Shown: piece by piece, positions 1 through 64,000 of the stretch
Layout of the letters: each line of letters begins with the position of its first letter
Position numbering within the stretch: position 1 is the first letter of the stretch
Origin: an uncultured Ruficoccus sp.
Lineage (GTDB): Bacteria; Verrucomicrobiota; Verrucomicrobiia; Opitutales; Cerasicoccaceae
Direction: 5' to 3'
Assembly (NCBI GenBank): GCA_965140785.1
Contig: OZ223475.1
Location: 235,814 to 299,813 of the forward strand
DNA length: 64,000 nt
Position numbers and translations under genes: made by a program
Notes under the pieces: generated by a model
Told to the model about the DNA's origin: nothing
The model's database searches: none
The model's input: the letters and a program-made list of their open reading frames with translations, nothing else

Positions 1-2
1 CC

Positions 3-596
3 AAGGTCCGCAAGGACCTGCGCCGCTGGCTGCGACACTTCCACGAAGAGATCAAGCTCACTACGGTGTTCGTCACCCACGACCAGGAGGAGGCGCTCGA
101 ACTCGCCGACGAGGTGGTGGTGATGAACCGCGCGCAGATCGCTCAGGTCGGCCCCCCGCAGGAGGTCTTTGATCATCCCGGTTCGCCCTTCGTGATCGAA
201 TTCATGGGCAACGTCAACCGGCTGGAGGCCGGGCTGCACCCCCGTGGTGAACGCGTACGCGATCAGCTATACGTGCGCCCTCATGATGTGGAGATCCTCC
301 CGGGCGGTTCGCCCGGCACGATTCCGGCCCGCGTGCTGCATATCTTTTCGGCAGGCAGCGCCGGGCGCGTCACACTGGAGCGTCTGAGTAACCGGGAGAT
401 GATTGAAGCGGAAATCTCCCGCGCCGACCTCGACGAGCTGAGGCCGAGTCCCGGGGAGGAAGTGGGAATTCGCTTCCGGCATATCCGGCTTTTTGCCAAC
501 ACGCCTGAAGGGCAACAGCAATTGGTCGAAGACGACACCTTAGCCGATGCCCTCAACCCGCAAACGAAAGGACTTTTGACACGCGCAAGTGACTGA
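3..596 (+). CDS. cysA: Sulfate/thiosulfate ABC transporter ATP-binding subunit, C-terminal part (5' end outside window)
   Basis: Frame from nt 3 reads KVRKDLRRWLRHFHEEIKLTTVFVTHDQEEALELAD, the CysA H-loop region, followed by a TOBE-like tail (YVRPHDVEI). Confidence 0.85.
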   Translation, partial: KVRKDLRRWLRHFHEEIKLTTVFVTHDQEEALELADEVVVMNRAQIAQVGPPQEVFDHPGSPFVIEFMGNVNRLEAGLHPRGERVRDQLYVRPHDVEILPGGSPGTIPARVLHIFSAGSAGRVTLERLSNREMIEAEISRADLDELRPSPGEEVGIRFRHIRLFANTPEGQQQLVEDDTLADALNPQTKGLLTRASD

Positions 597-908
597 GCGA
601 TGCGCGTCAATGCGACTGCGCGCAACGCCATGACCTTGACAGAGTCTTAACTCGGAAATGTATGGAGTTGCTGTTTTTGATGGTCAGCGACTTATGGGTG
701 TGAATCCGCGTCCGGGGACCTCCAGGGTTAAGATCCAGTCCTCCCAGGGTGGCAGCATGCCTGAAACTCAACCTGGAGTGTGCGATTTTTATGGTTTCTT
801 GTTCCTTGACAGCAACTTATAGTTTTTTTAAAAAGTTGTCTTGAAGCCGTAAGCTTTACTTCTGTTGAGCAAGTTGGCGGGGTGGGGGAAGCTGTGAATC
901 GCTGATCG

Positions 909-1500
909 ATGAACCGCCAGCAGCAGCAAGTCATCGACTATTTGGTCGAGGTACCGAACTGAGGCGTAGCCTCGGTGACAAAGCGTAGCGCCCAAATCGT
1001 GTTCTTCGGGAACAACTGAAGCTCCACGCCAAGGGCAAACGGATACGCTTCAACGCGAACCAACGCAGGCGTTTGGCCGAGAAAGGCCATTGCCTGGGGC
1101 GCAGGATACTGATGAAGATCGCAACGCTCGTGACGCCGGAGACGATCTATCGTTGGCATCGCCAATTCGTCGCGCTGGCGTATGGTCCGAAGGGCCGGGA
1201 TCATTCCGTAGTTCATGCTCGGCGGGCCGAGCGCAATGCGATCATCGTCAAGCTTGCGGTTGAGAATTCGGGGTGGGGATACACACGCATCCAAGGAGTG
1301 ATGCAGAATCTCGGTTATCCCAAACTGAGCACGTCGACCATCGGGGAGGTGCTGCGCGAGGCAGGTATTCGCCCGTCGCCGGAACGCAGCAGTCGTCTGG
1401 ACTGGAAGACGTTTATCCGTGTTCACGCCGATCAACTTGCAGCCACTGACTTCTTCATGGTGCCGGTGTGGACTTTGCGCGGCCTGGCTATGTATCGGTT
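909..1500 (+). mobile_element. Degraded integrase-core (rve) transposase of the type common in PVC/Actinobacteria; interrupted and 3'-truncated
   Basis: MNRQQQQVIDYLVE / NRVLREQL...QRRRLAEKG...LVTPETIYRWHR...LAVENSGWGYTRIQG...WKTFIRVH..LAATDFF. A ~40-nt insert with a stop lies at 951-994, and the ORF ends just after the first catalytic Asp. Confidence 0.8.
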
Positions 1501-1832
1501 ATGATGGCCATCACGATCAAGGTGACTGTATTTCCAACCCGAATACGCCCGCTGGCCCAGGTGTCGTTCAGCATCCACGGCTGGTCAGGGTAGCGGGCGG
1601 CGCGCTCGCGCTGGGCGGCTGCGTGAGGGATAGAGTAAATGCCCCCGCCGATGATTCCCAGACCGATCAGTGTGAACACCGTCGCGATAAGCGTCGGGAT
1701 CGCACTGGCCATGCCGCCGCCGGTATCTTCAAACATGAAGAACATCATCACGCCAACTCCCGTAAAAACACAGCCGAAGAGCATGAGGAAGAGAGCAGTG
1801 AATACGGAAGCTGTTTTGCTGGGGACACTCAT
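1488..1832 (-). pseudogene. N-terminal fragment of a membrane protein (two TM helices), cut where it meets the IS remnant
   Basis: Two hydrophobic helices, then YPDQPWML..W..GRI; a third hydrophobic stretch runs straight into the antisense of the transposase remnant at ~1500. Confidence 0.55.
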
Positions 1833-1863
1833 GAGCAGATAGGTTGATGCTGCTGTTACTAAC

Positions 1864-4800
1864 CTAGTACGTGAAATGGGACAGCGAATAAATGCCGGGA
1901 GTAAGCTCGTCGAGCGATCCGATGTCGTCGATTACATGCGTGGGATCGGACTCGATATAGACGATGATCTTACCCTTGTCTGGGTACAGCGTGACCTCTT
2001 CAGTCGGCTGGGCGACACCGCGGACGACATAGATAAAGTCATCCTTGTTCTTGATGAGCACATCCGGATTACCGACTCTGCTCGCGTTTTGATAGTTAAG
2101 GTAACTGCCTTCAGCCTTTAGGACGCAAGCTTCCGCCCCCTTTTGCACGTAGAGGAAGCGTTCGCCGTTATCGCAGGAAAACAGGCTGTATTCGTCTTTC
2201 GGTACGGGCTCGCCTTTCTGCCAGACGCGTGTTTCCGAGCCGCTATTCTCGACCAGAATAGGATCGATGATCATCTTCTCTTCCAGCAGAGACTCGCCAT
2301 CGGGAACGCCCTTGGCCTGCTTGAAGAGGTGGTAGGTGGTGGTGTCGTAAAAGGCAAACGCGTTACCGGAGTCTCCAACCACGAATGTCTTGGGCTCTAC
2401 GATCTGCTTTCCATTCTGGTAAAAGCGGTACTTCCCGGCCTCGCGTTTGAGCGTGACGGGGACGCCGTAGGCGTACGGCTGGATGACTTCCTGAGGGTTC
2501 TTCGGCGGGGGAGGGGCCTGGCCTGGTCGACCGCGGTTGTCGTAGGGAACCATCCGGTGGATCTTGCCGGGGCGCTTGAGGTCGTTCGCCTCCAGGATGC
2601 CCCAGGGCTGGCCGTCCTTGAGGACGAGGGCGTCGCCGTTGGGGTAGGCGCCTCCTGGCGTCAGTTTACCGTCAGGGGTGCCGCCATTGAAGAATAAGCT
2701 GAATTTCTTCTTGTCCGGCGATTGATACCAGACGGCAACATCGCGCCCCAAATCTTCAGCGTGGAAGAATTTATCCTCGCCCTGTTGGAAGCCCTGCACC
2801 TGAAAGGTATGCCCCCTTTTCCCGTCGAAAAGAATGAGTGTATTGCCACGCATGAACTGCTTAAGGCCGCCCAGTATCTGCCCGTGGTCGTAGAGGCGAA
2901 ATTGGCCGCTCTTGGTCAGGTAAAGCATGGCCGGAGAGGAAACCTTTACCTGCATCTTCCCTCTGGCGTCGGGGTTTTTGACCGTCTCCGGGAGGAGGGC
3001 GTTTTCGGCGATCATGTAGTTTTGGCCCACGGGTTCATAAAAAACGCCATGCGCGAAGGGGGAGTCATTGCCGGAGTTCACGTCGATCGGGCCCGCTTGT
3101 CGGTCATAGGCATAAACGTAGGGCCTGTAGGCGTCGTAGTGTTTCTCGTTGAGCCAGTGCCAGCGATCCATTCGCCACGTGTCGCTGTGGTAATAATGGC
3201 GTTTCTCGATTTCCTTGCCATCCTGATCAAGGCTAACGTACGGATTGCCGTAATCGTCATTCATGTACTGGTAGGTCTTTTCGGAGTGCGAGCTGCCCTG
3301 ATCTTCGATCTCGCTGACCAGGCGGCCGTTCCCGAAGACGCTACGGCGGGTAATCTCGTCGCCCAGCCCCTGCACCTTAGTCAAGACGTGGAGTTGGCCG
3401 TCAACTTTCTCGTAGCTGTGGCTGATGGTGATGTTTGTTTTGCCGCGCTGGCGCAGGAATTTGACGAGGCGACGGTCGTTATCGTACTCAAACGTACATA
3501 CCTCGATGAGCTGCCCGTTATTGATGAAGTACGAGTTCCGTACGGTCCCGTCGGGATTGTATTTGTAGATAGCATCGACGTCCCACACCGTGCCGACGGT
3601 CGGTTTTTGCAGCAGGAGTTTGCGGCCGTTGTCAAAAAGCCGGTAGATGCCTTTTTCACGCTGAGCGGTTTCCTCGTCGGTGAAGTAACGGTTCGTGGGA
3701 TCGAAGCGTGTTCCGTCTTCGTCAAAATACATATCCTGATCGTCGTAGCGGAGGTAGGCGATGTCACCGTCCCAGTTGAGGTCGTAGAGACTGCCAACGT
3801 AGGGGCGAGGATTGAGAGGGGCGTCCGTCAGGTTGACATAGGGGCGCACATAGGAGGACTTCTCCTCGGGCGTGAATGTGTAGAGCGCGGCCACATCCTG
3901 CTGACTATAGCTAGGAACGGTTTCGCGGGTGCCGACGCTCGCGGCTGCGGGTGGCTGGAGGTCCAGTTGGAAATCGTCCGGCAGAGGCTCCACGTTTTCC
4001 TTCTCTTTATCGAGATAGCGGGCAGGATAGATACCGGGAACAGGTTTGGACAGCGCGTTGGGCAGCACATAGTCAAAAAAGTCATAAGGATCACCGCTGT
4101 TGTTATAGAGAACGAGGTCGGTGCCGTTTGTCTTGCCCTTTTTCATCCCAATCGGGTTCTCGATGCGCTCGCCGAAGCGAAAAAGCTCCAGTTCGCCCTT
4201 GTTCCCGACGACGTAGAACAGGTGCCTGCCGTGCAGTCGTCTCGAGGTCTCGAGTAGACGCCCTGGAAGCACCTTCTGGCCCGACTCCCTATCGAAATAG
4301 AGTGAGTCACTACTGAAGAAGGTCTGGTCCACGGAGTAGGTCAGGATGCCGCCATTAGTGGTCATGACTGCTTTGTTCTTTGAGCCTTTGAAGACCGATC
4401 GTCCTGCATAATAAGGCTCGATGTTTGAGCCGTTTAAGAAGGCAATGGTGTCGGTGCCTTTCATGATCAGTTCCGTTACCGGGAGTCTTTCGCTAGGCTT
4501 GAGGTCGGAGCCAGTCGGTACGCGGTAGTAGCTTTTATCGAAATCATCGTAGACAAGGATCTCGCTTTTATCCGAACGAACGCCAAAGACGACATCCTCG
4601 GCAATCTGGCCGTTACGGAATACGGAGACGGGGGTAACGCTGTCCTTGCGGACCGCGCCGTAGGCGAGTTCGTTGCGCTGCTGCAGGTCCGGGTAGTACT
4701 GGTAGCGGGCGGAGAATTCATCGCGAACGCCGTTGTTCTGGGCATGGACCCACTTGACGGGGTTACCATACTCGTCGAACTGGTACTCGACCTTTAGTTC

Positions 4801-5400
4801 GATAGAGTCACCTTCGGTACGTGAAGCTGTCAGGTGGCCATCTTTGTAGGTCAGGAAACGGCGCTTGGCGGGAGATGTGCCACGCTGGATGGTCTCGGTG
4901 ACATTTACGCTGTCGCCGTCTACGGAGTAGGTATAGGTGGTGGTTTCCGTTTCGTCACCATCATGGCTGTTCACCCGAGTGAGGCGCCCGGCATCGTCAT
5001 AAGCGTAGGTCTTCTCACTTTTTTTCTCTCGGTATTTTGAGATTTCTTTGACGAGTCGTCCATCACTGTAGGTGTAGTCTGTGTCGCGGCCAGCAGGGTA
5101 GGACACACGGGTGACGTTTCCCTCGACATCCGTTTGCCAGGTGACGGAGCCTTTGCCGGTGGGAAGGCCGTCCTCGTAATACACGTAGCTGTTCTCCTTG
5201 ATGAGCAGGCCGTCCTCATCGAAGACCATCTTGTCCGCAGAGAAAACCGGGCCTTTCAGGTTAAAGTGCTCAGCCTTGTATTTGACTGGAATCGGGTTCA
5301 TGGGAGCATTGCTCCAGTCAACCTTTTGGGCGAAAACTGCACCTCCCGGAATAATCCAGACGAGAGTTGCCACGAGGGAGAGCGCATTTCTAATGGGCAT
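1864..5400 (-). CDS. Large secreted protein (1178 aa) with two YD/RHS-like repeat modules
   Basis: Signal peptide ending AVFA-Q; YD-type repeats (YTYSDGRLVKE, YAYDDAGRLTRV, YQFDEYGNP, FEYDNDRRLV, YMNDDYGNP); internal duplication. Confidence 0.75.
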   Translation of the reverse strand: MPIRNALSLVATLVWIIPGGAVFAQKVDWSNAPMNPIPVKYKAEHFNLKGPVFSADKMVFDEDGLLIKENSYVYYEDGLPTGKGSVTWQTDVEGNVTRVSYPAGRDTDYTYSDGRLVKEISKYREKKSEKTYAYDDAGRLTRVNSHDGDETETTTYTYSVDGDSVNVTETIQRGTSPAKRRFLTYKDGHLTASRTEGDSIELKVEYQFDEYGNPVKWVHAQNNGVRDEFSARYQYYPDLQQRNELAYGAVRKDSVTPVSVFRNGQIAEDVVFGVRSDKSEILVYDDFDKSYYRVPTGSDLKPSERLPVTELIMKGTDTIAFLNGSNIEPYYAGRSVFKGSKNKAVMTTNGGILTYSVDQTFFSSDSLYFDRESGQKVLPGRLLETSRRLHGRHLFYVVGNKGELELFRFGERIENPIGMKKGKTNGTDLVLYNNSGDPYDFFDYVLPNALSKPVPGIYPARYLDKEKENVEPLPDDFQLDLQPPAAASVGTRETVPSYSQQDVAALYTFTPEEKSSYVRPYVNLTDAPLNPRPYVGSLYDLNWDGDIAYLRYDDQDMYFDEDGTRFDPTNRYFTDEETAQREKGIYRLFDNGRKLLLQKPTVGTVWDVDAIYKYNPDGTVRNSYFINNGQLIEVCTFEYDNDRRLVKFLRQRGKTNITISHSYEKVDGQLHVLTKVQGLGDEITRRSVFGNGRLVSEIEDQGSSHSEKTYQYMNDDYGNPYVSLDQDGKEIEKRHYYHSDTWRMDRWHWLNEKHYDAYRPYVYAYDRQAGPIDVNSGNDSPFAHGVFYEPVGQNYMIAENALLPETVKNPDARGKMQVKVSSPAMLYLTKSGQFRLYDHGQILGGLKQFMRGNTLILFDGKRGHTFQVQGFQQGEDKFFHAEDLGRDVAVWYQSPDKKKFSLFFNGGTPDGKLTPGGAYPNGDALVLKDGQPWGILEANDLKRPGKIHRMVPYDNRGRPGQAPPPPKNPQEVIQPYAYGVPVTLKREAGKYRFYQNGKQIVEPKTFVVGDSGNAFAFYDTTTYHLFKQAKGVPDGESLLEEKMIIDPILVENSGSETRVWQKGEPVPKDEYSLFSCDNGERFLYVQKGAEACVLKAEGSYLNYQNASRVGNPDVLIKNKDDFIYVVRGVAQPTEEVTLYPDKGKIIVYIESDPTHVIDDIGSLDELTPGIYSLSHFTY

Positions 5401-5635
5401 GATAAGTTTTTTTAAAACAATGCCCGGATTGCTAAGTCAATATCCTAATCTAGGTGTCGCTTGACTTTTGAAAATCGCTCCGCGCAACAGTATCAATACT
5501 ACTCCGGAAGAGCATAAAGAGAATCATCGCTGGGGAAAAGACCACCTCGAGAATGAACTCGAGCGTGACCACCGGTTCGATGATGTCGCCCACGTGGCAG
5601 ACCTCCAGCGCCTTGTAAGGGCCGACGACGGCTAC

Positions 5636-6187
5636 CTTCGATGATGTTTACTGCGAGCACAATGTGAGCAAAGCGAGCTTCCATCGTTGGAGGTCCAAGT
5701 ATGGGCAGGTGGCGCTGCGCGATGTGAAGCGCCTGAAGGAGCTTGAACGCGAGAACTCCGAGCTGAAGAAGCTGATGGCCGACCAGTTGCTGAACATCAA
5801 AGTGCTGGAGCAGGTAAACACAAATACCGAGCCTCAGGCGACACTCTCAAACGCAGCACAGCAGAACAAATCCTCACGTGGAGAGCTCCACAAACGCTTG
5901 CAGGACGTACCGAGCCTGTGCCGACAGGCACGGTGATACTCGAGCGCAGCGAAGACATGCCTCAAGCAGGAGTGGTTCCTCTCCTTGAGCGAAGCGCGCG
6001 TCGTCATCGAAAATTGGCGACGCAAATACAACAGCCAGCATCCGCACAGTCGTTTGGGCTTTATATTCCCCCCCCCCGACACCTTTGCCAAACTCTGGCA
6101 ACAAACCAAGTACTCCCTCAACCCACAACACAACCACACGACAGAAAACCTCTCATAGCAACTGGGCCAAAAGATGGGACTCAGCCA
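5636..6187 (+). mobile_element. IS3-family remnant (orfA fragment, deleted core, orfB C-terminus, probable right end)
   Basis: orfA-like SKASFHRWRSKYG...KRLKELERENSELKKLMAD; orfB tail CLKQEWFLSLSEARVVIENWRRKYNSQHPHSRLG at ~5958-6060; ends in an IR-like sequence ...ggccaaaagatgggactcagCCA. Confidence 0.8.
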
Positions 6188-6189
6188 GC

Positions 6190-6274
6190 TTGGCCGAGAC
6201 AGGTCGTTGCCTTGGCCGCAAGGTGTTGATGGTCTCACGACGTTGGTGACGCCGGAGACGATCCACCGCTGGCA
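6190..6274 (+). mobile_element. Second short fragment of the same transposase family as 909-1500
   Basis: ttggccgagacaggtcgttgccttggccgcaag...gtgacgccggagacgatccaccgctggca aligns with 1073-1158 (ttggccgagaaaggccattgcctggggcgcagg...gtgacgccggagacgatctatcgttggca). Confidence 0.75.
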
Positions 6275-6376
6275 GGGAGCAGTCCGGCTTGATCCTATCG
6301 CTGATGTAGTGGAGGTTTACCGATTCTGGCTCGAACGCAAAGCTGCCCATACATGGCAGTTCGTGGTGACTGAGCG

Positions 6377-7159
6377 TCAGGGAGAGGATATCGGGATGAG
6401 CAGGCTGTTCCAGCGGGTCATGGCCTTGTTGGTGGGATAAAAGACGCACAGCGCCCGGCTCTGGTCCCGAATCGGCCAGTGGCGGCGGTACACGAGCTTG
6501 AATTTATCGTCCTCGTCAATGGCGGCCATGACCTGGAATTGCTTGGGTTTTTCACCCATGACATTAATCAGGTTGCCTTCCCGGGGCTTGAGGGTCAGGC
6601 GCTGGTTTTGGGTGGCTACCTGCAAGGGGCGGCTGCCTAGATTGAAACCGTAAACGCTGCCGCGGGGAAGATGGCTTAAATCGACAGGCAGCGGATAGAG
6701 GGCGGCGGGTTGATTGCCCAGCGAATCCTGCCCGAGCAGAAAGTACGTGCCCTGACCGGCGGGCAGGCGGCAGCCCAAGCGGGGTGCATACGTGTCCTCC
6801 TCCTCGGCGGTTGCTGCGGGAATGCGCTCGTAGAGGATGAATCCGCGGGGACCCCGGTAGTGGATGGTGGGGCTGATCTTGTTGCTGACGAGTTCGAGGG
6901 GGCGGTATCCCTCCGGCGTCCAGTAGTAATACTCCCGGGATCGACTGCGGTACTCGCGCGGCATTTCATCCCCGCTGGCCAGGTTGATGGGCGGTGTGTA
7001 GCGGTGCAGTAAGATACTGACTTCCGCAGTGACCTCCGGCGTGGTTTGGGCATGCAGAGGCGTGAGCAAGGCGAGCAGGCAGGCCATCGCACCGGCCAGC
7101 AGAAAGAGGCCTGGATGGGGGGCGAGGCGGGGAGGGCGCGGGTATGGGTTAAATCTCAT
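6377..7159 (-). CDS. Secreted hypothetical protein (260 aa), overlapping the stop of the PilX-like gene
   Basis: Signal peptide (LLALLTPLHA-Q); 11-nt overlap with the upstream gene implies one operon; no catalytic motif recognised. Confidence 0.7.
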   Translation of the reverse strand: MRFNPYPRPPRLAPHPGLFLLAGAMACLLALLTPLHAQTTPEVTAEVSILLHRYTPPINLASGDEMPREYRSRSREYYYWTPEGYRPLELVSNKISPTIHYRGPRGFILYERIPAATAEEEDTYAPRLGCRLPAGQGTYFLLGQDSLGNQPAALYPLPVDLSHLPRGSVYGFNLGSRPLQVATQNQRLTLKPREGNLINVMGEKPKQFQVMAAIDEDDKFKLVYRRHWPIRDQSRALCVFYPTNKAMTRWNSLLIPISSP

Positions 7160-10100
7160 GGTTGTCGAGCCAGCGGAAGGAGACGACGACGAAGCGTCGA
7201 TTGTTGGAGCCGGGAGTTAACTCGTCGGGCTGGCGCTGGACGACCAGTTCGCAGCGCGCGGTGGCTTCGGTGCTCCCGGTCAGCGGGTTGACGGACTCGC
7301 CGTAGGCACGGATGGTGAAGGTGTCTGAACGCGGGGAGAGCGCGGCCCCCAGGCGGGAAAGCAGGTTGCCCTGGGTAAGATAGCCGGGCTGGCCGTAGGA
7401 GAGCGAGCCCATGCCGGTATAGCGGTTGAACTGGTCGAACATGTTCAGCTCGTTGTAGCTGATGGAGTTGCTGTCGTCCTCGTAGCGGTCGTTGACGATG
7501 GAGGCCTCCAGTGCAGCCTGAAGCGCCCCGATAGCGCGCTCGCGATTGTCTGCACTGAGGACGAGGTTGGCGTTCTCACGGCTGGAGAGAAAGTCCGCGT
7601 CATCAATGACCCGGTTGACGAAGTGCGCCATCGAGGTGAAGGGGCCGCGCTTTTTGACCTGCTTAACGATTTCCTGCGCCAGGCTGTCGATCTCGGCCGC
7701 GTTGAGCGTGCGAAAGCCCGCGTAAGTCTGGGCGTCTTCCTCGTCGGCGGTGTCGGCATCACCGAGAAGGGGATCGAGGTTCTGGAGATAGGGCGCGCGG
7801 GTGTCGTAGGCGGTGGTATTGACGGTGGCGCCGACCGTACCGGCTAACAGCGCCCGCCAGGCGTCCACGGAGGTGGAGTTGACGTTGAAGGCGCCGTTGA
7901 CCATGAGCGCGGCGGCAGCGTCCTCGTAGGAGGTGATCTGTGCCGCGGTCGCTCCCGCTAGCGGTACCAGGCGCGGATTGAGCATCGCCCCGGTATTGGT
8001 GTCGTATTCGGCGAAAAAGTAGCGGTCCCACAGGTAGTCGTTGAGCAGGTAGGACCAGTCGTAGATGAGCGAACCAGGGTCACTGGAGAGGTACTTGGCG
8101 GTCTTGTAGGTATGGCGGCTACGCTCATCGAGCGGGACGCCGAGCGGGGCGAGGGAGTTGCCGATGGCGAAAGCCGGGTAGCTGCTGTTGAGGTTCCAGT
8201 CCGAGCCGCTCGAAGAGAAGGCAACCAGGTAATCCTCCACGGAGTTTGTCCGGGGCATGGGCGGGGCCAGCGAGGCGTGCATGAGCGAGCCGACGGACTG
8301 GAAGTACTCAGGGCCGCCGGGCAGGTCGAAGAGCGTGTCCTGCGTGATGAACGAGCTATTCGTATCGTCGGTGAAGCCGACCGTGGGTTGCGTATATGTC
8401 AGCGACGAGTAGAAGCGGCCCCAGTCTTCCGAGTCACTACCGCGCATGGTTGTCTGGGACGAGCCCATGCTGTCGGAACGGTTTCCAGACCAGCTCAGGT
8501 AAAGCGAGTTATAGCGCGTGTCGCCGTCCTGAGTTTGTTCGATGGGGGTGCGGTCGCTGCGCGCGGCTCGGGGATTATAGGAAGCGAGGGTGGAGACGAT
8601 GGGGGTCGGGGAGGGGCTCCCCGGATAGGTGACCGGGGACAGATTCTGCACCCAGCGAAAATGCTGCGTGAAACCGAGAATGGGGAAATAGTTGTCACCG
8701 CCGAGCGCAGCCAGCGGCAAAGCATCCCAGGGCGTGGTGGCGTCCGAGGCGAAGGAGGGGATCGCTGTGGGAGAAACGGCCCACTCAGGGGACAGCACGG
8801 AGCTGCCGGAGGTTTTGCCCAGATTGGACTGATTGAAGCCGGAGATGTCTTGGAGGGGGCCCTGGCTGATCATGTCCGCCAGGTTTCCATTGCCCACGTC
8901 GAGACCGAGCCCAACATGCAGATAGCTGATACCCGTGGTTCCACTGTCCGAGACGAGCCGCAGGACGAAGGGCAGGCCGGTTTTCGGGGGAACACCGGCG
9001 ATGGCAACAGGGTCAAACCGGTCGCTCAGTTCCGAGTAAAAATAGCCGCCAGAGACGAAGCCGGGGGCCGAGGCATCGACCAGCGGGCTTCCGTTGCCGC
9101 TGGCCCAGTTCTGAGGCTGAACGGAGCCCGGGAGAAAGAGTTTGGCCTCGCCGGGCCCGAAGGCGCTGCTGATGTTGAAGCGGAATGCGCCGCGATTTTG
9201 GGAGTCGTCGGCGCCCTCGAAGATCGTTCCCGGCGCCCAGGTGTGGGTGGTGCCGTCGGCATCGGTCCACTCGACCTGTGGCGTCCAGTTGTATTTGATC
9301 TTGTTGCTGTTCGTGGTGAGGAAGAGGTTGTAGTCGGTGCTCGGAAGGGCGACGTTGTAGGGGTTCCACAGCACGACCGCGGGAAAGAACATCAGGCGCG
9401 CGATGTACTGCTGGTTGGCGCCGGGGGCTTTCAGCAGCAGCAGGTGCATGTGCATCTGGATGACGGTAACGATCGGGCCGACGCCCATCTGCGTGTTGGT
9501 CTGTGGCTGTACAGAGACGGTGTCGCCCCGCAGTCGGTAAAAGCTGCGCAACTGCTCCCAGGGCGGACCGCCGGGGTCGCGGCGTTTGTTGGTTGAACCA
9601 CTGGCCCCGCGTGCGGCGTCGGAGTCGCGCGGGTCGTAGGGCTCGGCCTGGTCGCGGTGCCCGAAGACCAGGTTGCCGTGTTCGCTTTTGAGCGTGGCGA
9701 AGTCGTCGGTGTTGCTAAAAGCGGCGCTGAGGTTGCGCTTGAGGCCACCCTCGCGCACATCGGCCAGCACCCCGAGCGAGAGCGAGGTCAGGTCATGGAA
9801 GTGATTGGCAATCAACTCCTGCCCCTCACCGCTGTCGAGGCCTGCCTGCTGCAAGAGCAGGAGCAACTGGTTCAATCCGCCCGCGCGCTCGAGCAGTTGG
9901 GTGTAGGAGGCATCGGTATGGATCGAGCCGAGGTCCTGCAGGGGGGACAGATCGTAGAGTGAATCGTTCTCCTCGATCAATTCGGGAGCGGTACGGGTGG
10001 CGGCGAGGGCGGCGATGGCCGCGTCCCGGGATTCGTTGCTGCGGGCCCAGGGGTTGTCCATGGCCAGGCTGGCCTTGACGCCGTCGTCGGCCACCCACCA

Positions 10101-10730
10101 GGCGTACTTGCCGCTGATGTCGCCGTCGGCGTCGCGTATCTGCTGCGGGGGCAAGTAGATATTACGCGGGTCAGCGGGGTCCGAGGCATCGACCAGCAGG
10201 AGCGGGACGTCGGTCTCGCTGCGGGTGTTGTTCAAGGGATTGGCTCCCGGTGTACTGACCAGCCAGGCGAGCGCGCCGCCGGGATTGCCGAGACCGTTCT
10301 TGATCGGTGCGGGGTTCTGGTGCGCATCACCGCCGGTGCCATTGTCGGCATCGTCCGGATCGGTGATCCAGACGCCGGTCCAGTAGGGTTCATCCAGGCC
10401 GGTTATGGCCTCGGTCTCGGGAGTGTCGTCCAAGATCCCGGCCCGGGCCGTTACCCGTTGGTCGGGGCCAGCTGTTTGCTGAAGTTCGCCCAGCGCCAGC
10501 ATGGCGCTGAAAAGCGCGAGCTGTCGGGCCTCGGTTTGCTGGGCCGCCACGGAGCCCTGGAGCGTTCCCATCTGCACCAGCGTGGACAGGCTGAGCATCA
10601 ACATGAGAATGAAGACCATCAGCGCCAGGGAGATGATCAGCGCAAAGCCGCTGGTGCGTCGGCTCAGGTGTCGGCGCCCGCGGGGAAGACTCTGCGTCAG
10701 GGAGGAAACGGGATAGGGCAGGAGCGTCAT
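7149..10730 (-). CDS. Large PilX/GspK-like minor pilin protein (Verru_Chthon cassette protein A-like), ~1193 aa
   Basis: Prepilin-type cleavage site RRTSG/FALIISLALMVFILMLML, then ARQLAL..ALGELQQTAGPDQRVTARA and C-terminal AFNVNSTSVDAW...GPFTSMAHFVNR...RSDTFTIRAYGE...ARCELVVQR. Start codon choice is uncertain. Confidence 0.8.
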   Translation of the reverse strand: MTLLPYPVSSLTQSLPRGRRHLSRRTSGFALIISLALMVFILMLMLSLSTLVQMGTLQGSVAAQQTEARQLALFSAMLALGELQQTAGPDQRVTARAGILDDTPETEAITGLDEPYWTGVWITDPDDADNGTGGDAHQNPAPIKNGLGNPGGALAWLVSTPGANPLNNTRSETDVPLLLVDASDPADPRNIYLPPQQIRDADGDISGKYAWWVADDGVKASLAMDNPWARSNESRDAAIAALAATRTAPELIEENDSLYDLSPLQDLGSIHTDASYTQLLERAGGLNQLLLLLQQAGLDSGEGQELIANHFHDLTSLSLGVLADVREGGLKRNLSAAFSNTDDFATLKSEHGNLVFGHRDQAEPYDPRDSDAARGASGSTNKRRDPGGPPWEQLRSFYRLRGDTVSVQPQTNTQMGVGPIVTVIQMHMHLLLLKAPGANQQYIARLMFFPAVVLWNPYNVALPSTDYNLFLTTNSNKIKYNWTPQVEWTDADGTTHTWAPGTIFEGADDSQNRGAFRFNISSAFGPGEAKLFLPGSVQPQNWASGNGSPLVDASAPGFVSGGYFYSELSDRFDPVAIAGVPPKTGLPFVLRLVSDSGTTGISYLHVGLGLDVGNGNLADMISQGPLQDISGFNQSNLGKTSGSSVLSPEWAVSPTAIPSFASDATTPWDALPLAALGGDNYFPILGFTQHFRWVQNLSPVTYPGSPSPTPIVSTLASYNPRAARSDRTPIEQTQDGDTRYNSLYLSWSGNRSDSMGSSQTTMRGSDSEDWGRFYSSLTYTQPTVGFTDDTNSSFITQDTLFDLPGGPEYFQSVGSLMHASLAPPMPRTNSVEDYLVAFSSSGSDWNLNSSYPAFAIGNSLAPLGVPLDERSRHTYKTAKYLSSDPGSLIYDWSYLLNDYLWDRYFFAEYDTNTGAMLNPRLVPLAGATAAQITSYEDAAAALMVNGAFNVNSTSVDAWRALLAGTVGATVNTTAYDTRAPYLQNLDPLLGDADTADEEDAQTYAGFRTLNAAEIDSLAQEIVKQVKKRGPFTSMAHFVNRVIDDADFLSSRENANLVLSADNRERAIGALQAALEASIVNDRYEDDSNSISYNELNMFDQFNRYTGMGSLSYGQPGYLTQGNLLSRLGAALSPRSDTFTIRAYGESVNPLTGSTEATARCELVVQRQPDELTPGSNNRRFVVVSFRWLDNHEI

Positions 10731-10889
10731 GGGACAGGCCGGGCCATTGAGGCGAACACCGCTGGGGCAGTCAGGCATTCGACAGTATAGTATCGGAGCT
10801 TGAGGGATAGGATTAACCACAAGCGGGCAGACCGGAGTCTGCTCGCGCATGCCCCGAATGAGGTAAAAAGGGTAAGGATGAAAACGCTA

Positions 10890-11759
10890 TCAGGAGCGCC
10901 GACGCCAGCGGACGACGGTCGCGAGCAGAGCGATGACTCCCAGCGTCAAGCCCATTTCCTGAGGCTCGGGGATGCTGTCGTAGGTGACTTCTACGTTATT
11001 CAGGTAGATGTCGCCGCTGCTCGCTTTGTAGAAAGCCAGCGTGTCGAAGGTAAAGGTGTCTGCGGGGGTGTTGATATCCGAGAGCACGATGCTGTTCATG
11101 GAGAAAGACAGGTTCAGGGTCGTCGAGTCACTGCGGGTGAACGTAAAGGAAACCGTGTACGGGGTCTCGGCGGTCAGGTTGACGCCAGCGGCGGAATTGG
11201 TCAGGGAGGTCATGCCGTCGGCCAGCAGCTTCGGGCCGGTCCCATTACGTTCGGAGAAGTAGGTGTTACCCGCCGTGTCAGCGCCGAGGTTCGTGTTCAG
11301 GCGGTAGCCACCGTAGTTGTTGAAGAGCTCATTGGTGGAGCCGTAGTCGTCGGCGGTGACTTGATATTCCTCGCCGCCGGAGTTCAGGATGCCGACTCGG
11401 AAGCCATACTGATTGTTCGCTACGGACTCCATCGTGATGTCGAAGCTGACGGTCAGGGATTCGCCGACGTCGAGCGTGGTGGCATCGTAGTAAGTGAGGA
11501 AGCGCGCGGTGCTGTTGATCGCGTTTAGCTGTCCGGTCTGGTTGTTGACATACAGCCCGCCGCTACCGGCAGAGTTGTACCAGCCGGCACGGCTGCCGTT
11601 GCTGAAATCATCCTGGTAAACGATCTCGGTGGCAGCATGGGTGTAGGAGGCGCTCGCGAGGCAGGCGCCGGCGGCCAGCACGCTTAAAAGACGCACGCGA
11701 CGTGCTTGGGTGAAGCGAAGAGATTTAGCCGGGGGAGAAGGGGGTGTGATAAGATTCAT
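10890..11759 (-). CDS. PEP-CTERM sorting domain surface protein
   Basis: Signal peptide; Ser/Thr/Asn-rich beta-type body; C-terminus IPEPQEMGLTLGVIALLATVVRWRRRS. Confidence 0.9.
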   Translation of the reverse strand: MNLITPPSPPAKSLRFTQARRVRLLSVLAAGACLASASYTHAATEIVYQDDFSNGSRAGWYNSAGSGGLYVNNQTGQLNAINSTARFLTYYDATTLDVGESLTVSFDITMESVANNQYGFRVGILNSGGEEYQVTADDYGSTNELFNNYGGYRLNTNLGADTAGNTYFSERNGTGPKLLADGMTSLTNSAAGVNLTAETPYTVSFTFTRSDSTTLNLSFSMNSIVLSDINTPADTFTFDTLAFYKASSGDIYLNNVEVTYDSIPEPQEMGLTLGVIALLATVVRWRRRS

Positions 11760-11915
11760 GGCTTTAAATAGGGCCGAATTATGGAAAAGTGTCAATTTAA
11801 ATACCGTGAAAAATCGCCAAACTATCGCTAAAAATTCGAATATATTTCGATATTACTGGTTTTCAGGGGCCTGTGTAAGCAAAAATTCATATATTACAAA
11901 GAAAGTTCTTGAAAA

Positions 11916-11925
11916 TTAACGTTAA
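11916..11925. promoter_or_regulatory. Putative LacI-family operator TTAACGTTAA in the divergent promoter region
   Basis: Perfect CG-centred palindrome in an AT-rich intergenic region just upstream of the LacI gene; identical copy at 18386-18395. Confidence 0.6.
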
Positions 11926-11943
11926 AAATAAAAGAGTTTGGCC

Positions 11944-12954
11944 ATGGGAATTAACCAACAACAAATTGCCGAGGCATTGAACTTGTCCGTGATGACGGTA
12001 TCGCGTGCTCTGCGCCATCATCCGGACCTGGCAGAGAATACCCGGGAGTTGGTGATGAAGAAGGCCGAGGAGCTGGGCTACCGCAAGCATCTGAAAAAAC
12101 GAGAAGCGAATGCAGAGCGCAAAGCGCCCGAAACCCTACGCCGGATGGGGATCATCCTGTTTGAGGATGAAGCCATGGGACACTTCAATCTATTCAAGTC
12201 CGGCGTGATTCGCAGAATCTTTCTTTCCCTGCAAAAAGGCTGTCAGGAGTTGGGGTTTGAGACGGTGCTGGAGACTCCTTCGGCTGACAAGCCGGGGGAC
12301 GTGCCCCTGTTGGTTAAGAACCGTTCGGTGGATGGTATTTTTCTGCTGGGACGCTATTCGAGTAATATTGTCGAGCGTCTGGAGGGCATCCCCGCTCTGG
12401 CTGTCAGTAACTTCCTCGAATGTGCCGGGCTGCCGCGGGTAGTGGCGGACAATTTCCACGGCATGCGCGAGGCCACCGAGCACCTGATCGGGCTCGGGCA
12501 CCGCCGTATTCTTTTTCTTGGGGACAACCAAGCCCACACGCAGATTTTCCAAGAGCGCTCTTTCGGCTACCTGGCGGCGATGCAGACGAACGGCTACAAG
12601 CCGACGCTTGAGTTTATGGGTAGCCGTCGGGAGGAAGTGCCCGTGCAGAAGATCCTGAAGCATACCGCTGTGGTGTGCAGTAACGATAATCTGGGCTATA
12701 TCGTCAAAGCCCGGCTCAGGGCGGAGGGGCTTAAGCTGCCCGAGGACTGTAGTCTGGTGGCCTTTGACAACATTTCCGCCCTGCATGAATCCGACCCGAT
12801 CACTTCGTATGAGCCGGATTGGGAAATGATGGGACAGATCGCGGCGGACCTGCTGGTCTCCTCTCCTCAGGCGATTATTAATCGAAACGTCGCCGTTACC
12901 GTGCCCGGAAAAATGGTGATGCTGGACTCCACCTGCCCGCCGCCTGCCGAATAG
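11944..12954 (+). CDS. LacI-family transcriptional regulator (locus A)
   Basis: HTH INQQQIAEALNLSVMTVSRAL; periplasmic-binding-like effector domain (GHRRILFLG, SLVAFDN). Confidence 0.9.
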   Translation: MGINQQQIAEALNLSVMTVSRALRHHPDLAENTRELVMKKAEELGYRKHLKKREANAERKAPETLRRMGIILFEDEAMGHFNLFKSGVIRRIFLSLQKGCQELGFETVLETPSADKPGDVPLLVKNRSVDGIFLLGRYSSNIVERLEGIPALAVSNFLECAGLPRVVADNFHGMREATEHLIGLGHRRILFLGDNQAHTQIFQERSFGYLAAMQTNGYKPTLEFMGSRREEVPVQKILKHTAVVCSNDNLGYIVKARLRAEGLKLPEDCSLVAFDNISALHESDPITSYEPDWEMMGQIAADLLVSSPQAIINRNVAVTVPGKMVMLDSTCPPPAE

Positions 12955-13034
12955 GCGCTGGACCTGCCCTCTGGGGCAGCTGTCCGTGGATGGACGCACG
13001 AAGGGTTCGTCTTCAGGGCTTGCCGGTTCGAACT

Positions 13035-14459
13035 CTACATTTTCCCTCGGCGGTCCTCCAGAAGCGTACGGATGTCGGTGAGGCGGTCGCGCGTCAGCGG
13101 ATACAGCGTGATGAGCATGAGGGAGAACAGCCAGATGCCAGCTGGCATGAACAGGAAAATCCATTTCATGCGCGCGAGAACCTCCGGGGGTTGGTGCTGC
13201 AGCATGACGTCGAAGCCCGAAATTTCCAGCATGACTCCGCCCAGGCCCATCGCCAGGGTATTGGCGACTTTTAAGAACCAGGAGTAAAAGGCGTTGATGG
13301 AGCCTTCGCGGCGACGCTGGGTATCCACCTCGTCGTAGTCGGCCACGTCGGCCTTCATCGAGGGGATGAACAGCCAGAAGGCCGACATGCTCCCGGATTG
13401 CAGGACGGCGGGAATCAACTGGAGGTAGGGCAGTTCGGGTACGAGGCAGACCGCGTACAGAAGGTGGCCAGCGATGGCCATGAGCAGGACGCCGACCACG
13501 AGGATTTTCTTGTCGAACCTTTCACTGAGCCAGGTCAATACCGGCAGAGAAAGGATGCCCGCTACCATCATGGTCGTGTAGCGCCAGCCGTCGATAATCG
13601 AGGCGTCGGCCAGATGTCCGTCATTGATGAAGTAGATATTAACGTATTGTCCCAGGCTCGCGACCGAGGCGTTCCCCAGGCTGAGGAAGAAGGAGGCACC
13701 GATCAGCAGCCACAGGGGCTTGCAGTGAAAGGTTTCTTTGATGCTCTTCCAGAAAGGATCTTTGGGCTGTGTGCGGGTCTCTTTCTCATAGTAGCGCTCC
13801 TTGACGAACAATGCCGGCATGAGGCCGAAAATCAGGATCAGGGCGGCCAGGAACCAACTACAGGTACGCATGCCGCTGACGATGTCCGCCTCGCCCGTTT
13901 CGGGGTTGGCGAACCACGGGCCGGACAGGATGGCCATGATCCAGCCGCCGCCCAGCGCCACGATTTTGCCGAAGAAAGACATCCACGCCGTCAAGTGCGT
14001 GCGCTCGTCATAATTAGGGGTCAGCTCCAGTTGCAGGCCATAGTAGGGCATCGACCAGCAAGTAAAGGAGGTGAAGAACAGCCAGCCGACAAAGAGCAGG
14101 TAGAAGAACATCCCCAGCTCGCTCCAGCCCTCCGGCGGCCTCCATAGGAAGGGATAGATCGATGCGGTCAGGATCGCCCCGACAAAGATGAACGGGCGGC
14201 GCCGACCCCAGCGGGTGCGGGCGTTGTCGGAGATGTTGCCCATTACCGGGTCCGAAATCGCATCCCAGCCGCGCAGGATCATCAGGCACAGGCCAAGCAG
14301 CATTGGGCGTATGCCCAGCCCGATATTAAAGTACGGCATCCAGACCATGCTGATCGTGACGCCGGTGGCGAAGTAGTCCATCTTGCCGCCCAGGGCGAAG
14401 GCGATTTTCTGCCAGAAAGGTATGCGATCGGATTCGGGGATGGAGGATAGTCGGGCCAT
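13035..14459 (-). CDS. MFS glycoside-pentoside-hexuronide (GPH) cation symporter
   Basis: WDAISDPVMGNISDNARTRWGRRRPF, ELTPNYDERT, ADVADYDE...RREG; about 12 TM helices. Confidence 0.9.
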   Translation of the reverse strand: MARLSSIPESDRIPFWQKIAFALGGKMDYFATGVTISMVWMPYFNIGLGIRPMLLGLCLMILRGWDAISDPVMGNISDNARTRWGRRRPFIFVGAILTASIYPFLWRPPEGWSELGMFFYLLFVGWLFFTSFTCWSMPYYGLQLELTPNYDERTHLTAWMSFFGKIVALGGGWIMAILSGPWFANPETGEADIVSGMRTCSWFLAALILIFGLMPALFVKERYYEKETRTQPKDPFWKSIKETFHCKPLWLLIGASFFLSLGNASVASLGQYVNIYFINDGHLADASIIDGWRYTTMMVAGILSLPVLTWLSERFDKKILVVGVLLMAIAGHLLYAVCLVPELPYLQLIPAVLQSGSMSAFWLFIPSMKADVADYDEVDTQRRREGSINAFYSWFLKVANTLAMGLGGVMLEISGFDVMLQHQPPEVLARMKWIFLFMPAGIWLFSLMLITLYPLTRDRLTDIRTLLEDRRGKM

Positions 14460-14489
14460 GAGTGAAAGAGGAAGCTGAAGAGTTCGGGT

Positions 14490-15701
14490 TTAACGGCAGC
14501 TGGCCTGGGTCGGGGCGGAGACATGGGCGCCCCAGGGCAGGCCAACTTCGCTCAGCAGGCAGCCCCGGCGGTGGGCTTCGATCATGGACTCGGCCAGGCC
14601 CTTGACCTGGATGAACTCCTCGGATTTTTCGAGTCGGGATTGTATCCACTCTTCCGGTACATCTTCAATCGCCAGTGTGCGGTGTATCCGGTCGATGAAT
14701 TGAGTATGTGCGCGTGCCATTTCCAGGGTGCACACGTTGCTGGGGTGCCCGTGCAGGCACTCACAAATGTGACGCAGCATGACGAGGCGCGTGTCTTCGT
14801 AGGAGGGGAGGGTGGCGTTTTTCTGAGGTTCGCGGGTGTAGGAGAGTGAACTGTCTTCGGTGTCGTTCCAGGTGTAGCATCCGGCGGTTGTTTCGATCAC
14901 AATCTCCGCGTCCATGAAGGTCTCCGCCGAGTGGCTCATGTTGACGGTCAGTTCGGCGCCGTTTCGGAGTGTGGCGCGGGCGGATATTGTATCGAAACTT
15001 TCGATACGCTGTGCACGATAGAGGGCGGATTCGAGCCCGTCGATCTCGGCGGCTGATTCGCGGCGCTCGCCCGCCCAGAAAAGAGCCATCTGGATGAAGT
15101 GGGCCATGGCATTATTGGCCGGCGAGTCCAGGATCGTCATTCCCTCGCTGGTGAGCTTCCCGGCCCAGTCTGTGCGCCTGTAATACTCGGTAGAGCGCGG
15201 CCACAGGGCGCAGACGCGGATGCGCTTGAGGGTGCCGAACTGGCCGGAGAGCAGCAGGTCCTTGATGTCCCAGCACGCGTCGGTGTAGGTCTTTTGAAAG
15301 CCAACAAAGAGATGCTTCCCGCAATCGTCCCTGGCCTGGCGCATGGCCTCGACCTCTTCAAGAGTGGCCGCCGGGGGCTTCTCGACCAGTACGTGCATAC
15401 CTGCCTTGAACGCGGCGACGGTCATGGTGCAGTGCCAGCCGATGCCGGTGGGAATACAGCACAGGTCGATCTGTCCGGCCTCGCATGTGAGCATCTCGGT
15501 GTAGTCGCTGTAGATGCGGCACCCGATGGCGCGCAGGCGTGCGCATTTCTCCGCCTCATCGGCGGCGTTGATGACGGTAGCGGCGCAGAGCTGGACGCAC
15601 CCCTCTTCGGCCAGGGCGAGGAGGGAACGGTAGTAGCAGCCGCCATAGCCGGAAACTCCGATCAGGGCGACGCGAATCGGTTTGTCACTGGGACGGGTCA
15701 C
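14490..15701 (-). CDS. Gfo/Idh/MocA family NAD(P)-dependent oxidoreductase
   Basis: Rossmann IRVALIGVSGYG, HVLVEKP, YYRRTDWAG, DSPANNAMAH; GTG start at 15701 assumed. Confidence 0.85.
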   Translation of the reverse strand: MTRPSDKPIRVALIGVSGYGGCYYRSLLALAEEGCVQLCAATVINAADEAEKCARLRAIGCRIYSDYTEMLTCEAGQIDLCCIPTGIGWHCTMTVAAFKAGMHVLVEKPPAATLEEVEAMRQARDDCGKHLFVGFQKTYTDACWDIKDLLLSGQFGTLKRIRVCALWPRSTEYYRRTDWAGKLTSEGMTILDSPANNAMAHFIQMALFWAGERRESAAEIDGLESALYRAQRIESFDTISARATLRNGAELTVNMSHSAETFMDAEIVIETTAGCYTWNDTEDSSLSYTREPQKNATLPSYEDTRLVMLRHICECLHGHPSNVCTLEMARAHTQFIDRIHRTLAIEDVPEEWIQSRLEKSEEFIQVKGLAESMIEAHRRGCLLSEVGLPWGAHVSAPTQASCR

Positions 15702-15756
15702 GGTTGGTACGGGAAAGTGAAATGAAACAGGTGTCGTTGCACAGGGCCGGGTCGGC

Positions 15757-18242
15757 TTAAGGCTGAGCTGGCACGTCGGCGGGCGTGTCTGCCGGCGGCT
15801 GGAAGCGGTTCGCCAGCTCAGGAACCTCCGACTGCAGGAGGGTGAGTACCCAACGGGCAATGACGACACTGCCGGCAGTCGAGAAGTGTGTGCGGTCTTC
15901 GACCTTCTCGGTCGGGCTGAAGACGAGGCTCTCCTCGGCGGTCATTTCGGAGAATTTATCGTAACTGCACTGATGCAGGTCCAGGCAGGGGACCTGCATC
16001 TCCTCCGCGACGATGCGGACCGACTCGGCATAGGGCTCGAGGCTGTCCGAGAGGGTGCCGTCCGAGTGGTAGGTGCGGCGGCAGACCGGAGTGATCAGGA
16101 TGGGCTGCGCGCCCTGCTCGCGGGCCTCCTGTACGTAGCGCCTCAGGTGGTCGCGGTAGTCGGTTTCTGCTGCGCTCTCACGCTCGGGGCCTTTGCCCTT
16201 CTGGTCGTTGTGTCCGAACTGGATGAGCACCCAGTCCGGATTCAGTTCCATGGCCTTGTCCCAACGGCCCTCGCTGCGAAAGCTGCGCGAGCTGCGGCCG
16301 CCCACGGCGGTGTTCTCAACCCGGATGCCGGGGCCGGTCCAATGCTCAAGCGCCCAGCCCCAACCGGCCTGGTCTTTCTTGTCGCTCTTACCGGTCACGG
16401 TCGAGTCTCCGACCAGGGCGACGAGCGTCTGGCCGGTCTCGCGAACGCCGGCTGTGTTCAGGTCGAAGCGGGGAATCTGTGGCATGGGCTGTCCGTATTG
16501 AAGGGCGCCCGCATCGGGCGTGATGTCGTTGAAGTAACCGGGCTCGCATCCGGGAAGCTCCTCGTCGCTGAGCAGCATGGGGTCCACTCCGCGGTTGCGG
16601 GCGGGACTGTCCACGCGCAGGGCCAAGTCGTAGTGGTCAGGATCGACGAAGCCCGCGGGCCCGTAGCCGACCCAGGTGCTGTTGGTCTCGCGTCCGGCCT
16701 CGGCGGCCTGCGCCATGCTCTGCTGCCAGGCCTCGGCGATCGAGCGTTCGGAGTCGTTGTCCCGTTCATCGTCCCAGGGCCGGGGGAAGTCCGGAGTCGC
16801 GAGGATGAATACATTTCCGTCGGTCTTCCAGTCGGGGAGGGGGAGCGGGTCTGAGGAGTGCACCCAGCGGCGGCACCAGAACAGGTTGTTAAAGTAGTGG
16901 TAGTTGGGCGTGGTCAGCGTCATGGCGAGATGGTGGTAGTTCCTGTTCACGGCCGTGTCGGAGGTGCTGGTGTTGTGGTAGACCCAGACCTCGACATCGG
17001 GGTAAAACTGTTCGCCCTGTCCCCAGTTGCGCAGGGTCCTCCTTACTGTCGAGGAAGATGTTGCGGTAGATATACAGGGGCCCCTGCTGGGGGGCCTTGA
17101 TGCGGAAGGCGCAGCGGGCGCGGATGACAATATTGTCGTGCCACTGGCCATTCACGCTGGGGCCCATCGTCTCCATGCCGTCGTCGTTCAGGTGGCGAAT
17201 GAGATTGTGGTGAACCTTCAGGTCGGGGTTGGCGTCGGGGTGGGTGCCCTCCCAAGGCGGGTTGCCCACGTCGTCGATGCCATCCCAGTGGTCGTGAATG
17301 TAATTGTCGTGAATGTCGTGGCCGCCCTGGGTGTTCTTGATGGCGATGCCGACGCGGTCGTAGAAGCCGCCTACTTTCATGGCCTGCCAGTTGTCCCACG
17401 AGCCGCGGTACCAGGTGTCGGAACCGGCGTAGGGGCTGAGGCTGATGCGGTTAAAGCGCAGCTCGGCGTTCCGGGCTCCATGGTCGAGGACGATCCCGTA
17501 ATCGGCCGGATCGATCACGCACCGCTCAACCATACTGTTGGCCGAGCCCTGAACAAGCACGCCAATGGCAGAGTTGCGCAACGTGAGATTTCGCACCACG
17601 GTGAAGTCCTGGCCGTTGGTGTCCACGACCGGTTCCCGCGGGGCCACGGTCATGGTCATGTTTCGCGGGTCCAACTGGTCCTTGAAGCGTACGAGCAGCT
17701 CCTTCTCGTGTTGACGGTACATGGCCAGCGCCTTGACGCCGTTCCAGCCGGTGGAGCCGACGCCGTTGACAAAAGCGTCCTTCCACAAGATCGCGGGCAT
17801 GCCTTGCTTGGGGGCGGGAGTGTCTGCCGACCCGGTGCGTTTTTCGTCCAGTGTGGTCAGTGTTTGGCCGTTCGCGGTGACTGTGAAGGGGAAGAAGTCC
17901 AGCGGGGCGCGGTAAACGCCCGGCCCGATATCGGGCGCCGGTTCCCAGGCCAAGTCAACGGGTGTGCTGCCGTCAATGATGACGCTGGGTCCGGCACCCT
18001 CCAGGACCACGGGCTGCTCCTCTGTGCCGTTGTGCTGAAATTTAACCCGCTCGCGATACACGCCGGGCTGATCCGGACGGTGTCGCCCGGACCAGCTGCG
18101 TCCAGTGCCGCTTGGATCGACGGGTAGGCTGTGCCGTTGGGAGCTTCGCCGACCAGAGGTCGGCACCGTGTGTCGGGTGAAGGCTGAGTGCCAAGATTGC
18201 GCTAGTCAGGAGGGAAAGGGTATGTTCGCGAAATAAAATCAT
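15757..18242 (-). CDS. Secreted right-handed beta-helix protein fused to an SGNH (rhamnogalacturonan acetylesterase/CE12-like) domain; three single-base frameshifts, ~828 aa when repaired
   Basis: Signal peptide, SIQAALDAAGPGDTVRI.PGVYRE, PbH1-like repeats (HDNYIHDHWDGI, HHNLIRHLNDDGME), then LVGDSTV..GWG, GGRSSRSF, IQFGHND, DRTHFS. Frameshifts near 18153, 18070 and 17035. Confidence 0.8.
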
Positions 18243-18385
18243 TGAGATATTATATTAACGGTATAAAATATAGAGGCAACGATGAGGCGTGACTATGCTT
18301 TTTATGCTTAAATAAATGCCTTGAGCGGCATTCGGGGTAGAAGAAGTGTACTGCCGTCCTAAGAACTTTTGCTGTGTTTTTATTT

Positions 18386-18395
18386 TTAACGTTAA
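18386..18395. promoter_or_regulatory. Second copy of the putative LacI operator TTAACGTTAA
   Basis: About 145 nt upstream of the 18242 start in AT-rich DNA; a variant TTAACGGTAT lies at 18255-18264. Confidence 0.55.
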
Positions 18396-18689
18396 TTAAT
18401 TTGATATTATATCGTTATCTTTTGCAACCTAAAATTGCATGGGTTTCTATTTTTTTTGATAAAAGTTGGATAGGGAATGCTGAATGAATTTACATGTATC
18501 GTCGTCCCGGGCGGGTCAGGAATGGGATTTTGGGTTGACTGAAAACGAGACCGCCTTCGGACTCATTCAAGTCGTTCGGTGGCCCAAAGCGTCCACTCTT
18601 CAAGCTTTTCTCGTCTCAGGACCGCAAAATGGAGTGAGGCGACCACGTTTTTTCGTACCAGCGCAAAGAGATACTGGTGGGAGAGGGTT

Positions 18690-18790
18690 TTGATGTGTTT
18701 GGACTTCAGGTAATCCTTGGTCTCCGCAGTGGTAAACTACGGCCCGTTATTGGAACGGATGTGATTGGTAACACCATGGTAATCAAGCTT
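18690..18790 (-). mobile_element. Small decayed IS3-family orfB fragment
   Basis: Minus strand reads HGVTNHIRSNNGP*FTTAETKDYLKSKHIKTL, a degenerate form of HGxPxxIRSDNGPEF. Confidence 0.6.
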
Positions 18791-18878
18791 TCAGCTTAGA
18801 GCCATTCCGATCTCCGTCTTTGTCGTGCTGCTGCGCAGGCCACGGCGTCAAAGATTAGGGGCTTGACTTATTGGCATT

Positions 18879-18898
18879 TTGCGTAAATGTTTACGCAA
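18879..18898. promoter_or_regulatory. LacI-family operator, locus B copy 1 (TTGCGTAAATGTTTACGCAA)
   Basis: 20-bp near-perfect palindrome just downstream of a -35-like TTGACT (18863); related copies at 23161, 24304 and 25500. Confidence 0.8.
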
Positions 18899-18944
18899 CC
18901 TATTTGGGAGGCGAACCTTAATCGCTAACTAATGCATTGATATT

Positions 18945-21900
18945 ATGAAATTATTTTTCATGGCCTGTGGATTTGGGTTTGTTGGTGGTTGCTCAATGGC
19001 GCGTTTTATGCCGCGGATGCGTGTTGGGTTGCTTGGCCTTGTCGGGCTGGTGCTCGGCGTTTCCTGCTCAATGGGCGCAGTGAGTGTCTCTGAGATGGAA
19101 GATGGGCGGTTGCAGATTGTCATCACGGCTCCCGGGGTTGATGCCGCGCACACGCGTGTGATGATGGATATAGATGAAAACCTCGGCACGGGTTATGGAG
19201 ACGAGGGGGCGGACCTCATGATCGAAGGGGCGACGCTTTATCAATATCCGGCCGGGGCATCGGGGTGGAGTTGGAATTCGCTGGGTCCTGTCTCCAATAG
19301 CACCGAGAACGACCAGCTCACCTATACGCTTAGCGTGTCTCCTGAAGCGCGGATTTTACGGGTCTATGTGGAGAATTTTGACGATAACTGGGAGGTGACG
19401 GGACGTTATCCCGCCGAAGGAGCAATTTCCGTGGATATGACCACGGTCCCAAAGGCCCAGTCTGAAGGAGGCCAGGACGAAGGTACCCTGAGCGGAAAGC
19501 TTTACCGCACACCCTCCGGGGGGCTGGCGGTTGTTGTTTTGGGGCAGAATCTCGACCCCGGCCGCCTTCGCGTTTTCATCAATACGGATGAGAGCGCCAC
19601 GACAGGCATGGCGCCGTTTGGTGCCGACTATCTGATCGAAGGGTTAGTGCTGTATCAGTATTCGGGATCCGGCACGGACTGGAGCTGGACGCCTCTTCGC
19701 CAGCTTACGCCCGAGACTCGGGAGGGGGGGATTCTCTACCCGGTCGAAGGCTTGAATGACGGAAATACCATCGAGTATTTGATCGAGAAAACGAATACGG
19801 ACTGGGAAGTTATCGACCGCTTCCCGCAGGAGGGGACGAGGAAAATAAAAAGGTCCGATCTGAACGAATATTCTTACCAAGGGCCCGATCGACAAGTCGG
19901 GCCTAAAAATTATCACATGGAAGAGCTTCGGACGTTTTGTGCCGCCCTCGTTGAATGTCGGATTCGATGAGCGCATGGCAAAGATGGACTGGCAGGAGGT
20001 TCCGCTGACTCAGGCGCAGTGGGAGGCGGACGGGTTTTCCGAGCCCTTGCCCCTGGTCTTCAATCTTCAGGACGCGGAGACGGAGGAGGTCTTTGTCCTC
20101 GAACCCGATCAACTCCTTACGTCGGGCGAATGGACCCAGTGGATGGGGGAGGCCGACGGCGTGCGGTGGCGGGTGATCGGTCACGAGGATGAGCGGGGGG
20201 ATATGGATCTCTATGCGCAGTTGAAAAGCGATAAAGAGCGGCTGCTGCGCTTGGGAGTCGGCGTGGAGATGCCGCTGGAGGGATGGGTGTGGCATGACGA
20301 TGTCGAGTATCGCAGGCCGATCGAGGACGAGGAGGTGTACGCATACACCGGGAGTAGTCCGTATGGCCTGGACGGGGCTGTCTCCAAGTATCCGCTCGGA
20401 GTCATCAGTGATGAAAATCGTAGCCTGATTCTTGAGACCGATTTGAGCGAGCCCGTCGTCTTCAACATCGCAGCCCTCCCGCAAGAGGAGACGTTCGCGA
20501 TTTATTATGACGTGGCACTCACGCCGTTGACCCGGAAATTCCCGGGCGAGGCCGTGCTGCACCTGAGCTTGCGAGCACGCACAAGCCAGGAGCAGCAGGC
20601 CTTTCGCCTGGCATTGGATGAGCTCTACGGTCGCTATCCGTCGTTGTTCGAACGGCGTCCGGACGCGGTCGGATTGTGGATGCCTTTCACGGACATCTCA
20701 AACATCCCCGATCCGCAGGACTTTGGATTCGCCTATTATGAAAAAGGGGGAGCGCTTGGTTCGGATGTCGATTTCTGCCACGAGAACGGGGTCTTGACGC
20801 TGGTGTATACGGAGCCGTGGCTGTATTGGCTTCCCATGCCGCAGGGGATGGAGCGGACCCCGGAGTCCGCGCTGGGGCTCATGCGCAGTCTTTCCGCCAG
20901 CGGCGCGGGCCGGCCGGGCGAATTTGCTTCGGCGGGGCTACTGGGGGCGGCGCGATCGGTTGACGGCGATATTGTCATGACTTTTCAGGACGTGCCCTGG
21001 AATTCCGGGGCGCGCATGGAGGTGAGCACGGACCCGGAGTTGCCGACTCGGGACGGCGCGACGGTGAATCGGGCGATGGCGGAGTTCGCGTTCATGCGTG
21101 AGCAGATGGAACACGAAAAGGTGGATGGCATCTATCTGGACTCGCTCAGCGCGATGTTCACGATGGACTATAATCCGGCGGCGCTGGCCGTGGCCGACTA
21201 TCCGGCGACCTTTACCGCCGATGTGCTCAAACCCGGACTCGCGACTCCCGTCGCCGCCTATGAATTCATCGCGGCGCTGGCTGGCTATGCCCGGCAGGAA
21301 GGAAAGTATCTGATGGGGAATTTCCCTTGCTGGAATTTTCCGTTCTTTATGCCGTTGATCGATATTCCGGGGGAGGAGACCCACTGGTTCGGAGAGGGAC
21401 GGTACGAGCGCATGCCGGATCGGGAGATGAACTACCGGCGCGCGATGTCCGGCCAGAAAGCCTGGGGATTTCTCATGAATGGGAAGTACGATCACTTCGA
21501 TCCGGAATTCGCCCGCCGCTACTTCGAGGACTGTCTGTTCTGGGCCTTTCAGCCGAGTCTCTTCAGCCACGATGCGGCGAACGATCCGTACTGGGAAAAC
21601 CCGGAGTGGTACGAGCGGGACCGTCCGTTTTTCCGCCGTTACATGCCGTGGATTCAGCGGCTGGCGGCGGTGGGCTGGCGTCCGCAGGGGAGCGCTGTCG
21701 TCTCCGATGAGGAGATTCAAGTCGAGCATTTTTATGGTGACCGCGACCCGGTTCAGTTCGTTACGGTTCGAAACTCAAGTCAGACACCGATAAGCACGTA
21801 TCTGGAAGTACCGCTCTCCGGTGAGGACGCGCAGTGGGTGTGGATGAATCCGCTGGACGGGGAGGCCGGATGGATTTTTACAGATGCTTCGGGCATGGGC

Positions 21901-23115
21901 ACTGTTCCTGTCTCGCTGGAGCCGGATCAGGTGCGCTTGCTGGCCCTGATGCCGAGCGGCGAAATCGCGTCCGAAATCGTGTTTTTGAAAGACTGGGCGG
22001 ATGGCAAGGGGGATGCCGGTCGTTTGATCGACAAGCTGGCATCGCTTCAAGACGAACAAGAGGCGGGCTTGCTCATGGGGGTGGAAATTTCCCAGCCCGC
22101 GCTGCGTGGTGTCGAGAATGACATCTGGGTGGGGGTAAAGAATGTCACCCCATCGGTGCTGACGCTGGCCCATCTCCGACTCGTGCCAGCCGATGGGGAA
22201 GCCCTGGAGCTGCTGGATGAGCCGGTCGAGATTACTCCGTCGCAGATGCTGGGCATCCCTGTGGAGGTCTCCGCCGGCTTCGGGCAGGATGGGGGCTTCA
22301 GCCTCGACGCCGATTTCACCGTTGAAGACGGTGGTGGCGAGCACCGTTTGAGCCAGCCCGTGACGTGGACCCTGCGTGATCCCGTTGCCATCAGCTTGAC
22401 GGATCCGCATGTGATATCGATTCAGGAGCGGGCGAGTATCTCGTTGCGGGTTCGCAACCTGATGAATGCGCCGGCGACGATTACTTTTACCTGGGACGGT
22501 GATTACGGGGAGGGTGAATCTGAAGTGACCCTCAAGGCCAAGGAGGAGCGTAGGGTTTACCTGCCGGTTGTTTCCGGCGGGAGGTCGGAAGGAGCCGTTA
22601 CGGTGCGGGCCGAATCGAGGGGCGTGGATCTCTTTAAATCGGTGGCCACCGTGACGTTCCTGGGAGCGCATGCCAGTGTCGTGCGGGATAGCTCGGTGGC
22701 GGTGAGTACCAGCGGGGACTTCCCGGGGTATACTCCGCAGACGTTGCGCGACGGCGTGACCCGGCCTGGAGCCGAGATGGCTTTTAACGAGGCCGCGTGG
22801 GCATCCGAAGACGTGCCCGGAGACACTTGGGTGCGCTTTGATTTTCCTTCCCCGATCGAAGTCAGTGAGGTGAAGCTTTACTGGAATGAGGAAGGGGGAG
22901 TCCGCTACACCTCTCAATCCGGGGTGGTGGAGGGTGTGCGGGAAGACGGTTCCACCTGGCCGCTGCAAAACTACACCTCCGAGCAGGGGGCTGCCGTCAC
23001 CACGGTTTCGTTTGATCCGGCCCGTGTGGTGGGGCTTGTCATCCGCCAACCGGACAGTCAGGGCCCTGTTTCGCGTCCCGATATTCTGTGGTTGAACGAG
23101 ATCGAGGTGCACTAG
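18945..23115 (+). CDS. Very large secreted multidomain protein (~1390 aa when a frameshift at ~19936 is repaired): two N-terminal repeat modules, putative glycoside-hydrolase-like barrel, C-terminal discoidin/F5-8-like domain
   Basis: ORFs 18945-19970 and 19939-23115 join if one T of tttt (19935-19938) is removed. Repeats D.D.N..TG...GAD..IEG..LYQY; core with LVYTEPW, VDGIYLDS, LMGN; C-terminal LRDG...AWAS...WVRFDF. Confidence 0.7.
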
Positions 23116-23160
23116 ACGGGGAACCTCCGAGGGGGAATCGGGGTGGCGAGTTCTGATTCT

Positions 23161-23176
23161 GTGTAAACGTTTGTCC
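23161..23176. promoter_or_regulatory. LacI operator, locus B copy 2 (GTGTAAACGTTTGTCC), upstream of the LacI gene (autoregulation)
   Basis: Shares the GTAAACGTTT core with the other copies. Confidence 0.6.
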
Positions 23177-23249
23177 TTTACCTTCGCCTGCTCGGCGGGC
23201 ACAGTTCGTTGTCATGGCGGGGGTGCTAGTGCTCCTGTTTCAGGCAACT

Positions 23250-24263
23250 ATGGACATTCGTGAATTTTCATCATTGGTAGGGGTATCGACAGCCACCGTC
23301 TCCCGTGCGTTTTCCGGACGCGGGCGCATCAGTAAAAAGACGCAGGAGCGGATCCTCAAGGAAGCCCACAAGCACGGTTTCAGCCCGAATATTAACGCGC
23401 GTCGCCTTTCGTCCAGGCTCAGTGGTGTGATCGGCCTGTACTACACCTTCAGCGACGAGATCATATTCGACTATTACAATATGGAACTGGCGCAGGAAAT
23501 CGCCAAAACATGCGCCGAGCGCAGTATTTCCCTGCATCTAGTGTTGCGCAGCCAGTCCCGCAAAGACCTGCAATTGAACCACTTGGTGGCCGGAAAGGGC
23601 TTGGATGGCGTGATTATAGTGACAGACAGCCTGCGCAGTCTGGATGGGCTTGAGGATGTGATTCACAACTGCGCCACGGTTGTGATTTCCAACCAGATTT
23701 GGACGGATAATCCTTCGCGCGGGTTCATCCACCTGGATTTCGACAGCGGCATTGCCCAGGCAGTTACTCGTCTCGTCAGCTTGGGGCACCGGCGGATAGG
23801 GTTCATTCGTGGCTTGATGGATGAGAGTAAGTTCGAGGCCTACGGTCGTGCCTTGAGGCAGAACGGGATCAGCCTGGACAGCGAACTCGTCACCACGGCC
23901 TCGAAGACGATACTTGACGGGCAGCAGGCTATTTCCGGTCTCCTGAAAAAGAACATCACCGCCGTTATTTGCTGTACGGATCTGCTGGCCTTCGGAGCGC
24001 TTCAAGGGGCGATCAACGAGTCCGTATCCGTGCCGGATGAACTTTCCATCGTTGGCATGGACGACCTCGCGCTGACCTCGCAGACAGCTCCCCCGCTCTC
24101 AAGCATCGGTGTGCCCCGCAATCGTATCGCCGAGGGCGCGGTGAAGATGCTCGATCAAATGCTTGATGCCCCCAAGCACAGTGAAGGGCAAAACGGTCGC
24201 TTCATGCATACGGTGAGCACCTTTTTGGTTGATCGTGCTTCGATCGCGCCTGCCCGGCTTTAG
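23250..24263 (+). CDS. LacI-family transcriptional regulator (locus B)
   Basis: MDIREFSSLVGVSTATVSRAFSG, PNINARRL hinge helix, LGHRRIGFI, VPDELSIVGMDD, PPLSSI. Confidence 0.92.
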   Translation: MDIREFSSLVGVSTATVSRAFSGRGRISKKTQERILKEAHKHGFSPNINARRLSSRLSGVIGLYYTFSDEIIFDYYNMELAQEIAKTCAERSISLHLVLRSQSRKDLQLNHLVAGKGLDGVIIVTDSLRSLDGLEDVIHNCATVVISNQIWTDNPSRGFIHLDFDSGIAQAVTRLVSLGHRRIGFIRGLMDESKFEAYGRALRQNGISLDSELVTTASKTILDGQQAISGLLKKNITAVICCTDLLAFGALQGAINESVSVPDELSIVGMDDLALTSQTAPPLSSIGVPRNRIAEGAVKMLDQMLDAPKHSEGQNGRFMHTVSTFLVDRASIAPARL

Positions 24264-24303
24264 GCCACCTGAAGGATGGGGGAACGGGAACTTTTGCGAT
24301 TTG

Positions 24304-24319
24304 GCGTAAACGGTTACGC
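24304..24319. promoter_or_regulatory. LacI operator, locus B copy 3 (GCGTAAACGGTTACGC)
   Basis: One mismatch from GCGTAAACGTTTACGC; about 45 nt upstream of the oxidoreductase start. Confidence 0.8.
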
Positions 24320-24363
24320 TTTTTGTCTTGACGCTCCTCGCACAAGCTGATTTTCATAGAGGC

Positions 24364-25482
24364 ATGAAGATTGGAGTGATTGGCATGGGCAAGCGTCTCA
24401 GCCACATGGTCAACAACTGCATGCGTGAGGCGGAGCCTGATTTGAAGGTTATCGCCGCACTCGATCCCGATGAAGATGCTGTGAGGAAAGCTCTGCCTGA
24501 GGGCGAGGCCGCCTCTGTCAAATTCGTGAAAACGATCGAGGAGCTGGTTATGTCCGGCGTGGACGCGATCGCGATCGGGACGCGGTGTAATCTGCATGCG
24601 CGGTATGCGATCGAGGTGTCCCGGACGGGGTTGCCTCTGTTTTTGGAAAAGCCGGTAGCGACGACGATGGAGGATGCCCTGGCGCTGGAAAAAGCGTTCC
24701 AGGATTCCCGCTCCGAGGTCGTGGTGAGTTTCCCGCTGCGCGCCTCTCCGCTTTGTGTGCGGGTGAAGCAGTTGCTGGAGGAGGGCGTCATCGGGATCCC
24801 GCAGCACGTAATGGCCGTGAACTATGTTCCTTACGGCGATGTTTACTTTAACTCGTGGTACCGGGACTATGGTGTGACCGGCGGCCTTTTCCTGCAAAAG
24901 GCCACCCATGATTTCGATTACCTGTCCTATTGTCTGCGCAGCCCGATTGTGCGGGTGGCCGCGATGAAGTCGTGCGGACGGGTCTATCGGGACGCCAGTG
25001 TTGCGGATTGCGATCCCGATCCCGATTGCTATTATTATGAGCAGATCGGAACAGAGAAGACGGGGATGAACGAAGATTCCTCCAGTGCGCTGATCGAATT
25101 CGCTAACGGCACGCAGGCTGTTTACACGCAGGTCTTTTACTCCAAGCGTGGGGCGGCTGCGCGGGGGGCGACTTTTTCCGGTCACCGGGGCACGCTCAAG
25201 TTCGACTGGTACGAGAATATGGCGAAAATCGTCCATCACCAGCGTCCGTTCGAAGACACCATCAAAGTGGACTGCGAACTGAACCATCATGGTGGAGATG
25301 GTGTGCTGGCCGAAAATTTCGTAAAAGTCGTGCGCGGAGAGGCCAGCTCGATCTCGAGCATTTGGGCAGGCCTGCAGAGCGTTTATGCGTGCTTGGCCGC
25401 CAAGGAGAGCTCAGAGCGCAATTCTTTTTGCGAGGTAAGAAAAATTGAGCAAATAAAGCATGCCGGACTTGGGATGGCATAG
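24364..25482 (+). CDS. Gfo/Idh/MocA family oxidoreductase
   Basis: MKIGVIGMG, LFLEKP, GGLFLQKATHDFD, HHGGD. Confidence 0.88.
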   Translation: MKIGVIGMGKRLSHMVNNCMREAEPDLKVIAALDPDEDAVRKALPEGEAASVKFVKTIEELVMSGVDAIAIGTRCNLHARYAIEVSRTGLPLFLEKPVATTMEDALALEKAFQDSRSEVVVSFPLRASPLCVRVKQLLEEGVIGIPQHVMAVNYVPYGDVYFNSWYRDYGVTGGLFLQKATHDFDYLSYCLRSPIVRVAAMKSCGRVYRDASVADCDPDPDCYYYEQIGTEKTGMNEDSSSALIEFANGTQAVYTQVFYSKRGAAARGATFSGHRGTLKFDWYENMAKIVHHQRPFEDTIKVDCELNHHGGDGVLAENFVKVVRGEASSISSIWAGLQSVYACLAAKESSERNSFCEVRKIEQIKHAGLGMA

Positions 25483-25499
25483 CTTTTGCTTTATGGTTT

Positions 25500-25515
25500 G
25501 CGTAAACATTTACGC
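25500..25515. promoter_or_regulatory. LacI operator, locus B copy 4 (GCGTAAACATTTACGC)
   Basis: One mismatch from the consensus; upstream of the PEP-CTERM/pilin/GH/SSS operon. Confidence 0.8.
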
Positions 25516-25617
25516 ATCCCGATTCTGAGATGCATAAAACTGAATAAAGCGTCTATTTAACCGATAATCTAAAACATCTGTCTAACTCAAAAAATAACCA
25601 AACTGTTATCTACCATC

Positions 25618-26304
25618 ATGAAATTACACAAAGGTATCAAACTGTTAGCTGGTTTATTGGGAGCCTTCGCGCTCTGCACCTCTGCTTATGCCGGAACGTA
25701 TCGGACGATCACGATCGACGGGAATTTTGACGACTGGGATGGCATAGACCCCCTGACCTCCGAAACGACCGCAGTGGGAGATCCGGTTGACTTCGTCTCT
25801 ATGTACGTCGCCAATGACGGGGATAATCTATACCTCCGTGTAGTCTACGCGTCTGATGTTGCCGTAAATGACGGAGGAACAACGATCTATATCGCGATCG
25901 ATACGGATAACGACGTGAAGACCGGGTTCGATGTTTACAGTCTAGGCATCGTGGGCTCCGAGGTCGGATGGTCGAACGACTCAGGCTTCCAGCAGTCCAA
26001 AGAGTTTTTTAATACCGGTGTGACCCTCAACGACGGGCAGGCGGGTATCGCGCCCTATGCGACCACCACTACCCAGCAGGAGATGTCGATCAGCCTTTCG
26101 GCGACGTACGCGAATGACTCCAGCCCGGTCTTCCCGAACGGGACGATTGCCATCGCTTTTTACACCAGTGGAGCGACGACGGATAGTGTTCTGGGCAAGG
26201 GCGTTTATACGTTTGCCATCCCCGAGCCCGGTCATTATGCCATAGCGGTGTCGGCGTTGCTGGGAGTCGGACTATTGTTCCGCCGCCGCCGTCGCCGTTC
26301 GTAG
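25618..26304 (+). CDS. PEP-CTERM surface protein with a CBM9/DOMON-like beta-sandwich
   Basis: Signal peptide (TSAYA-G), ITIDGNFDDW, ANDGDNLYLRV, IAIDTDNDVKTGF, and C-terminal IPEPGHYAIAVSALLGVGLLFRRRRRRS. Confidence 0.9.
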   Translation: MKLHKGIKLLAGLLGAFALCTSAYAGTYRTITIDGNFDDWDGIDPLTSETTAVGDPVDFVSMYVANDGDNLYLRVVYASDVAVNDGGTTIYIAIDTDNDVKTGFDVYSLGIVGSEVGWSNDSGFQQSKEFFNTGVTLNDGQAGIAPYATTTTQQEMSISLSATYANDSSPVFPNGTIAIAFYTSGATTDSVLGKGVYTFAIPEPGHYAIAVSALLGVGLLFRRRRRRS

Positions 26305-26338
26305 TCAACGTTTAGATCGCAGCAAGGGCCACCCGGTT

Positions 26339-26980
26339 ATGTTAAAGCTAAAACGAAACGGGCTCAGTCTCATCGAGTTGCTGGTTGTCATCGCCGTGGT
26401 CGGAATTCTGTCCAGTATTCTGGTCACGGGCGTCAGCCATGTGAAAAACAAAAGCAACCAGATGAAAAGCCTCAGCAACGTTCGCAGTATCGGCAAAGGG
26501 GTGCATCTTTATACCCTTGAGCACGGGGAAAATCTCCCCGTGTGGCATAACTATAACATCGGCCAGTACTGGTGGCAATTGTTGCGGCCCTATGTTGGCG
26601 ACGACGACCAGGTTTTCGGCAGCCCGGCTCATCCTGAGTTCGACGCGACGAATGACACGACGATAGCTCAGACGATTTCATACGGGTGGAACTTCGCGGT
26701 GATCGGGCGACATATCGGAGACCCCTCCTATGACGGCGACTATATGTTGCCCATGTATCTCTTTGATAATCCGCCGGAAACCCTGGTGTTGACGGACGGG
26801 CCCCGGTACGACTGCTGGGGCTACGTCACGACGGTACATGCGGCGGATCCGGAGCGCTACGGGGACGGCAAGGCCGTGGCCTTGTTCCTCGACGGGCATG
26901 CCGATGTGCGGGAGCAGTCTGCCTTTACCCTGGAGGATCCCTATTTCCTCCCGGAGGTTGCCATGCCCGCGATGAAATAA
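26339..26980 (+). CDS. Prepilin-type N-terminal cleavage/methylation protein with a degenerate H-X9-DG C-terminus
   Basis: KRNG/LSLIELLVVIAVVGILSSIL, SLSNVRSIG, SYGWN, and C-terminal RYGDGKAVALFLDGHA. Confidence 0.88.
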   Translation: MLKLKRNGLSLIELLVVIAVVGILSSILVTGVSHVKNKSNQMKSLSNVRSIGKGVHLYTLEHGENLPVWHNYNIGQYWWQLLRPYVGDDDQVFGSPAHPEFDATNDTTIAQTISYGWNFAVIGRHIGDPSYDGDYMLPMYLFDNPPETLVLTDGPRYDCWGYVTTVHAADPERYGDGKAVALFLDGHADVREQSAFTLEDPYFLPEVAMPAMK

Positions 26981-26992
26981 CCTACGTTTACC

Positions 26993-28396
26993 TTGAAAAT
27001 TCTACTTTACACTTGCCTCGCAGGCTTTGTGCTTGCGGCCACGGTTTCCCATGCCTCCCGTGCCTCCGATGCACGGGAGGCCTTCGGGAAAATCAAATCG
27101 TATGCCTGTTACTACGGTGAAGGAAAGCTGAAGGAGCTGGCCGGTCGCGATGCGGTTATTATCGAGACGAATAACCAGAGCCCGGAGGACATCCGCTTGC
27201 TGCAGCAAGGAGGCACGCTCGTCGTCGGTTATATCAGCATCGGCGAGGACGATGTATTGCGGGTAGGGGACGCCAAGGGACCGGGCGGGAAAGATTCCGC
27301 TTACTTTGACCGGGATAAAGACGGGCAGCCCGATAAGAACGGGGTCTGGGATTCGTACTACGCGGACTCCAGGCAACCGGCCTGGCGTAAGTACTTCATG
27401 GAAAATATCGCCAGGATGAACGATGTTTACCATGTGGATGGATTCTTTCTGGACACCGTTGATACGAGCGAACTCTATCCGGAGTCTGAGCAGGCAATGA
27501 TCTCTCTGATCCGGGAGTTACGCCAGGCTTACCCGGATAGCCTCATTGTGCTCAATCGCGGTTTTCACACCGTCGCGCAACTGGCTCCGGTCATTGACGG
27601 CGTGATGTTCGAGAGCTTTACGTCCAGCTATGACTGGGCGAGCAAGGACTACATCCTGCTGACGCCGTCTTCCTGGGATTACGGGCTGGAAGTCTGGCAG
27701 GAGGTGCTCAAGCCGGCCATGGACAAATACGGCGTGGTCGTCCTCGCCCTGGATTATGCGCCCTCCGCCACTTCACCCCTGGTGCAGACAGCGATGGACC
27801 GGGCTGTCACGTTCGGGTTCGTGCCGGAGGTCTCCTCTATTTATTTGGATACCATTTATGAGATCGGGTATGAGCCTCGGAAAAACCCGGACTATCTCAC
27901 GATGTTCTGTACACCGGAGCGTTTGAGCTATGAACTGGCGGAGGCGGCCAATGGTTTTCCGAGCGGGACACGCGTCATGCCCAGCTCCTCCTACCCGGAT
28001 TACGAGGTGAAGGCCGTGGTCGATGGCATCGAGGACAAGAGTACCCTCGGGTGGCGTCAGCGAGCCTGGGCTTCGCGGGAAGAGGACGAGGAGCACTGGC
28101 TGGAGTTCACGCTGCCGCGCCCGGTGAGGGTGGACGGCCTTACGATCAGTTGGGCCAGGGACAATGGTACGCTCTATGCGACGCGGGACTTTCGGGTCGA
28201 GGTGAAGCCGCCGGACGGCGGTGATGAGTGGGTGTGCGTCAGTACGGTCTCGGATAACCGCGAGCCCAGCAATAGTGTTCAGTTTGCTCCGATGGATGTC
28301 TCCGCCTTGCGCGTGGTCCAGGACGGGGGAGAGGGCTCACCGCTACGGCCCGACCTGATGTGGGTGGAAAAAGTCGTCCTCTCCTCGGTCGATTAA
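26993..28396 (+). CDS. Secreted endo-alpha-1,4-polygalactosaminidase-like hydrolase (PelA hydrolase/TM1410-like, GH114/GH166) with a C-terminal discoidin-like domain
   Basis: Signal peptide; YACYYG, VGYISIGE, DGFFLDTVD, LIVLNRGF, DGVMFESF, VLALDYA; TTG start. Confidence 0.8.
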   Translation: MKILLYTCLAGFVLAATVSHASRASDAREAFGKIKSYACYYGEGKLKELAGRDAVIIETNNQSPEDIRLLQQGGTLVVGYISIGEDDVLRVGDAKGPGGKDSAYFDRDKDGQPDKNGVWDSYYADSRQPAWRKYFMENIARMNDVYHVDGFFLDTVDTSELYPESEQAMISLIRELRQAYPDSLIVLNRGFHTVAQLAPVIDGVMFESFTSSYDWASKDYILLTPSSWDYGLEVWQEVLKPAMDKYGVVVLALDYAPSATSPLVQTAMDRAVTFGFVPEVSSIYLDTIYEIGYEPRKNPDYLTMFCTPERLSYELAEAANGFPSGTRVMPSSSYPDYEVKAVVDGIEDKSTLGWRQRAWASREEDEEHWLEFTLPRPVRVDGLTISWARDNGTLYATRDFRVEVKPPDGGDEWVCVSTVSDNREPSNSVQFAPMDVSALRVVQDGGEGSPLRPDLMWVEKVVLSSVD

Positions 28397-28420
28397 CCGG
28401 AAGGTGAACAGGATGAAGAG

Positions 28421-30412
28421 ATGAGCATCATCGATTGGGGAATCGTCACGTTACTGTTGATGGCGATGATCGGCATCGTGCTGTATTCGCGCCGGTACAT
28501 GCGCGGCGTGGCGGACTATCTCGTGGCTAACCGTTGCGCCGGGCGTTATCTGCTCACCCTGTCCGAGGGGATCGCCGGGCTGGGAGCCATCACGATCGTG
28601 GGAAGCTTCGAGATCACCTATCAGGCGGGCTTTGTGCCGATCTGGTGGGGGTTCTTTCTGTCGCCGCTGGGGTTGATCATCGCGTTGTCGGGATTCGTTA
28701 TTTATCGCTTTCGTCAGACGCGCTCGATGACGATGCCGCAGTTTATCGAAATGCGTTATGGGCGGTCTTTTCGTGTTTTTTGCGGCATGCTCGCCTTCCT
28801 TTCGGGCCTGATCAACTTTGGGGTTTTTCCGGCGATCACGGCCCGTTTCTTCATCCATTTCTGCCAGTTGCCGGAAGCGTTCACGCTTCTTGGAACGCCG
28901 ATAGCGACCTTTCCGGTGGTCATGGCGATTGAGCTGAGTCTGGCGTTGTTGTTCGTCTTTATGGGCGGACAGATCACGGTTCTGCTAACGGATTTCGCGC
29001 AATCGACATTCTGCCTGCTCGCCTTCCTGGTCATCATGCTGTTCCTGCTCTGGATGTTCGATTGGCAGGACATTATCGGTGCTCTGAAAACCCGCCCGGA
29101 CGGTGAGTCCATGATTCATCCTTTCAGAGCGGGGAACATGCGGGACTTCAATCTCAGCTATTACCTGATCGGCGTTTTCATGGTGGCCTATACGACGCGG
29201 GCCTGGCAGGGGAGCTCCGCCTATAACTCCTCGGCCCGCACCGCGCACGAGGCCCGCATGGCGGGGATTCTCGCCAACTGGCGCGCCATTGCTCAGGCGA
29301 TGGCCCTCTTGCTCATGCCGCTGTGCGTGTACGCCGTCCTGCACAACCCGGTTTTCAGCGGGCAGGCGACGGAGATTCTCCGTGATCTCAGTCAGTTCGC
29401 CGACCCGGTGGTGCGGCAGCAGATGACGGTGCCGGTTGGTCTCCAGCATATTCTGCCCGTGGGGATGACGGGCCTGCTGGCGGCGGTGATTCTGGCCGCA
29501 GCCGTCAGTACGGACAACACGTACATGCACTCCTGGAGCAGTATCTTTATTCAGGATGTGATCATGCCGTTTCGGAAAAAGCCGCTGGGCCAAAAACAGC
29601 ACATCCGGCTTTTACGTTTCGGGCTGGTGGGCGTCGCGTTCTTCGCCTGGTGCTTCAGTGTGATTTTTCCGCTGCGGGATTACATCTACATGTTTTTTGA
29701 CATCACCGGAGCCATCTTTCTGGGCGGGGCCGGCTCTGTCATCATCGGCGGGTTGTACTGGAAGCGGGGGACGACGGCGGGCGCCTGGGCCGCCATGCTC
29801 GTGGGGGCCGTGCTCTCGGTGGGCGGGCTCTGCGTCCAGTCTTATTGGACATCCATTTCGCCCACGCTGATTCACTGGTTCCCGCAGTGGACATATCTGC
29901 AAAGCGTGGCCGATGACTTTCCCTATAACGGGCGTCACATGATGTTCTTTGCCATGTTGTGCGCGATTTTTTCCTACGTCGGCGTTTCGCTGCTCCAAAA
30001 TTACGTGCATAATATGGACAAGCTGCTTCATCGCGGCGCATACCGCCGGGCGGATGATCCATCCGTCGATAAGCCGCTCAAATCCTGGCGTAGCCTGGGG
30101 ATGGGGGCGGAATTCACCTTTTGGGACAAGGTGATTTACATCAGTACGATTGTCTGGGTGCTGGGATGGTGGTGCGTGTTTCTGATCGGCAGTGCGGTCA
30201 ATCTGGTGGCCGACATTGGCGAGGACGCGTGGATAGCCTTCTGGAAGATCAATCTGTGGATTTCCGTGCTGCTCGCCGTTTTTACCTCCCTGTGGTTTAT
30301 CGCGGGCGGCATTCGGGATGTGCGACAGATGTTTCACGACCTGCGGCATGCGAGGGTGGACGAGGACGATGATGGCCGGGTCATCGATGGTGAAAACGCC
30401 GATGACCGGTGA
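28421..30412 (+). CDS. Sodium:solute symporter (SSS) family protein
   Basis: IDWGIV..., VADYLVANRCAGRY, TMPQFIEMRYG, GGLYWKRGTTAGAW; many TM helices. Confidence 0.9.
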   Translation: MSIIDWGIVTLLLMAMIGIVLYSRRYMRGVADYLVANRCAGRYLLTLSEGIAGLGAITIVGSFEITYQAGFVPIWWGFFLSPLGLIIALSGFVIYRFRQTRSMTMPQFIEMRYGRSFRVFCGMLAFLSGLINFGVFPAITARFFIHFCQLPEAFTLLGTPIATFPVVMAIELSLALLFVFMGGQITVLLTDFAQSTFCLLAFLVIMLFLLWMFDWQDIIGALKTRPDGESMIHPFRAGNMRDFNLSYYLIGVFMVAYTTRAWQGSSAYNSSARTAHEARMAGILANWRAIAQAMALLLMPLCVYAVLHNPVFSGQATEILRDLSQFADPVVRQQMTVPVGLQHILPVGMTGLLAAVILAAAVSTDNTYMHSWSSIFIQDVIMPFRKKPLGQKQHIRLLRFGLVGVAFFAWCFSVIFPLRDYIYMFFDITGAIFLGGAGSVIIGGLYWKRGTTAGAWAAMLVGAVLSVGGLCVQSYWTSISPTLIHWFPQWTYLQSVADDFPYNGRHMMFFAMLCAIFSYVGVSLLQNYVHNMDKLLHRGAYRRADDPSVDKPLKSWRSLGMGAEFTFWDKVIYISTIVWVLGWWCVFLIGSAVNLVADIGEDAWIAFWKINLWISVLLAVFTSLWFIAGGIRDVRQMFHDLRHARVDEDDDGRVIDGENADDR

Positions 30413-30596
30413 AGCTTTTTTTTCGCCCTTTTATGGGGACGTGCGAGGGCTCAACCATGAAGCATGGAACGCTATTGTGCCTTTGCGGGGTTATTGACTT
30501 TTGACGGTGATTGCAAATCCACCGACCCGGTGGGCATCAGCTCTTGCCATTTTCTCCAAGTTTTTGAGGAAGGGAGCACGCACTCTTCCCGCACAC

Positions 30597-30631
30597 AAAA
30601 AAAGCCCCCGTCTGACCGAGACGGGGGCTTT
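30597..30631 (-). terminator. Rho-independent terminator (probably bidirectional) between convergent operons
   Basis: aaagcccccgtct-gaccg-agacgggggcttt stem-loop with an A7 tract on the left (U-tail for the minus strand). Confidence 0.85.
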
Positions 30632-30665
30632 CTGATATGGCTGCTAAAGGAGTCTGCCTGCCTGC

Positions 30666-31517
30666 TTAAGCAAGCGCAAAGATCGCGTCCATCGCCCGCG
30701 AGGTGTTATAGATGATCACATCGGGGGCGTGCTTGTACATCGGCACGGGCGGGATCATTTCTCCGGCCACCCAGCCGGTGTAGCCGACTTCTTTCAGGGC
30801 GGCTACCACGCCGGGCCAGTTGACGTCACCCGCGAGCAGGTCGCAAAAGCCGTCCACGGTGCCGACCGGGCGTTTGAAGTCTTTGAAGTGAACGCGTCCG
30901 ATGCGCTCGCCGAGGATTTGGATCCAGTCCTCGGGGTAGCCGGTGGCCAGCGTATTGCCCACGTCGAGGTAGCTGCGGACAAAGGGGCTGTCGAATTGAT
31001 CGATGAACTGCCGCATCTCCAGCGGGGAGAGCAGGAACTTGTTCCAGACGTTTTCGATACAGATCTGTACGCCCGCTTCCGAGGCAGCGGGCAGGGCGTC
31101 CGCGATGAATGCCGTGGCGCGCTCCCAGGCCAGGTCGTAGGGGACGATTTCACAGTCGGGGATGAAGTCTACGCCCACCGATCCTGGAACCACAAGGATG
31201 CCGTCGAGCTCCAGCGTGTGTGCCACCTCGATCTGCTTTTGGAGAATGGCGGCGGCCTTGTCGCGATTAGCAGTGTCGGCCGAGGCCGCGTTCGCGCCCC
31301 AGTACAGGCCGCAGGCCAAGCCGCTGATGGCCAGACCATGTGCTTCGGCCAGTTCGCGGACCTCCCGAAGGTCGGACGCAGTGGAGGCGAGGGATACCGG
31401 ACCGGTCTCAGCCAGTTCAAGTTCGATCGCGGGAAAGCCGGCGTCGTGCGCCAGCGAGAATTTTTCCGGCAGGGATAAAGCCGGGTTGAAGGACCAGATA
31501 TTAATGCTCTTTTTCAT
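30666..31517 (-). CDS. Sugar phosphate isomerase/epimerase (xylose-isomerase-like TIM barrel, AP_endonuc_2 family)
   Basis: ICIENVWNKFLLSPLE, YLDVGN, VHFKDF, GDVNW, GWVAGE metal-binding motifs. Confidence 0.88.
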   Translation of the reverse strand: MKKSINIWSFNPALSLPEKFSLAHDAGFPAIELELAETGPVSLASTASDLREVRELAEAHGLAISGLACGLYWGANAASADTANRDKAAAILQKQIEVAHTLELDGILVVPGSVGVDFIPDCEIVPYDLAWERATAFIADALPAASEAGVQICIENVWNKFLLSPLEMRQFIDQFDSPFVRSYLDVGNTLATGYPEDWIQILGERIGRVHFKDFKRPVGTVDGFCDLLAGDVNWPGVVAALKEVGYTGWVAGEMIPPVPMYKHAPDVIIYNTSRAMDAIFALA

Positions 31518-31543
31518 TCGGTGAAGGGGAGTTGGTGGTGATG

Positions 31544-32569
31544 TTACAGGCTCACGGTTTGCCCGCTCCGGGCCGACTCGATCTCGGCCAGCGCGACGCG
31601 GACCGATTGGGTAGCCTGCCCGGCGGTAGCGTCCTCGATCGGAGAACCACTTTCCAGGCATTGGATAAAGGCGGCGATCTCGTTGTAGTAGCCGCCCAGG
31701 TTGGAGATGTTACCGCCCTTGAAGCTGGATTCCTGCTGGCCGGCTGTGGCGAAGGGCAGAGCCTGCTTCGGAGAGCCGGGCTCGGTGATGACGAGCGTGG
31801 GCTCGGCGCCGCTGTCGTATTCGAGGGTGGCGTTTTCGTACATGGCCTGGAAAGCCATCTGGAAGCCCCACGTGTCGGGGTAGTTCCAACCTCCCTCTGC
31901 GTATACGACGGGGCCGTCGAAAGCATAATGGGTAAAAATATGGCTCGGCCCGGTGGGGTCGAAATGCGCGTGGCTGGTGACGGCCTTGGGCTGGCCGAGC
32001 AGGGCGAGGACGAAGTCCGTGTCGTGGATGTGCAGGTCGAAGGCAGCGCCGTTACTGCGGGCTTCGTCGTTGAGCCAGTTGCCTTCGGCATAGGCGGGAC
32101 GGGAGGAGCGACGCTGCATGGTCAGGCTGAGTAGTTGGCCACCTTTGCCGCTGGCGTGAAACTCCCGCAGGGCCTGATACTCGGGCCAGAAGCGGATGCA
32201 CTGACCCACCTGGAGAGGCACCCCGGCCTGCGCCGCGGCGGCGCTGATCCGCTCGGCCTCTTCGGTGCTGAGCGCGAGCGGCTTTTCACAGAAGACCGCC
32301 TTGCCCGCCGCGATGCCCTTGAGCGCGAACTCCAGGTGCAGGTCCGTGGGCAGGCACACGTCGAGCACATCGAACGCTGTCGCCGCCAGGGCCTCTTCCA
32401 CCGTTGCGTACACCGGCACGTCGGCCATGCCGAGGTCGTCGAGCTTTTGACGTGCGGCCTCGCCCTTGAAATCGACGACGCCTACGAGCGTGGCGTTATC
32501 CAATTGCGCGTAAATCTGGGCGTGCATCGCCCCCATAAACCCCATTCCCACAATAACCGTTTTTTTCAT
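31544..32569 (-). CDS. Gfo/Idh/MocA family oxidoreductase
   Basis: IVGMGFMG, VCLPTDLH, VFCEKP, RFWPEY, DLHIHDTD. Confidence 0.9.
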   Translation of the reverse strand: MKKTVIVGMGFMGAMHAQIYAQLDNATLVGVVDFKGEAARQKLDDLGMADVPVYATVEEALAATAFDVLDVCLPTDLHLEFALKGIAAGKAVFCEKPLALSTEEAERISAAAAQAGVPLQVGQCIRFWPEYQALREFHASGKGGQLLSLTMQRRSSRPAYAEGNWLNDEARSNGAAFDLHIHDTDFVLALLGQPKAVTSHAHFDPTGPSHIFTHYAFDGPVVYAEGGWNYPDTWGFQMAFQAMYENATLEYDSGAEPTLVITEPGSPKQALPFATAGQQESSFKGGNISNLGGYYNEIAAFIQCLESGSPIEDATAGQATQSVRVALAEIESARSGQTVSL

Positions 32570-32758
32570 AATAAGTATGTTTTATTGTTAGATAAATATT
32601 TTAAACGAGGAGCCTGTGCCATTCTCATCGGGCAGTCGCTCAGGTCGCGCGATGTGCGTTCGAGGAGGGACGATTGGCTCATAGTGCCTAGGATACCATA
32701 TTTCATAATGGGCTATTATTGTTGATTTCAGAACTTTTTTTGATTAAATCGGAAATGA

Positions 32759-33622
32759 ATGAAGGGCCTTCACTTTCCGTCAACATTGCCGTCGCCGGAC
32801 AACTATTATCAGGGGATTGGTCAGGCCGTGCGCCCCATCACCCAGAATGTCCTGATGTTCATGCGCCTGGAGCGCACCGCGCTCCAGCAAAAGCACTTTG
32901 CCAATCGCTCTCACCATCGCCATGTCTTGACGCTGGTGCTGGAGACTCCGGGCAGTGTGATCGTCAATGGGGCGGAGATTCCCTTACGCGAGGGAGATGC
33001 GCTGCTGGTGCAGCCTTTTCAGTTTCACCACTTCATCAATCTGGAGCGTGACCGCCTGCAATGGCTTTTTATCACGTTCGAACTGTCCGAGGCGAGCGCC
33101 CCGCTTGAGGAGCTGGCGCAGCGAGTCCTGCCGCAGGACCCAAGCTGTCTGGCGCTCTGGTCCGAGCTTGCCGGCCTTTGGCAGCGAGCGGCTCGGGAGG
33201 AAAGGGATGAAATCCTGCCTTTGCTGGATCGCCTGCTGATGAAAATGTCCTGGCAGACGCAGCACGGGCCGGGCAGGCGTATTCGCCCCGGCATCACATC
33301 GTGGATAGCGAAAGCGCAGAGCAAGCTGCTGGAGGCGGTCGAACAAGGCTGGACGCTCGAAACGGTGGCGGGCAGTGTCGGCCTTTCCGAACGCCAGTTC
33401 CGCAACCGGTTTGAGGCTGAGACTGGCGTAACCATTCGGCAGTACCGGGCGAACTACCAGCTTCACCGAGCGCTGGCGCTGATGCGCGATTCTCGCCTGT
33501 CTCTGACTCAGGTAGCCGAGTTGGTGGGCTTTCAGTCTTCAGCCGCCTTTACACGTTTTATTCGCCGTGAGACCGGGAGTGCGCCCCTTGCGCTACGCCG
33601 GCGCCTCCGCGAGGAGAGGTGA
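32759..33622 (+). CDS. AraC-family regulator with a cupin sensor domain
   Basis: HHRHVL...PFQFHHF; C-terminal VAELVGFQSSAAFTRFIRRETGSAP. Confidence 0.88.
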   Translation: MKGLHFPSTLPSPDNYYQGIGQAVRPITQNVLMFMRLERTALQQKHFANRSHHRHVLTLVLETPGSVIVNGAEIPLREGDALLVQPFQFHHFINLERDRLQWLFITFELSEASAPLEELAQRVLPQDPSCLALWSELAGLWQRAAREERDEILPLLDRLLMKMSWQTQHGPGRRIRPGITSWIAKAQSKLLEAVEQGWTLETVAGSVGLSERQFRNRFEAETGVTIRQYRANYQLHRALALMRDSRLSLTQVAELVGFQSSAAFTRFIRRETGSAPLALRRRLREER

Positions 33623-33756
33623 GCGTGAGAGCCATTTAGAGGGCTGGCTCCTGCTCTTTCATCGCTGTCCGTGACCGAAGCTCTAGGCGTAATCAGACCG
33701 GACGGCTTTGGGGGACACACAACGGTGGCACATGCGCGAAAATCAGCTAAGACTAC

Positions 33757-34782
33757 TCAACGCCTGACAGAGCTTCCGTTGCGCCATATGCCGGGTAGCA
33801 GGTGGACTCGTCGTTCGACGGGAATTCCGCGTTCATTGTTGCGTATGCGGGCCACCAGCGTATCGACCGCCAGGTGTGCGAGTCTGTCCACCGGCTCCAC
33901 GACGCCCGCATAGCGGCTCGCCAAGCCCTCCTGCTCCGGCACAACCAGGAGTGCAACTCCGATGTCGCGAGGCAGGGATAGCTTTCGTTTGCGTAGCGCA
34001 CCCAGGCAACCGATGGGGTCGTCCATTGTGATCACGGCGTCCGGAGACCACTGGTCCAACCATTGGTCGAAGCACCCATCGTCGAGGCTGGGCTCTTGAA
34101 AAAGTATCGGCCCCGTGGTTGAGAGGGAATGCTGCTGATTCAGGTAGGAGCCTCTCCAGATGCCTGCGACACGTTCATTGTAGGCGCGGGTTAGGGCGAA
34201 GCCGATACGTCGGTAGCCCAGTTCGTGCAAGTGACGGAAGCAGATTTCCATCGTCTGAAAATGATCAGCAGAGATCAAATCGACCGGCGGCCATTGGATG
34301 GACCGCCCCATGGCCACGGCTGCAAACGACTCGATATTCAACTCGATCCGCGAATGTGGTTCGGGGCGGGGGCCAAAGATAACGCCGGCAACTCCGCGGG
34401 AGGTCAGGATCGTTTCAAAGCGTGCCAGCGATGTCCCCGGCGTGTGCTCCCAGAAATAGTCCAGGCTGTATCCGAGCAACTCCGCCCGTTGACGCGCCGC
34501 TCGAAAGAGGGCTGTTTCGTAAGGGGCTTCATCCGAAGGCGTCGCACCGAACCAGGCCAGGGATTGGCCTCGTGAGATGGGGCGCCGGGTGCGGCGGTAG
34601 GCATTGAGGCTGGAGAGGACGGGATCGGGACGATAGCCCAGTGCCTCAGCAGCCTGCCGGATGCGCTCAACCGTTTCGGTGGAATGGCGTGCGTGCCGTC
34701 CCAAGGCCCGCGAAACAGTCGCCTGACTGACGCCGAGCTTTGCAGCGAGTTCACGTTGAGTGAGCCGTGTTCCTGTGGGCAT
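33757..34782 (-). CDS. LacI-family regulator (Opitutales-type)
   Basis: TQRELAAKLGVSQATVSRAL, GYRPDPVLSSL, LGYRRIGF. Confidence 0.85.
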   Translation of the reverse strand: MPTGTRLTQRELAAKLGVSQATVSRALGRHARHSTETVERIRQAAEALGYRPDPVLSSLNAYRRTRRPISRGQSLAWFGATPSDEAPYETALFRAARQRAELLGYSLDYFWEHTPGTSLARFETILTSRGVAGVIFGPRPEPHSRIELNIESFAAVAMGRSIQWPPVDLISADHFQTMEICFRHLHELGYRRIGFALTRAYNERVAGIWRGSYLNQQHSLSTTGPILFQEPSLDDGCFDQWLDQWSPDAVITMDDPIGCLGALRKRKLSLPRDIGVALLVVPEQEGLASRYAGVVEPVDRLAHLAVDTLVARIRNNERGIPVERRVHLLPGIWRNGSSVRR

Positions 34783-34804
34783 GCCAGGTGTGGAATGAAT
34801 ACGA

Positions 34805-34820
34805 GTGTATCAGTATACAC
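34805..34820. promoter_or_regulatory. Inverted repeat GTGTAT-cagt-ATACAC in the divergent LacI/beta-galactosidase promoter; candidate operator
   Basis: 6-bp perfect arms in an 82-nt intergenic region; only one copy seen. Confidence 0.45.
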
Positions 34821-34864
34821 AACGGTATTCTTGCAGACGCTCGGGTAGGAGAAAAAACTGTTGT

Positions 34865-36907
34865 ATGACATTGCCCAAGCATTCCCCTTACTTATTCGGT
34901 GCAGTCTACCTCCTGGAACCCGAATATCCCTGGTCGGAGATCGAGCGAGATATGCGACTCATGAAAGAGCATGGGTTTAACTACGTCACGCTCTGGCCGG
35001 CGGCCAATTCATGGCTGGCGCAGTCACCGGACGAGTTTGTCTTCACCGACACGATTCGCTTCCTGGACCTTGCCCACGCGCACGACATGAAGGCGCTCGT
35101 CCAGCTAATCGGGCAAAACCAGAGCCAGGAATATGCGCCTGACTGCCGGATGCGCCCCGACATGAAACTGAATGATCCTGCGCCTGGCTGGCGGAACTGT
35201 TTCTGGGCCAATCTCAATCACCCGGAGGTGGATTCCCTCGTACAACGCTACTTGACCGCCTGCATTCAGGCTTTGCGCAACCATCCTGCGGTGTACGGAT
35301 GGGACCTGTTCAACGAGGCGCACTTTCGCAGCGATGATCCTTTTACGACCGAGGCCTACCACGAATGGCTGAGGGAGCGCTATGGTTCCATTGACGTACT
35401 GAACCGCAAGTGGCTGCGGCGTTACCGTGACTTTTCCGAGATAGATCCCTCCGACCGCGAAGCCCCCTACAGCATTTGGAGCAGTGTGCTCCCCACCGTG
35501 GAATACGAGGCGTTTCGCGCGGCCAACCTGACGGCGATTTGCCAGCGTTGGGCCAATTATGCGCGGGCACTCGACTCCGAGCATCCGGTAATCATCGACG
35601 GGACATCGGGGCAGCTTCTGGAGGCTTCGATCATCGAAAGAAATAATGACGAGTTCACTACGGCGCAGACGGCGGATATTTTTGGGGGGACGTTTTACCC
35701 CAAAAGCTGGGGGCGGGACCTGAGTGCGCGTCCCTGGGAACTGATGCATTACTACGGGATGAGCCGCGCGGCGGCGGTTAAGGCAGGGAAGCCTTATCAT
35801 ATCAACGAACTGCAGACGCATACGCAATCCGTGCTCACGCCGGGTTCCGAGATGCTGCCGGACGAGTTGTCCGTCTATATCTGGGCGGCCATTGCCGCCG
35901 GCGCGGAAGCGATCCAACTCTGGCGTTGGCGGCCATTCCTTCGCGGCTATCAAAGCACGGGACGCGGTCTCACACGCCTCGACGGAACGCCGGGCCCACG
36001 TGCGGATGCGGTGGCCGAGGTGGTGCGGTGTCTGCGCACGCATGAATCGGCACTGGCGAGCAGCCACCCGGTGAGAGCCGATGTGAAAATCGCGGTCGGC
36101 TATCGTTCGCGCCTGTTGCATGATGCGTTCTTGAAATGGGGCCCCAGCCGCCAGCCTGAGTCATTACGCGGATGGAATCGTTTGTTTCTCGCCGCGGGGC
36201 TGGCTGTGGAAGCTACCAGCGTGGAGCATTTCGATGAAGATGATTTGGAAACACCCGTAATCGTTTTGCCGGCGATGATAGCGCTCAGTGAATCCCAAGT
36301 CGCGTGGTTGGAAAATTACGTCCGTGAAGGGGGGTGTCTGGTGGCCGAATCACGGCTGAACGTGGTGGACACAGACGGTGTCGTGCGCGAGGAGGGGCCG
36401 CCCGGATCCGCGCTTTCGCAGGTTTTCGGAGTGGTTGAGCGCGATGTCGGGCCGTCGGCTGTTTTCAACTGGGGCGAATTGCAGCTCGTGGCTCCGTTTA
36501 TGACTCAGGAGCTCGAGGTCGCCACCGATGCCGAGGTGCTGGCCTACGACGAAGATGGCCGTCCGATGATTGTCTCCCACCAGTACGGCCGCGGGCGGAC
36601 GCTCTATTTCGCCGGCATACAGGGGCAGCTGTGGCACCGGGAACTTACTCCCGAGGCCTTGGCATGTGTACTGACCGAGGTGTTACCGGGCTCTCCTCGG
36701 CAAGTCGAGAAACCCGAGGATGTGATCGTGCGCTGGCATGACAATGAAACCCACACCCTTGCCTTCGTGATGAACTTTGGCACGAGCCTGGCGCACATTA
36801 AGTTCTCCGATAAGCTCGGCACCGGGACAGAACTGCTGACGGGAACCGATACCTCCCCCCTGCTGGTGCCGGGGCGGACAACACGGCTGGTTCAGTGGAG
36901 CAAGTAG
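34865..36907 (+). CDS. GH42-like beta-galactosidase with a trimerisation domain
   Basis: WDLFNEAH (acid/base), WLRERYGSIDVLN..W, INELQ (nucleophile), LWRWR, YVREGGCLV, HQYGRGRTLY; no obvious signal peptide. Confidence 0.8.
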   Translation: MTLPKHSPYLFGAVYLLEPEYPWSEIERDMRLMKEHGFNYVTLWPAANSWLAQSPDEFVFTDTIRFLDLAHAHDMKALVQLIGQNQSQEYAPDCRMRPDMKLNDPAPGWRNCFWANLNHPEVDSLVQRYLTACIQALRNHPAVYGWDLFNEAHFRSDDPFTTEAYHEWLRERYGSIDVLNRKWLRRYRDFSEIDPSDREAPYSIWSSVLPTVEYEAFRAANLTAICQRWANYARALDSEHPVIIDGTSGQLLEASIIERNNDEFTTAQTADIFGGTFYPKSWGRDLSARPWELMHYYGMSRAAAVKAGKPYHINELQTHTQSVLTPGSEMLPDELSVYIWAAIAAGAEAIQLWRWRPFLRGYQSTGRGLTRLDGTPGPRADAVAEVVRCLRTHESALASSHPVRADVKIAVGYRSRLLHDAFLKWGPSRQPESLRGWNRLFLAAGLAVEATSVEHFDEDDLETPVIVLPAMIALSESQVAWLENYVREGGCLVAESRLNVVDTDGVVREEGPPGSALSQVFGVVERDVGPSAVFNWGELQLVAPFMTQELEVATDAEVLAYDEDGRPMIVSHQYGRGRTLYFAGIQGQLWHRELTPEALACVLTEVLPGSPRQVEKPEDVIVRWHDNETHTLAFVMNFGTSLAHIKFSDKLGTGTELLTGTDTSPLLVPGRTTRLVQWSK

Positions 36908-36929
36908 CTTCCTGAGGCAGGACCAACGC

Positions 36930-36954
36930 ATGCCCCCATCTGTAGGGGGGGCAT
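36930..36954. terminator. GC-rich hairpin between convergent genes
   Basis: atgccccc...gggggcat stem; no strong U-tract. Confidence 0.4.
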
Positions 36955-36982
36955 ACAGGTCACATTTCTTTTTGAAAGTGCT

Positions 36983-38407
36983 CTAGATCTTGCCGCGGCG
37001 GTCTTCCAGTTGCCCCCGGATGTCTTCCAGGTGGTGACGTGTCAGCGGGTACAGCAGGATGAGCCCCAGGGCGATCATCCAGATGACGACCGGGGTTAAA
37101 ATGAACATCCACTTCATGCGCAAGAGCACGTCCATGGGCTGTTGGGCCAGCAGCACATCGAAGCCCGACACTTCCAGCATCAGTCCACCCGCGCCCAGGG
37201 CGAGGGTATGCGAGACTTTGAGAAACCAGGAGTAAAACGCGTTGAGGGAACCTTCGCGTCGGCGTCGGGTGTCCAGCTCGTCGTAGTCGGCGACGTCGGC
37301 CTTCATTGAGGGCATGAACAGCCAGAAGGCCGATATGCACCCGGCCTGGAGCGCGGCCGGGATCAGTTGCAGGTAGGGTAGCTGAGGATTCAGGCAGAAA
37401 TAGTACAGCAAATGCCCCACCATCCCGCTGATCAACACGGCAGCGACGAGAATCTTCTTGTCGAACTTCTGGCTCAGCCAGGTCAGTACCGGCAGCGAGA
37501 GGAGGCCGACGATCACGATAGTGGTATGGCGCCACCCATCGACAATGGAAGCGTCGGCTATCTTCCCGCCGTTGACCAGGTAGATGTTCACGTACTGGCC
37601 CAGGCTGGTGACTGAGGAGTTCCCCAGGGTGAGGAAAAAAGTCGTACCGATCAGGAACCATAGTGGCTTGCAGCGGAACGACTCCTTGACACTCTGCCAG
37701 AGCGGATCGCGGGCCTGATGACTGGCCTCTTTTTTGTAATAGCGCTCCTTGACGAATAAGGCTGGGATAATCCCAAAGATCATGATCAGGACGAGGAGGA
37801 ACCAACTGCAGGTGCGAACGCCATGCACGATGTCCGCCTCGCCCGTTTCCGGATTGGTGAACCATGGGCCGGTGACGATGGCCATCGTCCAGCCGCCGAT
37901 CAGTGTCATCACCTTGCCGAAAAAGGCCATCCACGCCGCCAGACGGGTACGCTCGTCGTAGTTGGGCGTGAGCTCCATCTGAAGCGCGTTGTAGGGCATG
38001 GACCAGCAGGTGAAACTGGTGTAGAAGAGCCAGCCGACGAACAGCAGGTAAAAGAATATGCCCATCTCGTCCCAGCCGGCAGGCGGCCGCCACAGAAAGG
38101 GGTAGACCGCAGCAGTCAGGATCGCCCCGACAAAAATGAAGGGGCGGCGTCGGCCCCAGCGCGTGCGGGCATTGTCGGAGATGTTGCCCATTACCGGGTC
38201 GGAGATCGCGTCCCAGGCCCGCAGGATCATCAGGCACAGGGCCAGCAGCCCGGGATTGACCTTTAGGCCGATGTTGAAATACGGCATCCACAGCATGTTC
38301 AGCGTGATGTAGGTGGCGAAGTAGTCCATCTTTCCCCCGATGGCGAAAGCGATCTTCTGCCAGAACGGGATGCGGTCGGCTTCGGGAATGTGACGTTGGC
38401 GGGTCAT
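36983..38407 (-). CDS. MFS GPH-family sugar symporter, close paralog of 13035-14459
   Basis: Same length (474 aa) with long identical stretches, e.g. AISDPVMGNISDNARTRWGRRRPFIFVGAILTA. Confidence 0.9.
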   Translation of the reverse strand: MTRQRHIPEADRIPFWQKIAFAIGGKMDYFATYITLNMLWMPYFNIGLKVNPGLLALCLMILRAWDAISDPVMGNISDNARTRWGRRRPFIFVGAILTAAVYPFLWRPPAGWDEMGIFFYLLFVGWLFYTSFTCWSMPYNALQMELTPNYDERTRLAAWMAFFGKVMTLIGGWTMAIVTGPWFTNPETGEADIVHGVRTCSWFLLVLIMIFGIIPALFVKERYYKKEASHQARDPLWQSVKESFRCKPLWFLIGTTFFLTLGNSSVTSLGQYVNIYLVNGGKIADASIVDGWRHTTIVIVGLLSLPVLTWLSQKFDKKILVAAVLISGMVGHLLYYFCLNPQLPYLQLIPAALQAGCISAFWLFMPSMKADVADYDELDTRRRREGSLNAFYSWFLKVSHTLALGAGGLMLEVSGFDVLLAQQPMDVLLRMKWMFILTPVVIWMIALGLILLYPLTRHHLEDIRGQLEDRRGKI

Positions 38408-39024
38408 GAAATAAGCGGCGGAAAAGGGTTACTGGTGCAGGAGTTGGAAGAAACGCGTATGGATGATAGATCTGCCGCCCCACAAACTTCATGGGCGTGA
38501 TTGGCCCGGGAATGCTGCTCGAATCATGGCAGGGGCATCACCGGAGAGAGTGATTTGAGTCGATGTCTTTTCGGAAGCTAGAGAAAGAAAGTGCCGAAAA
38601 CCGGACGCTGGTAAGCAGACCCGGAAACTTTTGCTCGAGCCACAAAATCATAGCGAATACACTGCGCCATGCCAATATCGACGGCCTTGAAAAATGATGA
38701 ATTTGTGCGCTTTTTCAGTGTCCGAATTTGTCGAATGCCGCACCGGGCTGTTCTGTCCGTCTTACCGATGGCAGTGATCGTTATGTCGGGCACCCACAGT
38801 GCCTAGTGTCCCGAGTTTGACGTTCGCGGCCTATTGATTGCGGGCTTACGCAGCCCGTGCCCGCGGCAGGCATAGCCTGCACTTCCGATGCTTACAGCAT
38901 CGTCTCTGCGATTGCGAGGGTAGCGTATCGCTGCCCTCGCCAATCGCAGAACCAAAGCATCAAAACTGGACCACCCAATTATGCCGAAAACTTACCACTC
39001 GCGACACTAGCGCGGTTTTTCCGG

Positions 39025-40710
39025 TTAATCGAAGTTCTCCTTCGTATCACGCAGCCGGTACTGCAAGGGAGTCAGATGGTAGGCCTTGCGGAAAGCCTGA
39101 ATAAAAGTGCTGGTATGCGCATAGAGAGCCCGCTTCCCAATTTCCTCGACGGAGAGCCGGGTGTTGCGAAGTTCATGGGCGGCGTGGGCTAGTCTGGATT
39201 GGCGCAAGAAGGTGCCAGGCAGGGGAGTTTCCGCCCATTGAGCTTTCAGCTTTCGGCTGAGATAAGAGCGGGAATAACCGACTTCACGCGCATAAGCCGT
39301 GACAGACTTTATACGGCGAAAAAACGAACGCCCGAGAAACTGCCCCAGGTCCGGAGAGGGGAGCGGATGGATTTGTCCATCCTCCAGAAGCTTACGCCAG
39401 CTCAAAAACCATTCGAAGGCGGCCTCCGAACCCTCCAGGGAGAAGCGGCTGCGGCGGGGGTGCCAAAACCGGACCCATTTACGGGCTAGTGCCACCGGCC
39501 TGGAATGTGTCGGAATCGAAACCATCCAGCCGTGTTCTGAGACGAAAGCCGCGAGGGTATCCATAGCCCAACTGCCGCGGAGTTTTAACCAGACCCTTCG
39601 CCATTGGCCTTGCTTGGGGGTCACCCATTGGGCATTGATCGGTTGGGGATAAATCAGGACAGTGCCCGGTGTCAGTTTCAGTTGCTGGTTGCCCACTTCG
39701 AATATAGCGCTACCCTTCAGGGTGTAGACCCACTGCAGCGCGTCGGAGACCGTGTTGATCATCAGCTTGAAAGGTGTCTCGAAGAGGCTGGCAGTTTCAC
39801 CTCCGTCGAAGTGGTAATACGGTGCGTTCGGGATAATCGCCGTTCGTTCTCCAATACCGACCTCATCGGAAGAGACCGGCAAACGTGGCTTGGCCGTCGC
39901 CGGGCGGTTGGCGTCCAGGGCAGAAAGGGTGGGGGAAGCAGGCAAACTCTGCAGCCGGCTGGGAGACTCTCCAAAGCGCTTTTTAAAGGCGGCGCTGAAT
40001 GCCGAGGCTGAAGCATAACCGCACTGGGGGGCTATGTCGCGCAGCAGCAGCCGGTTGGTCCGCATCAGCCTGAGCGCATTCACCCAGCGGGCCTCCTGGA
40101 GCAACGCGGCGGCTGGCATACCCCAAGTATGGCGAAGGCCTCCGGCCAGGTGAGACGGGCTGCAATTAAAATGGACGGCCAAAGCTGTCAGGGAAAACCC
40201 GTGTTCGGAAGCCACGGCAATCAACGTGTCGGCCGGGGCTGTCAGAAAGTCGGCCAGTTTACTCCGGTGTGCTTCACCACTGCGATGGCTGGTCGTAAAC
40301 CAACGGAACACGGCTCGCTCCACCTGTTCGGGAGCGGCATTCGATGCGTGGGTGAACGTCCTGAGCAGGGCAGTCATGCGCCGCGGACGGGTGCTTGGAA
40401 TGTATGGGCCGAACCGCTCGATCAAGAAGCTTACGTATTCATGCGCGCGTTTTCCGGTAAAACGCAACTCCAGTAATTCCCAGTCGCTGGCGGCGTCCAG
40501 CCCGGACGCCTCGACTGTCTCTGTGCCATTGAGGTAAAAGACCGTGCCGGGCTTGAGCAAGAACCGGCGACTGAAAAGAGTGATTCGAAGGGTGCCTTGA
40601 GTGCTGACCAGACTACGGGGGGCCTTGTCCTGGAGATTCAGGGAAAAGGGCTTCTGACGGCGTTTTACGTCGGCCAACCCGAACAGCGCCATTGCGTTAT
40701 GTGAACTCAT
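39025..40710 (-). CDS. Tandem (double) AraC-family regulator
   Basis: Two AraC HTH signatures (DIAPQCGYASASAFSAAFKKRFGESP; EEIGKRALYAHTSTFIQAFRKAYHLTP), each preceded by a cupin-like sensor region. Confidence 0.8.
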   Translation of the reverse strand: MSSHNAMALFGLADVKRRQKPFSLNLQDKAPRSLVSTQGTLRITLFSRRFLLKPGTVFYLNGTETVEASGLDAASDWELLELRFTGKRAHEYVSFLIERFGPYIPSTRPRRMTALLRTFTHASNAAPEQVERAVFRWFTTSHRSGEAHRSKLADFLTAPADTLIAVASEHGFSLTALAVHFNCSPSHLAGGLRHTWGMPAAALLQEARWVNALRLMRTNRLLLRDIAPQCGYASASAFSAAFKKRFGESPSRLQSLPASPTLSALDANRPATAKPRLPVSSDEVGIGERTAIIPNAPYYHFDGGETASLFETPFKLMINTVSDALQWVYTLKGSAIFEVGNQQLKLTPGTVLIYPQPINAQWVTPKQGQWRRVWLKLRGSWAMDTLAAFVSEHGWMVSIPTHSRPVALARKWVRFWHPRRSRFSLEGSEAAFEWFLSWRKLLEDGQIHPLPSPDLGQFLGRSFFRRIKSVTAYAREVGYSRSYLSRKLKAQWAETPLPGTFLRQSRLAHAAHELRNTRLSVEEIGKRALYAHTSTFIQAFRKAYHLTPLQYRLRDTKENFD

Positions 40711-40810
40711 GTCCTCGGTCGAAATTATTGCGACCCTTTTGAAATAACCCTTCAACTTGCAAATGCGAATCCAAAAGTAACACTTTCCTAACTTTTGAAG
40801 GAGTTCGATG

Positions 40811-40839
40811 TTGAGTGTAGTATGCCGACAAGCTATAAT
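40811..40839 (+). promoter_or_regulatory. Sigma70-type promoter TTGAGT-N17-TATAAT
   Basis: -35 at 40811-40816, 17-nt spacer, perfect -10 at 40834-40839; the ATG starts 7 nt later. Confidence 0.7.
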
Positions 40840-40846
40840 CAAGCCC

Positions 40847-42796
40847 ATGAAAGTACCCTATTACCTCCTGATTGCACTTCTGTTATCCTTGTTCCTCCCG
40901 ATGGGTTCCCCGCTCCATGCACAGTCTGTATTCGACATATCCGGTAGCGGCGGAAAATTTGATGTGTCTGGCAGTTGGATTGTTATTTCCGGCACGGACA
41001 CGGTTCCGGACGCGACAAGTGACGTCACGATCATGGGGACCGATGGCGTGACAGCTGACGCCTCCATTACGGTCAATGACTACACGAGTGATTCGCTCGC
41101 CAATCTCGTTTACGGAACGGCTTCTGCTGGCACCGATATTGACCGCACGATTATTTTTCGTGGAACCGCCAGCGCAGATCGTTTGCTGGCCATCGGCGGA
41201 GACGTGACAAAGTATGACAGCGGCCTGCTGGTCTTCCGCAACAACGTCAGTACTAATACCTCTTTGCTCAACGTCACTGTCGCCGGTAACGTTACCGTGC
41301 ATGATGGCGAGCTTGCCTTCGGGAGTAACAATCACGGTTTAAATTCAATTGCGGTCAGTGGTACGACCACGCTTCATGGCGGCGAGTTGAGCCTGTGTCT
41401 GAATACCGACGCGAATCTGGGTGCGCTGGTGGTGAACGGCGGCGCTTTGAATCTGAACTACGCGGAGTTGTCTGGCGGTAACAAGAACCGGACCATCAAC
41501 GTGAGAAACCTCAACGGTACCGGTGGTACCATCACGGAGGATAGCACCGGGACAGCTGCGGTTTACACCCTGGCGATCACCGGTGACGATGCGGCGGATT
41601 ACTCGGGTACGATCACCAACGGAACCGGCACCGGGACGGTCGCTTTGCTCAAGTCCGGCAGCGGGCAGCAGGTGCTCTCTGGTGAAAACACTTATGCCGG
41701 AGGCACCACTGTGACGTCGGGCTCCTTGCTGGTGAGTAACACCAGTGGCAGCGGTGTCGGCACTGGCGCGGTGCTGGTGCAAGATGGCGGCACCTTCGGC
41801 GGGAGTGGCAGGGTCCGCCTTGGTGAGGCCAACAGCATAACGGTCGAGGCCGGGGGATGGATCGCAGCCGGTGGAGAGGGCTCGCCGCTGGTGCTGGATG
41901 GAGGCGATTCGACCGAAAGCATTCTGATCATGGAGGAAAATGCCGGGTTTACTTTTGACCTCAGCGGTGAAGCTCCCCTGGTCGAGTTTTGGAACTATGA
42001 GGACAACACGGATTTTGTGCTGAATGACAATGTCATCGACTTTATCAACGCCGAGGAGGGTGTGTATACGCTTTTCGCCTTCTACTCTGATGACGGTTCG
42101 ACCCTTGCCGAGAGCAACGTTGCCTCGGGCCTCGTTCTGGGGTCAGGACTGGAAGGCTATGATGTCGATCTTGTATACGGCGAGAATACCATAACGTTGA
42201 CATTGGCCGCTGTCCCTGAGCCTGGGGCGTTCGCGATGCTTCTCGGGGCCGGAACCATGGGCGCAACCTTGGTCTGGAGGCGCAGAAGGAAGCAAACGGC
42301 GGTAACAAAGACGGCGTTCTTGCGGAAAGTCTTACCAGTTATGGTGCTGATCCTGGGAATCCCCCTGACCGGCAAGGCGGACCCCACAATCGGGAATGCG
42401 AGTTTTGAAAACGGCTTGGAGGGGTGGAATCCCAAGGGCCAGACCGTGGAGGTTCATTCCGGCGACGCCGCCGACGGTGAAAAAACGGCCTACCTTAATT
42501 TCACGGGCAAGAACAGCCTCGTGAAGATGCTAACAAAAATCGACGGACTGGAAGAGGGCAAAACCTACAAACTGAGCTTCCAGTCGCGGGGGGCAACAGC
42601 CGAAGACCTTCGGGTGGTTCTGCGCAATCTCGAGACCAACAAATACATTACCTCCCGCAAGGCCGTCACGGGTCCGGCGTGGGAGGAAACGACGATGGAG
42701 TTCAAGGCACCCGCGGCTCAAGTGGGGCTGGAGATCAGAATAGCATCACCCGGGGTGTGCGAATTCGACCACTTCCAAATCAGCCCGGCCAATTAA
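40847..42796 (+). CDS. PEP-CTERM protein with an autotransporter-associated beta-strand repeat, continuing in frame into a second signal peptide and a CBM4/9-like carbohydrate-binding domain
   Basis: LLKSGSGQQVLSGENTYAGGTTVTSGSL; VPEP-TM-RRRRK at 42212-42292; then LRKVLPVMVLILGIPLTGKA-DPTIGNASFENGLEGW...GKTYKLSF...FDHFQI. May be two genes. Confidence 0.75.
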   Translation: MKVPYYLLIALLLSLFLPMGSPLHAQSVFDISGSGGKFDVSGSWIVISGTDTVPDATSDVTIMGTDGVTADASITVNDYTSDSLANLVYGTASAGTDIDRTIIFRGTASADRLLAIGGDVTKYDSGLLVFRNNVSTNTSLLNVTVAGNVTVHDGELAFGSNNHGLNSIAVSGTTTLHGGELSLCLNTDANLGALVVNGGALNLNYAELSGGNKNRTINVRNLNGTGGTITEDSTGTAAVYTLAITGDDAADYSGTITNGTGTGTVALLKSGSGQQVLSGENTYAGGTTVTSGSLLVSNTSGSGVGTGAVLVQDGGTFGGSGRVRLGEANSITVEAGGWIAAGGEGSPLVLDGGDSTESILIMEENAGFTFDLSGEAPLVEFWNYEDNTDFVLNDNVIDFINAEEGVYTLFAFYSDDGSTLAESNVASGLVLGSGLEGYDVDLVYGENTITLTLAAVPEPGAFAMLLGAGTMGATLVWRRRRKQTAVTKTAFLRKVLPVMVLILGIPLTGKADPTIGNASFENGLEGWNPKGQTVEVHSGDAADGEKTAYLNFTGKNSLVKMLTKIDGLEEGKTYKLSFQSRGATAEDLRVVLRNLETNKYITSRKAVTGPAWEETTMEFKAPAAQVGLEIRIASPGVCEFDHFQISPAN

Positions 42797-42814
42797 CGTC
42801 GATCTTTAACAGCG

Positions 42815-43456
42815 ATGACTTACCCCCCTACGTGCCGCCGGCGAATCGCCTGGATGGGTTTTTCGTTAGTGGAATTGCTCGTTGTCCTCGCTGTGCTCGG
42901 CGTTGTGGCGTCCCTGTTTTTTCCCGCCCTCAGAAAAGTCCATGCCCGGGCCAATCAGTCTGCCTGTGCGGCGAATCTGCGCCAGATCGGGACGGCTGTG
43001 CTCCTCTATGCCGGGGATAACCATGGCCAACTGCCCGGGCCCCTTTACAACGGTCAGGGCAAGAGCGGAGGCGGACAACTGGTAACCTTTCTGGAGCCTT
43101 ATCTGAATGTCGCACCGGGTGACGAAGCAGGGGACTTGTTCGAGTGCCCAGCCTGGGTCGAGGCCGCCGAAGGTCGTGAGGAACTCCGGCGTCCTTACTA
43201 CATGCTGCCCATCATATGGACGGATGGCTCCCTTATCCGACCTTTTGGTTATCCCTCACAAAATGACCCGCTTCGTCTCCAGCAAATCCCCGACCTTTCC
43301 GCGGTGCAGGCGATCATTGATTTTGACCGGGGCGTCAGTAGCTCGAGTTCGGCGATTGAGGAACCGGTCCACGATTCAAGCCGCAACGTTCTCTTTTTCG
43401 ATGGCCACGTCGATACCATTCCCGTGTCGGAATGGACGTTTCCCAGACCCAGATAA
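42815..43456 (+). CDS. Prepilin-type N-terminal cleavage/methylation protein with an H-X9-DG domain
   Basis: G/FSLVELLVVLAVLGVVASLFFPA, CAANLRQIG, and an exact H-X9-DG (HDSSRNVLFFDGHV). Confidence 0.92.
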   Translation: MTYPPTCRRRIAWMGFSLVELLVVLAVLGVVASLFFPALRKVHARANQSACAANLRQIGTAVLLYAGDNHGQLPGPLYNGQGKSGGGQLVTFLEPYLNVAPGDEAGDLFECPAWVEAAEGREELRRPYYMLPIIWTDGSLIRPFGYPSQNDPLRLQQIPDLSAVQAIIDFDRGVSSSSSAIEEPVHDSSRNVLFFDGHVDTIPVSEWTFPRPR

Positions 43457-43654
43457 ATAGCGAGCGCATGTCACCGACTCCGTACCTTCTGCTGCCACTT
43501 GGGCATGTTTTCAACCGACCTGCGTTCAAGCTCCGGCGCCTCTCCATCTCTCCTTTGGGGAAGGGGATACTACCTCGTTTAATGGATGTCTAGCTAACAT
43601 CCGTTTCTTATCTTTTCAGGGATCCTTTCCTTTCACATTACCGATATATTTTTG

Positions 43655-45403
43655 ATGACTAAGCATTGTTTTGTTTTTTGCGTCCTGCTGTTCAGCTTGC
43701 AAGTTCCCGAGCTTGCGGCGACGGTATACTCGGTGGCTCCCGGACCGGCGGAGGCGATTTCCGAGGCCTTCGCCAAGGCTAAGCCCGGTGACACCATCCA
43801 GCTTTTGCCGGGCGTCTATACCGGCACGGTAGAGGTGAGCGTATCCGGTGCGCCTGATCAGCCCATTATACTCTCGGGGCTGGACTGGGGGGAGGAGGAG
43901 AAAGCGGTCATTGACGCCGGGGGCGGCCCCGCCCGGAAGGCGGACTACCCGGCCATCCGTTTTCGAGATGCCCACTGGATTACCGTTCAGGATATCGAAG
44001 TCGTCAATGCCTGGTCCGACGTTTTCCAGATTAAGGATTCCAGCTATATATCGATCCGTGGCTGCGATGTCGCGGGCGGAACGACGGTGGTCGCCGCGCA
44101 CGGCACCGGTTCCCACCATATTCTGGCCGAAGATTGTACATGGGAGCAGGAGAAAGGCGCGTATCTGGATTTGGATTGGGCCGAGATGCACCATGGCGAT
44201 CTCGTCTACCTGAATGGTGGCTTTTACGGGGGCACGGACAGTGCAGGCGGTGCTGTCATCCGCTACAATGACATCGGATACGCCTTCAACGGCCTGCGCT
44301 GGTGGCTGAACGACGCGGCGACCCAGGCCCGGCAGGCGCAGAGCAATATTGAAATTTATGATAATTATTTTCATCACGTGCGCGACAACATGATCGAACC
44401 CGAGCGGTTCACCTGGAACCTGCATGTTTACCACAACCGACTTAACTCATGTGCCAAGGGCGCGGTTTCCATCGACGGGGTTACCGGAGGCGAGATATTC
44501 TTCTACGGCAACACAGGGCTTTGGGCGCGGGATGGGGCTGATGATTATCGTCCCTGGACGGTCTATAAATTCAACGATTATGAGCGGAAACCCCATTTGG
44601 ACTACCCGTTCTACATCTTCAATAATAGCTGGTCCTATGCGACGGCGTTTGTCCGGGGCTCCAAGATGCGCAAGGCCAACGATCATCTCCGGCACTTTAA
44701 CAATGCCTATGTCTTTGTGGAGGAAGGCTATCACTTCGGCCTGGTGGATTGGGCCGGGCAGGACTGCCAGTTCGATTACGACATGGCCGCCGCGCCCTGG
44801 GATCAAGATGTAGTGGACGCCGGATACGAAGAGCACGGGTTTCCCGATACCAACCCGGGTTTTCAGTCGGTGGAGGCGGACGACTTCCGCCTGGCAGCCG
44901 AGAGCCCGGCCCGCGATAAGGGTACGGTGATCGACGACTTCCACCTGTGGTATCTGGGAGACGGCCCGGACATCGGCGCCTATGAGGGGGAGCAGCGGGT
45001 CTACGGATTACCCTTCGTCTATCGTGAACCGCCCGGAGGCGGGCTCTATCAGGAAATGCCACGCATCGTTCGTGTATTCGAGTATGGTAATAAACTGGTC
45101 GCCTTTTTTTCCTCCCCCCTCGACCCAGAAACGTTGACACCGGAGCGTATCCTGCTCAAGGCCGGTGATGAGGCGCTCACGATCCTTTCGGCAGAAATTC
45201 CCGCCGAAGATTATCCACAGGCAGTGGTGCTGACATTGGACGAGATACCGGCAGCGCGCGAAGTCGAGTTTCAATTCGATCCGGCGCTGCTTGGCGCCAA
45301 CGGCCAGCCGGTCACGACATGGGCGGGCGATACCCGCCTGGTGCAGATTCCTCCGGAGGCCACGCTTGTCGGTCCTATGAAGGCGATACTGGAGCAAAAC
45401 TGA
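43655..45403 (+). CDS. Secreted right-handed beta-helix protein (polysaccharide-lyase-like fold) with a C-terminal Ig-like domain
   Basis: Signal peptide, AKPGDTIQLLPGVY, IRYNDI, IYDNYFHHVRDNMIE, VYHNRL, DFRLAAESPARDKG, PDIGAYE. Confidence 0.8.
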   Translation: MTKHCFVFCVLLFSLQVPELAATVYSVAPGPAEAISEAFAKAKPGDTIQLLPGVYTGTVEVSVSGAPDQPIILSGLDWGEEEKAVIDAGGGPARKADYPAIRFRDAHWITVQDIEVVNAWSDVFQIKDSSYISIRGCDVAGGTTVVAAHGTGSHHILAEDCTWEQEKGAYLDLDWAEMHHGDLVYLNGGFYGGTDSAGGAVIRYNDIGYAFNGLRWWLNDAATQARQAQSNIEIYDNYFHHVRDNMIEPERFTWNLHVYHNRLNSCAKGAVSIDGVTGGEIFFYGNTGLWARDGADDYRPWTVYKFNDYERKPHLDYPFYIFNNSWSYATAFVRGSKMRKANDHLRHFNNAYVFVEEGYHFGLVDWAGQDCQFDYDMAAAPWDQDVVDAGYEEHGFPDTNPGFQSVEADDFRLAAESPARDKGTVIDDFHLWYLGDGPDIGAYEGEQRVYGLPFVYREPPGGGLYQEMPRIVRVFEYGNKLVAFFSSPLDPETLTPERILLKAGDEALTILSAEIPAEDYPQAVVLTLDEIPAAREVEFQFDPALLGANGQPVTTWAGDTRLVQIPPEATLVGPMKAILEQN

Positions 45404-45410
45404 CTCTACG

Positions 45411-46748
45411 ATGATTATGGAAACACCAACGAACAGGCAGAAATCGCATACGATGACATCTCCCTCTGTGGACGAACCCGAGCGCCGGACCCCGGTGGTC
45501 GGAGAGTATGATGTGATCGTGGCCGGAGGAGGTCCGGCTGGCTTGGCAGCGGCTGTGGCAGCTGCGCGGCTTGGGGCAAAAACGAAGTTGATTGAACAGG
45601 CTGGATGCCTGGGGGGAGTCTGGACCTCTGGCCTGTTGAGCTGGGTGCTGGACTCCGAGAACAAGACCGGCCTGATGGCGCAGATCCGTCGCACACTCAG
45701 CGATCATGGGCAGGCGCGATTCAAGAACCGCGGATTTACCTATGATCCGGAGCACATGAAAGCTTTCGTAGAGGCGCTTTGCCTGAGCACCGGCGTTGAT
45801 ATCCGATTGCATACGCAGATCTGCGACGTGATCAGCAACGACCAAGGCGCTCTGGATGCCGTGATTACGGAATCGAAGTCCGGTCGCGAAGCCTGGCGGG
45901 CGCAGGTTTTCATCGACGCCACGGGCGACGGTGATCTCGGCGCACGGGCAGGCTGCTCTTTTGAGGTGGGGCGGCCGGGAACCGGCGAAGTCCAGCCGAT
46001 GACCTTGGTGGCGCTTGTTTGCGGTGTGCCGCCCGAAGCGATCCGTCCTTTTATCGGAGGGGGGAGCAAGCCCGCCAAAGCGGCGCTGTTCGAGGAATTT
46101 CGTCGGGCGGGGATCACGCCCAGCTATGCTTCGCCTACCTTGTTTTATATCCGGGACGATCTGTATGCGCTTTCCGCCAACCACGAGTATGGCGTCCAAG
46201 CCATGGATGCGGACGGGATTACCCGAGCCACCCTGCACGCCCGTGAAGAGCTTAACCAACTGGTGGCAGCCTTGCAGAAATTGGGTGGTCCGTGGACCGG
46301 CCTGCGCCTGCTGGCCACCGCCCCGCAAATCGGCGTGCGGGAAGGCAGACGTCTCAAGGGCCTCTATACGATTACCGGCGATGACATCGTGGCGGGGCAA
46401 CGTCATGATGACGCGATCTGCGAGTGTGGTTTTGGCATCGATGTGCACTCCACCAATCCATCAACCTCGGCTGATTACAGCACCGAGAACAAAACGCCGG
46501 CGAAGCCCTATGACATTCCCTTGCGCGCTCTGATTGCCGCCGATGTGGATCGGTTGTTGCTGGCGGGGAGGTGCATCAGCGGGGATTTTCTCGCCCATGC
46601 CAGCTACCGGGTAACAGGCAATGCCATTGCCATGGGAGAGGCGGCCGGTGTTCTCGCCGCTGTTGCTACCCGCCGGGGAACCTCCCCGCGAGAGGTACCA
46701 TGGAAGGAGTTCATGGGGGCTCGCGACGAGCTTTTAACCACGGCCTGA
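45411..46748 (+). CDS. FAD-dependent oxidoreductase (FAD_oxidored family)
   Basis: DVIVAGGGPAG, FIDATGDGD, GVREGRR, YDIPLRAL, LLAGRCIS, RV...MGEAAG. Confidence 0.88.
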   Translation: MIMETPTNRQKSHTMTSPSVDEPERRTPVVGEYDVIVAGGGPAGLAAAVAAARLGAKTKLIEQAGCLGGVWTSGLLSWVLDSENKTGLMAQIRRTLSDHGQARFKNRGFTYDPEHMKAFVEALCLSTGVDIRLHTQICDVISNDQGALDAVITESKSGREAWRAQVFIDATGDGDLGARAGCSFEVGRPGTGEVQPMTLVALVCGVPPEAIRPFIGGGSKPAKAALFEEFRRAGITPSYASPTLFYIRDDLYALSANHEYGVQAMDADGITRATLHAREELNQLVAALQKLGGPWTGLRLLATAPQIGVREGRRLKGLYTITGDDIVAGQRHDDAICECGFGIDVHSTNPSTSADYSTENKTPAKPYDIPLRALIAADVDRLLLAGRCISGDFLAHASYRVTGNAIAMGEAAGVLAAVATRRGTSPREVPWKEFMGARDELLTTA

Positions 46749-46792
46749 GTATCAACGGCAGGCTTGTCATTTTTACCCGTATCAAATAATCG

Positions 46793-48040
46793 ATGAAATC
46801 TCCACAGAGGGTTGCCGTCGCCGGAATCGGCGGATTCAGCACCAGTCACCATCACGCACTGCGCGAATTGGAGGCCGAGGGTGTCGTTCAGGTCGTAGCG
46901 GCCTGCGACCCCCGCCATCACCAGCTCGAGGATCGCAAGGCACTTCTGGATTTTTCCGGACGAAACGTAGCCGTTTTTGAAGATTTTCACGAAATGCTGG
47001 ACAGCGGCGCTTACGATTGGATCTCATTGGCAACGCCCATCTCCCTGCACGCTTCCATGCATGCTTCCTGTGTCGAACGCCAGCTGCCATGCTACCTGGA
47101 GAAACCGCCTACGCTCGACCCCTGTGAATTGGAAAAGATGATAGCCACGGACGCGGGGGCCAGCCGGCAAACTCAGGTCGGGTTCAACTATGTGTATGAG
47201 CCCGAGCGCTTACAGCTTAAGAAGCGCTTGCTCGCCGGCGAATTCGGAGCGCTGCGCGAGATCAGTTTCCGGGGCGCGTGGCGGCGTGCTCAGGCCTACT
47301 ACCGGCGCAACGACTGGGCGGGCCGTCTGCAACACCGTGACACGCTGCTGCTGGATTCCTGCATGGGCAACGCCATGTCGCACTACGTCCATAACATTCT
47401 GTTCATGGCGGGTGTATCGCGCATGGACTCCTGGGGCCACTGTCGTCGGGTTGAGGCGCAGCTTTTTCGTGCCAATCCGATCGAAAGTGCGGACACGGTC
47501 TTTGTGAGAGGCGAATTGGACGATTCCATCAAAATCCGCCTCGCCCTGACACACGCGTGTGAAGCCGAAAAGGTGATGGTGGAAAGTCTCGTCTGTGATG
47601 ATGCGCTCATCCAGTTAATTCCACAGAAGCGGATCGACATAAAATTCTCAAATGGGATTCATGAAACGATTCAGGTTGCACCTCGCAATTACCTGAAGGA
47701 GAACTTTCGTTTGTTCGGTCAATACGTGGCAGGAAGCACGGAGGGCTTGCTCGGCACACTGGCGCATTGTCGCCCCTTCGTACAGCTCAATGCCCTGGCT
47801 TTCCTTTCAACCGGGAGCATACACGAGGTGATGCAGCCGGTTAGCGAATTCATCGCGCCGGGTAGCTACTGGCGAATCCCGGGGATCGAAGCTCTTCTGG
47901 AAGAGTTTGTGAAGACCGGAGACTTTTCGATACTACATTCTTTGGGGAACCCCTGCGTATCATCCCGCCCAGTGTCTCCGACGGAGCTGGTTCAGCTTCG
48001 AGAGGCAATCTCTGGGATTTCGCAATTGGTGGCCGACTGA
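46793..48040 (+). CDS. Gfo/Idh/MocA oxidoreductase, same subfamily as 14490-15701
   Basis: VAGIGGF, YLEKPP, YYRRNDWAG, DSCMGNAMSHY. Confidence 0.85.
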   Translation: MKSPQRVAVAGIGGFSTSHHHALRELEAEGVVQVVAACDPRHHQLEDRKALLDFSGRNVAVFEDFHEMLDSGAYDWISLATPISLHASMHASCVERQLPCYLEKPPTLDPCELEKMIATDAGASRQTQVGFNYVYEPERLQLKKRLLAGEFGALREISFRGAWRRAQAYYRRNDWAGRLQHRDTLLLDSCMGNAMSHYVHNILFMAGVSRMDSWGHCRRVEAQLFRANPIESADTVFVRGELDDSIKIRLALTHACEAEKVMVESLVCDDALIQLIPQKRIDIKFSNGIHETIQVAPRNYLKENFRLFGQYVAGSTEGLLGTLAHCRPFVQLNALAFLSTGSIHEVMQPVSEFIAPGSYWRIPGIEALLEEFVKTGDFSILHSLGNPCVSSRPVSPTELVQLREAISGISQLVAD

Positions 48041-48111
48041 CAACGATTCTAGTCCTGGTCTCCTTCCCATAACGGTGAGGGATTCTCCGATTACATGAAC
48101 CACAGAGCACA

Positions 48112-49560
48112 ATGGACAGACCTCATATTATATTAATCAATGTCGATCAATGGCGTGGCGACTGCCTGGGGATCGATGGCCATCCGACGGTCGGCACCCC
48201 TTATCTTGATCAGCTGGCACAGGGTGGGGCTCGGTTCAGCCGGGCGTACTCCGCGACTCCGAGCTGCATCCCGGCCCGGGCGGCATTGCATACCGGTTTG
48301 ACGGCACGTTCGCACGGTCGGGTCGGCTACAAGGACGGTGTAGCCTGGAACTATCCGGTGACGATGGCGGGCGAATTCAGCCGTCATGGCTATCAGACCC
48401 AGGCCGTCGGCAAGATGCACGCCTACCCGGAACGGGAGCGGCTCGGCTTCGACCATGTTGAGCTGCACGATGGGTATATGCATTTCGGCAGAAATCGGGA
48501 ACGGCCATTGGAATTCGTGGACGACTACCTGCCCTGGCTCCGTGAGCGCTTTGGCGCGGACGCCGACTATTTCGAACACGGACTGAACTGCAACTCGCTG
48601 GTCGTGCGACCCTGGGACAAGCCGGAGCACCTCCATCCGACGAATTGGGTCGTTACCCGGTCGATCGATTTCCTGCGCCGGCGGGACCCGCGCAAGCCGT
48701 TCTTTTTGTTTATGTCTTTTCATCGGCCGCATCCACCGCTCGATCCGCCTGCCTGGGCCTATGAACAATTTTTGGATGTGGAGATGCCCGATCCTCCGTT
48801 GGGTGATTGGGTCGACCTCTTTAAGGGGCTTGAGGAGCCTTACCGGGCCGATCGCTATGTGGGTATGCTCAAGCCTGACGCGCTACGCCGGGCGCGTGCT
48901 GGCTACTATGGTCACTTGCTTCACATCGACCATCAAATCAACCGCTTTCTGGAATCACTTCAGGAGTTTAATTTGCATCAGGACTGTTACATCTGTTTTG
49001 TTTCCGATCACGGCGAAATGCTGGGCGACCATCATCTGTACCGCAAATTTCTCCCCTATGAAGGCTCGGCGCGCGTTCCCCTGCTTCTGAAAGGGCCTCG
49101 CGGCTGCGGCATTCGGAGTGGTTCTCAGCATGAGGCGCCTGTTGAAATGCGTGATGTGATGCCGACTCTGCTCTCCTGTGCGGGGCTACCTGTCCCCGAT
49201 TCCATCGAGGGGCGCAGTTTCCTTCCCTTGGCCAGGGGAGAGGATGTGGACTGGCGTGCTTATCTTCACGGAGAGCATATCAGTCACGGGGATTCCTCCA
49301 CGCAGTGGCTCACCGACGGACATGAAAAGTATATATGGTTCAGTCAATGGGATCGCGAACAACTCTTTAATCTGGATGACGACCCGCAGGAGCTTCGGGA
49401 TCTCAGCCATGAGCGTCCGGATCGGGTGGCGCATTGGCGTCAATGCCTCATCGCCGAGCTGCGAAATCGAGAAGAGGGATTTGTGGAAGGTGAAAAGCTT
49501 GTCGCAGGTCGGCCTCAGCATGCTTGCCTGTCCCATATTTTGCCGCCTGCTACCTCATGA
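48112..49560 (+). CDS. Formylglycine-dependent (S1) sulfatase
   Basis: RPHIILINVDQWR, C-I-P-A-R (CxPxR) followed by AALHTG, GKMH, SDHG, KFLPYEGSARVP; no signal peptide. Confidence 0.92.
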   Translation: MDRPHIILINVDQWRGDCLGIDGHPTVGTPYLDQLAQGGARFSRAYSATPSCIPARAALHTGLTARSHGRVGYKDGVAWNYPVTMAGEFSRHGYQTQAVGKMHAYPERERLGFDHVELHDGYMHFGRNRERPLEFVDDYLPWLRERFGADADYFEHGLNCNSLVVRPWDKPEHLHPTNWVVTRSIDFLRRRDPRKPFFLFMSFHRPHPPLDPPAWAYEQFLDVEMPDPPLGDWVDLFKGLEEPYRADRYVGMLKPDALRRARAGYYGHLLHIDHQINRFLESLQEFNLHQDCYICFVSDHGEMLGDHHLYRKFLPYEGSARVPLLLKGPRGCGIRSGSQHEAPVEMRDVMPTLLSCAGLPVPDSIEGRSFLPLARGEDVDWRAYLHGEHISHGDSSTQWLTDGHEKYIWFSQWDREQLFNLDDDPQELRDLSHERPDRVAHWRQCLIAELRNREEGFVEGEKLVAGRPQHACLSHILPPATS

Positions 49561-49774
49561 ACCCCATGACCGGCCTTTGAGGTAAGTCTCGATCAGCACA
49601 TCTCCCAAGCCGTTTGCCATCGAGCAGGACGGCTGTGTGGTCGGAGTACTCATGCCGTACGAGGTCGGTTGCGATCGGTGCCCCTTGGCTGTCAGTTTCT
49701 GGTAAATCGTCGCCTCCATGTGCCGGTTCCTTTCAACTCAGTGATCGCAATAGATGCGCCCCGTGCCCGCAGGC

Positions 49775-50410
49775 TCAAGTGGTGCCAACGAGTTCACGGG
49801 CTATGTCAACGGCGGCTGCGGCATCGCGGGCGTAGCCGTCGGCACCGATCTCACGGGCGAAGGCTTCGGTGATCGGAGCGCCGCCCACGATGATGCAAGT
49901 GTCGGCCAGACCGGATTCTCGGATTTGCCGTACGGCCTCCTTCATGCTGGCCATGGTGGTGGTCAGCAGGGACGACAGGCCGATCAACTGAGCGTCGTTG
50001 ACTCGCGCCGCCTCGACGAACTGCTCGGGCGACACGTTGGTTCCCAAGTCGATAACTTTGAAATTCGCGCCCTTCCACATCATGGTTACGAGGTTTTTGC
50101 CGATGTCGTGGAGGTCGCCCTCGACGGTGCCAATGACGGCGGTGAACTGTTGCTTGATCCCGGCTGCGGCCAGGTGCGGCTCCAGTAACTCCATGCTTTT
50201 TTTCATGGCGCGGGCGGAGACCAGGACCTCCGGCACGAAGATCTCGTCGGCTTTGAAGCGGCGGCCCACATCGTCCATCCCCTCCATGAGCGCGCTGAGG
50301 ACCGTTTCGGGCGGGTCACCCGCGTCAATGCAGGTCTGGGTGGCGGCCATCGCCTCCTTACCCCTGCCGGTTTTAATCGCTTCGGTGATTGTGCTGAGTG
50401 TTTCGTTCAT
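49775..50410 (-). CDS. Corrinoid (cobalamin-binding) protein of a methyltransferase system (MtbC/MttC-like)
   Basis: Cap domain (GMDDVGRRF..EIFVPEVL) and B12-binding GTVEGDLHDIGKNLV, SSLLTTT, VGGAP. Confidence 0.92.
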   Translation of the reverse strand: MNETLSTITEAIKTGRGKEAMAATQTCIDAGDPPETVLSALMEGMDDVGRRFKADEIFVPEVLVSARAMKKSMELLEPHLAAAGIKQQFTAVIGTVEGDLHDIGKNLVTMMWKGANFKVIDLGTNVSPEQFVEAARVNDAQLIGLSSLLTTTMASMKEAVRQIRESGLADTCIIVGGAPITEAFAREIGADGYARDAAAAVDIARELVGTT

Positions 50411-50446
50411 CAGTTTTTCAAGGCTGTGTGTTGGGGGTGAGCAGGT

Positions 50447-51613
50447 TCAGTCCAGGCCCGCCCAGATTTTGCGGGCACATTCGATATAAAAGACGTAATT
50501 GCTGAGGGGAACGTCCGGTGGCACGCGATGATCACAGAAGGGAATGTAGCCGCCCTCTTCGACCAGCGGGGCCAGACGGCGGACCTCTGCCTCAATGGCG
50601 GCGGGGGAGCTGGCCAGAATGCGTTTATTAAAACCGCCCATCATTCGCAGGTCCTTGCCCCAGCGGCGGCGTAGCGCGACCGGGTCCTGCTGCCAAGTAC
50701 CGACTTCGAGGGGAAACATGATGTTGACCCCGGCCTCCAGCCACAGCGGGATGAGGTCGTCGATTTTACCGTCGGAGTCAACCCAGGCGAACTCGGTCCC
50801 GTGCCGGTGAGCGACCGCCATAATCCGCTTGTAGAAGGGGATGAGGTAGCGCTTGAAATGCTCGGGGGAGAGCAGGGGGCCGGCGTTGTAGCACATGTCT
50901 TCCCAGAACGCGATGGCCTCGAACTGGAGGCCGTCCGCGTAGGCTTTTTCCAGGCTGGCGCAGCTACAGTCGGCAAGCCTTTCGATGATTTCCTCAAATA
51001 GCACCGGATCGTCGTAGACGAGGTAGGAAACCTCCTCGACGCCCATCCAGTCACGCACCTTGCCATAGCTGGAGCCGCCGGGGGCGGACAGGACGGTGCT
51101 GCGCTCCGGTGCGGTCCAGCGCGGCAGATTGGCCGTGTACTCGGGGGGGAAGCGGTTGGGGGTGTCCGGGTCCAGACGCCACCGGAAATGCTCCTCCCAG
51201 GAAGCCCGGTCCACCAGCGTGTGGTTCAGGTACATGGGGATCGATCCCATGGTTTTCTGCCGCAAGAGCTGCACACCATCCCTGTTTTGGCACACCTCGG
51301 TATCGCCGCGATCCTCCAGTACTTTTTCTTCAAAGGCGGGGCACAGGCCGACTTCGAAGTTCGCTCCCTCCCGCTCATCCATGCCGAAGAAGCGCGTGAA
51401 ATCCTGGTGCCACTCGCCCGTTGAGGTGACCTGCCATCCTTCGCTTTTCCACTTGTCGAAGGTCTCGATCCACAGACCGAAATCCCACAGAGGCATCCGG
51501 TCCCGGCTTTCATAGCGCATCGTGGCCAGAAAGCGCTCGCGGTCCCGCATCGTGCCGGGAGCTTTGGTATAGGGGGCGATCTGATCAGGGGCAAAAACAG
51601 CATTCGTTTCCAT
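50447..51613 (-). CDS. Uroporphyrinogen decarboxylase (URO-D/MtaA) superfamily protein, putative corrinoid methyltransferase
   Basis: RERFLATM, RDWMGVEE, WEDMCYNAGPLLSP, VDSDG, GGYIPFCDHRVPPDV; adjacent to the corrinoid protein gene. Confidence 0.8.
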   Translation of the reverse strand: METNAVFAPDQIAPYTKAPGTMRDRERFLATMRYESRDRMPLWDFGLWIETFDKWKSEGWQVTSTGEWHQDFTRFFGMDEREGANFEVGLCPAFEEKVLEDRGDTEVCQNRDGVQLLRQKTMGSIPMYLNHTLVDRASWEEHFRWRLDPDTPNRFPPEYTANLPRWTAPERSTVLSAPGGSSYGKVRDWMGVEEVSYLVYDDPVLFEEIIERLADCSCASLEKAYADGLQFEAIAFWEDMCYNAGPLLSPEHFKRYLIPFYKRIMAVAHRHGTEFAWVDSDGKIDDLIPLWLEAGVNIMFPLEVGTWQQDPVALRRRWGKDLRMMGGFNKRILASSPAAIEAEVRRLAPLVEEGGYIPFCDHRVPPDVPLSNYVFYIECARKIWAGLD

Positions 51614-51647
51614 GCCTCTATCCTACCATAAGCAGCGTCGATAAAGG

Positions 51648-51685
51648 GATAGAACCGCCGGCTAAAAAACTGGATTATCCTGCTA
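51648..51685 (-). promoter_or_regulatory. AraC-type tandem half-sites upstream of the UroD-like gene
   Basis: Minus strand TAGCAGGATAATCCAGT-N4-TAGCCGGCGGTTCTATC, the 17+4+17 layout of E. coli araI1/araI2. Confidence 0.7.
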
Positions 51686-51742
51686 GGCTGTTTTTGATAG
51701 TAGAACCAGTGCTCAGCCTTTTTGCCGCTAGGGATGTCTGCT

Positions 51743-52537
51743 TCAGGTGCGTTCGGATCGGGGGGCGTGTCCGAAAACCTTTTTGTAGCGCCGGGAAAAA
51801 TAAAAGGCATCCACGAAGCCCACCTCCTCCGCGATCTGGTTGACGGGCAGCCTCGTTTGCTGGAGGAGCCGTCGGGCATCATCCAGCTTTAGTGTTTCGG
51901 CAAACCATCCCGGGCTGACACCCAGCTCATCTGTAAACAGATGAGACAAGCGTGAAGGAGAGAGTCCGCAGCGATAGGCCAGATCTGGGAGCGAAAAGGG
52001 CTCGCTGGTATGAGTGGCAAGATAGTGCATGGCCTTTCGGACGCGTCCATCCACCTGCGCCCCCGGGTCTCCGGACGCCAGGGCATACCCCCGGATCAGG
52101 ACTTCCTCCAGGGCATTCATGGCGAGGTCGTCTTTACTGGGGCCACCCAACCGGAAGGAGACCAGCATGCGCTCAAGCGCCTCCCATACCTCGGCCATGT
52201 TCTGGTTTGCGAAGGATATATGGTGCGTGCCGGGAGCGATTTCGGGCCAATCCATCCAGACGCGCCAGTACGGCTTGGCCACGAAATGGCTCCAACATAA
52301 GTGCCAGAAGCCGGTTTCGGCATCCGTCGAGTAGTCCTGAAAGGCATCCGGTTCGAAGAGAACGATGGCCCCCTCCTGTAAATGAAAGGGTTCTCCGGTG
52401 GGCAGGATGAGCCGACCCCTTCCTCCGAGGGTGGCGATGAGCAGCCAGTCCCCGCTGCCATGCGGCCGCCGGGTGCTGTAGCTGCGTCCCTCGCGGAACT
52501 CATTGCAGGTAATGGGGTCCGGTATCTGGTGTTTCAT
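51743..52537 (-). CDS. AraC-family regulator, closely resembling the arabinose regulator AraC subfamily
   Basis: RPHGSGDWLLIATLGGRG, W.HF...YW..W sensor domain; LSPSRLSHLF and VGFVDAFYFSRRYKK HTHs. Confidence 0.9.
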   Translation of the reverse strand: MKHQIPDPITCNEFREGRSYSTRRPHGSGDWLLIATLGGRGRLILPTGEPFHLQEGAIVLFEPDAFQDYSTDAETGFWHLCWSHFVAKPYWRVWMDWPEIAPGTHHISFANQNMAEVWEALERMLVSFRLGGPSKDDLAMNALEEVLIRGYALASGDPGAQVDGRVRKAMHYLATHTSEPFSLPDLAYRCGLSPSRLSHLFTDELGVSPGWFAETLKLDDARRLLQQTRLPVNQIAEEVGFVDAFYFSRRYKKVFGHAPRSERT

Positions 52538-52553
52538 GCGGGAAGTTTTTTAT

Positions 52554-52591
52554 TAGCATAATAATCCATGTATATAACGGCCCTGTCCATT
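52554..52591 (+). promoter_or_regulatory. AraC-type tandem half-sites upstream of the dioxygenase gene
   Basis: TAGCATAATAATCCATG-N4-TAACGGCCCTGTCCATT, followed by a -10-like TATAGT at 52613. Confidence 0.7.
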
Positions 52592-52626
52592 CCCTTTTTT
52601 CGGCATTTGTCTTATAGTGTTCATTA

Positions 52627-53454
52627 ATGAAAATACTGAACGATTCCCACCTTCTCACTGCCGATCATCTCAACCAATACCAAACCGAGGGCTATTGCGT
52701 GGTCTCAGGATTGTTTGAGCCGGAGGAAATCTCGGCCATTGAGGCATTCTTCGAGGAGTACAAAAACAACGGCAAGGCCGTGTATGACCAAGGGGCGAAG
52801 TTCGAGGATATCGACCCGGCCAAGCGGCAGCTGCGGGCCCTCCATCCACATCGTTATAGCCGCCAGGTGCAGGACTGGGCGCTGCGACCCCGGCTGATCA
52901 GCGCCTTGACAAAACTGCTGGGAAGCTCTCCGCTGCTGGCCCAGACCATGTACTACTTCAAGCCGCCCGGCTCCCGCGGCCAGGCCATGCACCAGGACAA
53001 TTTTTATCTTCTGGCCGCCCCGCATACCTGTATCGCCGCCTGGACGCCGATCGATGATGCCACCGTGGAGAATGGCTGCCTCTATCTGGCGCCTCGCTCC
53101 CATCACAAGGACATCTACTGCCCGAAGGGAGACGACCCGGGCTGGCGCAGCTATGGAGACGGTCATATCCGACCTTTCCCCCGCGAGTTTGAGCCCATTC
53201 CGGTCGAAGTGCCGCGCGGCTCGACGCTCTTTTTCGGCGGTAACCTCATCCACGGTTCCGGCCCCAACCGCAGTGCCGACCGCTGTCGCCGGACCTTTAT
53301 CGGCCATTATGTAGATCAGGCCAGCGAGGAGGTGGCCGGCTTCTACCATCCGATTCTGAACGCCGCGGGTGAGGCTGTGAGCCGCGTACGTAAAAAGACC
53401 GGCGGCGGTCCCTGTGGAGATGTGCCCGGCGGCGACTATTCCTACTCGTTCTGA
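52627..53454 (+). CDS. Phytanoyl-CoA dioxygenase (PhyH) family Fe(II)/2-oxoglutarate dioxygenase
   Basis: YFKPPG, HQD, AWTPID..ENGCL...SH, IHGSGPNRS..R. Confidence 0.9.
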   Translation: MKILNDSHLLTADHLNQYQTEGYCVVSGLFEPEEISAIEAFFEEYKNNGKAVYDQGAKFEDIDPAKRQLRALHPHRYSRQVQDWALRPRLISALTKLLGSSPLLAQTMYYFKPPGSRGQAMHQDNFYLLAAPHTCIAAWTPIDDATVENGCLYLAPRSHHKDIYCPKGDDPGWRSYGDGHIRPFPREFEPIPVEVPRGSTLFFGGNLIHGSGPNRSADRCRRTFIGHYVDQASEEVAGFYHPILNAAGEAVSRVRKKTGGGPCGDVPGGDYSYSF

Positions 53455-53525
53455 GCAGGAGGCGAGTCCGCCCGGCGCGGACCGTTTCCTGAAGGTTCCC
53501 AATCTTCCTCCCGCCGACGCCGGCC

Positions 53526-54404
53526 TCAGCCCTTGGCAGCCGCCAAGGTGCTGACGCGCCGGCGAAAGGCGCGGGGGCTTTCGCCCACCTGGCGCAGGAA
53601 TTGGCGATTGAAGTGCGAGAGGTTGTTGAAGCCGTTCTGAAATGCGATCTCGGTGATCGGCGCTTCGGTTTCGATCAGCTCCCGGCGTACCTGGCTGATG
53701 CGGTAGGCGTTGAGGTAGCGCGAGTAGGGCATGTTCAGATACTTGCTGAAGGCATGGCTGAAGGCTGAGGCAGACATGCCGACCGAGCGCGCCAACTCCG
53801 TCTGGTCGAGCCGCTCGCGGTAGTGCCGGTGAAGGGTCTCGAGCGCGGTGGACAGGCGCTGAAACCCGGCCTGGTCCGCTGTCGGCTGATAGGACTCCGA
53901 GGCGAGCGGACGGACGTTTTTTTGCGCGGCCAGATGCTCCAGCAGTTCCAGCCAGCCGAGCAGGCGCTTGAGGCCCCGGGCCTTGAAGGTACGTGTCAGC
54001 AGCCGGGTGGCTTTGGGGTCGACCTCGGGCCCGAAGAGCAGCCCCCGCCGCGCTCGCTGGAGCAGGGCTTTAAGGTGCCGGGTCTCGCGCTGGGAGAAAA
54101 AGCTCTCGCCCAGGCAGTCGGGGCGAAACTGGATGACCCGCGAGCGAGCCCAGTGGCTCGAGCCGGGCGGGGCGGGGCGGTTTTCAAAGAGGTGGGGCAG
54201 CCCCGCGCCCAGCAGGTACCACTGCCCGGCCTCATACTCCCCAAAGGTGTCGCCAATGAGCATATTGCCATCGCTGCTGTCGATCCGCAGGATCTCGCAC
54301 TCGGGGTGAAAGTGGTAGGGGCAGTCGTAGTCCTGCGATGAGAAAGACAAACAGACCAGTGAACTGTCGTCGGAAGTGGGAATCTGCTCGTATTGGGCTC
54401 TCAC
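53526..54404 (-). CDS. AraC-family regulator with a cupin domain
   Basis: YHFHPECEI, LPH, IQF; EIAFQNGFNNLSHFNRQF; GTG start. Confidence 0.9.
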   Translation of the reverse strand: MRAQYEQIPTSDDSSLVCLSFSSQDYDCPYHFHPECEILRIDSSDGNMLIGDTFGEYEAGQWYLLGAGLPHLFENRPAPPGSSHWARSRVIQFRPDCLGESFFSQRETRHLKALLQRARRGLLFGPEVDPKATRLLTRTFKARGLKRLLGWLELLEHLAAQKNVRPLASESYQPTADQAGFQRLSTALETLHRHYRERLDQTELARSVGMSASAFSHAFSKYLNMPYSRYLNAYRISQVRRELIETEAPITEIAFQNGFNNLSHFNRQFLRQVGESPRAFRRRVSTLAAAKG

Positions 54405-54520
54405 GGTGGGTTCTTACGGTAAATTCTTAGCATGTGTTCAAAATAGTATCAATAATTTAGCGGATAGCCGTAGTTCTTTTTGGGGCGGGCGGATATGATC
54501 TGAGCCGTCAATCACTCCAT

Positions 54521-56035
54521 ATGCCCCTCGACTCCCAACTCTCCGCCCAAGGCGTGCTCAACGACGTGCTGGCCGATCTGGTCCCCGCGCCTCCGAAGCC
54601 CCCACGCGCCCGTATCGCCGTCATCGGTTGCGGCGTTAAAATCCATTTCCCCTGGCAGCGGACCTGCGAGCGCACGCGGCAGGCGGTCGCTCTCACCCAG
54701 AAGGGTGCCGACGGACTGCCGGTGGATATCATCGCCGCGGAGGAACCCTTTGAAGACCCGGAGGCGATGGTGGCTTTTCTAGACAGCGAGCTGGCCCAAG
54801 GCCTGGCTGGGCTGGTCTTCTTCCATGCGGCCTTTACCGCAGGGGAGGTCGGTTCGGCATTAGGGCGCTGGCTCATTGACCACCCGGTTCCGCTGCTGAG
54901 CTGGGCTTGGCCCGAGCCCGGCAACGGCGCACGCAACGAAGCCAACAGCCTGACTTGCCAGAATTTCATCCTCCAGATGCTGACCAGCCTGGGTGTCCCT
55001 TATGCATGGCAGCACCTGCCACTGGACAGCTCGGCAGTGCCCCCGTTGGAGCGCTTCGCCCGCGCCTGCTATGCGCGTAACGGTTTCCGTCGTGCCAAGC
55101 TACTTCACGCCGGGGGCTCGCGGGTGAGCGGGTTTTACGACGGCGAGGTGGACGAACTGGCGGTGTTCAAAGCGTTCGGCTGCCGCTTCGACCGGGTGGA
55201 TCTGGAAACTGTTTACCAACACGCCGGTAAGCGTTTCAAGGACGCGGACGTGAAGCGCCTCGTAGAGGCGCTGACCAGTCATCCGGCCTGCGGGCGGGTG
55301 GACGTGCCCGCAGAGCAGATGATGCAGACCTACCGCTTCGGTCTGGGCATGCTCGATCTGGCCCATGAGCACGGCTATCTCGGCGCCACCGTGAAAAGCT
55401 GGCCCGACCTCTTTGACTGCTACGGCTGCGCTATCGACGGCTCCGTTTCCATGCTGAACGACGCGGGCTTCTGCGTGGCCGAGGAGGGCGAGATGAACGG
55501 ACTGCTCTCCTCGCTGGCGCTTTTCCTTGTGTCAAGTGGGGAGGCCGTGCCGACAATGATGGACCTGTCTCTGTGGAAACAGGCGCAGGACCGGCTCGGC
55601 ATCTGGCACTGCGGGGCTTCACCCACCCGCTGGCTTAAGCCCGGCTCAACTTTCGCCGCCACCCGTCACTCCATTCTCGAAAACGGCGATCCGGAGACGG
55701 CGGTTGGGCTCATGCTGGAATTTCTGCTCGCCCTAGGTCCTGTTACGGTCGCGCGTTACCTGGCGCCGGACGCCGGACGCTGCTTTAGTTTTGAGGGCGA
55801 GTTCGTCGAGACGGAGCTGGATTATCGTGGTACTTATGGGCTGATGAAGGCCACCGGCGAGACCAGCCTCGGGCAGATCATGCACACGATCCTGAGCCGC
55901 GGTCTCGACCACCACTGGAGCGTCGGCCACGGCCACTGGCAGGAGGAGCTTCGCCTGCTCAACCACTTTTGCGGTATCACGGAAACGCCCCTCTTGCCCG
56001 CCGAAACCCCTTACGGCCTCAGTGCCGGTGCCTGA
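54521..56035 (+). CDS. L-fucose/L-arabinose isomerase family protein
   Basis: WAWPEP, NSLT, KSWPD, EGEMNG, WHCG, GLDHH motifs of the FucI/AraA fold. Confidence 0.75.
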   Translation: MPLDSQLSAQGVLNDVLADLVPAPPKPPRARIAVIGCGVKIHFPWQRTCERTRQAVALTQKGADGLPVDIIAAEEPFEDPEAMVAFLDSELAQGLAGLVFFHAAFTAGEVGSALGRWLIDHPVPLLSWAWPEPGNGARNEANSLTCQNFILQMLTSLGVPYAWQHLPLDSSAVPPLERFARACYARNGFRRAKLLHAGGSRVSGFYDGEVDELAVFKAFGCRFDRVDLETVYQHAGKRFKDADVKRLVEALTSHPACGRVDVPAEQMMQTYRFGLGMLDLAHEHGYLGATVKSWPDLFDCYGCAIDGSVSMLNDAGFCVAEEGEMNGLLSSLALFLVSSGEAVPTMMDLSLWKQAQDRLGIWHCGASPTRWLKPGSTFAATRHSILENGDPETAVGLMLEFLLALGPVTVARYLAPDAGRCFSFEGEFVETELDYRGTYGLMKATGETSLGQIMHTILSRGLDHHWSVGHGHWQEELRLLNHFCGITETPLLPAETPYGLSAGA

Positions 56036-57159
56036 TGCCGGTCGATTTCACAGCGTTGGCCGGGCGCCTGAAAGCCGCCGCTTCCGTGCCCGCGGCGACG
56101 TCGGTTGTGGCCGGATTTGACGCGTTCGTCGATGAGCGCATCCACGTCGTTCACGAGCGCCATAGCCCGGAGTCTTTTACGCCGGTGGCGACGATTTCGG
56201 ACTTCTCGGACTGGGCAGCCCGCTCGGCGGGACGCAGTGGCCTGCGAGAGTTTGTCTTCGAAACCGAGGCCGGCGGTTGCACGGTCAACATGGGCGACGG
56301 CATCGCCACGCTGGGCTTCCCGCTAACGGCTTTTGCCGGGGTCGGCAGTCCCGCCCATCCGGTTTTCGCGGACTTCATCGGTAAATGCGCGGTGGTCGAA
56401 CCGCTCGGGATGGAGCCGGGGCGCGCCCTGGCTTACGAGTTCGAGGACGGCAAGCTGATGTTCTGCGCGTTCAACCACTTTGCGCGACTGACGCCGGAGT
56501 ACCTGCGCGGGCAGTTTGCTGACGGGCGTTTCCGCGCCGCCTGCGGAGCGAGCCGGGGCATCGTGTTGACCAGTTGGTCCGTCTATCCGCACATGACGGT
56601 GTGTTGGCGATACCTGTATGAAGAGGCGCTGGCCGGACTGACGAACCGGCCCCGCTTTTTCTTCGATCTGGCCGACCCGGCCAGTCGCCCGCGTGCGCAA
56701 TTGTCACAGATGTTGGATACGCTCGGCGGCTTTGAGACCATCGGCCCCGTGACCCTGAGCCTGAACGGCAATGAGGCCAACCAACTGGCGCAGGCAGTCG
56801 GCCTGAACGAGGCCGACGAGTCACCGGAACAATTGGAGCGCCAGGCGACTCAGTTGCGTGAGCGGGCGGGCATTGATTGCGTTGGCATCCATCTGGTCAA
56901 GTCCGCCGTCGCCGCTACAGAAGCGGGCGCGGTCAGCGTCGAAGGCCCCTTCTGCGCCAAGCCCAAGAAAAGCGTCGGCGCGGGCGACCGCTTCAACGCC
57001 GGGTGGCTCAGCGCGCAGCTACTGGACCTGCCTCCAGCGGAGCAACTGGCGGTGGGCTGCGCCAGCTCCGGCTTTTTCGTTCGACAGGCCCGCAGCGCCA
57101 CGTGGGCGGAACTGAGTGAATTTCTGAGTGCCTGGGGGGAGGGCACCCCCAACGCCTGA
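56035..57159 (+). CDS. PfkB/ribokinase-like carbohydrate kinase
   Basis: GFDAFVD, GG...N, FFDLADP, LNGNEA, C-terminal VGAGDRFNAG; TGATG overlap with the upstream gene. Confidence 0.8.
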   Translation: MPVDFTALAGRLKAAASVPAATSVVAGFDAFVDERIHVVHERHSPESFTPVATISDFSDWAARSAGRSGLREFVFETEAGGCTVNMGDGIATLGFPLTAFAGVGSPAHPVFADFIGKCAVVEPLGMEPGRALAYEFEDGKLMFCAFNHFARLTPEYLRGQFADGRFRAACGASRGIVLTSWSVYPHMTVCWRYLYEEALAGLTNRPRFFFDLADPASRPRAQLSQMLDTLGGFETIGPVTLSLNGNEANQLAQAVGLNEADESPEQLERQATQLRERAGIDCVGIHLVKSAVAATEAGAVSVEGPFCAKPKKSVGAGDRFNAGWLSAQLLDLPPAEQLAVGCASSGFFVRQARSATWAELSEFLSAWGEGTPNA

Positions 57160-57164
57160 CTGTC

Positions 57165-57737
57165 ATGAAACGCTCGGATATCAACCGCGCTTACCGGGAG
57201 GCCCGGGCCTGTTTTCAGGCCCATGGCTGGCACCTGCCGCCGCGGCCCCGCTGGGACATCACCGATTGCGGGCTGGGCCGTTTCGACGAAGTCGGCCTCG
57301 TGCTCGTCAACCTGGCCGAGGAGCCCGAGTACTGCGAGAAGCTGATGTTCGCCCGGCAGAATCAGGTCACGCCCCTGCACACCCATCGCGTGAAAAAAGA
57401 GGACATCATCTGCCGCCACGGACGCCTGGCGATGGAGCTGTGGGGCGGACATCCCGATGAATCCGTCAAGGGCGAACCGGCCAGCATCTCGCGCAACGGC
57501 GCGCGCTTCGCCTACCGTAGCGGTGAGGCCTTTATTTTGGAGGCGGGCGAGCGCGTCACCCTCGCGCCCGGCATTTACCACAGCTTTTGGCCGATGGATG
57601 GCCCCGCCATCATCGGCGAGGTTTCGACCGCCAACGACGACGCCCACGATAACTTTTTTGTCGATCCGCAGGTCGGACGCTTTCCCGAGATCGAGGAAGA
57701 CGAGCCGGCTGAGATTCGCCTGATCCGAGAGGAATGA
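57165..57737 (+). CDS. D-lyxose/D-mannose family sugar isomerase (cupin)
   Basis: MKRSDIN, YCEKLM, TPLHTH..KKEDII, PGIYHSF, GEVSTANDD..DN.F. Confidence 0.88.
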   Translation: MKRSDINRAYREARACFQAHGWHLPPRPRWDITDCGLGRFDEVGLVLVNLAEEPEYCEKLMFARQNQVTPLHTHRVKKEDIICRHGRLAMELWGGHPDESVKGEPASISRNGARFAYRSGEAFILEAGERVTLAPGIYHSFWPMDGPAIIGEVSTANDDAHDNFFVDPQVGRFPEIEEDEPAEIRLIREE

Positions 57738-57741
57738 TCCT

Positions 57742-58766
57742 ATGAAAACCCTTGATAAAAAACTGGACCGCATCCGCGCCAACCCCTCCGCCGGGGATTT
57801 CATCCTGGCCGATGCCAAGGATGCCGACATGGCCTGGGGCATCTCCAGTCCGGGGACCGGCTATCCGCCGCGCGAGGACGGGCGCTATTTGTCGATGCCC
57901 GCCTTTATCGAGCAGATCCGTGAGGTCGTGGCCAGCGGCCACCTCGATATCCTGCTCGCCTCCACCTCGGTCATGAGCGTGCTGGCGCATCGGGAAAAAC
58001 TCTTTGCAAGCTCGTCGGTCACGCCTGCGATCCGTGCCAACGACACCACCGATGTCTGGATCAGTCGCGTGGCCAACTACCGCGCCGAACCCGCCCGGCC
58101 CTTTCGCACCAGCTTCCTGCGCGAGGCCCAGTACGGCAGCCTCACCGCCGATCCCGATGGCTCCCCTCGGGTTAATCTCGGGCTGTACTCGATCACGCTC
58201 AACAACGATCTGGAGCATGATTACGCGCACCTGGAGGCGTTTCGGGTTTTTCGCGAAGAGGCGGCCCGCTGCGGCTTCGAGTATTTCCTGGAGGTGTTCG
58301 CGCCGAATGTCGCGGACTGCGGCTTACCGGCGGCGGACATCCCGGCCTTCGTCAACGACTCCATCGTGCGCATGCTGGCCGGGGTCGCACGGCCACACTG
58401 GCCGAAGTTTCTAAAAATTCCCTATTTCGGGCCAGCGGCAATGGAAGAGCTCGCTGCCTACGATCCCGAGCTGGTCGTGGGGATTCTAGGCGGCGCCTCC
58501 GGCACGACCTACGACGCCTTTAAGCAGTTGGCCGAGGCCAAAAAATACGGCGCCCGCGTCGCGCTCTATGGTCGCAAGATCAAGGAGGGCCGAGCATCCG
58601 CTGACGATGGTGCGCATGCTGCGGGCAGTGGCCGACGGGCAGCTCAGCCCGGAGGAGGCGGTCAAAGCCTACCACGGCGATCTGCAAAAAACTCGGCCTC
58701 GCACCCAAACGCGCCCTGGACGTTGACATGCAGTTGACGACGCCGGAACTTAGCTACGCCCGCTGA
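57742..58766 (+). CDS. Uncharacterised TIM-barrel protein, putative class I aldolase; two frameshifts near the 3' end (~340 aa repaired)
   Basis: DFILADAKDADM, YFLEVFAPN, FLKIPY, VGILGG, ALYGRKI. Removing one G (58587-58589) and one A (58686-58691) gives EAEHPLTMVRMLRAVADG...ELSYAR*. Confidence 0.6.
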
Positions 58767-58815
58767 CGGTTTCTCGTCCGCGAGCATTCGAACTCTCACC
58801 TCCCCTATACCTCTT

Positions 58816-60297
58816 ATGAAAACGATTCCTCTCAATGCCGATGTGCAGGCTTTTCTCGGGCAGGAGCCTGTCTCTCATTTTATCAACGGCGGCTTCAGCG
58901 CCGGTCGTGCCGAAACACAGCCTGTGATGGACCCGGCGACCGGGCAGCCGGTGGCCCGCGTCGCCATGGCCCAGCCCGGAGACGTGGCGGCGGCGGTGGA
59001 GGCGGCGCACGCGGCCTTTCCGCAGTGGGCCGCTCTTTCGCCGAGCGAGCGGGCCGTGCGCCTGCACCGTCTGGCCGAGCGCATCGACGCGCACCAGGAA
59101 ACACTGGCCCAGTTGGAGGCCCTCGATGTGGGCAAGACCATCGAGGCGGCGCGGGGCTTTGACATCCCCTTCGGCGCTGAGTGCTTGCGCTATTTTGCCG
59201 ACCTGAGCGTGCAGGCCGTCTATGATCGTCCGCTGGCGCTGAAAAATATCGAGGCCCGCGTTCACCGCGCTCCCTACGGGGTCTGTGGCTTCATCTTCCC
59301 ATGGAACTTTCCCTTTACGCTGCTGTGCTGGGGCATTGGACCGGCTCTGGCTGCGGGCAACACCGTGGTGGTCAAGGCCTCGGAGGTCACGCCGCTGTCG
59401 AGCCTCTACTTCGGTAAGTTGGTCGAGGAGGCGGGTATCCCCAAGGGCGTGATCAACCTCCTCACCGGCAGCGGGCCCGAGGCCGGGCAGCCGTTGGCCG
59501 AGCACCCGCTGGTCAAGCGCATGTCCTTCACCGGTTCTTCAACCGTGGGTAAACTCATCGGGCGCATCTGCGGCGAGCGCCTGGCCGCGTGCAAGCTCGA
59601 GCTGGGCGGCAAGGGCGCCGCGGTGGTTTTCGACGATGTGGATGTGGACGCCGCCGCCGAGGGGCTGGCCGGAGCCATTACGCTCAACACCGGGCAGGTC
59701 TGCTGCACAGCTACCCGCTGGTTCCTGCATGAGAAGATTTACGACCGCTTCGTCGATAAGGTTAGCGCCGTGCTCAAATCTACTAAGGTCGGGCCCAGCC
59801 TCTCGCCGCAGACGGGCATGGGGCCGCTCGTTTCAAAAGCACAGCTCGACCGCGTGCTCGGCTACTATGAGAAGGGGCTGGCCGAGGGTGCCTCGCCTGT
59901 CGTTGCCTGTGAACGGCCCGACGTTCCGGGTGGGGAAGGGGGCTACTTCGTCTCGCCGCACCTGCTCACCGGCGACGACGACAATGTTTGCTTCCGCGAG
60001 GAAGTCTTCGGCCCGACGGCCTATCTGGTCAAGTTCAAGGACGAGGCCGAGGCTGCCGAGCGGGTGAACCGGCTCGCCTACGGCCTGGCCAACAGCGTCT
60101 GGACCACCGACATGAAACGGGCGCAGGACTTCGCCGAAAAAATCATCGCCGGTAACAGCTGGATCAACGCGCACAACGTCTTCGCCTACGGGCTTCCCTA
60201 TGGCGGAGTCAACCTCAGCGGTATGGGCGGTGGGGTCAACTCGCCCGAGACCTTCGACGACTACCTGCGCAACCAGACCATCGCCCGTCCACTGTAG
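58816..60297 (+). CDS. NAD-dependent aldehyde dehydrogenase
   Basis: FPWNFP, FTGS, LELGGK, NTGQVCC, EEVFGP, PYGGVNLSG. Confidence 0.95.
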   Translation: MKTIPLNADVQAFLGQEPVSHFINGGFSAGRAETQPVMDPATGQPVARVAMAQPGDVAAAVEAAHAAFPQWAALSPSERAVRLHRLAERIDAHQETLAQLEALDVGKTIEAARGFDIPFGAECLRYFADLSVQAVYDRPLALKNIEARVHRAPYGVCGFIFPWNFPFTLLCWGIGPALAAGNTVVVKASEVTPLSSLYFGKLVEEAGIPKGVINLLTGSGPEAGQPLAEHPLVKRMSFTGSSTVGKLIGRICGERLAACKLELGGKGAAVVFDDVDVDAAAEGLAGAITLNTGQVCCTATRWFLHEKIYDRFVDKVSAVLKSTKVGPSLSPQTGMGPLVSKAQLDRVLGYYEKGLAEGASPVVACERPDVPGGEGGYFVSPHLLTGDDDNVCFREEVFGPTAYLVKFKDEAEAAERVNRLAYGLANSVWTTDMKRAQDFAEKIIAGNSWINAHNVFAYGLPYGGVNLSGMGGGVNSPETFDDYLRNQTIARPL

Positions 60298-60314
60298 TTT
60301 TAGTTGAATACAAA

Positions 60315-60877
60315 ATGTCCGTATCCGCCCCGATGAACACGAGCGAACAAGACAGCCTGGAAGTCATCCTGCGGCAGCGCGGGCACATCCGCTCGCCCGA
60401 GGCCACGCTGACGCCGCTGACCGGCGGCGTCTCCAGCGAGATTTATCTGGTGCGGGACGGCGAGCGCCGATTCGTCGTGAAGCGGGCGCTGGAAAAACTG
60501 AAGGTGGAGGCGGACTGGTTCGCCGACCCCTCGCGCAACCGCTACGAGCAGGCCTACATGCGCTATGTGGCGGCCTTGCGCCCGGACGCGGTGCCGGGGC
60601 TGCTCTTTGGTGACGAGGAGGCGGGCTGCTTCGGGATGGAGTTTCTCGAAAATTTCCACAACTGGAAAAGCGATCTGCTGGCGGGCCAATTCAACCTCAG
60701 CCTGGCCCGCCAGGCAGGCGCACTGCTCGGAGAGATTCACGCCCGCTCGTGGGGGGACGAAACCGCCGGCGCGATTTCGACACGCTGGAAAACTTTGACC
60801 AGCTCCGTATCGACCCCTATCTGCGCGCCACCGCCGCCCGCAATCCCGACGTCGCCGATGCGCTCCTGGCCGAGGCC
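60315..60877 (+). CDS. APH/5-methylthioribose-kinase-like phosphotransferase, frameshifted (~60767) and truncated at the junction
   Basis: LTGGVSSEIY, VVKRALEKLKVEADW, RNRYE, then FDQLRIDPYL in another frame; the catalytic HGD motif is missing. Confidence 0.75.
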
Positions 60878-60878
60878 G
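60868..60878. other. Abrupt junction between Verrucomicrobiota-like and Alphaproteobacteria-like sequence
   Basis: ggccgaggccg reads ...LAEA on + (kinase) and TGLG on - (HATPase G2 box); both genes are cut here. Confidence 0.85.
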
Positions 60879-62742
60879 GTGCCCTTGCCCTGCTCCTTGG
60901 TGGTGAAGAACGGCTCGAAGATCTTGCCGAGGTGCTCGGGGGCAACGCCGCCGCCGGTATCCTCGACGATGAGCGCGGTATATTCGCCCGCCGGGATGAT
61001 CTCGCTGCGCATGGCGCGCACGTCGGTGGTGGTGACCTTGCGCGTGGCGAGCGTGAGCTTGCCCGCGCCATCGCCGCGCGACTGCATGGCGTCGCGCGCG
61101 TTCACCGCCAGATTAACGATAACCTGTTCGAGCTGCGTCGGGTCGGCCCGCACGGCGCCGAGATCGCGGTCGTGGGAGACGACAAGCTGGATCTTCTCGC
61201 CGATCAGGCGGCGCAGCATCTGCGAGACATCGGCAACCACATCGGGAAGCTGCAGCACTTCGGGGCGCAGCGTCTGCTGGCGCGAGAAGGCGAGGAGCTG
61301 GCGCGTGAGCGAGGCCGCGCGGTTCGAATTGGCGCGGATCTGCTGGATGTCGTCGTAGTCTGAATCGCCCGGGGTATGCCGCATCAGCATGAGGTCGCAG
61401 GTGCCAGAATCGCGGTGAGCACATTGTTGAAATCGTGCGCGACACCGCCGGCGAGCTGACCGACGGCCTGCATCTTGGTGGCCTGCGCAACCTGCCGCTT
61501 GAGGCGCGTTTCCTCGGATGTGTCGGTAAGGCCCAGCAGTACGGCGGCTTCACCGAGCCCGCGCACGCCGGCGAGGCTGAGCGACACCGGATCGTCGGGC
61601 TGCATGGTCAGGCGAATGGCAATGTCGCCTGCGGTCGCGGGCCCCTGCGCGAAACGGCGGATCGCCTCGCTGAGCGCGCGCTTGTCTTCACGGACGACAA
61701 GGTCGGTCGGATAAGTCGGCGGCAGTTGCCCTTCCCGACCGGCGGCGCGCATGAAGGCCGGGTTCGCGAAAAGCAGACGACCATCGCGGTCCGCCATGGC
61801 AAGGCCGAGCGGAAGCTGGCTGAGCAGGGCTTCCAGGTGCGGCGCCGCGGCGTTTCCGCCCGCACTGGCGCCGATACCCTGCCCGGCCTCGACCACCAGC
61901 ATGAGCGAGGGCGTGGTGTTGGGGTCCGGCTCCACCGGCAGATCGGGATCGGCAACAGGAACATGGTAGAGCACGAGCGCACTGCCGCGCCCGGCATCGC
62001 GCGCCCAGCCGATGCGCTCGCCTTCGTCCTGGCTCAGCAGGGCCACGAAGTCCTGCCCGGTCATGTCCGCCAGTTCATCGCCTGCGGCCTGCTGCGCAAA
62101 GCCGGTGCTGGCGGCGCGGATCATGCCGTCCGGATCGACGAGAGCCGCCGCGATGCCTGCCTTGGCCAGCCCGCGCCCGAGCTTGCCATCGAGATGCGTG
62201 ACCAGATCGGCCACCAGATCGACCGAGCTGACCGGCGCGATCCGCCAGACGAGAAAGTCGTCGCCGCGCCCCGACCTGGCCACTTCGGCCCGCCACTGTT
62301 CGCCATGGGTGCCCTTGATGGTCGCGCGGGCCATGCCGTCACGCCACGCGGTGCGCGTCGCGTCTGCCAACAGGTCCACCGAGGCAGGGTCGACGGACAG
62401 GCGCGGTGGTGCACTCGCCACGCCGAACCACGCCTCATGCGCCGCATTGGCGCACGTCAGCCGCCCGGCCCGGTCGGTCACGGCGATGGCCATGTCCGGC
62501 CGGTCGATGGCCGCGACCGTCACCGACCAGTCGGGAAGCGCGAATTCGGGTTCTGGCGCGGGCTTGCGCCGCGTCGCGACCATCCAGGCCAGCGCCGCGA
62601 AAACGGCCATGGCCGCGATGAAAACGACCGTAAGGACGGTATCGCCCGATACCACCCAGACCAGCGCGGCGCTCAGGGCCAAAGCGAGAGCGATCAGGAT
62701 CGCATCGGGCCAGCGCCCGTTTCGCTCGGCCAATGGCTTCAT
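60869..62742 (-). CDS. cckA: Cell-cycle hybrid histidine kinase CckA-like; frameshift ~61404; truncated after the G2 box (no receiver domain)
   Basis: Two TM helices, PAS regions, QATKMQAVGQLAGGVAHDFNNVLTAI, DIQQIRANSNRAASLTRQLLAFSRQQTLRP, NLAVNARDAM, IFEPFFTTKEQGKGTGLG. Confidence 0.85.
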
Positions 62743-63341
62743 GCGGAGGTATCCGGCCCGGTACTGTCGGAGGGCGTCGCTTCGGTCGTGCGGTGATGCC
62801 AGCGCATCCGGCGCGCCACGTGCTTGCGGCCGATCCAGTAACGCCAGAACAGCGAAGCCAGCACATAGCCGATGGATGCCGCAACCGTCGAAATCGCGAA
62901 AAGACCGATCAGCAGCGCCGGCGCGGCGTCGGAAAGCAGCCAGTGCGACCAGTCGGCAAGCCCTGCGCTACGCTCGTAGAGCGCATAGAACGTCGAAAGA
63001 TCGGCATGAAAGCCGAGCATGTTCCCCACCCAGATCGAAGCCGCCAGGATCAGCGGCGTAGTCGCGGGATTTGACAGGAAAGTCATCGCCGCCGCAATCG
63101 GGATGTTCCCGCGGGAGGGCACACACAACAGCGCCGCACCGATAATCTGCACGCCGGGGATCAGCGCGAAGATGCCGACCAGCAGGCCGACCGCGACACC
63201 ACGCGGCACCGAACGGCGGGTGAAACGGAACAGTTCCTGCCGGCGCGCGACCGAAGCGGTAAAGCGATTGGCCTCGAGCTGCTCGTGAGTCGGCATCTGG
63301 CTGTGCAACCAGCGCGACAGGCGGGTAAAGATCGTGCTCAT
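62739..63341 (-). CDS. DUF2062 domain membrane protein
   Basis: [12 protein letters not shown]...PGVQ...RGNIPIA...SNPAT; lies between smpB and cckA. Confidence 0.8.
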
Positions 63342-63819
63342 CGATTGTCCCGCAGAATCCGTGCCTGATCGCGCTTCCAGTCGCGCTCTTTGATCGTGTG
63401 CCGCTTGTCCGCGGCGTTCTTGCCCTTGCGAGCGCCAGTTCGACCTTGGCGCGCCCGCGGCTGTTGAAATAGATCGACAGCGGAACCAGCGTCATGCCCT
63501 TGCGATCCACCGCGCCTTGCAGCTTGTCGATCTCGCGCGCGTGCAGCAGCAGCTTGCGGGGCCGCTTGGGCTGGTGGTTGAAACGGTTGCCGTGGCTGAA
63601 TTCGGGCACGTTGGCATTGACCAGCCAGCATTCGCCGTCCTTCACCTCGGCATAGGACTCCGCGATGGAGCCTTCGCCGAAGCGCAGGCTCTTCACCTCG
63701 GTGCCGGTCAGCGCAATGCCTGCCTCGAAGGTATCTTCAATATGGTAGTTGAAGCGGGCCTTGCGGTTTTCAGCGACGCTCTTCTGCTTGTCGAATGTCT
63801 TGTGTTGCGGACGTGCCAT
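63338..63819 (-). CDS. smpB: SsrA-binding protein SmpB (frameshift at ~63428)
   Basis: [40 protein letters not shown], then [16 protein letters not shown] in the next frame. Confidence 0.95.
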
Positions 63820-63870
63820 GGTGGAGCGGCATGTAGGGATACATGCGGCAAAAGAAAACGTCCCTTTCGG

Positions 63871-63904
63871 CGAATGACGCTCGCAAAGCGGTATGCGTCA
63901 TTCG
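63871..63904. repeat. 10-bp inverted repeat overlapping the stop of the last gene; possible terminator
   Basis: cgaatgacgc-N14-gcgtcattcg. Confidence 0.35.
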
Positions 63905-64000
63905 TGCTGCAGATAAATGTCCAGATGCACCAGCTTTCCGGCCCCGTCGAACTGGTAGACGGTGCAGGAATTCACCACCGTCTCGTCGCCGCCGCGCGGG
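63898..64000 (-). CDS. 3' end of a SnoaL/NTF2-like protein (partial)
   Basis: Minus strand reads PRGGDETVVNSCTVYQFDGAGKLVHLDIYLQHE*. Confidence 0.5.
   Translation of the reverse strand, partial: PRGGDETVVNSCTVYQFDGAGKLVHLDIYLQHE

Follow-up and report, generated by a model that had tools for sequence, protein, structure and literature searches.

A PEP-CTERM gene followed by a gene for a type IV pilin-like protein constitutes a real, directional and recurrent pairing in the genome of this sugar-degrading bacterium, present far above chance, and the binder-plus-pilin module that results is real. Many polysaccharide gene clusters here appear to carry their own small surface sugar-binding protein and then their own pilin-like protein, and the pairing may mark pilus-based glycan capture without the usual outer-membrane transporters. 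Capture or import of glycan, as we infer it, is the best-supported reading of the module.

PEP-CTERM and pilin genes are paired genome-wide

The window (the whole stretch of DNA analysed, 64,000 nucleotides) derives from a 4.36 Mb genome of the Opitutales, near Ruficoccus (91% complete, 59% GC). Gene neighbourhoods were assessed in 3354 genes from a crude home-made call, using PEP-CTERM and pilin profiles built from the same genome; these identified 100 PEP-CTERM genes and 51 pilin genes, the latter count covering the H-X9-DG/DUF1559-type family. The three gene pairs located in the window by a sequence-only reading were all present at their positions, and the adjacency test that it had proposed, run across the genome, yielded 21 pairs of direct neighbours (mean 3.0, maximum 9 in 5000 genome-wide label shuffles). 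The PEP-CTERM gene preceded the pilin gene on the same strand in 14 pairs (label shuffle mean 0.98, maximum 6) and followed it in three (binomial p = 0.013). Shuffling restricted to blocks of 6, 10 or 20 genes gave means of 3.6, 2.9 and 2.3 respectively, with 14 reached in 0/3000; neither observed figure was matched in any shuffle, genome-wide or local. A PEP-CTERM gene lay within five genes of 41 of the 51 pilins.

By BLAST, 71/100 PEP-CTERM proteins were singletons, and the 22 adjacent partners fell into 19 clusters, 15 of which were singletons. Pilin and partner similarity matrices were weakly correlated (Mantel r 0.23, reached in 78/5000 permutations), and two clear cases of co-duplication were found (C39:101395 with C26:262712 and C20:55423 with C4:189237). 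The predicted enrichment beside CAZymes was not borne out, a clear CAZyme family being present in 13/22 pair loci and in 6/10 random 16-kb control loci. Five of 20 fetched pair loci (L004, L009, L014, L017 and L020) contained no sugar regulator, CAZyme family (even an ambiguous one) or sugar symporter; L005 likewise lacked all three, its sugar-related content being just a PfkB sugar kinase and a solute-binding-protein-like gene. In L012 the PEP-CTERM gene is immediately 5' of a canonical type II secretion (T2SS) operon (gspG...gspK...secretin), an arrangement as compatible with a secretion link as with a capture link.

The three loci of the window

The features of the three loci are listed in Table 1. 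A module shared by all three had been proposed, and this holds for loci 2 and 3, in which a PEP-CTERM gene precedes a pilin gene of the H-X9-DG/DUF1559 type; locus 1 has a GspK/PilX-like giant in that place and is related to, yet distinct from, the other two. Genes matching the regulator, enzyme, symporter and Gfo/Idh/MocA enzyme claimed for each locus were found at all three, except that the symporter of locus 3 is doubtful because the sole candidate neighbours a GH42 and is encoded on the opposite strand.

Table 1. Features of the three loci (window positions)
Locus	Feature	Position	Strand	Remarks
1	Secreted protein, 260 aa	6377..7159	-	11-bp overlap with stop of 1233-aa gene
1	GspK/PilX-like giant, 1233 aa	7149-10850	-	39 bp downstream of PEP-CTERM gene
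1	PEP-CTERM protein, 289-301 aa	10890-11795	-	Tail IPEPQEMG...RWRRRS; own profile 33.8 bits
1	LacI regulator	11938-12954	+	Pfam
1	MFS_2 symporter	13035-14459	-	Pfam
1	Gfo/Idh/MocA	14490-15869	-	Pfam
1	GDSL esterase	15757-17151	-	Pfam
1	Beta-helix protein	16889-18166	-	Pfam
2	Two upstream secreted-protein genes	18945..23115	+	341 aa and 1058 aa
2	LacI-family regulator	23214-24263	+	Pfam
2	Gfo/Idh/MocA oxidoreductase	24328-25482	+	Pfam
2	PEP-CTERM protein, 228 aa	25618..26304	+	Signal peptide, predicted CBM9-like beta-sandwich, IPEP, TM helix, R-rich tail
2	Pilin-like protein, 213 aa	26339..26980	+	H-X9-DG/DUF1559-type; 34 bp after PEP-CTERM gene
2	GH114-like glycoside hydrolase with F5/8 type C (CBM32-like) domain	26993..28396	+	12 bp past pilin gene
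2	Sodium:solute symporter (SSF)	28421..30412	+	Pfam SSF 62.8 bits
3	MFS_2 symporter	36983-38407	Opposite to locus 3	Beside a GH42; sole symporter candidate
3	AraC-family regulator, 607 aa	39025-40848	-	Divergent from PEP-CTERM gene
3	PEP-CTERM ORF, 662 aa	40808/40847-42796	+	Signal peptide, beta-helical PATR/autotransporter-repeat body, PEP-CTERM, CBM_4_9
3	Pilin-like protein, 213 aa	42815-43456	+	18 bp downstream of PEP-CTERM ORF
3	Beta-helix protein	43652-45403	+	Pfam
3	FAD-dependent oxidoreductase	45411-46748	+	Pfam
3	Gfo/Idh/MocA	46793-48040	+	Pfam
3	Sulfatase	48112-49560	+	Pfam

At locus 2 the run from the PEP-CTERM gene ends with the symporter, and its last gap is 24 bp. The PEP-CTERM protein (tail IPEP...RRRRRRS) scored 34.8 bits with our own profile and 13.4 bits with Pfam PEP-CTERM, under the cut-off of 20.7, and its Ruficoccus and Cerasicoccus relatives are annotated as PEP-CTERM proteins. 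In the AlphaFold model (pLDDT 76.5) its body has a fold resembling that of CBM9 carbohydrate-binding modules, the best Foldseek match being 1i82_A (E 6.4e-5); other matches were the CBM74 of Sas6, the BACUNI_03838 carbohydrate-binding protein and CBM9 7nwo. The downstream enzyme matched Pfam Glyco_hydro_114 (33.9 bits) and F5_F8_type_C (39.1 bits). An F5/8 type C domain also lies at the C-terminal end of the upstream 1058-aa protein, and the 341-aa repeat protein matched no Pfam family.

The locus 3 PEP-CTERM ORF matched PATR (33.1 bits), PEP-CTERM (22.8 bits) and CBM_4_9 (50.4 bits). Its PEP-CTERM signal is internal (aa 468-493), and the frame continues for 165 aa without a stop through a second hydrophobic segment and then the CBM_4_9 domain; in the other 99 accepted PEP-CTERM ORFs the signal lies no more than 12 residues from the end. 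A start at the in-frame TTG at 42320 would yield a separate secreted CBM. The divergent regulator matched HTH_18 (110 bits in two stretches) and AraC_binding. Together with the CBM9-like protein of locus 2, this CBM_4_9 domain and the ConA-like Laminin_G_3 domains found in 4/20 other partners support the surface-lectin claim, by which the PEP-CTERM partners are of lectin or CBM type, binders rather than enzymes.

The locus 2 pilin has the sequence G|LSLIELL, with Glu5 kept and the His of H-X9-DG substituted, and that of locus 3 has G|FSLVELL, with Glu5 and an H-X9-DG motif seen by eye (both in alignment A1). They scored 26.4 and 21.2 bits respectively with N_methyl (cut-off 21.2), 26.8 and 23.1 bits with TIGR02532 (cut-off 16.3) and 148 and 161.8 bits with our own family profile. 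The best NCBIfam match of both was GspG, at 28-31 bits over the N-terminal helix only, below the membership cut-off of 88.85. The motif [GA]-F-x-x-x-E was present in 51/51 pilins. The predicted structure of the locus 2 pilin (pLDDT 77) supports a pilin fold for these H-X9-DG/DUF1559-type proteins: pilins or pseudopilins made up 17 of its top 19 structural matches, including PilA4 (Z 6.1), EpsG (Z 5.3) and the DNA-binding competence pilin ComP (Z 5.0).

The locus 1 module comprises a PEP-CTERM protein, a giant and a small secreted protein. No Pfam family exceeded threshold in the PEP-CTERM body, which is possibly ConA/CBM4_9-like (CBM_4_9 at E 0.13 only); its ESM Atlas leads were PEP-CTERM clusters (0.97) and legume-lectin PEP-CTERM clusters (0.90-0.91). 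The giant has a prepilin-like N-terminus (SG|FALIISL...) without Glu5; Pfam PilX_N was sub-threshold (16.9 bits, cut-off 25.5) and TIGR02600 membership was not reached, while the nearest ESM Atlas cluster was 'Verru_Chthon cassette protein A' (0.98), with T2SSK clusters at 0.78. It belongs to an expanded family with 15 more paralogous ORFs of at least 1040 aa in the genome. A same-strand gene of 218-312 aa follows 12/14 giant paralogues, a 135-aa gene follows one and none follows another; the 260-aa secreted protein, which matched no Pfam family, was connected by BLAST to one of these downstream partners.

Conservation, machinery and expression

The locus 2 set is kept in Cerasicoccus frondis and C. 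maritimus, where the GH114-like and SSF genes are syntenic, with identities of 75-77% (Gfo), 46% (LacI), 56% (PEP-CTERM), 56% (pilin), 60-62% (GH114-like) and 79% (SSF), and LacI and Gfo/Idh/MocA genes also adjoin the pair in a Verrucomicrobiia MAG. All eight relatives of the locus 2 PEP-CTERM protein with a PEP-CTERM-like tail adjoin a pilin of the same kind: three, from Verrucomicrobiota, in the order PEP-CTERM then pilin (gap 2-5 bp) and five, from Planctomycetota, in the reverse order (gap 109-148 bp). At four Akkermansiaceae MAG loci CBM9-like and GH114-like domains occur in a single ORF (1042-1319 aa), which makes the substrate of the GH114-like enzyme two genes downstream the most likely ligand of the free PEP-CTERM protein. 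Adjacency was not universal elsewhere in the order. In a genome of the same genus (G011) a PEP-CTERM gene adjoined five of the 20 best-scoring pilins by profile, and the addition of L072 and L077 by eye and of L083 brought this to about 8/20. In a genome from another, distant family (G016) it did so at 1/20 pilins examined of 60, neighbours being secreted proteins of 670-740 aa, so the PEP-CTERM partner is dispensable for the pilin family.

The shared assembly machine postulated to lie elsewhere was located outside the loci: seven T2SSE ATPase matches (four full-length, three shorter), including PilT-like types, five secretins, one prepilin peptidase and three exosortase loci, and type IV pilus machinery is present. 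As reported for the region, no TonB-dependent receptor, Plug or SusD match was found among the 49 window ORFs scanned. The genome proper holds one TonB-dependent receptor and no SusD was found in it; the sole SusC/SusD pair is on contig C9, which is 39% GC against 59% for the genome.

Co-induction by substrate, also anticipated, is recorded for the locus pilin of another member of the order, Verruconatronum alginivorum. In Table S3 of PMC13274419, pilin pgaptmp_000050 reaches 0.513% of the proteome with alginate, against 0 with either sucrose or mannose. On alginate it exceeds each enzyme of its own operon and is about eight times as abundant as the housekeeping GspG (0.064%). The product of the gene that follows, a 298-aa protein with a signal peptide and a single TM segment, accounts for 0.168%, with alginate only (PMC13274419).

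Readings of the module

The best explanation, which we prefer tentatively, is that binder and pilin of loci 2 and 3 capture glycan at the surface, perhaps importing fragments. The import step, on which the earlier idea of a functional stand-in for SusC/SusD depends, is hypothetical. It is possible, if doubtful, that the locus pilins are instead extra pseudopilins adapting a shared T2SS pseudopilus to their own folded cargo, that is the CAZymes and the PEP-CTERM lectin, the latter needing outer-membrane passage after exosortase processing, with glycan fragments entering through porins. L012 fits such a role, as do the GspG matches, short of cut-off as they are, and the G016 pilins that adjoin large secreted proteins rather than lectins. 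The authors of PMC13274419 suggest T2SS export for the alginate lyases of the operon with the induced pilin, and surface-anchored proteins are placed by T2SS according to PMC12802150 and PMC5553014. However, low abundance would be expected of a tip or adaptor subunit, whereas the V. alginivorum pilin outweighs GspG (PMC13274419, Table S3); the favoured neighbour is a non-enzymatic binder rather than an enzyme, and Glu5 is kept in all 51 pilins, as in polymerising subunits.

Adhesion alone appears improbable. On this reading the pilins would build adhesive pili or be displayed on them, and the cell, coated with PEP-CTERM lectins, would cling to polysaccharide in particle or gel form as its secreted enzymes act, small products being taken up independently of both proteins and no polymer imported. 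The lectin/CBM folds are consistent with this, as are the PilT-like ATPases and the rest of the type IV pilus machinery, and pilin and PEP-CTERM protein have diverged from Cerasicoccus faster than the symporter, as is typical of exposed proteins. It leaves two things unexplained: the route of oligosaccharides over the outer membrane, given a single TonB-dependent receptor and dozens of glycan loci, and the need for a separate pilin for each substrate; apart from these two points, nothing here distinguishes it from capture. That the two proteins have no joint function is quite improbable. Both families would then simply be abundant in envelope-related operons, and the pairs might be a few duplicated ancestral two-gene units, or the pilin-like proteins might never polymerise and serve as inner-membrane-anchored periplasmic sensors or chaperones. 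The two co-duplicated pairs, the Pfam name 'SBP_bac_10' for DUF1559 and the rarity of pairing in G016 argue for this; but the partner bodies are mostly unrelated by BLAST, so a few duplications cannot account for 21 pairs, the order bias persists under local shuffling, the pair is conserved over two phyla, and the model resembles a pilin head rather than a solute-binding fold.

In the preferred capture model, the first gene would encode a small secreted protein that binds carbohydrate (CBM9-like, ConA/LamG-like or CBM4_9-bearing) and reaches the cell surface by way of PEP-CTERM/exosortase sorting, and the second a locus-specific pilin-like protein of the H-X9-DG/DUF1559 kind. Both would be co-transcribed with the secreted glycan-cleaving enzyme and inner-membrane symporter of the locus, under the local LacI or AraC regulator. 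The single prepilin peptidase would cleave the pilin, and type IV filament machinery from other parts of the genome (ATPases of the GspE/PilB and PilT types, secretins) would assemble it into a short filament or onto a filament tip. Filament and surface lectin may then jointly capture the cognate glycan and hold it for the enzyme, and the filament may pull fragments into the periplasm by way of a secretin, after which the symporter would import the sugars. Such secretin-mediated uptake of glycan fragments would resemble the uptake of DNA by competence pili.

Two modules in the three glycan-type loci

The genome comprises 4.36 Mb in 50 contigs and is 91% complete, the window representing the last 64 kb of contig C4. 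Homologues of one window protein were found in Ruficoccus amylovorans (67% identity) and Cerasicoccus frondis (55%), and also in a Puniceicoccales MAG, which places the source among the Opitutales/Puniceicoccales verrucomicrobia. Three glycan-type loci were recognized when 49 window ORFs were scanned with Pfam and NCBIfam, and their genes are listed in the table together with the other features discussed here. The last four genes of locus 2 are separated by only 34, 12 and 24 bp. The sequence-only reading had assigned a symporter to each locus; this stands for loci 1 and 2 and is only loosely true for locus 3, because the closest symporter, an MFS_2 protein, is encoded on the other strand beside a GH42 gene. 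The 260-aa secreted protein of locus 1 and the 341-aa repeat protein of locus 2 matched no Pfam or NCBIfam family, even at E <= 1.

Features of the three loci, their surroundings and other sites in the genome
Locus	Feature	Sequence	Coordinates	Strand
1	Beta-helix protein	window		minus
1	GDSL esterase	window		minus
1	Gfo/Idh/MocA protein	window		minus
1	MFS_2 symporter	window		minus
1	LacI regulator	window		divergent
1	PEP-CTERM gene	window	10890-11795	minus
1	1233-aa gene	window	7149-10850	minus
1	260-aa secreted protein	window	6377-7159	minus
Downstream of 1	1178-aa secreted protein	window	1864-5400	
2	341-aa repeat protein	window	18945-19970	plus
2	1058-aa F5/8C protein	window		plus
2	LacI regulator	window		plus
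2	Gfo/Idh/MocA protein	window		plus
2	PEP-CTERM gene	window	25618-26304	plus
2	Pilin	window	26339-26980	plus
2	GH114-like + F5/8C protein	window	26993-28396	plus
2	SSF symporter	window	28421-30412	plus
Near 3	MFS_2 symporter adjoining a GH42	window	36983-38407	opposite to locus 3
3	AraC regulator	window		divergent
3	ORF with PATR repeat, PEP-CTERM, CBM_4_9	window	40808-42796	
3	Read-through region of this ORF	window	42190-42400	
3	In-frame TTG of this ORF	window	42320	
3	Pilin	window	42815-43456	
3	Beta-helix protein	window		
3	FAD oxidoreductase	window		
3	Gfo/Idh/MocA protein	window		
3	Sulfatase	window		
Downstream of 3	B12-binding-domain and URO-D-like proteins	window	49775-51613	
	Rare-sugar catabolic cluster	window	54521-57737	
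	PEP-CTERM gene upstream of a giant paralogue	C39	150959 (paralogue)	
L012	PEP-CTERM gene upstream of T2SS operon	C40 (G000)	515-16515	
L014	Pair near FUR-family regulator	C48 (G000)	352907-368907	
L017	Pair near FUR-family regulator	C47 (G000)	65106-81106	
	SusC/SusD pair	C9	16227-20563	
	Sub-threshold cobalamin riboswitch match	C10	385505-385577	

The 1178-aa secreted protein just downstream of locus 1 gave weak RHS/YD-repeat matches. Just downstream of locus 3, a 211-aa B12-binding-domain protein adjoins a URO-D-like protein; corrinoid methyltransferase systems typically show this arrangement, which may here be linked to the demethylation of methylated sugars. The rare-sugar catabolic cluster encodes a protein resembling sulfoquinovose isomerase (NF048012, 91 bits, far short of the 700 cut-off), a prokaryotic ketohexokinase and a D-lyxose isomerase-like protein, with AraC regulators alongside.

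A single repeated cassette had been read into all three loci. This had to be abandoned, because the locus-1 partner belongs to another family, a 1233-aa GspK/PilX-like giant in the place of an H-X9-DG pilin; one module is common to loci 2 and 3, and a second, related one is found in locus 1. The giant resembles GspK/PilX and the Verru_Chthon cassette protein A in its prepilin-like N-terminus without Glu5, its large size and a family restricted to Verrucomicrobiota. The PilX_N match was sub-threshold (16.9 bits, cut-off 25.5). In the ESM Atlas the nearest cluster was 'Verru_Chthon cassette protein A' (0.98), T2SSK clusters scoring 0.78, and this likeness is the one tie of the 1233-aa protein to cassette protein A; TIGR02600 (cut-off 332 bits) did not match the window protein, and eight giant paralogues matched model positions 1 to ~60 at no more than 39 bits. 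The cassette differs in that no B, C or D cassette genes were seen beside the 1233-aa gene, a small secreted protein being found instead.

BLAST identified 15 further paralogous ORFs of 1040-1292 aa. The next same-strand gene of the 14 called paralogues encodes 218-312 aa in 12 cases and 135 aa in one, and is missing in one. The 218-312-aa followers belong to no known family and often show a stop/start overlap, and the giants share the conserved C-terminal ending ...GR+F.[IV]V.F+WL... A PEP-CTERM gene lies directly upstream of only one called paralogue (C39:150959), as it does at the window copy.

Gene pairing in this genome and its relatives

Own-genome profiles run on all six-frame ORFs recovered 100 PEP-CTERM ORFs and 69 pilin-like ORFs, 51 of which scored at least 90 bits and constitute the ~210-aa family. 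Adjacency was assessed on a crude GC3-based gene call (3354 genes), into which both families were forced and which recovered the Pfam-supported window genes. Twenty-one of the 51 pilins directly adjoined a PEP-CTERM gene (label shuffle mean 3.0, maximum 9 in 5000), and in 14 of these both genes were on one strand with the PEP-CTERM gene first (shuffle mean 0.98, maximum 6); three had the pilin first and four were on opposite strands. For 41/51 pilins a PEP-CTERM gene was no more than five genes away. Because both families concentrate in the same regions, labels were also shuffled within blocks of 6, 10 and 20 genes. The 14 ordered pairs were reached in 0/3000 block shuffles (means 3.6, 2.9 and 2.3; maxima 12, 10 and 8 respectively), and likewise the 21 adjacencies (0/3000). 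The adjacency noticed at the window loci by the sequence-only reading is therefore upheld genome-wide, above every shuffle, and both the pairing and the gene order are real features of this genome.

A few recent duplications are not enough to account for the pairs, because the 22 adjacent PEP-CTERM partners fell into 19 BLAST clusters, 15 of them singletons. Pair modules that look co-duplicated were limited to two sets. The PEP-CTERM bodies as a whole were mostly unrelated (71/100 singletons by BLAST), and the similarity matrices of pilins and partners were weakly correlated (Mantel r 0.23, reached by 78 of 5000 permutations).

Twenty-two pair loci, comprising 20 fetched ~16-kb loci and two in the window, were assessed for gene content. 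A LacI/GntR/AraC-type regulator was present in 14/22, and a clear GH, PL, CE or sulfatase family lay within 16 kb in 13/22 (15 with two ambiguous loci). The families included GH5, GH10, GH113, GH29, GH43, GH88, GH78, GH106 and PL8, as well as alginate lyase, AXE1, sulfatases and the window enzymes. Of the 20 fetched loci, four carried a symporter of the SSF or MFS_2 type, and five (L004, L009, L014, L017 and L020) had no sugar regulator, CAZyme family (even ambiguous) or sugar symporter; the same three were absent from L005, which has no more than a PfkB sugar kinase gene and one for a solute-binding-protein-like product. The expectation that pairs would be enriched beside CAZymes failed: 13/22 pair loci compares with a degradative GH in 6/10 random 16-kb control loci, and no enrichment is demonstrable in this CAZyme-dense genome. 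In three of those six control loci an unpaired pilin was flanked by GHs.

Two of the pairs without sugar genes (L014 and L017) have a FUR-family regulator nearby. FUR in L014 is followed by two unknown proteins and a 294-aa pilin, towards which the gene of a 414-aa PEP-CTERM protein converges. Non-glycan ligands, for example metals, may also be handled by the module.

The single 25618 protein sequence (the locus-2 PEP-CTERM partner) retrieved no related locus, and a search with an alignment of the locus-2 protein retrieved 49, of which 37 (L111-L147) were analysed after exclusion of the 12 weakest (E >= 5e-9). All eight relatives retaining a PEP-CTERM-like tail (six tails by profile, two by eye) adjoin a pilin. 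In the three verrucomicrobial cases (a MAG, Cerasicoccus frondis and C. maritimus) the PEP-CTERM gene precedes the pilin with gaps of 2-5 bp; in the five planctomycetal cases (Botrimarina, a Pirellulales MAG, Adhaeretor and two Bythopirellula) a 370-400-aa DUF1559-type pilin lies upstream, with gaps of 109-148 bp. The 29 tail-less relatives had a pilin directly downstream in four cases, within 6 kb in six and none in 19. The locus-2 block of Gfo/Idh/MocA, LacI, PEP-CTERM, pilin, GH114-like and SSF genes is whole in both Cerasicoccus genomes, at 75-77, 46, 56, 56, 60-62 and 79% identity respectively; relative to Cerasicoccus the transporter has diverged more slowly than the pilin and the lectin, which have kept pace with each other.

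Among 41 genomes of the order, expansion of the pilin family is restricted to a few: this genome has 56 copies, G011 (same genus) 33, G016 60 and G015 19, and the other 37 have 0-9. Neighbours were checked for the 20 best-scoring pilins each of G011 and G016. An adjacent PEP-CTERM gene was found in G011 for 5/20 by profile, or ~8/20 after the addition of L072, L077 and L083 (the tails of L072 and L077 being 'PEA' variants read by eye), and in G016 for 1/20. The PEP-CTERM partner is therefore one lineage-dependent form of neighbour, the wider theme being a pilin in a glycan locus. The G016 pilins sit between secreted proteins of 670-740 aa sharing a C-terminal F-x-R-L-like ending.

In these large G016 proteins beside pilins (L091-L110) an ending of the form ...F/Y-F/Y/M/L-R-L-x-x... 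stands in place of PEP-CTERM. The same ending occurs in many multi-domain CBM9-like relatives from other Verrucomicrobiota (L114-L147), and may be another sorting signal.

Pilins, PEP-CTERM partners and cell-envelope machinery

Both 213-aa window pilins have a class III signal peptide with Glu5, and [GA]-F-x-x-x-E is present in 51/51 family members. The 26339 protein (locus 2) scored 26.4 bits with N_methyl (PF07963, cut-off 21.2) and 26.8 with TIGR02532 (cut-off 16.3), and the 42815 protein (locus 3) 21.2 and 23.1 bits respectively. Alignment with paralogues revealed a prepilin N-terminus followed by C.SNLRQIG, LY..DH.G..P, CP, SY..N and RH.G.AN..F.DGHV. The pilins thus resemble the H-X9-DG (TIGR04294)/DUF1559 (PF07596, SBP_bac_10) families in their prepilin N-terminus and C-terminal RH.G.AN..F.DGH, and differ from them in the small size of the window copies (213 aa) and in the loss of the His from the 26339 protein. 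By eye, H-X9-DG is present in the 42815 protein, and the 26339 protein has Tyr for His. Neither window pilin matched TIGR04294 at E <= 0.01 or PF07596 at E <= 0.001. Four pilin paralogues match PF07596, and all 24 TIGR04294 matches in the genome fall inside the 51-member family, with which the window pilins score 148 and 162 bits by own profile. On this sequence evidence they are classed as relatives of the H-X9-DG/DUF1559 family, short of its curated model.

GspG (TIGR01710) matches reached 28.4 and 31.4 bits (cut-off 88.85) and covered the N-terminal 57 residues only, and a genuine T2SSG gene is located elsewhere in the genome (L012). The predicted structure of the 26339 pilin (pLDDT 77) has a helix at residues 11-61 and a four-stranded head. 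Foldseek against the PDB returned nothing at E <= 0.001, and 17 of the 19 top VIA-align rows were pilins or pseudopilins with low Z (6.1-3.2), including PilA4 (6.1), EpsG (5.3) and ComP (5.0). Matches of the pilin profile in a PDB sequence search were confined to the N-terminal helices of pilins.

A Pro-Glu-Pro motif, a hydrophobic helix and a basic cluster are readable in all three window PEP-CTERM translations, which scored 33.8, 34.8 and 37.1 bits with the own-genome profile. The Pfam cut-off (PF07589, 20.7) was passed by the locus-3 ORF only (22.8; the 25618 protein scored 13.4). The signal of the locus-3 ORF is internal (aa 468-493 of 662), and this ORF alone among the 100 accepted PEP-CTERM ORFs has a signal more than 12 residues from its end. 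No stop follows ...VWRRRRK, and a second hydrophobic segment leads into the CBM_4_9 domain. The in-frame TTG would begin a separate secreted 158-aa CBM, and the nearest homologue, from a same-genus genome (32% identity), ends right after the PEP-CTERM region. The read-through could represent a lost stop codon, an assembly error or a genuine two-part protein.

The PEP-CTERM partners look like binders, not enzymes. A ConA-like lectin domain, Laminin_G_3, was found in 4/20 partners outside the window, and Pfam identified CBM_4_9 in the locus-3 ORF. The model of the 25618 protein (pLDDT 76.5) matched by Foldseek the CBM9 of Thermotoga Xyn10A (1i82_A, E 6.4e-5, probability 1.00, TM 0.42/0.49) and a second CBM9 (7nwo, E 2.4e-4); other CBM-like and DOMON-like chains scored similarly, and further matches were CBM74 of Sas6 and a Bacteroides carbohydrate-binding protein. 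The CBM9_1 sequence model (PF06452) did not match this protein even at E <= 1. The strongest functional clue for the CBM9-like domain comes from four Akkermansiaceae MAG loci, in which it is joined to a GH114-like catalytic domain in a single ORF of 1042-1319 aa. In the window the two domains are separate genes with the pilin gene in between, and the 25618 protein is therefore best read as a free-standing, cell-anchored binding module for the substrate of the operon enzyme. The GH114-like/CBM32-like content of the operon predicts polygalactosamine or GalNAc-rich polymers as ligands.

T2SSE-family ATPase matches numbered seven, four spanning ~370 profile positions and three shorter, PilT-like in length; the genome also encodes five secretin matches and one prepilin peptidase (Peptidase_A24). 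Exosortase (PF09721) gave four matches over the cut-off at three places (C34, C10 and C26, the last in two frames). In L012 a 220-aa PEP-CTERM gene lies directly upstream of a canonical T2SS operon, comprising T2SSG, three small ORFs, T2SSK, two further ORFs and a secretin, with a T2SSE ATPase just beyond.

The sequence-only reading had recognized neither a TonB-dependent receptor nor a SusD homologue in the window, and the family search agreed: none of the 49 ORFs matched TonB-dependent receptor (PF00593), Plug (PF07715) or SusD (PF07980). Genome-wide, two receptor barrels, three Plugs and one SusD were detected. The only SusC/SusD pair and two of the three Plugs lie on the 44-kb contig C9, whose GC content is 39% (genome 59%) and which is probably a Bacteroidota contaminant in the bin. 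The C9 pair was considered as a refutation of the label 'SusCD-free' and rejected on its GC content and the estimated contamination of 1.2%. With C9 read as contamination, one TonB-dependent receptor (C46) is left for dozens of glycan loci in a genome of which ~9% is missing. The genome search for cobalamin riboswitches gave one sub-threshold match (29.1 vs 31.5 bits), with no PEP-CTERM or pilin gene behind it.

Proposed role and relation to known systems

Verrucomicrobiota and Planctomycetota play a major part in the degradation of complex and sulfated polysaccharides. To our knowledge neither phylum has the SusC/SusD transporters by which glycan uptake is explained in Bacteroidota, and we know of no function assigned to the H-X9-DG/DUF1559 pilin-like proteins, which are among the largest families in that position. 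The pairing of a locus-specific lectin with a locus-specific pilin is directional, statistically solid and conserved from Opitutales to Pirellulales-type planctomycetes. We tentatively favour, at rather less than an even chance, a reading of the pair as a substrate-specific 'binder plus pilin' module which captures the glycan of its locus via shared type IV filament machinery. The locus pilin and PEP-CTERM binder would act with this machinery, the glycan would be caught at the cell surface and possibly passed through a secretin, and the symporter would finish uptake.

Capture or import is favoured because the induced pilin of Verruconatronum alginivorum is abundant and the partner is a binder, not an enzyme, and because of the Rosetta-stone fusion and the near-absence of TonB-dependent receptors. 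A rival reading is secretion specificity, the locus pilins adapting the secretion machinery for locus cargo; the PEP-CTERM gene heading the T2SS operon in L012 and the large secreted neighbours of the G016 pilins speak for this reading, which appears rather unlikely. Adhesion without import would likewise employ a surface binder and a pilin, and is improbable. Complex prediction with the lectin body (aa 26-201) and the pilin head (aa 36-213) returned an ipSAE of 0.00 in both runs, made without controls, and counts neither for nor against an interaction. That the two proteins have no joint function, set beside an adjacency above every shuffle, is the least probable of these accounts.

The capture-and-import reading can be extended to PVC-wide outer-membrane nutrient import by interchangeable 'binder plus pilin' cassettes, in which the PEP-CTERM-anchored binder would hand its ligand to the cognate H-X9-DG/DUF1559 pilin and a retractile filament would reel it through the secretin, replacing TonB-dependent SusC/SusD-type transport. 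This extension is unlikely as it stands. If true, it would serve glycans and perhaps other nutrients, and would provide a function for the very large DUF1559/H-X9-DG families.

What was already known comprises the two families and the fact that they are expanded in PVC bacteria, the hypothesis of uptake by pili, and one case of a locus pilin induced by its substrate. Boedeker et al. (2017; cited in PMC12078418) proposed that planctomycetes take up polysaccharides by 'fishing rod' pili, and the passage of PMC12078418 concerned names no gene pairing. The literature searched, with subscription journals outside its scope, contained no description of PEP-CTERM/pilin pairing in PVC bacteria, and described no partner for H-X9-DG/DUF1559 proteins. 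No printed counterpart was found for four findings: that a PEP-CTERM lectin is paired, directionally and with statistical support, with its cognate pilin; that this pairing is conserved in two phyla; that fusions tie the lectin to the enzyme of its operon; and that a second module, a GspK-like giant with a small secreted protein, is also expanded. Taken together, pairing, conservation and enzyme fusion give the loosely framed 'fishing rod' idea a concrete form, in specific gene pairs for which ligands are predicted.

A published parallel is V. alginivorum (Opitutales), in which the operon pgaptmp_000047-60 is alginate induced and includes pgaptmp_000050, a 'pulG-like pseudopilin' of which that genome has 67 homologues (PMC13274419). 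On alginate this pilin accounts for 0.513% of the proteome, more than any operon enzyme and ~8 times the housekeeping GspG (0.064%), and on sucrose and mannose for 0 (PMC13274419). The next gene, 000049, encodes a 'hypothetical' 298-aa protein with a signal peptide and one TM segment (0.168%, alginate only), and the divergent SSF symporter is also alginate-specific; the authors suggest that the lyases are exported by the T2SS, and the word PEP-CTERM is absent from the main text (PMC13274419). The bacterium belongs to the same order, and as in the window a locus pilin sits in a LacI-controlled operon, there with lyases and a divergent SSF symporter; this pilin is followed by a ~300-aa signal-peptide/one-TM protein, both being detected on the substrate only (PMC13274419). 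It differs in the order of pilin before partner and in the annotation of the partner as 'hypothetical' (PMC13274419).

Competence pili (ComP, PilA4) offer a mechanistic likeness: in the capture proposed here, as in DNA uptake, the polymer would be held by a pilin, or by a binder associated with the pilus, and pulled in through a secretin; PilA4 and ComP are among the top matches of the locus-2 pilin, and secretins and PilT-like ATPases are present. They differ in that the ligand here would be a glycan and that dozens of alternative pilins each occupy their own catabolic locus, often with a separate lectin.

The SusC/SusD loci of Bacteroidota are likewise substrate-specific clusters with their own regulator and secreted glycan-cleaving enzymes, encode, next to an envelope component, a surface protein that binds glycans without being an enzyme, and recur often within one genome, every copy having a specificity of its own. 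Glycan loci of PVC genomes could be located by the pair, much as SusC/SusD is used in Bacteroidota. In contrast to those loci, the window has no TonB-dependent transporter or SusD, the binder is anchored by PEP-CTERM/exosortase rather than as a lipoprotein, the envelope partner is pilin-like, and inner-membrane uptake is by SSF or MFS_2 symporters.

What the first reader, a model, noticed from the sequence alone, without database searches (positions are those of the whole stretch)
18879..30412. Putative catabolic locus for alpha-1,4-galactosaminoglycan (Pel/GAG-type biofilm polysaccharide)
Seen: a secreted enzyme with PelA-hydrolase-like motifs (GYISIGE, DGFFLDTVD, NRGF, MFESF) shares an operon with a PEP-CTERM protein, a pilin-like protein and an SSS importer, under one operator with a ~1390-aa unknown enzyme and an oxidoreductase. 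No pel synthesis genes (glycosyltransferase, PelD/PelG) are present. Known: GH114/GH166 enzymes cleave alpha-1,4-GalN/GalNAc polymers and are mostly described from producer organisms. Inference: this organism feeds on other microbes' biofilm matrix.
Basis: partly seen in the sequence, partly recalled or inferred. Interest (0 to 1): 0.75.

Follow-up and report, generated by a model that had tools for sequence, protein, structure and literature searches.

The report
PelA-like hydrolase locus for amino-sugar polymers
A marine-type Verrucomicrobium carries a repressor-controlled gene set, conserved across two bacterial phyla, that looks built to cut up, import and consume a galactosamine-rich slime polymer of the kind that holds other microbes' biofilms together.

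Summary
Window 18879-30412 has three same-strand transcription units, each preceded by one copy of a 16-bp palindrome. A LacI gene lies among them.

- **Hydrolase:** the 467-aa secreted enzyme passes Pfam GH114. Its nearest solved relative is the PelA hydrolase domain (GH166), and the catalytic Glu is kept.
- **Operon partners:** a PEP-CTERM protein, a pseudopilin and an SSS symporter.
- **Other regulon members:** a cytoplasmic Gfo/Idh/MocA oxidoreductase, and a ~1390-aa protein that a 1-base frameshift splits here.
- **Large protein:** it shares both accessory domains with the hydrolase family. Its core has no Pfam or PDB match.
- **Clade:** in a tree of 81 homologues the enzyme falls in a PVC clade of 23 (support 100/99). 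In that clade 0 have pel-synthesis neighbours; 14 have the SSS gene and 16 the oxidoreductase.
- **Relatives' neighbours:** some loci add a NahK-type HexNAc kinase set, a GH135-like gene or AgaS/tagatose-kinase genes.

A catabolic role is well supported. The alpha-1,4-GalNAc/GalN substrate is inferred, and no activity was tested. NCBI already names relatives "endo alpha-1,4 polygalactosaminidase"; the conserved locus seems undescribed.

The parts
18880..18897 (.). Operator copy O1: palindrome TGCGTAAATGTTTACGCA, 48 bp upstream of the large gene
   Evidence: One mismatch to GCGTAAACGTTTACGC. Chance expectation for the 18-mer is 0.00.
18945..19937 (+). 5' part of the large secreted protein: signal peptide plus two copies of a ~130-aa repeat (D.D...TG ... 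GAD.MIEG ... Y.Y ... W.W)
   Evidence: 59% identical to residues 1-310 of the 1367-aa Ruficoccus protein. Both repeats are homologous to the N-terminal extension of longer GH166-like homologues (hhalign probability 99 and 98.8). No Pfam match.
19935..19938 (+). Frameshift site: a run of four T where the reading frame of the large gene breaks
   Evidence: Read directly from the sequence. Alignments to the intact homologue end and resume on either side of this run.
19939..23115 (+). 3' part of the large protein: a ~530-aa conserved core of unknown fold, Ig-like middle region and C-terminal discoidin-like domain. An internal ATG lies at 19975.
   Evidence: - 69% identical to the Ruficoccus protein.
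- Only the C-terminal F5/8 type C domain is seen by Pfam.
- No PDB match for the core.
- 1254 cluster representatives at E<=1e-3.
- Of 28 distant members scanned with Pfam, 16 carry another domain, mostly carbohydrate-binding modules.
- The C-terminal domain is homologous to that of the hydrolase (hhalign probability 99.6).
23214..24263 (+). LacI-family repressor (HTH plus periplasmic-binding-protein-like sugar sensor)
   Evidence: Pfam LacI, Peripla_BP_1 and Peripla_BP_3. 70% identical to the orthologue in the Cerasicoccus loci.
24304..24319 (.). Operator copy O2, 45 bp upstream of the oxidoreductase ATG
   Evidence: A related site (2 mismatches) lies between the NahK operon and the oxidoreductase gene in L001 and L002. 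These were the only 2 hits in 1.24 Mb of fetched loci.
24364..25482 (+). Cytoplasmic Gfo/Idh/MocA NAD(P) sugar oxidoreductase
   Evidence: - Pfam GFO_IDH_MocA N- and C-terminal domains.
- Best PDB matches are scyllo-inositol/L-glucose dehydrogenase (2e-12) and other sugar dehydrogenases.
- No signal peptide in 13 orthologues.
- An orthologue (33-77% identity) lies in 16 of 23 clade loci.
25499..25516 (.). Operator copy O3, 102 bp upstream of the PEP-CTERM gene
25618..26304 (+). Signal peptide, ~170-aa domain of unknown fold, and a PEP-CTERM anchor (PEP, hydrophobic helix, Arg-rich tail)
   Evidence: - P-E-P is invariant in 10 of 10 aligned orthologues.
- A homologue was found in 13 of 23 clade loci.
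- No Pfam or PDB match.
- Weak profile link to the N-terminal repeat of long hydrolases (probability 78).
- The same domain follows a GH114-like domain in 724-728-aa ORFs of L057, L058, L060 and L064; the related L053 ORF carries a T9SS tail.
26339..26980 (+). Pseudopilin-like protein (class III signal, G|LSLIE, C-terminal LFLDGH motif)
   Evidence: Pfam N_methyl and NCBIfam GspG-like N-terminus. An orthologue or prepilin-motif ORF lies directly upstream of the hydrolase in 15 of 23 clade loci.
26993..28396 (+). Secreted GH166-like (PelA-hydrolase-like) TIM-barrel glycosidase with a C-terminal discoidin/CBM32-like domain
   Evidence: Asp154 and Glu207 are invariant in 46 aligned homologues. 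Glu207 aligns with the PelA residue that differs between 5tcb and the E218A entry 5tsy.
28421..30412 (+). Sodium:solute symporter (SSS) family importer, 663 aa
   Evidence: Pfam SSF. Best PDB matches are SGLT1 and vSGLT at about 1e-6. 79% identical to the Cerasicoccus orthologue. Adjacent in 14 of 23 clade loci.
30397..30427 (+). Two overlapping terminator-like hairpins with T-runs, at and just after the symporter stop codon
   Evidence: consensus scan only.

Best explanation
This is a LacI-repressed, PUL-like catabolic regulon of a Puniceicoccales (Verrucomicrobiota) bacterium for an extracellular polymer rich in alpha-linked GalNAc/GalN. The most likely substrates are Pel-type or galactosaminogalactan-type cationic exopolysaccharides.

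**Shown**
- Three operator copies sit in front of three units.
- The hydrolase is secreted, is closest to the PelA hydrolase domain, and keeps the catalytic Glu.
- The hydrolase family and the ~1390-aa protein share the same N-terminal repeat (absent from this window's copy of the hydrolase) and the same C-terminal discoidin domain.
- The cassette of PEP-CTERM protein, pseudopilin, hydrolase and SSS, together with the oxidoreductase, is conserved across Verrucomicrobiota and Phycisphaerae.
- No clade member has pel synthesis neighbours.

**Inferred mechanism**
1. Outside the cell, the PEP-CTERM protein (anchored by exosortase) and the pseudopilin hold or present the polymer.
2. The GH166-like endo-enzyme and the large enzyme cut it. 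They may take differently acetylated stretches.
3. The SSS symporter imports the small products.
4. The cytoplasmic Gfo/Idh/MocA enzyme oxidises an imported sugar.
5. In relatives, NahK, a nucleotidyltransferase and a 4-epimerase carry GalNAc to UDP-GlcNAc.
6. A sugar product releases LacI from the operators.

In this genome the large gene carries a 1-base frameshift. That is either a sequencing error or a recent loss.
For: **Family**
- Pfam GH114 above cutoff.
- PelA_h E 2.9e-19 for the single sequence and 1.9e-39 for the profile. GH191 structures score 4.7e-11 to 2.5e-10, and Ega3 is not listed at E<=10.
- Glu207 and Asp154 are invariant. PelA E218A is inactive (PMC4928890, passages read).

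**Regulon**
- Three operators.
- A related site lies between the NahK operon and the oxidoreductase gene in Cerasicoccus.

**Operon**
- Gaps of 34, 12 and 24 bp between the four genes.
- Terminator-like site after the SSS gene.

**Conservation in the 23-row clade** (window plus L001-L022)
- SSS 14, oxidoreductase 16, pseudopilin 15, PEP-CTERM protein 13, large protein 5, NahK-like 6, pel-like 0.
- Many of these loci are short contigs, so the counts are lower bounds.

**Tree** (81 rows, careful ML)
- The clade has support 100/99. 21 rows have catabolic-type neighbours and 0 have pel-type.
- 16 of 18 pel-context rows lie in the other main branch.
- PelF identity was checked for the Roseivirga locus (NCBIfam 173.8 bits, cutoff 100).

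**Substrate clues from neighbours**
- NahK E 3e-80; NTP-transferase and GalE-like epimerase.
- GH135-like gene, E 3e-45, and a galactokinase-like gene in L018.
- AgaS family E 7e-105, tagatose-kinase-like and GH4 alpha-galactosidase-like genes in L027.
- NagB-II-like deaminase and a PIG-L deacetylase in L024.

**Shared modules**
- hhalign probability 99.6 for the C-terminal domain and 99/98.8 for the N-terminal repeats.
- The discoidin profile's best PDB hits are chitosan-binding CBM32 modules, E 4.6e-5.
Against: - No activity, induction or growth data exist.
- Specificity in this superfamily is not safely predictable. TM1410 (GH191) did not bind or cut GAG oligomers, and a fungal GH114 did not cut Pel (PMC12054363, section 3.2).
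- A distant PDB hit of the family profile is an endo-1,3-fucanase.
- The window's clade is not sister to pel-operon hydrolases in the tree. 'GH166-like' therefore reflects the few solved structures.
- The window has no NahK, NagA/B or AgaS gene, so the route after import is open here.
- The oxidoreductase's role is unknown. GH109-type enzymes were not among its 37 PDB hits at E<=0.001.
- The large gene is frameshifted.
- The Firmicutes and Deinococcota loci that supply the Aga-pathway clues lie outside the window's clade.
- The 'catabolic' label used on the tree is lenient. It needs any one tblastn hit to a transporter, regulator, kinase, SIS or oxidoreductase query.
Confidence: 0.6

Rival explanations
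1. Same catabolic machinery, different substrate. The hydrolase cleaves another HexNAc- or Gal-containing alpha-glycan, for example an algal, invertebrate or bacterial capsular polymer, rather than Pel or galactosaminogalactan.
For: - Family members with no activity on GAG or Pel are reported (PMC12054363, section 3.2).
- The superfamily profile touches an endo-1,3-fucanase and cycloisomaltooligosaccharide glucanotransferases at low scores.
- The window's clade is separate from pel-operon hydrolases.
- NahK accepts GlcNAc as well as GalNAc (PMC6264712, abstract in the search listing).
- The window's other loci point to sulfated algal-type glycans: a sulfatase and a GH42.
Against: - PelA_h is by far the closest solved relative.
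- The GH135-like, AgaS-family, tagatose-kinase-like and GH4 alpha-galactosidase-like neighbours in relatives fit Gal/GalNAc/GalN specifically.
- There is no sulfatase or other glycosidase family inside this regulon.
Confidence: 0.22
2. The locus trims or remodels the cell's own exopolysaccharide, as PelA, Sph3 and Ega3 do in producers. The PEP-CTERM protein would then mark an exosortase-linked EPS system.
For: GH114, GH135 and GH166 enzymes are needed for synthesis in producers (PMC12054363, Introduction). PEP-CTERM/exosortase systems are often linked to EPS production (recalled knowledge, not from a call).
Against: - No glycosyltransferase or PelB/D/F/G-like gene in the 64 kb window, nor in 0 of 23 clade loci.
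- A LacI repressor, a sugar symporter, a cytoplasmic dehydrogenase and (in relatives) a HexNAc salvage kinase are catabolic features.
- A second PEP-CTERM/pseudopilin pair in the window also heads an enzyme and sulfatase cluster.
Confidence: 0.06
3. In this particular strain the system is decaying. The frameshift in the large gene is real, and the locus is only partly functional.
For: - The frame breaks at 19935-19938.
- The protein collection holds the same 1046-aa truncated form.
- The neighbouring beta-helix/GDSL gene also appears frameshifted.
- A third ORF reads from a PEP-CTERM tail into the next signal peptide without a stop.
Against: - Short homopolymer or near-homopolymer sites and several such breaks within 25 kb also fit assembly error.
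- All other genes of the regulon are intact.
- The downstream part keeps 69% identity to the intact homologue with no further breaks.
Confidence: 0.3

Closest known systems
PelA hydrolase domain (PelA_h, CAZy GH166; PDB 5tcb, 9cgy)
   Same: Best solved relative: E 2.9e-19 for the single sequence and 1.9e-39 for the profile, over the whole ~260-residue barrel. The FLDT Asp and the catalytic Glu (E218 in PelA) are both conserved.
   Different: - PelA is periplasmic, fused to a deacetylase and encoded in the pel synthesis operon.
- This enzyme stands alone with a discoidin domain, and relatives have an extra N-terminal repeat.
- It sits with a repressor, an importer and an oxidoreductase.
- It falls in a separate PVC clade.
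GH114 endo-alpha-1,4-polygalactosaminidases (Ega3; Pseudomonas sp. 881 enzyme) and GH191 (TM1410, Env-GH191)
   Same: - Same Pfam model (PF03537) above cutoff.
- GH191 structures hit at 4.7e-11 to 2.5e-10.
- The Pseudomonas enzyme came from a polymer degrader (PMC12054363, Introduction).
- NCBI names the close relatives 'endo alpha-1,4 polygalactosaminidase'.
   Different: Ega3 was not retrieved at E<=10 with the family profile. None of these known enzymes has been described with this gene neighbourhood or these accessory domains.
Bacteroidota polysaccharide utilisation loci (SusC/SusD type)
   Same: Works alike: a substrate-specific, regulator-controlled cluster of surface binding protein(s), secreted endo-enzyme(s) and an importer (recalled concept, not from a call).
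   Different: There is no SusC/SusD. In their place stand a PEP-CTERM-anchored protein, a pseudopilin and an inner-membrane SSS carrier. How the products cross the outer membrane is unknown.
Alginate cluster of Verruconatronum alginivorum (Opitutales)
   Same: A pulG-like pseudopilin gene is embedded in a polysaccharide depolymerisation cluster, there are 67 paralogues in the genome, and one pseudopilin is over-expressed on the substrate (PMC13274419, passages read).
   Different: The substrate and enzymes differ (alginate lyases). That paper explains the pseudopilin as part of type II secretion. No PEP-CTERM partner is mentioned in the passages seen.
GNB/LNB-type Leloir-like HexNAc pathway (NahK, uridylyltransferase, 4-epimerase) of bifidobacteria
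   Same: The Cerasicoccus, Opitutaceae, Rariglobus and other related loci carry a kinase with E 3e-80 to solved NahK, beside an NTP-transferase and a GalE-like epimerase.
   Different: This set is absent from the window. The pathway name and its bifidobacterial gene set are recalled, not taken from a call.

Membership tests
GH166 (PelA hydrolase) | Significant sequence similarity to PelA_h over the whole catalytic domain | tested here: met
   E 2.9e-19 over residues 31-287. Profile E 1.9e-39, 138.8 bits.
GH166 (PelA hydrolase) | Catalytic glutamate equivalent to PelA E218 | tested here: met
   The Glu of MFESF (E207) aligns with the residue that differs between 5tcb and 5tsy. It is invariant in 46 sequences. 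The E218A variant is inactive (PMC4928890).
GH166 (PelA hydrolase) | (beta/alpha)8 barrel fold | not tested
GH166 (PelA hydrolase) | Endo-hydrolysis of partially deacetylated alpha-1,4-GalNAc (Pel) | not testable with these tools
   Needs an enzyme assay.
GH166 (PelA hydrolase) | CAZy/dbCAN family assignment | not testable with these tools
   No dbCAN library is available here. In the tree the window's clade is separate from the branch that holds 16 of the 18 rows with pel-type neighbours.
GH114 (Pfam PF03537) | Score above the Pfam gathering threshold | tested here: met
   33.9 bits against 27. The Pfam model also covers GH166- and GH191-type sequences.
GH114 (Ega3 type) | Detectable similarity to Ega3 or fungal GH114 structures | tested here: not met
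   Ega3 is not listed at E<=10. Two entries named as GH114 TIM-barrel proteins (9jom, 9jos) score only 0.0027-0.016.
GH191 (TM1410 type) | Match to the TIGR01370 / TM1410 family | tested here: inconclusive
   TIGR01370 gives E 9.3e-5, 21.6 bits, against a cutoff of 181. TM1410 structures score about 2e-10 with the profile, far weaker than PelA.
pel biosynthetic operon | PelB/C/D/E/F/G genes next to the hydrolase | tested here: not met
   None in the window and none in the 23 clade loci.
LacI-type regulon | LacI HTH plus sugar-binding domain, and palindromic operators before the target genes | tested here: met
   Domains; three palindromes. Binding itself was not tested.
PEP-CTERM / exosortase substrates | C-terminal P-E-P, hydrophobic helix and basic tail | tested here: met
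   Read from the sequence. Invariant in 10 of 10 orthologues. Pfam PF07589 did not score for this protein, and NCBIfam PEP-CTERM models give only E 2e-4 to 0.01. No exosortase gene lies in the window.
Type II secretion / type IV pilin-like proteins | Prepilin N-terminal cleavage/methylation motif | tested here: met
   PF07963 26.4 bits (cutoff 21.2) and TIGR02532 26.8 bits (cutoff 16.3).
Known glycoside hydrolase family for the ~1390-aa protein | Match of the conserved core to any Pfam, NCBIfam or PDB entry | tested here: not met
   - No core match.
- The profile link to the GH166-like barrel is 13% with the narrow profile and 0.2% with the broad one.
- Language-model neighbours DUF6259 and GH123_N score 0.90-0.93, which are leads only.

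The most novel reading that the evidence does not exclude
PVC bacteria (Verrucomicrobiota and Phycisphaerae) share an undescribed, dedicated utilisation system for cationic alpha-1,4-GalNAc/GalN biofilm polymers. It would be their counterpart of a Bacteroidota PUL.
- A substrate-specific pseudopilin and a PEP-CTERM-anchored protein form the surface capture device.
- A GH166-like endo-enzyme works with a second enzyme whose ~530-aa core founds a new carbohydrate-active family. That family has at least 1254 cluster representatives and no Pfam or PDB relative.
- A conserved cytoplasmic Gfo/Idh/MocA enzyme opens a new route for the deacetylated sugar.
Probability: 0.3. Interest if true: 0.75.

Novelty: new variant of a known kind. 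Interest (0 to 1): 0.55.

Why it matters
**Ecology.** Pel and galactosaminogalactan hold together biofilms of many bacteria and fungi. Their enzymology is known almost only from producers. A conserved consumer system would show who recycles this matrix carbon and nitrogen in nature.

**Enzymes.** It would supply naturally secreted, stand-alone matrix-degrading enzymes.

**PVC glycan uptake.** How PVC bacteria capture glycans without SusC/D is an open question. This locus gives a concrete, testable case for the hugely expanded pseudopilin and PEP-CTERM gene families.

**A new family.** The large protein points to a widespread putative carbohydrate-active family with no model and no structure.

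Tried and rejected
- Complex prediction for the PEP-CTERM domain with the pseudopilin was not available.

**Large protein: no family found**
- No Pfam, NCBIfam or PDB family for its core.
- Not related to DUF5696 of the Firmicutes locus L027 (probability 0.07).
- A search for shorter relatives gave one fragment.
- The idea that its core is a distant GH114/166-type barrel rests on co-linear motifs (DG.YLDS, N, D..G.E). It scored 13% with the narrow profile and only 0.2% with the broad one. Treated as not supported.

**Oxidoreductase**
- The idea that it is a GH109-like NAD-dependent alpha-N-acetylgalactosaminidase found no support. No GH109 entry is among its 37 PDB hits at E<=0.001.

**PEP-CTERM protein**
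- BLASTP against the large protein's repeats shows only a short shared motif.
- The profile link is 11% to those repeats and 78% to the hydrolase N-terminal domain. Left as possible.

**Other negatives**
- Rfam found nothing in 18000-31000.
- The promoter and terminator scan was no better than shuffles.

**An error of mine**
- The oxidoreductase query was one base out of frame. It was redone.

**Literature searches**
- GH114 with Verrucomicrobi: 6 incidental papers.
- GH166 with Planctomycet: 1 incidental paper.
- A five-term search listed no paper joining Pel/GAG with PVC bacteria among the 15 shown of 1028.

Full report
**What is there**

The region 18879-30412 carries eight ORFs on the + strand:
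- 18945-19970 and 19939-23115: two pieces of one large gene.
- 23214-24263: a LacI-family regulator.
- 24364-25482: a Gfo/Idh/MocA oxidoreductase.
- 25618-26304: a PEP-CTERM protein.
- 26339-26980: a pseudopilin.
- 26993-28396: a glycoside hydrolase.
- 28421-30412: an SSS symporter.

The last four genes are separated by 34, 12 and 24 bp, and terminator-like hairpins follow them.

A 16-bp palindrome (consensus GCGTAAACGTTTACGC) occurs with one mismatch each at 18881, 24304 and 25500. Each copy lies in the intergenic space before one of the three units. Shuffled sequence gives 0.23 matches even at three mismatches.

**The hydrolase**

- The protein has a signal peptide.
- Its PF03537 domain scores 33.9 bits against a cutoff of 27, and it has a C-terminal F5/8 type C domain.
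- Among solved structures, the only family members found by phmmer are PelA hydrolase domains (E 2.9e-19, residues 31-287).
- A profile of 46 homologues gives PelA 1.9e-39. The GH191 structures (9ep5, TM1410) score 4.7e-11 to 2.5e-10, and Ega3 is not listed at E<=10.
- Asp154 (FLD) and Glu207 (FES) are invariant.
- Glu207 aligns with the position that differs between PDB 5tcb and its E218A variant 5tsy. That variant is inactive on Pel biofilms (PMC4928890, passages read).
- The four known galactosaminidase families (GH114, GH135, GH166, GH191), their shared barrel and their specificities are summarised in PMC12054363 (Introduction and the first part of Results read).
- NCBI already names the close relatives 'endo alpha-1,4 polygalactosaminidase'. 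The best named relative is from Ruficoccus amylovorans at 77% identity. That species belongs to Puniceicoccales, Cerasicoccaceae.

**The large protein**

In Ruficoccus the homologue is a single 1367-aa protein. The window's first ORF aligns to its residues 1-310 and the second from residue 311. The frame changes at a run of four T at 19935-19938. The gene is therefore either mis-sequenced or broken in this genome.

- **N-terminus.** It holds two ~130-aa repeats. These are homologous to an N-terminal extension carried by the longer (620-800 aa) hydrolase homologues (hhalign probability 99 and 98.8).
- **C-terminus.** Its discoidin-like domain is homologous to that of the hydrolase (probability 99.6). 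So the large protein shares both accessory modules with the hydrolase family, although this window's hydrolase lacks the N-terminal one. That argues for a common substrate.
- **Discoidin ligand hint.** The discoidin profile's best PDB matches are chitosan-binding CBM32 modules (E 4.6e-5). This is a weak hint of an amino-sugar ligand.
- **Core.** The ~530-aa core has no Pfam, NCBIfam or PDB match.
- **Family size.** phmmer against 1.84 billion representatives finds 1254 proteins at E<=1e-3 and 346 at E<=1e-30. The shared part is residues ~85-615.
- **Partner domains.** 28 distant members were scanned with Pfam. The core was never matched. 16 carried some other domain and 12 carried none. The domains were F5/8 type C (10), NPCBM_assoc (4), CBM4_9-type (4), CBM9 (1), SLH (1) and a Melibiase_C-like sandwich (1). 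This is the company kept by secreted carbohydrate-active enzymes.
- **Motifs.** DG.YLDS, an invariant Asn and D..G.E are invariant across the family. They line up with the hydrolase's DGFFLDT, NRGF and DG.MFES.
- **No statistical link.** The profile comparison does not support homology with the hydrolase barrel: 13% with the narrow profile and 0.2% with the broad one.
- **Language-model leads.** The neighbours are DUF6259 and GH123_N clusters at 0.90-0.93. These are leads only.

**Conservation and context**

A pattern scan of one genome per species returned 80 loci. A careful maximum-likelihood tree was built from the catalytic domain. It had 81 rows, the window plus all 80 loci, and none was dropped.

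- The window falls in an 11-row Verrucomicrobiota clade (support 100/97).
- That clade sits inside a 23-row Verrucomicrobiota plus Phycisphaerae/Tepidisphaeraceae clade (100/99).

Neighbours within those 23 rows, by tblastn and motif search:

| Neighbour | Rows of 23 |
|---|---|
| SSS gene | 14 |
| Orthologous oxidoreductase (33-77% identity) | 16 |
| Pseudopilin directly upstream of the hydrolase | 15 |
| PEP-CTERM protein | 13 (12 of the 13 show the PEP-CTERM tail) |
| LacI orthologue at >=40% identity | 9 |
| Large protein | 5 |
| Gene like PelF, PelB or PelD | 0 |

Several loci are contigs of 5-13 kb, so the counts are lower bounds.

Seven further hydrolase and large-protein pairs share the same longest-contig length. 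I read this as co-location, but that is an inference.

Of the 18 rows whose neighbours are pel-like, 16 fall in the other main branch. The PelF identity of the Roseivirga query was confirmed with NCBIfam (173.8 bits, cutoff 100). The PelB- and PelD-like labels rest on TPR and GAF-GGDEF domain content and on my recollection of pel operons.

The 'catabolic' label is lenient. It needs any one hit to a transporter, regulator, kinase, SIS or oxidoreductase query, and no pel-like hit.

**What the neighbours say about the sugar**

- **Cerasicoccus (L001, L002).** Three genes lie between the LacI and oxidoreductase genes. One is a kinase with E 3e-80 to solved N-acetylhexosamine 1-kinase. One is an NTP-transferase. 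One is a GalE-like epimerase (E 9.5e-60).
- **Spread of the kinase.** It recurs in L006, L007, L019, L022 and L026.
- **Kinase specificity.** NahK phosphorylates GlcNAc and GalNAc alike (PMC6264712, abstract in the listing).
- **Shared operator.** A palindrome two mismatches from the window's operator lies between this kinase operon and the oxidoreductase gene in L001 and L002. These are the only two hits in 1.24 Mb of loci. That ties the kinase set to the same regulon type.
- **L018 (Tepidisphaeraceae).** It carries a Spherulin4/GH135-like gene (E 3e-45) and a galactokinase-like gene next to the hydrolase.
- **Outside the clade.** The Firmicutes locus L027 combines the hydrolase with an ABC importer and a GntR/UTRA regulator. 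It also has an AgaS-family isomerase (E 7e-105), a tagatose-kinase-like PfkB and a GH4 alpha-galactosidase-like enzyme. L024 has a NagB-II-like deaminase, a PIG-L deacetylase and a ROK kinase.
- **Reading.** Together these point to Gal, GalNAc and GalN as products, which fits Pel and galactosaminogalactan.
- **Gap in the window.** The window itself has none of these downstream genes. Its APH-family ORF at 60315-61358 is not the NahK orthologue.

**The accessory proteins**

- **PEP-CTERM protein.** It has a signal peptide, a ~170-aa domain with no Pfam or PDB match and an invariant P-E-P anchor.
- **Fusion elsewhere.** In L057, L058, L060 and L064 the same domain lies downstream of a GH114-like domain in a single 724-728-aa ORF. 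The related 727-aa ORF of L053 carries a T9SS sorting tail. Such a fusion supports a shared function with the enzyme.
- **Pseudopilin.** It has a class III signal and the LFLDGH motif. Its orthologues align across both phyla.
- **Second pair.** A second PEP-CTERM/pseudopilin pair in the window (40808-43456) heads a cluster with a beta-helix protein, oxidoreductases and a sulfatase.
- **Published precedent.** In Verruconatronum alginivorum a pulG-like pseudopilin with 67 paralogues lies inside the alginate cluster. One pseudopilin is over-expressed on alginate (PMC13274419, passages read).
- **Open question.** Whether these proteins secrete the enzymes or capture the polymer is not known.

**The oxidoreductase and the carrier**

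The oxidoreductase orthologues start directly with the Rossmann motif and have no signal peptide. Their solved relatives are sugar and inositol dehydrogenases. No GH109 enzyme is among the 37 hits. The SSS carrier is only distantly related to SGLT-type carriers. Their substrates are inferred from context only.

**Verdict**

A catabolic, repressor-controlled role is well supported by architecture and by conservation without synthesis genes.

The substrate assignment (alpha-1,4-GalNAc/GalN polymers) is the best reading, but it rests on homology and on neighbours of relatives. Members of these families with no activity on GAG or Pel are on record.

I found no paper in the searched library that links GH114/GH166 enzymes to catabolic loci of PVC bacteria. 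The supporting searches are; their listings were read, and of the five-term search only the top 15 of 1028 papers were seen.

The enzyme is a new clade-level variant of a known kind. The large protein's core and the conserved pseudopilin/PEP-CTERM pair are the unexplained parts.

Noticed in passing
window 15757-18205 (- strand): A right-handed beta-helix ORF (16889-18205) and a GDSL/SGNH esterase ORF (15757-17151) overlap by about 260 bp. They read like one gene broken by a frameshift near 17020-17045. This gene diverges from the locus studied here.
   Followed up: partly
window 40808-49560 (+ strand): A second cassette of the same style, next to an AraC regulator: PEP-CTERM/PATR protein, pseudopilin (25% identical to the first), beta-helix protein, FAD oxidoreductase, Gfo/Idh/MocA and sulfatase. 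The first ORF runs from the PEP-CTERM tail straight into the signal peptide of a CBM4_9 protein, with no stop codon between them.
   Followed up: partly
window 30666-33622: A Gfo/Idh/MocA gene and a xylose-isomerase-like TIM-barrel gene on the - strand diverge from an AraC gene and carry no LacI operator. The same trio lies near the hydrolase in L008 (51-63% identity), and the pair lies next to the SSS gene in L015. It may be an accessory module of the same pathway.
   Followed up: partly
window 18166-18944: A 780-bp AT-richer intergenic stretch (the 18001-20000 window has GC 0.52, against about 0.6 around it). It has no ORF of note and no Rfam match.
   Followed up: partly
L057, L058, L060, L064 (and L053): ORFs of 724-728 aa join a GH114-like domain to a domain homologous to the window's PEP-CTERM protein. 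The related 727-aa ORF of L053, the only one scanned with Pfam, ends in a T9SS C-terminal sorting domain.
   Followed up: partly
L018:2-874 and L010:15573-16397: Spherulin4/GH135 (Sph3-like) genes lie within 10 kb of the GH166-like hydrolase in two Tepidisphaeraceae genomes.
   Followed up: partly
window 49775-51613 (- strand): A B12-binding-domain protein sits next to a URO-D-family protein, like a corrinoid methyltransferase pair, beside an AraC regulator.
   Followed up: no
window 1864-5400 and 7149-10850 (- strand): An 1178-aa RHS-repeat protein and a 1233-aa protein with no Pfam match lie upstream of a LacI/MFS_2/Gfo cluster.
   Followed up: no
window 36960-38492 (- strand): A 510-aa ORF with third-position GC of 0.41, against 0.55-0.86 for the other listed ORFs, and no Pfam match. 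It is either not a real gene or is foreign DNA.
   Followed up: no
L042:9167-13166: A 948-aa protein with a GH114-type domain in a Myxococcota MAG is followed by an APH-family kinase gene.
   Followed up: no

Follow-up and report, generated by a model that had tools for sequence, protein, structure and literature searches.

The locus considered here raises the question of what an oxygenase and a B12 methyltransferase could have in common that a single AraC-type regulator would control both. It lies in a 64-kb window (the whole stretch of DNA that was analysed) of a 4.36 Mb assembly that is 90.85% complete, which is the genome that was searched, and which encodes a haem-copper oxidase. The four gene identities proposed in a preliminary description of this DNA agree with the profile matches and with the coordinates of the open reading frames (Table 1).

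Table 1. Genes and regulatory elements of the locus, in positions of the window
Feature	Position	Strand	Description
Corrinoid (B12) carrier protein, stand-alone	49775-50410	-	211 aa; PF02310 (1.2e-26) and PF02607 (4.5e-18); gene 2 of the UroD-like operon
UroD-like protein	50447-51613	-	388 aa; PF01208 (3.8e-14); candidate substrate-specific corrinoid methyltransferase (MT1)
-10-like hexamer TAGGAT, UroD-like promoter	51620-51625	-	nt 23-28 past I2; putative, from reading the sequence
Half-site I2, UroD-like promoter	51648-51664	-	TAGCCGGCGGTTCTATC
Half-site I1, UroD-like promoter	51669-51685	-	TAGCAGGATAATCCAGT
AraC-subfamily regulator	51743-52537	-	264 aa; HTH_18, HTH_AraC, AraC_binding
Half-site I1, PhyH promoter	52554-52570	+	TAGCATAATAATCCATG
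Promoter-like TGGACA-17-GATTAT	52561-52589	-	points into araC, within the PhyH I1/I2 site
Half-site I2, PhyH promoter	52575-52591	+	TAACGGCCCTGTCCATT
-10-like hexamer TATAGT, PhyH promoter	52613-52618	+	nt 22-27 past I2, ATG 8 nt on; putative
PhyH-family Fe(II)/2-oxoglutarate dioxygenase	52627-53454	+	275 aa; PF05721 (1.5e-34, 120.6 bits)

A first answer comes from the promoters. In both, I1 and I2 are separated by 4 bp, and I2 ends 35 nt ahead of the PhyH ATG (52627) and, on the minus strand, 34 nt ahead of the UroD-like ATG (51613); the letters of these tandem 17-4-17 bp sites and their nearly equal distances from the start codon are exactly as first described. The likeness to araI1 that had also been pointed out is borne out on the E. 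coli K-12 record, where araI1-araI2 reads TAGCATTTTTATCCATA agat TAGCGGATCCTACCTGA, again two direct 17-bp half-sites starting with TAGC and 4 bp apart. The -10 registers of TATAGT (nt 22-27 past I2) and of the pBAD hexamer TACTGT (nt 21-26 past araI2) agree within one base; TAGGAT of the UroD-like promoter, which a consensus promoter scan missed, lies in the same register as TACTGT. A difference from araBAD is that the start codon follows I2 by 33-36 nt in this system versus 61 in E. coli; this short spacing, with TATAGT only 8 nt ahead of the PhyH ATG, implies that the mRNA is probably leaderless or nearly so. The promoter-like sequence that points into araC might possibly serve autoregulation; it is weak, being the sole such match in 49600-53700, where 1.0 is expected by chance.

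How often would such sites arise by chance? The sequence TAGCNNRATAATCCA has two copies in the whole genome, both at this locus, and its reversed control has none. A degenerate I1 pattern with up to two mismatches is matched twice in the window (0.09 expected), a number that 0 of 100 shuffles reach; the looser TAGC-N7-TCCA, with three matches against 1.3 expected, is not significant alone, since 13 of 100 shuffles equal its count. Scoring both strands with a 38-column matrix made from seven sites of other genomes, the window sites being excluded, placed those two sites at ranks 1 and 2 of the genome (40.1 and 35.7 bits), the next scoring 22.9.

The regulator encoded between the two promoters has 30% identity to E. 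coli AraC. Its score against the NCBIfam AraC model PRK10572 (167.7 bits, E 2.4e-49, residues 20-261) is below the cut-off of 208; its DNA-binding domain aligns with 2k9s (E 9.5e-19), and its N-terminal one with 2arc, which is an arabinose-binding domain (E 1.4e-11). A cupin sensor domain with two helix-turn-helix motifs and a divergent regulator gene are common to both systems, and the HTH1 stretch LSPSRLSHLF is identical, HTH2 being close. The residues aligned with R38, Y82, and W91, which in E. coli have roles in arabinose binding together with W95, are invariant in 11 of 11 AraC sequences, and the W95 equivalent is present in ten of them. In contrast, the N-terminal arm is missing, all 10 orthologues have L, I, or F at the position of H93, and the genes under control are for an oxygenase and a B12 methyltransferase rather than for arabinose catabolism. 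These alignments place the regulator close to E. coli AraC.

As to conservation, comparison of loci indicates that the core is the divergent AraC-PhyH pair: this pair recurs, whereas the four genes, whose conservation as a cluster had been proposed as a check, stand together only in this genome. In each of 13 further AraC-PhyH loci, a matrix from five sites gave its top score, over the locus as a whole, to a 38-mer upstream of PhyH, and in eight of them the first in-frame start codon came 32-36 nt past I2. Most loci contain the module alone amid unrelated housekeeping genes. A UroD-like gene lies within the AraC regulon in five genomes, this one included. In G008, the orthologue (72%) is on a different contig from AraC-PhyH, and its promoter has the site TAGCATAAAAGGCCATG cgaa TAGCCGAATATTCCATT, whose end is 33 nt ahead of the ATG. 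In G024, a UroD-like/corrinoid operon (56% and 65% identity), likewise on a different contig from the pair, follows a tandem nAGC...nAGC site that ends 35 nt ahead of the ATG and shares only 11 of 17 positions with I1 of the same genome's PhyH promoter. In G268 and G117, the UroD-like gene is directly behind PhyH in one operon. No operator site was found at the UroD/corrinoid cluster of G154. The PhyH-linked UroD-like genes are of three kinds, on separate branches of the family tree; the ancestral self-contained unit would be the sensor plus PhyH, with UroD-like genes recruited several times.

These results bear on the possibility that the sites resemble operators by chance or are relics, with AraC controlling PhyH alone or nothing. 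Against it are the two top ranks obtained with a matrix that excludes the sites and the recurrence of the same geometry in three UroD-like promoters besides the eight further PhyH promoters, which make it extremely improbable. Conservation of the sites argues, instead, that an AraC-subfamily activator very probably binds a pBAD-like operator ahead of both transcription units, the first for a PhyH-type Fe(II)/2OG hydroxylase and the second for the UroD-like methyltransferase together with its corrinoid carrier. The earlier proposal that one AraC-type regulator serves both promoters is, in this sense, supported by sites that are unique in the genome and by a wiring that recurs elsewhere in three gene arrangements.

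What the UroD-like protein does is less directly read from its sequence. Against PF01208, it matched only profile positions 161-345, the C-terminal half, and no methyltransferase model or other family in NCBIfam matched it. Foldseek with its AF2 model (pLDDT 90.7) matched UroD and the M. mazei MtaA structures 4ay7/4ay8 (the Methanosarcina methylcobamide:CoM methyltransferase), and the modelled fold is between the two. MtaA has the same barrel (Foldseek E 1e-9; TM 0.60-0.63 by query length, 0.67-0.71 by target length), with conserved residues at the ends of successive strands, but only 13% identity, and sequence and profile searches of the PDB with the UroD-like protein found uroporphyrinogen decarboxylases only, not MtaA. 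Among 31 sequences, E238, D239, C241, Y242, D279, D281, G282, E303, K330, D361, and H362 are invariant. Of the two motifs named earlier, DSDG stands except for its middle residue, which is S or C, and CDH keeps its D361-H362 but not its Cys (C, P, V, T, E, or G). D279-x-D281, E303, and D361-H362 would be placed at the His-x-Cys, Glu, and Cys zinc ligands of MtaA. The acidic and His residues at this expected zinc-motif place, with the NCBIfam result, support the suggestion of a distinct subfamily. Use of coenzyme M is not known from bacteria of this phylum.

The link with B12 was approached through gene content and structure prediction. A stand-alone corrinoid protein is encoded in 83 of 85 UroD-like-positive genomes, as against 97 of 316 without the UroD-like gene, and the RACo activase likewise in 83 of the 85; in at least 14 genomes, the UroD-like and corrinoid genes are no more than 6 kb apart. 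The corrinoid protein itself is nearest to the NCBIfam models MtgC/MtbC/pyl_corrinoid, all under cut-off (TIGR02370, 171.7 bits versus 215.3), and 13 homologues have D99-x-H101-x-x-G104, S146-x-L148, and G176-G177 invariant. The UroD-like/corrinoid complex model scored 0.78, the best control scoring 0.00; this is a mark that most solved complexes (116 of 157) but hardly any mismatched pairs (2 of 215) attain. Agreement between runs was at least 63% of contacts, with a partner pLDDT of at least 82, and the modelled interface involves residues conserved in the family, at 242-249 on the UroD-like side and at 55-67 and 103-110 on the corrinoid side.

Could the protein instead catalyse decarboxylation, or be some other sugar-metabolism enzyme with a barrel fold, the corrinoid neighbourhood being incidental? 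The PDB sequence matches would fit this, as would presumed metal ligands of Asp/Asp/Glu/Asp-His versus the His/Cys/Cys of MtaA and the flanks of the UroD homologues, in which a corrinoid gene is absent at 22 of 28 loci and present at six. Yet this is very improbable in view of the co-occurrence with corrinoid protein and RACo, the adjacent genes, the complex model, and a separate canonical hemE in the genome (374.9 bits), which is the only other UroD paralogue found there. Genome association, fold, and complex model together suggest that the UroD-like protein is probably a substrate-specific MT1 that transfers the methyl group of a small molecule to Co(I) of the corrinoid protein, and the B12 methyl-transfer module postulated at the outset gains support from them.

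Three-component corrinoid O-demethylases (MtvABC of Moorella, MtoABCD of Methermicoccus, Odm of Acetobacterium/Desulfitobacterium) offer a parallel: an MT1 of the UroD/MtaA superfamily with a small corrinoid protein of two domains, a link to a RACo-type activase (here at genome level), and several MT1 paralogues per carrier in related clusters. However, those systems belong to anaerobes, whereas the present host has a haem-copper oxidase; the operon here consists of MT1 and carrier only, with no MT2 or activase found in the assembly; the UroD-like protein matches no curated methyltransferase model; and its gene is predicted to be co-regulated with an O2-dependent dioxygenase. Searches of this 90.85% complete genome found no RACo, MtaB, MttB, or stand-alone MetH activation domain, and FolP and MetH as the only pterin-binding methyltransferases.

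In the PhyH protein, H122-x-D124...H209 and R221 are invariant among nine orthologues. Among solved chains, PHYHD1 and PhyH come nearest in sequence; in fold, the nearest are GriE, EvdO2, SnoN/SnoK, and proline hydroxylase, its own model being of moderate confidence only (pLDDT 70.7). The sugar-tailoring oxygenases EvdO2, AviO1, EvdMO1, SnoK, and SnoN are among the nearest folds and sequence matches and have the HxD...H iron triad in common with it, but at 17-24% identity, and the amino-acid hydroxylases GriE and proline hydroxylase H11 score equally; moreover, those sugar-tailoring enzymes modify antibiotics, whereas this PhyH is stand-alone and catabolic-looking, with its own sensor.

The nature of the substrate is the next question. 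Glycan-degradation genes surround the cluster, as had been noted; in this genome as in G024 and G117, the module has sulfatases on its flanks, and UroD-like homologues adjoin GH31, GH127, GH1, GH5, LacI, and sugar-transporter genes. From this setting and the arabinose-type sensor domain, we infer an O-methyl sugar, although such an identification is doubtful. Cupin domains of the AraC type respond to a wide variety of small molecules, and the same regulon and chemistries might serve methoxylated aromatics, methylated amine or sulfonium osmolytes, or methylated phosphonates. Consistent with such compounds, the best NCBIfam match of PhyH is methylphosphonate hydroxylase (59.5 bits, far under the cut-off of 500), Phycisphaeraceae orthologues of the UroD-like gene lie in general C1 clusters (with MtaB, a corrinoid protein, and either RACo or DUF1638), and, according to PMC8630106, the characterised UroD-superfamily MT1 enzymes MtvB and MtoB act on methoxy-aromatics. 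But the entire regulator, beyond its DNA-binding part, is closest to an arabinose sensor, the neighbours in this genome, G024, and G117 are sulfatases and glycan genes, and no aromatic-ring catabolic genes were seen in the annotated flanks; a non-sugar substrate is somewhat unlikely. For sugars, the P450 6-O-methyl-D-galactose demethylase of marine Bacteroidetes (PMC6292453, PMC10033563, PMC9400963) is comparable in being oxidative, releasing formaldehyde, and belonging to algal-glycan loci, but it is of entirely other enzyme families (a P450 with redox partners); in our literature searches, it was the sole published sugar O-demethylation found, and neither a B12 nor an Fe/2OG route for methyl sugars appeared.

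It remains to relate the two enzymes to each other. They might catalyse consecutive steps of one pathway, such as demethylation and then hydroxylation of the product, and the operons of G268 and G117, with PhyH followed by the UroD-like gene, would suit this. In the phylum sample, however, the UroD-like gene (at E <= 1e-45) is missing from 10 of 16 PhyH-positive genomes, and this PhyH from 79 of 85 genomes with the UroD-like gene; the six of the 16 that have both amount to no genome-wide association (Fisher p 0.12), and PhyH was absent from all 28 UroD-homologue loci whose flanks were scanned. Since the two so often occur apart and AraC-PhyH mostly stands alone, each enzyme should be functional separately, which makes consecutive steps unlikely and is better accommodated by alternative routes.

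On the reading with alternative routes, the effector of AraC would be a methylated sugar-like compound freed by the sulfatases and glycosidases encoded around the cluster. With O2, PhyH would hydroxylate its methyl group, which would leave as formaldehyde; without O2, the UroD-like/corrinoid pair would unblock the compound by methyl transfer to B12. Either route would yield an ordinary sugar and would need no further regulon genes; the genome-wide site scan found no transporter or sugar-catabolic gene in the regulon. That both enzymes demethylate the same substrate is put forward tentatively, and the account as a whole, although the best that we can offer, falls somewhat short of being probable. 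If it is true, the organism would have two ways to strip the methyl group from one sugar-like nutrient, both under one AraC.

All four genes of the locus, namely those for a regulator of the AraC family, a PhyH-family dioxygenase, a UroD-like protein and a corrinoid protein, lie where the preliminary description placed them, and the letters it quoted for two tandem sites, each made of two 17-bp half-sites (I1 and I2) 4 bp apart, match the DNA exactly.

Genes and tandem sites of the locus (feature, positions in the window, strand, remarks)
Two-domain corrinoid protein	49775-50410	-	PF02607 + PF02310
UroD-like protein	50447-51613	-	
AraC-family regulator	51743-52537	-	264 aa
PhyH-family dioxygenase, divergent	52627-53454	+	
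Tandem PhyH-promoter site	52554-52591	+	ends 35 nt before ATG
Tandem UroD-promoter site	51685-51648	-	ends 34 nt before ATG

The tandem arrangement is real and far beyond chance. A degenerate I1 pattern has exactly two matches in the window, both at these sites (0.09 expected; none of 100 shuffles gave two), and TAGCNNRATAATCCA occurs twice in the whole 4.36 Mb genome, both times at this locus. Scored with a weight matrix derived from seven sites in other genomes, the two window sites rank first and second genome-wide on both strands, with 40.1 and 35.7 bits; this matrix scan revealed no further regulon member in this genome, the third-ranking score being 22.9 bits. The loose pattern TAGC-N7-TCCA is not significant alone, since it occurs three times in the window against 1.3 expected and 13 of 100 shuffles equal it.

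The operator has the layout known for AraC: the two 17-bp half-sites are direct repeats with a 4-bp spacer and adjoin the -35 region. The E. coli K-12 operator, as read from its record, is TAGCATTTTTATCCATA agat TAGCGGATCCTACCTGA; at pBAD, the -10 element TACTGT occupies nt 21-26 past araI2, and the ATG of araB is 61 nt past araI2. At the PhyH promoter, a -10-like TATAGT is found at nt 22-27 past I2 and the ATG at nt 36. A first ATG 32-36 nt past the second half-site is seen at three UroD-like promoters and at most PhyH promoters (51613 and 52627 in the window; loci L096, L115 and L050). Were RNA polymerase placed as at pBAD, the transcripts would begin at, or a few bases from, the start codon, and leaderless or near-leaderless mRNAs are predicted for these promoters. 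A scan with a consensus promoter gave a sole match, one being expected by chance; it points into araC from inside the I1/I2 site and would allow araC to be autoregulated. Of the sequencing runs listed as containing 49700-53500, two are of DNA, both from one study, and none is of RNA.

The preliminary description had raised the question of whether the four-gene cluster is conserved, and as such it is not: none of the 28 loci of UroD-like relatives contains PhyH, the flanks of six (L004, L005, L013, L017, L018 and L019) include a corrinoid gene, and those of two include a gene of the AraC family. What is conserved is AraC and PhyH as a divergent pair. All four loci examined around AraC homologues of relatives contain it, and, in a sample of 401 genomes of the phylum, an AraC-family gene adjoins PhyH in 12 of 23 PhyH-homologue loci, although in two of these 12 it is only about 23% identical to the AraC of the window. 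At E <= 1e-40, 16 of the 401 genomes have a PhyH orthologue. What surrounds the pair differs by genome and includes housekeeping, integrase, restriction and glycan genes, so the pair behaves as a self-contained sensor-plus-enzyme module. Recurrence of the sites in other genomes, which had likewise been looked for, is borne out: when five sites, placed by their coordinates, were made into a matrix and the whole locus was scanned on both strands, the best 38-mer of the entire locus sat upstream of PhyH in each of 13 additional AraC-PhyH loci. In eight of these 13, the first in-frame start codon follows I2 by 32-36 nt; in the other five, the first candidate start is 15, 17, 17, 25 and 53 nt away. 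Two genomes, G256 and G432 (L061, L064 and L071-L077), encode four to five PhyH paralogues each, with 40-47% identity to the window PhyH and some of them in tandem; no AraC-family gene was found within their 1.5-kb flanks.

Five genomes have the UroD-like gene within the regulon, in three ARRANGEMENTS. Here, it stands behind an operator copy of its own. In genome G008, where AraC shares 57% and PhyH 63% identity with the window proteins (the locus L003 is the same DNA, and the two were counted as one genome), a 72% identical UroD-like orthologue lies on a different contig from AraC-PhyH, and TAGCATAAAAGGCCATG cgaa TAGCCGAATATTCCATT ends 33 nt before its ATG, with one further half-site upstream; a pattern scan for more G008 sites gave two other close matches without a credible second half-site. 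In G024, the genes for the UroD-like (56%) and corrinoid (65%) proteins are adjacent, again on a contig other than that of AraC-PhyH, and CAGCAGAATAGTACAAG tttt CAGCGCGAAAAGCGATT ends 35 nt before the ATG. This last site is weaker, with 11 of 17 positions matching the I1 of the genome's own PhyH, and it was recognised by reading the upstream DNA, its six mismatches having escaped a scan with the genome's own I1 at up to five. In two more genomes, G268 and G117, the UroD-like gene (35-40% identity, varying by search) directly follows PhyH. These three kinds of PhyH-linked UroD-like genes fall on different branches of the family tree (a quick IQ-TREE run with SH-aLRT support only), which indicates that the linkage arose more than once. 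Counting against a general link, the UroD-like gene is present in only six of the 16 PhyH-positive genomes of the sample (Fisher p 0.12). In the UroD/corrinoid cluster of another genome, G154, there is no site at up to five mismatches; this cluster (L144, G154:C4:88000-106000) has one corrinoid gene amid six UroD-family paralogue matches within 18 kb, and a RACo (activase) match is on the same contig at C4:96398-97150. We consider it very likely that one AraC-like protein commands this regulon, with predicted operators at both promoters.

Compared with AraC proper, the regulator keeps the recognition helices but falls below the curated whole-protein score and has no arm. Much the best NCBIfam model, in an alignment over nearly the whole protein, is PRK10572 (arabinose operon regulator AraC), with 167.7 bits (E 2.4e-49, residues 20-261 of 264) though the curated cut-off is 208. 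The DNA-binding half matches that of E. coli AraC (2k9s, E 9.5e-19), LSPSRLSHLF being identical and HTH2 close, and the N-terminal half has its match in the domain that binds arabinose (2arc and 2ara, E about 1e-11). An alignment of 11 sequences (the window regulator, E. coli K-12 AraC and nine orthologues) has S193, R196, H199 and F201 of the regulator invariant. In E. coli AraC, the residues R38, Y82, H93 and W95 touch arabinose. The positions aligned with R38, Y82 and W91 are invariant in the 11 sequences, that of W95 is kept in 10 of them, and at that of H93 each of the ten orthologues has L, I or F; the N-terminal arm of the E. coli protein (the first ~14 residues) is without a counterpart in the orthologues. 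The effector would be sugar-like, since the sensor is like the arabinose sensor throughout and since the module lies among sulfatase and glycan genes here, in G024 and in G117. A main rival explanation, against which this same resemblance counts, is that the substrate is methylated but is not a sugar. The closeness of the regulator to E. coli AraC should make effector screening with reporter fusions straightforward.

Other genes of the window deserve mention. A second AraC-family regulator at 53526-54404 on the reverse strand faces two genes (stretch 53526-57159). The first encodes a 504-aa protein with a weak likeness to SftI, a sulfoquinovose isomerase (91.1 bits, where the cut-off is 700), and the second a prokaryotic ketohexokinase (PF25270, 157.6 bits), and together they look like an isomerase-kinase pair for some sugar; as listed, the two ORFs overlap by 67 nt, which makes the TTG start of the kinase doubtful. 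Two very large ORFs, at 1864-5400 and 7149-10850 (1178 and 1233 aa), are almost without Pfam signal, one having a single RHS-repeat match.

The PhyH protein matches PF05721 with 120.6 bits (cut-off 22). Its iron triad H122-x-D124...H209 and the 2OG-binding R221 are invariant in nine orthologues, so that it should be an active hydroxylase rather than a halogenase. Among solved proteins, it is closest in sequence to PHYHD1 and phytanoyl-CoA hydroxylase; its fold, in a model of only moderate confidence (pLDDT 70.7), comes nearest to those of leucine and proline hydroxylases and of oxygenases that tailor sugars (EvdO2, AviO1, EvdMO1, SnoK and SnoN). A search of the ESM Atlas gave only generic 'phytanoyl-CoA dioxygenase family' clusters. 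A haem-copper oxidase is encoded in this genome, and hence the organism can respire oxygen.

The UroD-like protein matches PF01208 over its C-terminal half only (profile positions 161-345, 52.9 bits), no NCBIfam model was found for it at E <= 0.01, and there was no curated MtaA or CmuA match. A role in haem synthesis was rejected, since a separate, canonical, full-length hemE (374.9 bits) lies elsewhere in the genome and the UroD-like protein does not qualify as HemE. The family comprises 2245 proteins at E <= 1e-20; among the best 120 of these, the names are 'uroporphyrinogen decarboxylase (family protein)' or 'hypothetical', and the others are unnamed. A 21-residue N-terminal extension is shared by the closest orthologue alone; in most homologues, the start aligns with M22. 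Searched by sequence and by profile, the PDB yielded decarboxylases only, with weak E-values. A confident AlphaFold model using 31 homologues (pLDDT 90.7) resembles uroporphyrinogen decarboxylases and the corrinoid:CoM methyltransferase MtaA about equally (E 1e-11 to 1e-9, TM 0.6-0.7), and the next fold matches are cobalamin-independent methionine synthases. The barrel is of the UroD type, the MtaA structures 4ay8 and 4ay7 being matched at E about 1e-9 with TM scores by target length of 0.71 and 0.67.

The zinc motif of MtaA and CmuA is His-x-Cys ... Cys. This site is not matched in the UroD-like protein, which has instead the invariant D279-x-D281, E303 and D361-H362; the other residues invariant in the family are W237-E238-D239-x-C241-Y242, G282 and K330. 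The motifs first pointed out, DSDG and CDH, stand in so far as D279-x-D281-G282 and D361-H362 are concerned, whereas the Cys of the second (C360) is variable. In the model, the conserved residues come just after the successive strands 275-279, 298-302 and ~356-361, which we take to be the places of the His-x-Cys, Glu and Cys zinc ligands of MtaA. The D-x-D, E and D-H residues may, we hypothesise, be equivalent to these ligands.

The corrinoid protein has cap and Rossmann domains (PF02607 and PF02310) with DxHxxG, SxL and GG; D99, H101, G104, S146, L148, G176 and G177 are invariant among homologues, and the score against TIGR02370 (171.7 bits) is under the cut-off of 215.3. Across genomes, the tie of the UroD-like family to B12 chemistry is strong. 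The 401-genome sample contains the UroD-like protein at E <= 1e-45 in 85 genomes, a stand-alone corrinoid protein at E <= 1e-35 in 180 and RACo in 153. The stand-alone corrinoid protein occurs in 83 of the 85 UroD-like-positive genomes against 97 of the 316 others, a large effect, though its Fisher p is overstated since related genomes are not independent. RACo is likewise present in 83 of the 85, the exceptions being this genome and one that is 87% complete. At least 14 genomes among the matches listed have the UroD-like and corrinoid genes no more than 6 kb apart; in G024, G188 and G400, for instance, the gap is below 100 bp.

In G024, the order is UroD-like protein, corrinoid protein, strong URO-D paralogue, CobW-like GTPase, URO-D paralogue and RACo, and three sulfatases flank this cluster (L145, G024:C4:150000-166000). 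The CobW-like GTPase between the URO-D paralogues of L145 hints at metal delivery to one of them. Loci of the Phycisphaeraceae combine MtaB, a corrinoid protein and several URO-D paralogues, with DUF1638 also in L004 and with RACo or a MetH-type Hcy domain in other loci, L013 and L019. Such fuller clusters have the usual make-up of corrinoid methyltransferase systems. L004 and L017, with MtaB, the corrinoid protein and four UroD-family paralogues (and in L004 an AraC-type regulator as well), look like a methanol/methyl-ether C1 system in Planctomycetota.

A modelled complex of the UroD-like and corrinoid proteins scores 0.78, the best of three controls scoring 0.00; the mark used is reached by 116 of 157 solved complexes and by two of 215 mismatched pairs. 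Between runs, contact agreement is at least 63%, and the partner pLDDT is at least 82. The modelled interface joins residues 192-200 and 242-249 of the enzyme to residues 55-67, 103-110 and 195-198 of the carrier, overlapping the invariant YNAGPLLS stretch and the stretch that follows DxHxxG. At the level of model confidence, this supports a predicted binding of the UroD-like protein to its corrinoid neighbour.

PMC13391211 describes the bacterial MTII, the methyl-corrinoid:tetrahydrofolate enzyme, as a protein of about 30 kDa and MTI as its substrate-specific partner, and PMC8630106 has methoxy-aromatic MT1 enzymes treed together with the MtaA/CmuA family. By analogy, the UroD-like protein is probably an MT1. 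In this genome (assembly 90.85% complete), searches found no RACo, MtaB or MttB, no pterin-binding protein besides FolP and MetH, no MetH-type activation domain outside MetH and no further UroD paralogue; a role in methanol use was rejected on the absence of MtaB. On the 4-kb contig C31 (L085, stretch 2451-4083), a second stand-alone corrinoid gene, 60% identical to that of the window, is truncated by the contig end; a divergent regulator gene of the AraC family precedes it, and it adjoins ribonucleotide reductase fragments. The missing partner genes may lie beyond the end of C31.

Methyl ethers of sugars, such as 6-O-methyl-galactose, 2-O-methyl-fucose and 4-O-methyl-glucuronate, block glycan catabolism. 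In the mechanism proposed, a sugar-like molecule would be the AraC effector, and PhyH and the UroD-like/corrinoid pair would strip the same blocking methyl group, the one with O2 and the other via Co(I), to leave an ordinary sugar. Such a dual demethylation would explain why the regulon is without a transporter or a downstream pathway, why the sensor and PhyH form a stand-alone module and why each enzyme occurs without the other. This last point counts against the other main rival, which has the PhyH and UroD-like/corrinoid steps consecutive rather than alternative. Two routes for one demethylation are a tentative proposal, and an O-methyl sugar as the substrate is rather doubtful. It is unlikely, when all parts are taken together, that the UroD-like family (at least 2245 unnamed members, with D-x-D/E/D-H in place of the thiolate zinc site) represents unrecognised cobalamin-dependent O-demethylases for methylated sugars of algal or plant glycans, coupled by one sugar-sensing AraC to an Fe(II)/2OG sugar O-demethylase in facultative Verrucomicrobiota. 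Our assessment is that the regulon is real and conserved and that the biochemical reading is attractive and unproven. For sugar O-demethylation, only the oxygen-requiring P450 route was found in open-access papers and preprints, with no cobalamin or Fe/2OG route, and nothing relevant was found there on this UroD family in PVC bacteria.

Each component belongs to a known type: the switch is of the AraC/pBAD type, the methyltransferase module is corrinoid-based and the oxygenase is a PhyH protein. Three things are new: in Verrucomicrobiota, AraC and PhyH form a conserved module whose promoter design is fixed and probably leaderless; a B12-dependent enzyme has repeatedly been brought under the sensor that also serves an O2-dependent one; and in a large, unnamed UroD-like family, acidic and His residues replace the thiolate zinc site. 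With a single sensor, two promoters and three enzymes, the locus is compact and testable as a system, and in it a large, uncharacterised, B12-associated family is tied to an oxygenase through a common regulator. It touches on the question of how anaerobes or microaerobes demethylate sugars and, if dual demethylation is true, the cell could take off one and the same blocking methyl group whether oxygen is present or not. Even if the substrate is not a sugar, one sensor that drives O2-dependent and B12-dependent enzymes would be an unusual wiring.
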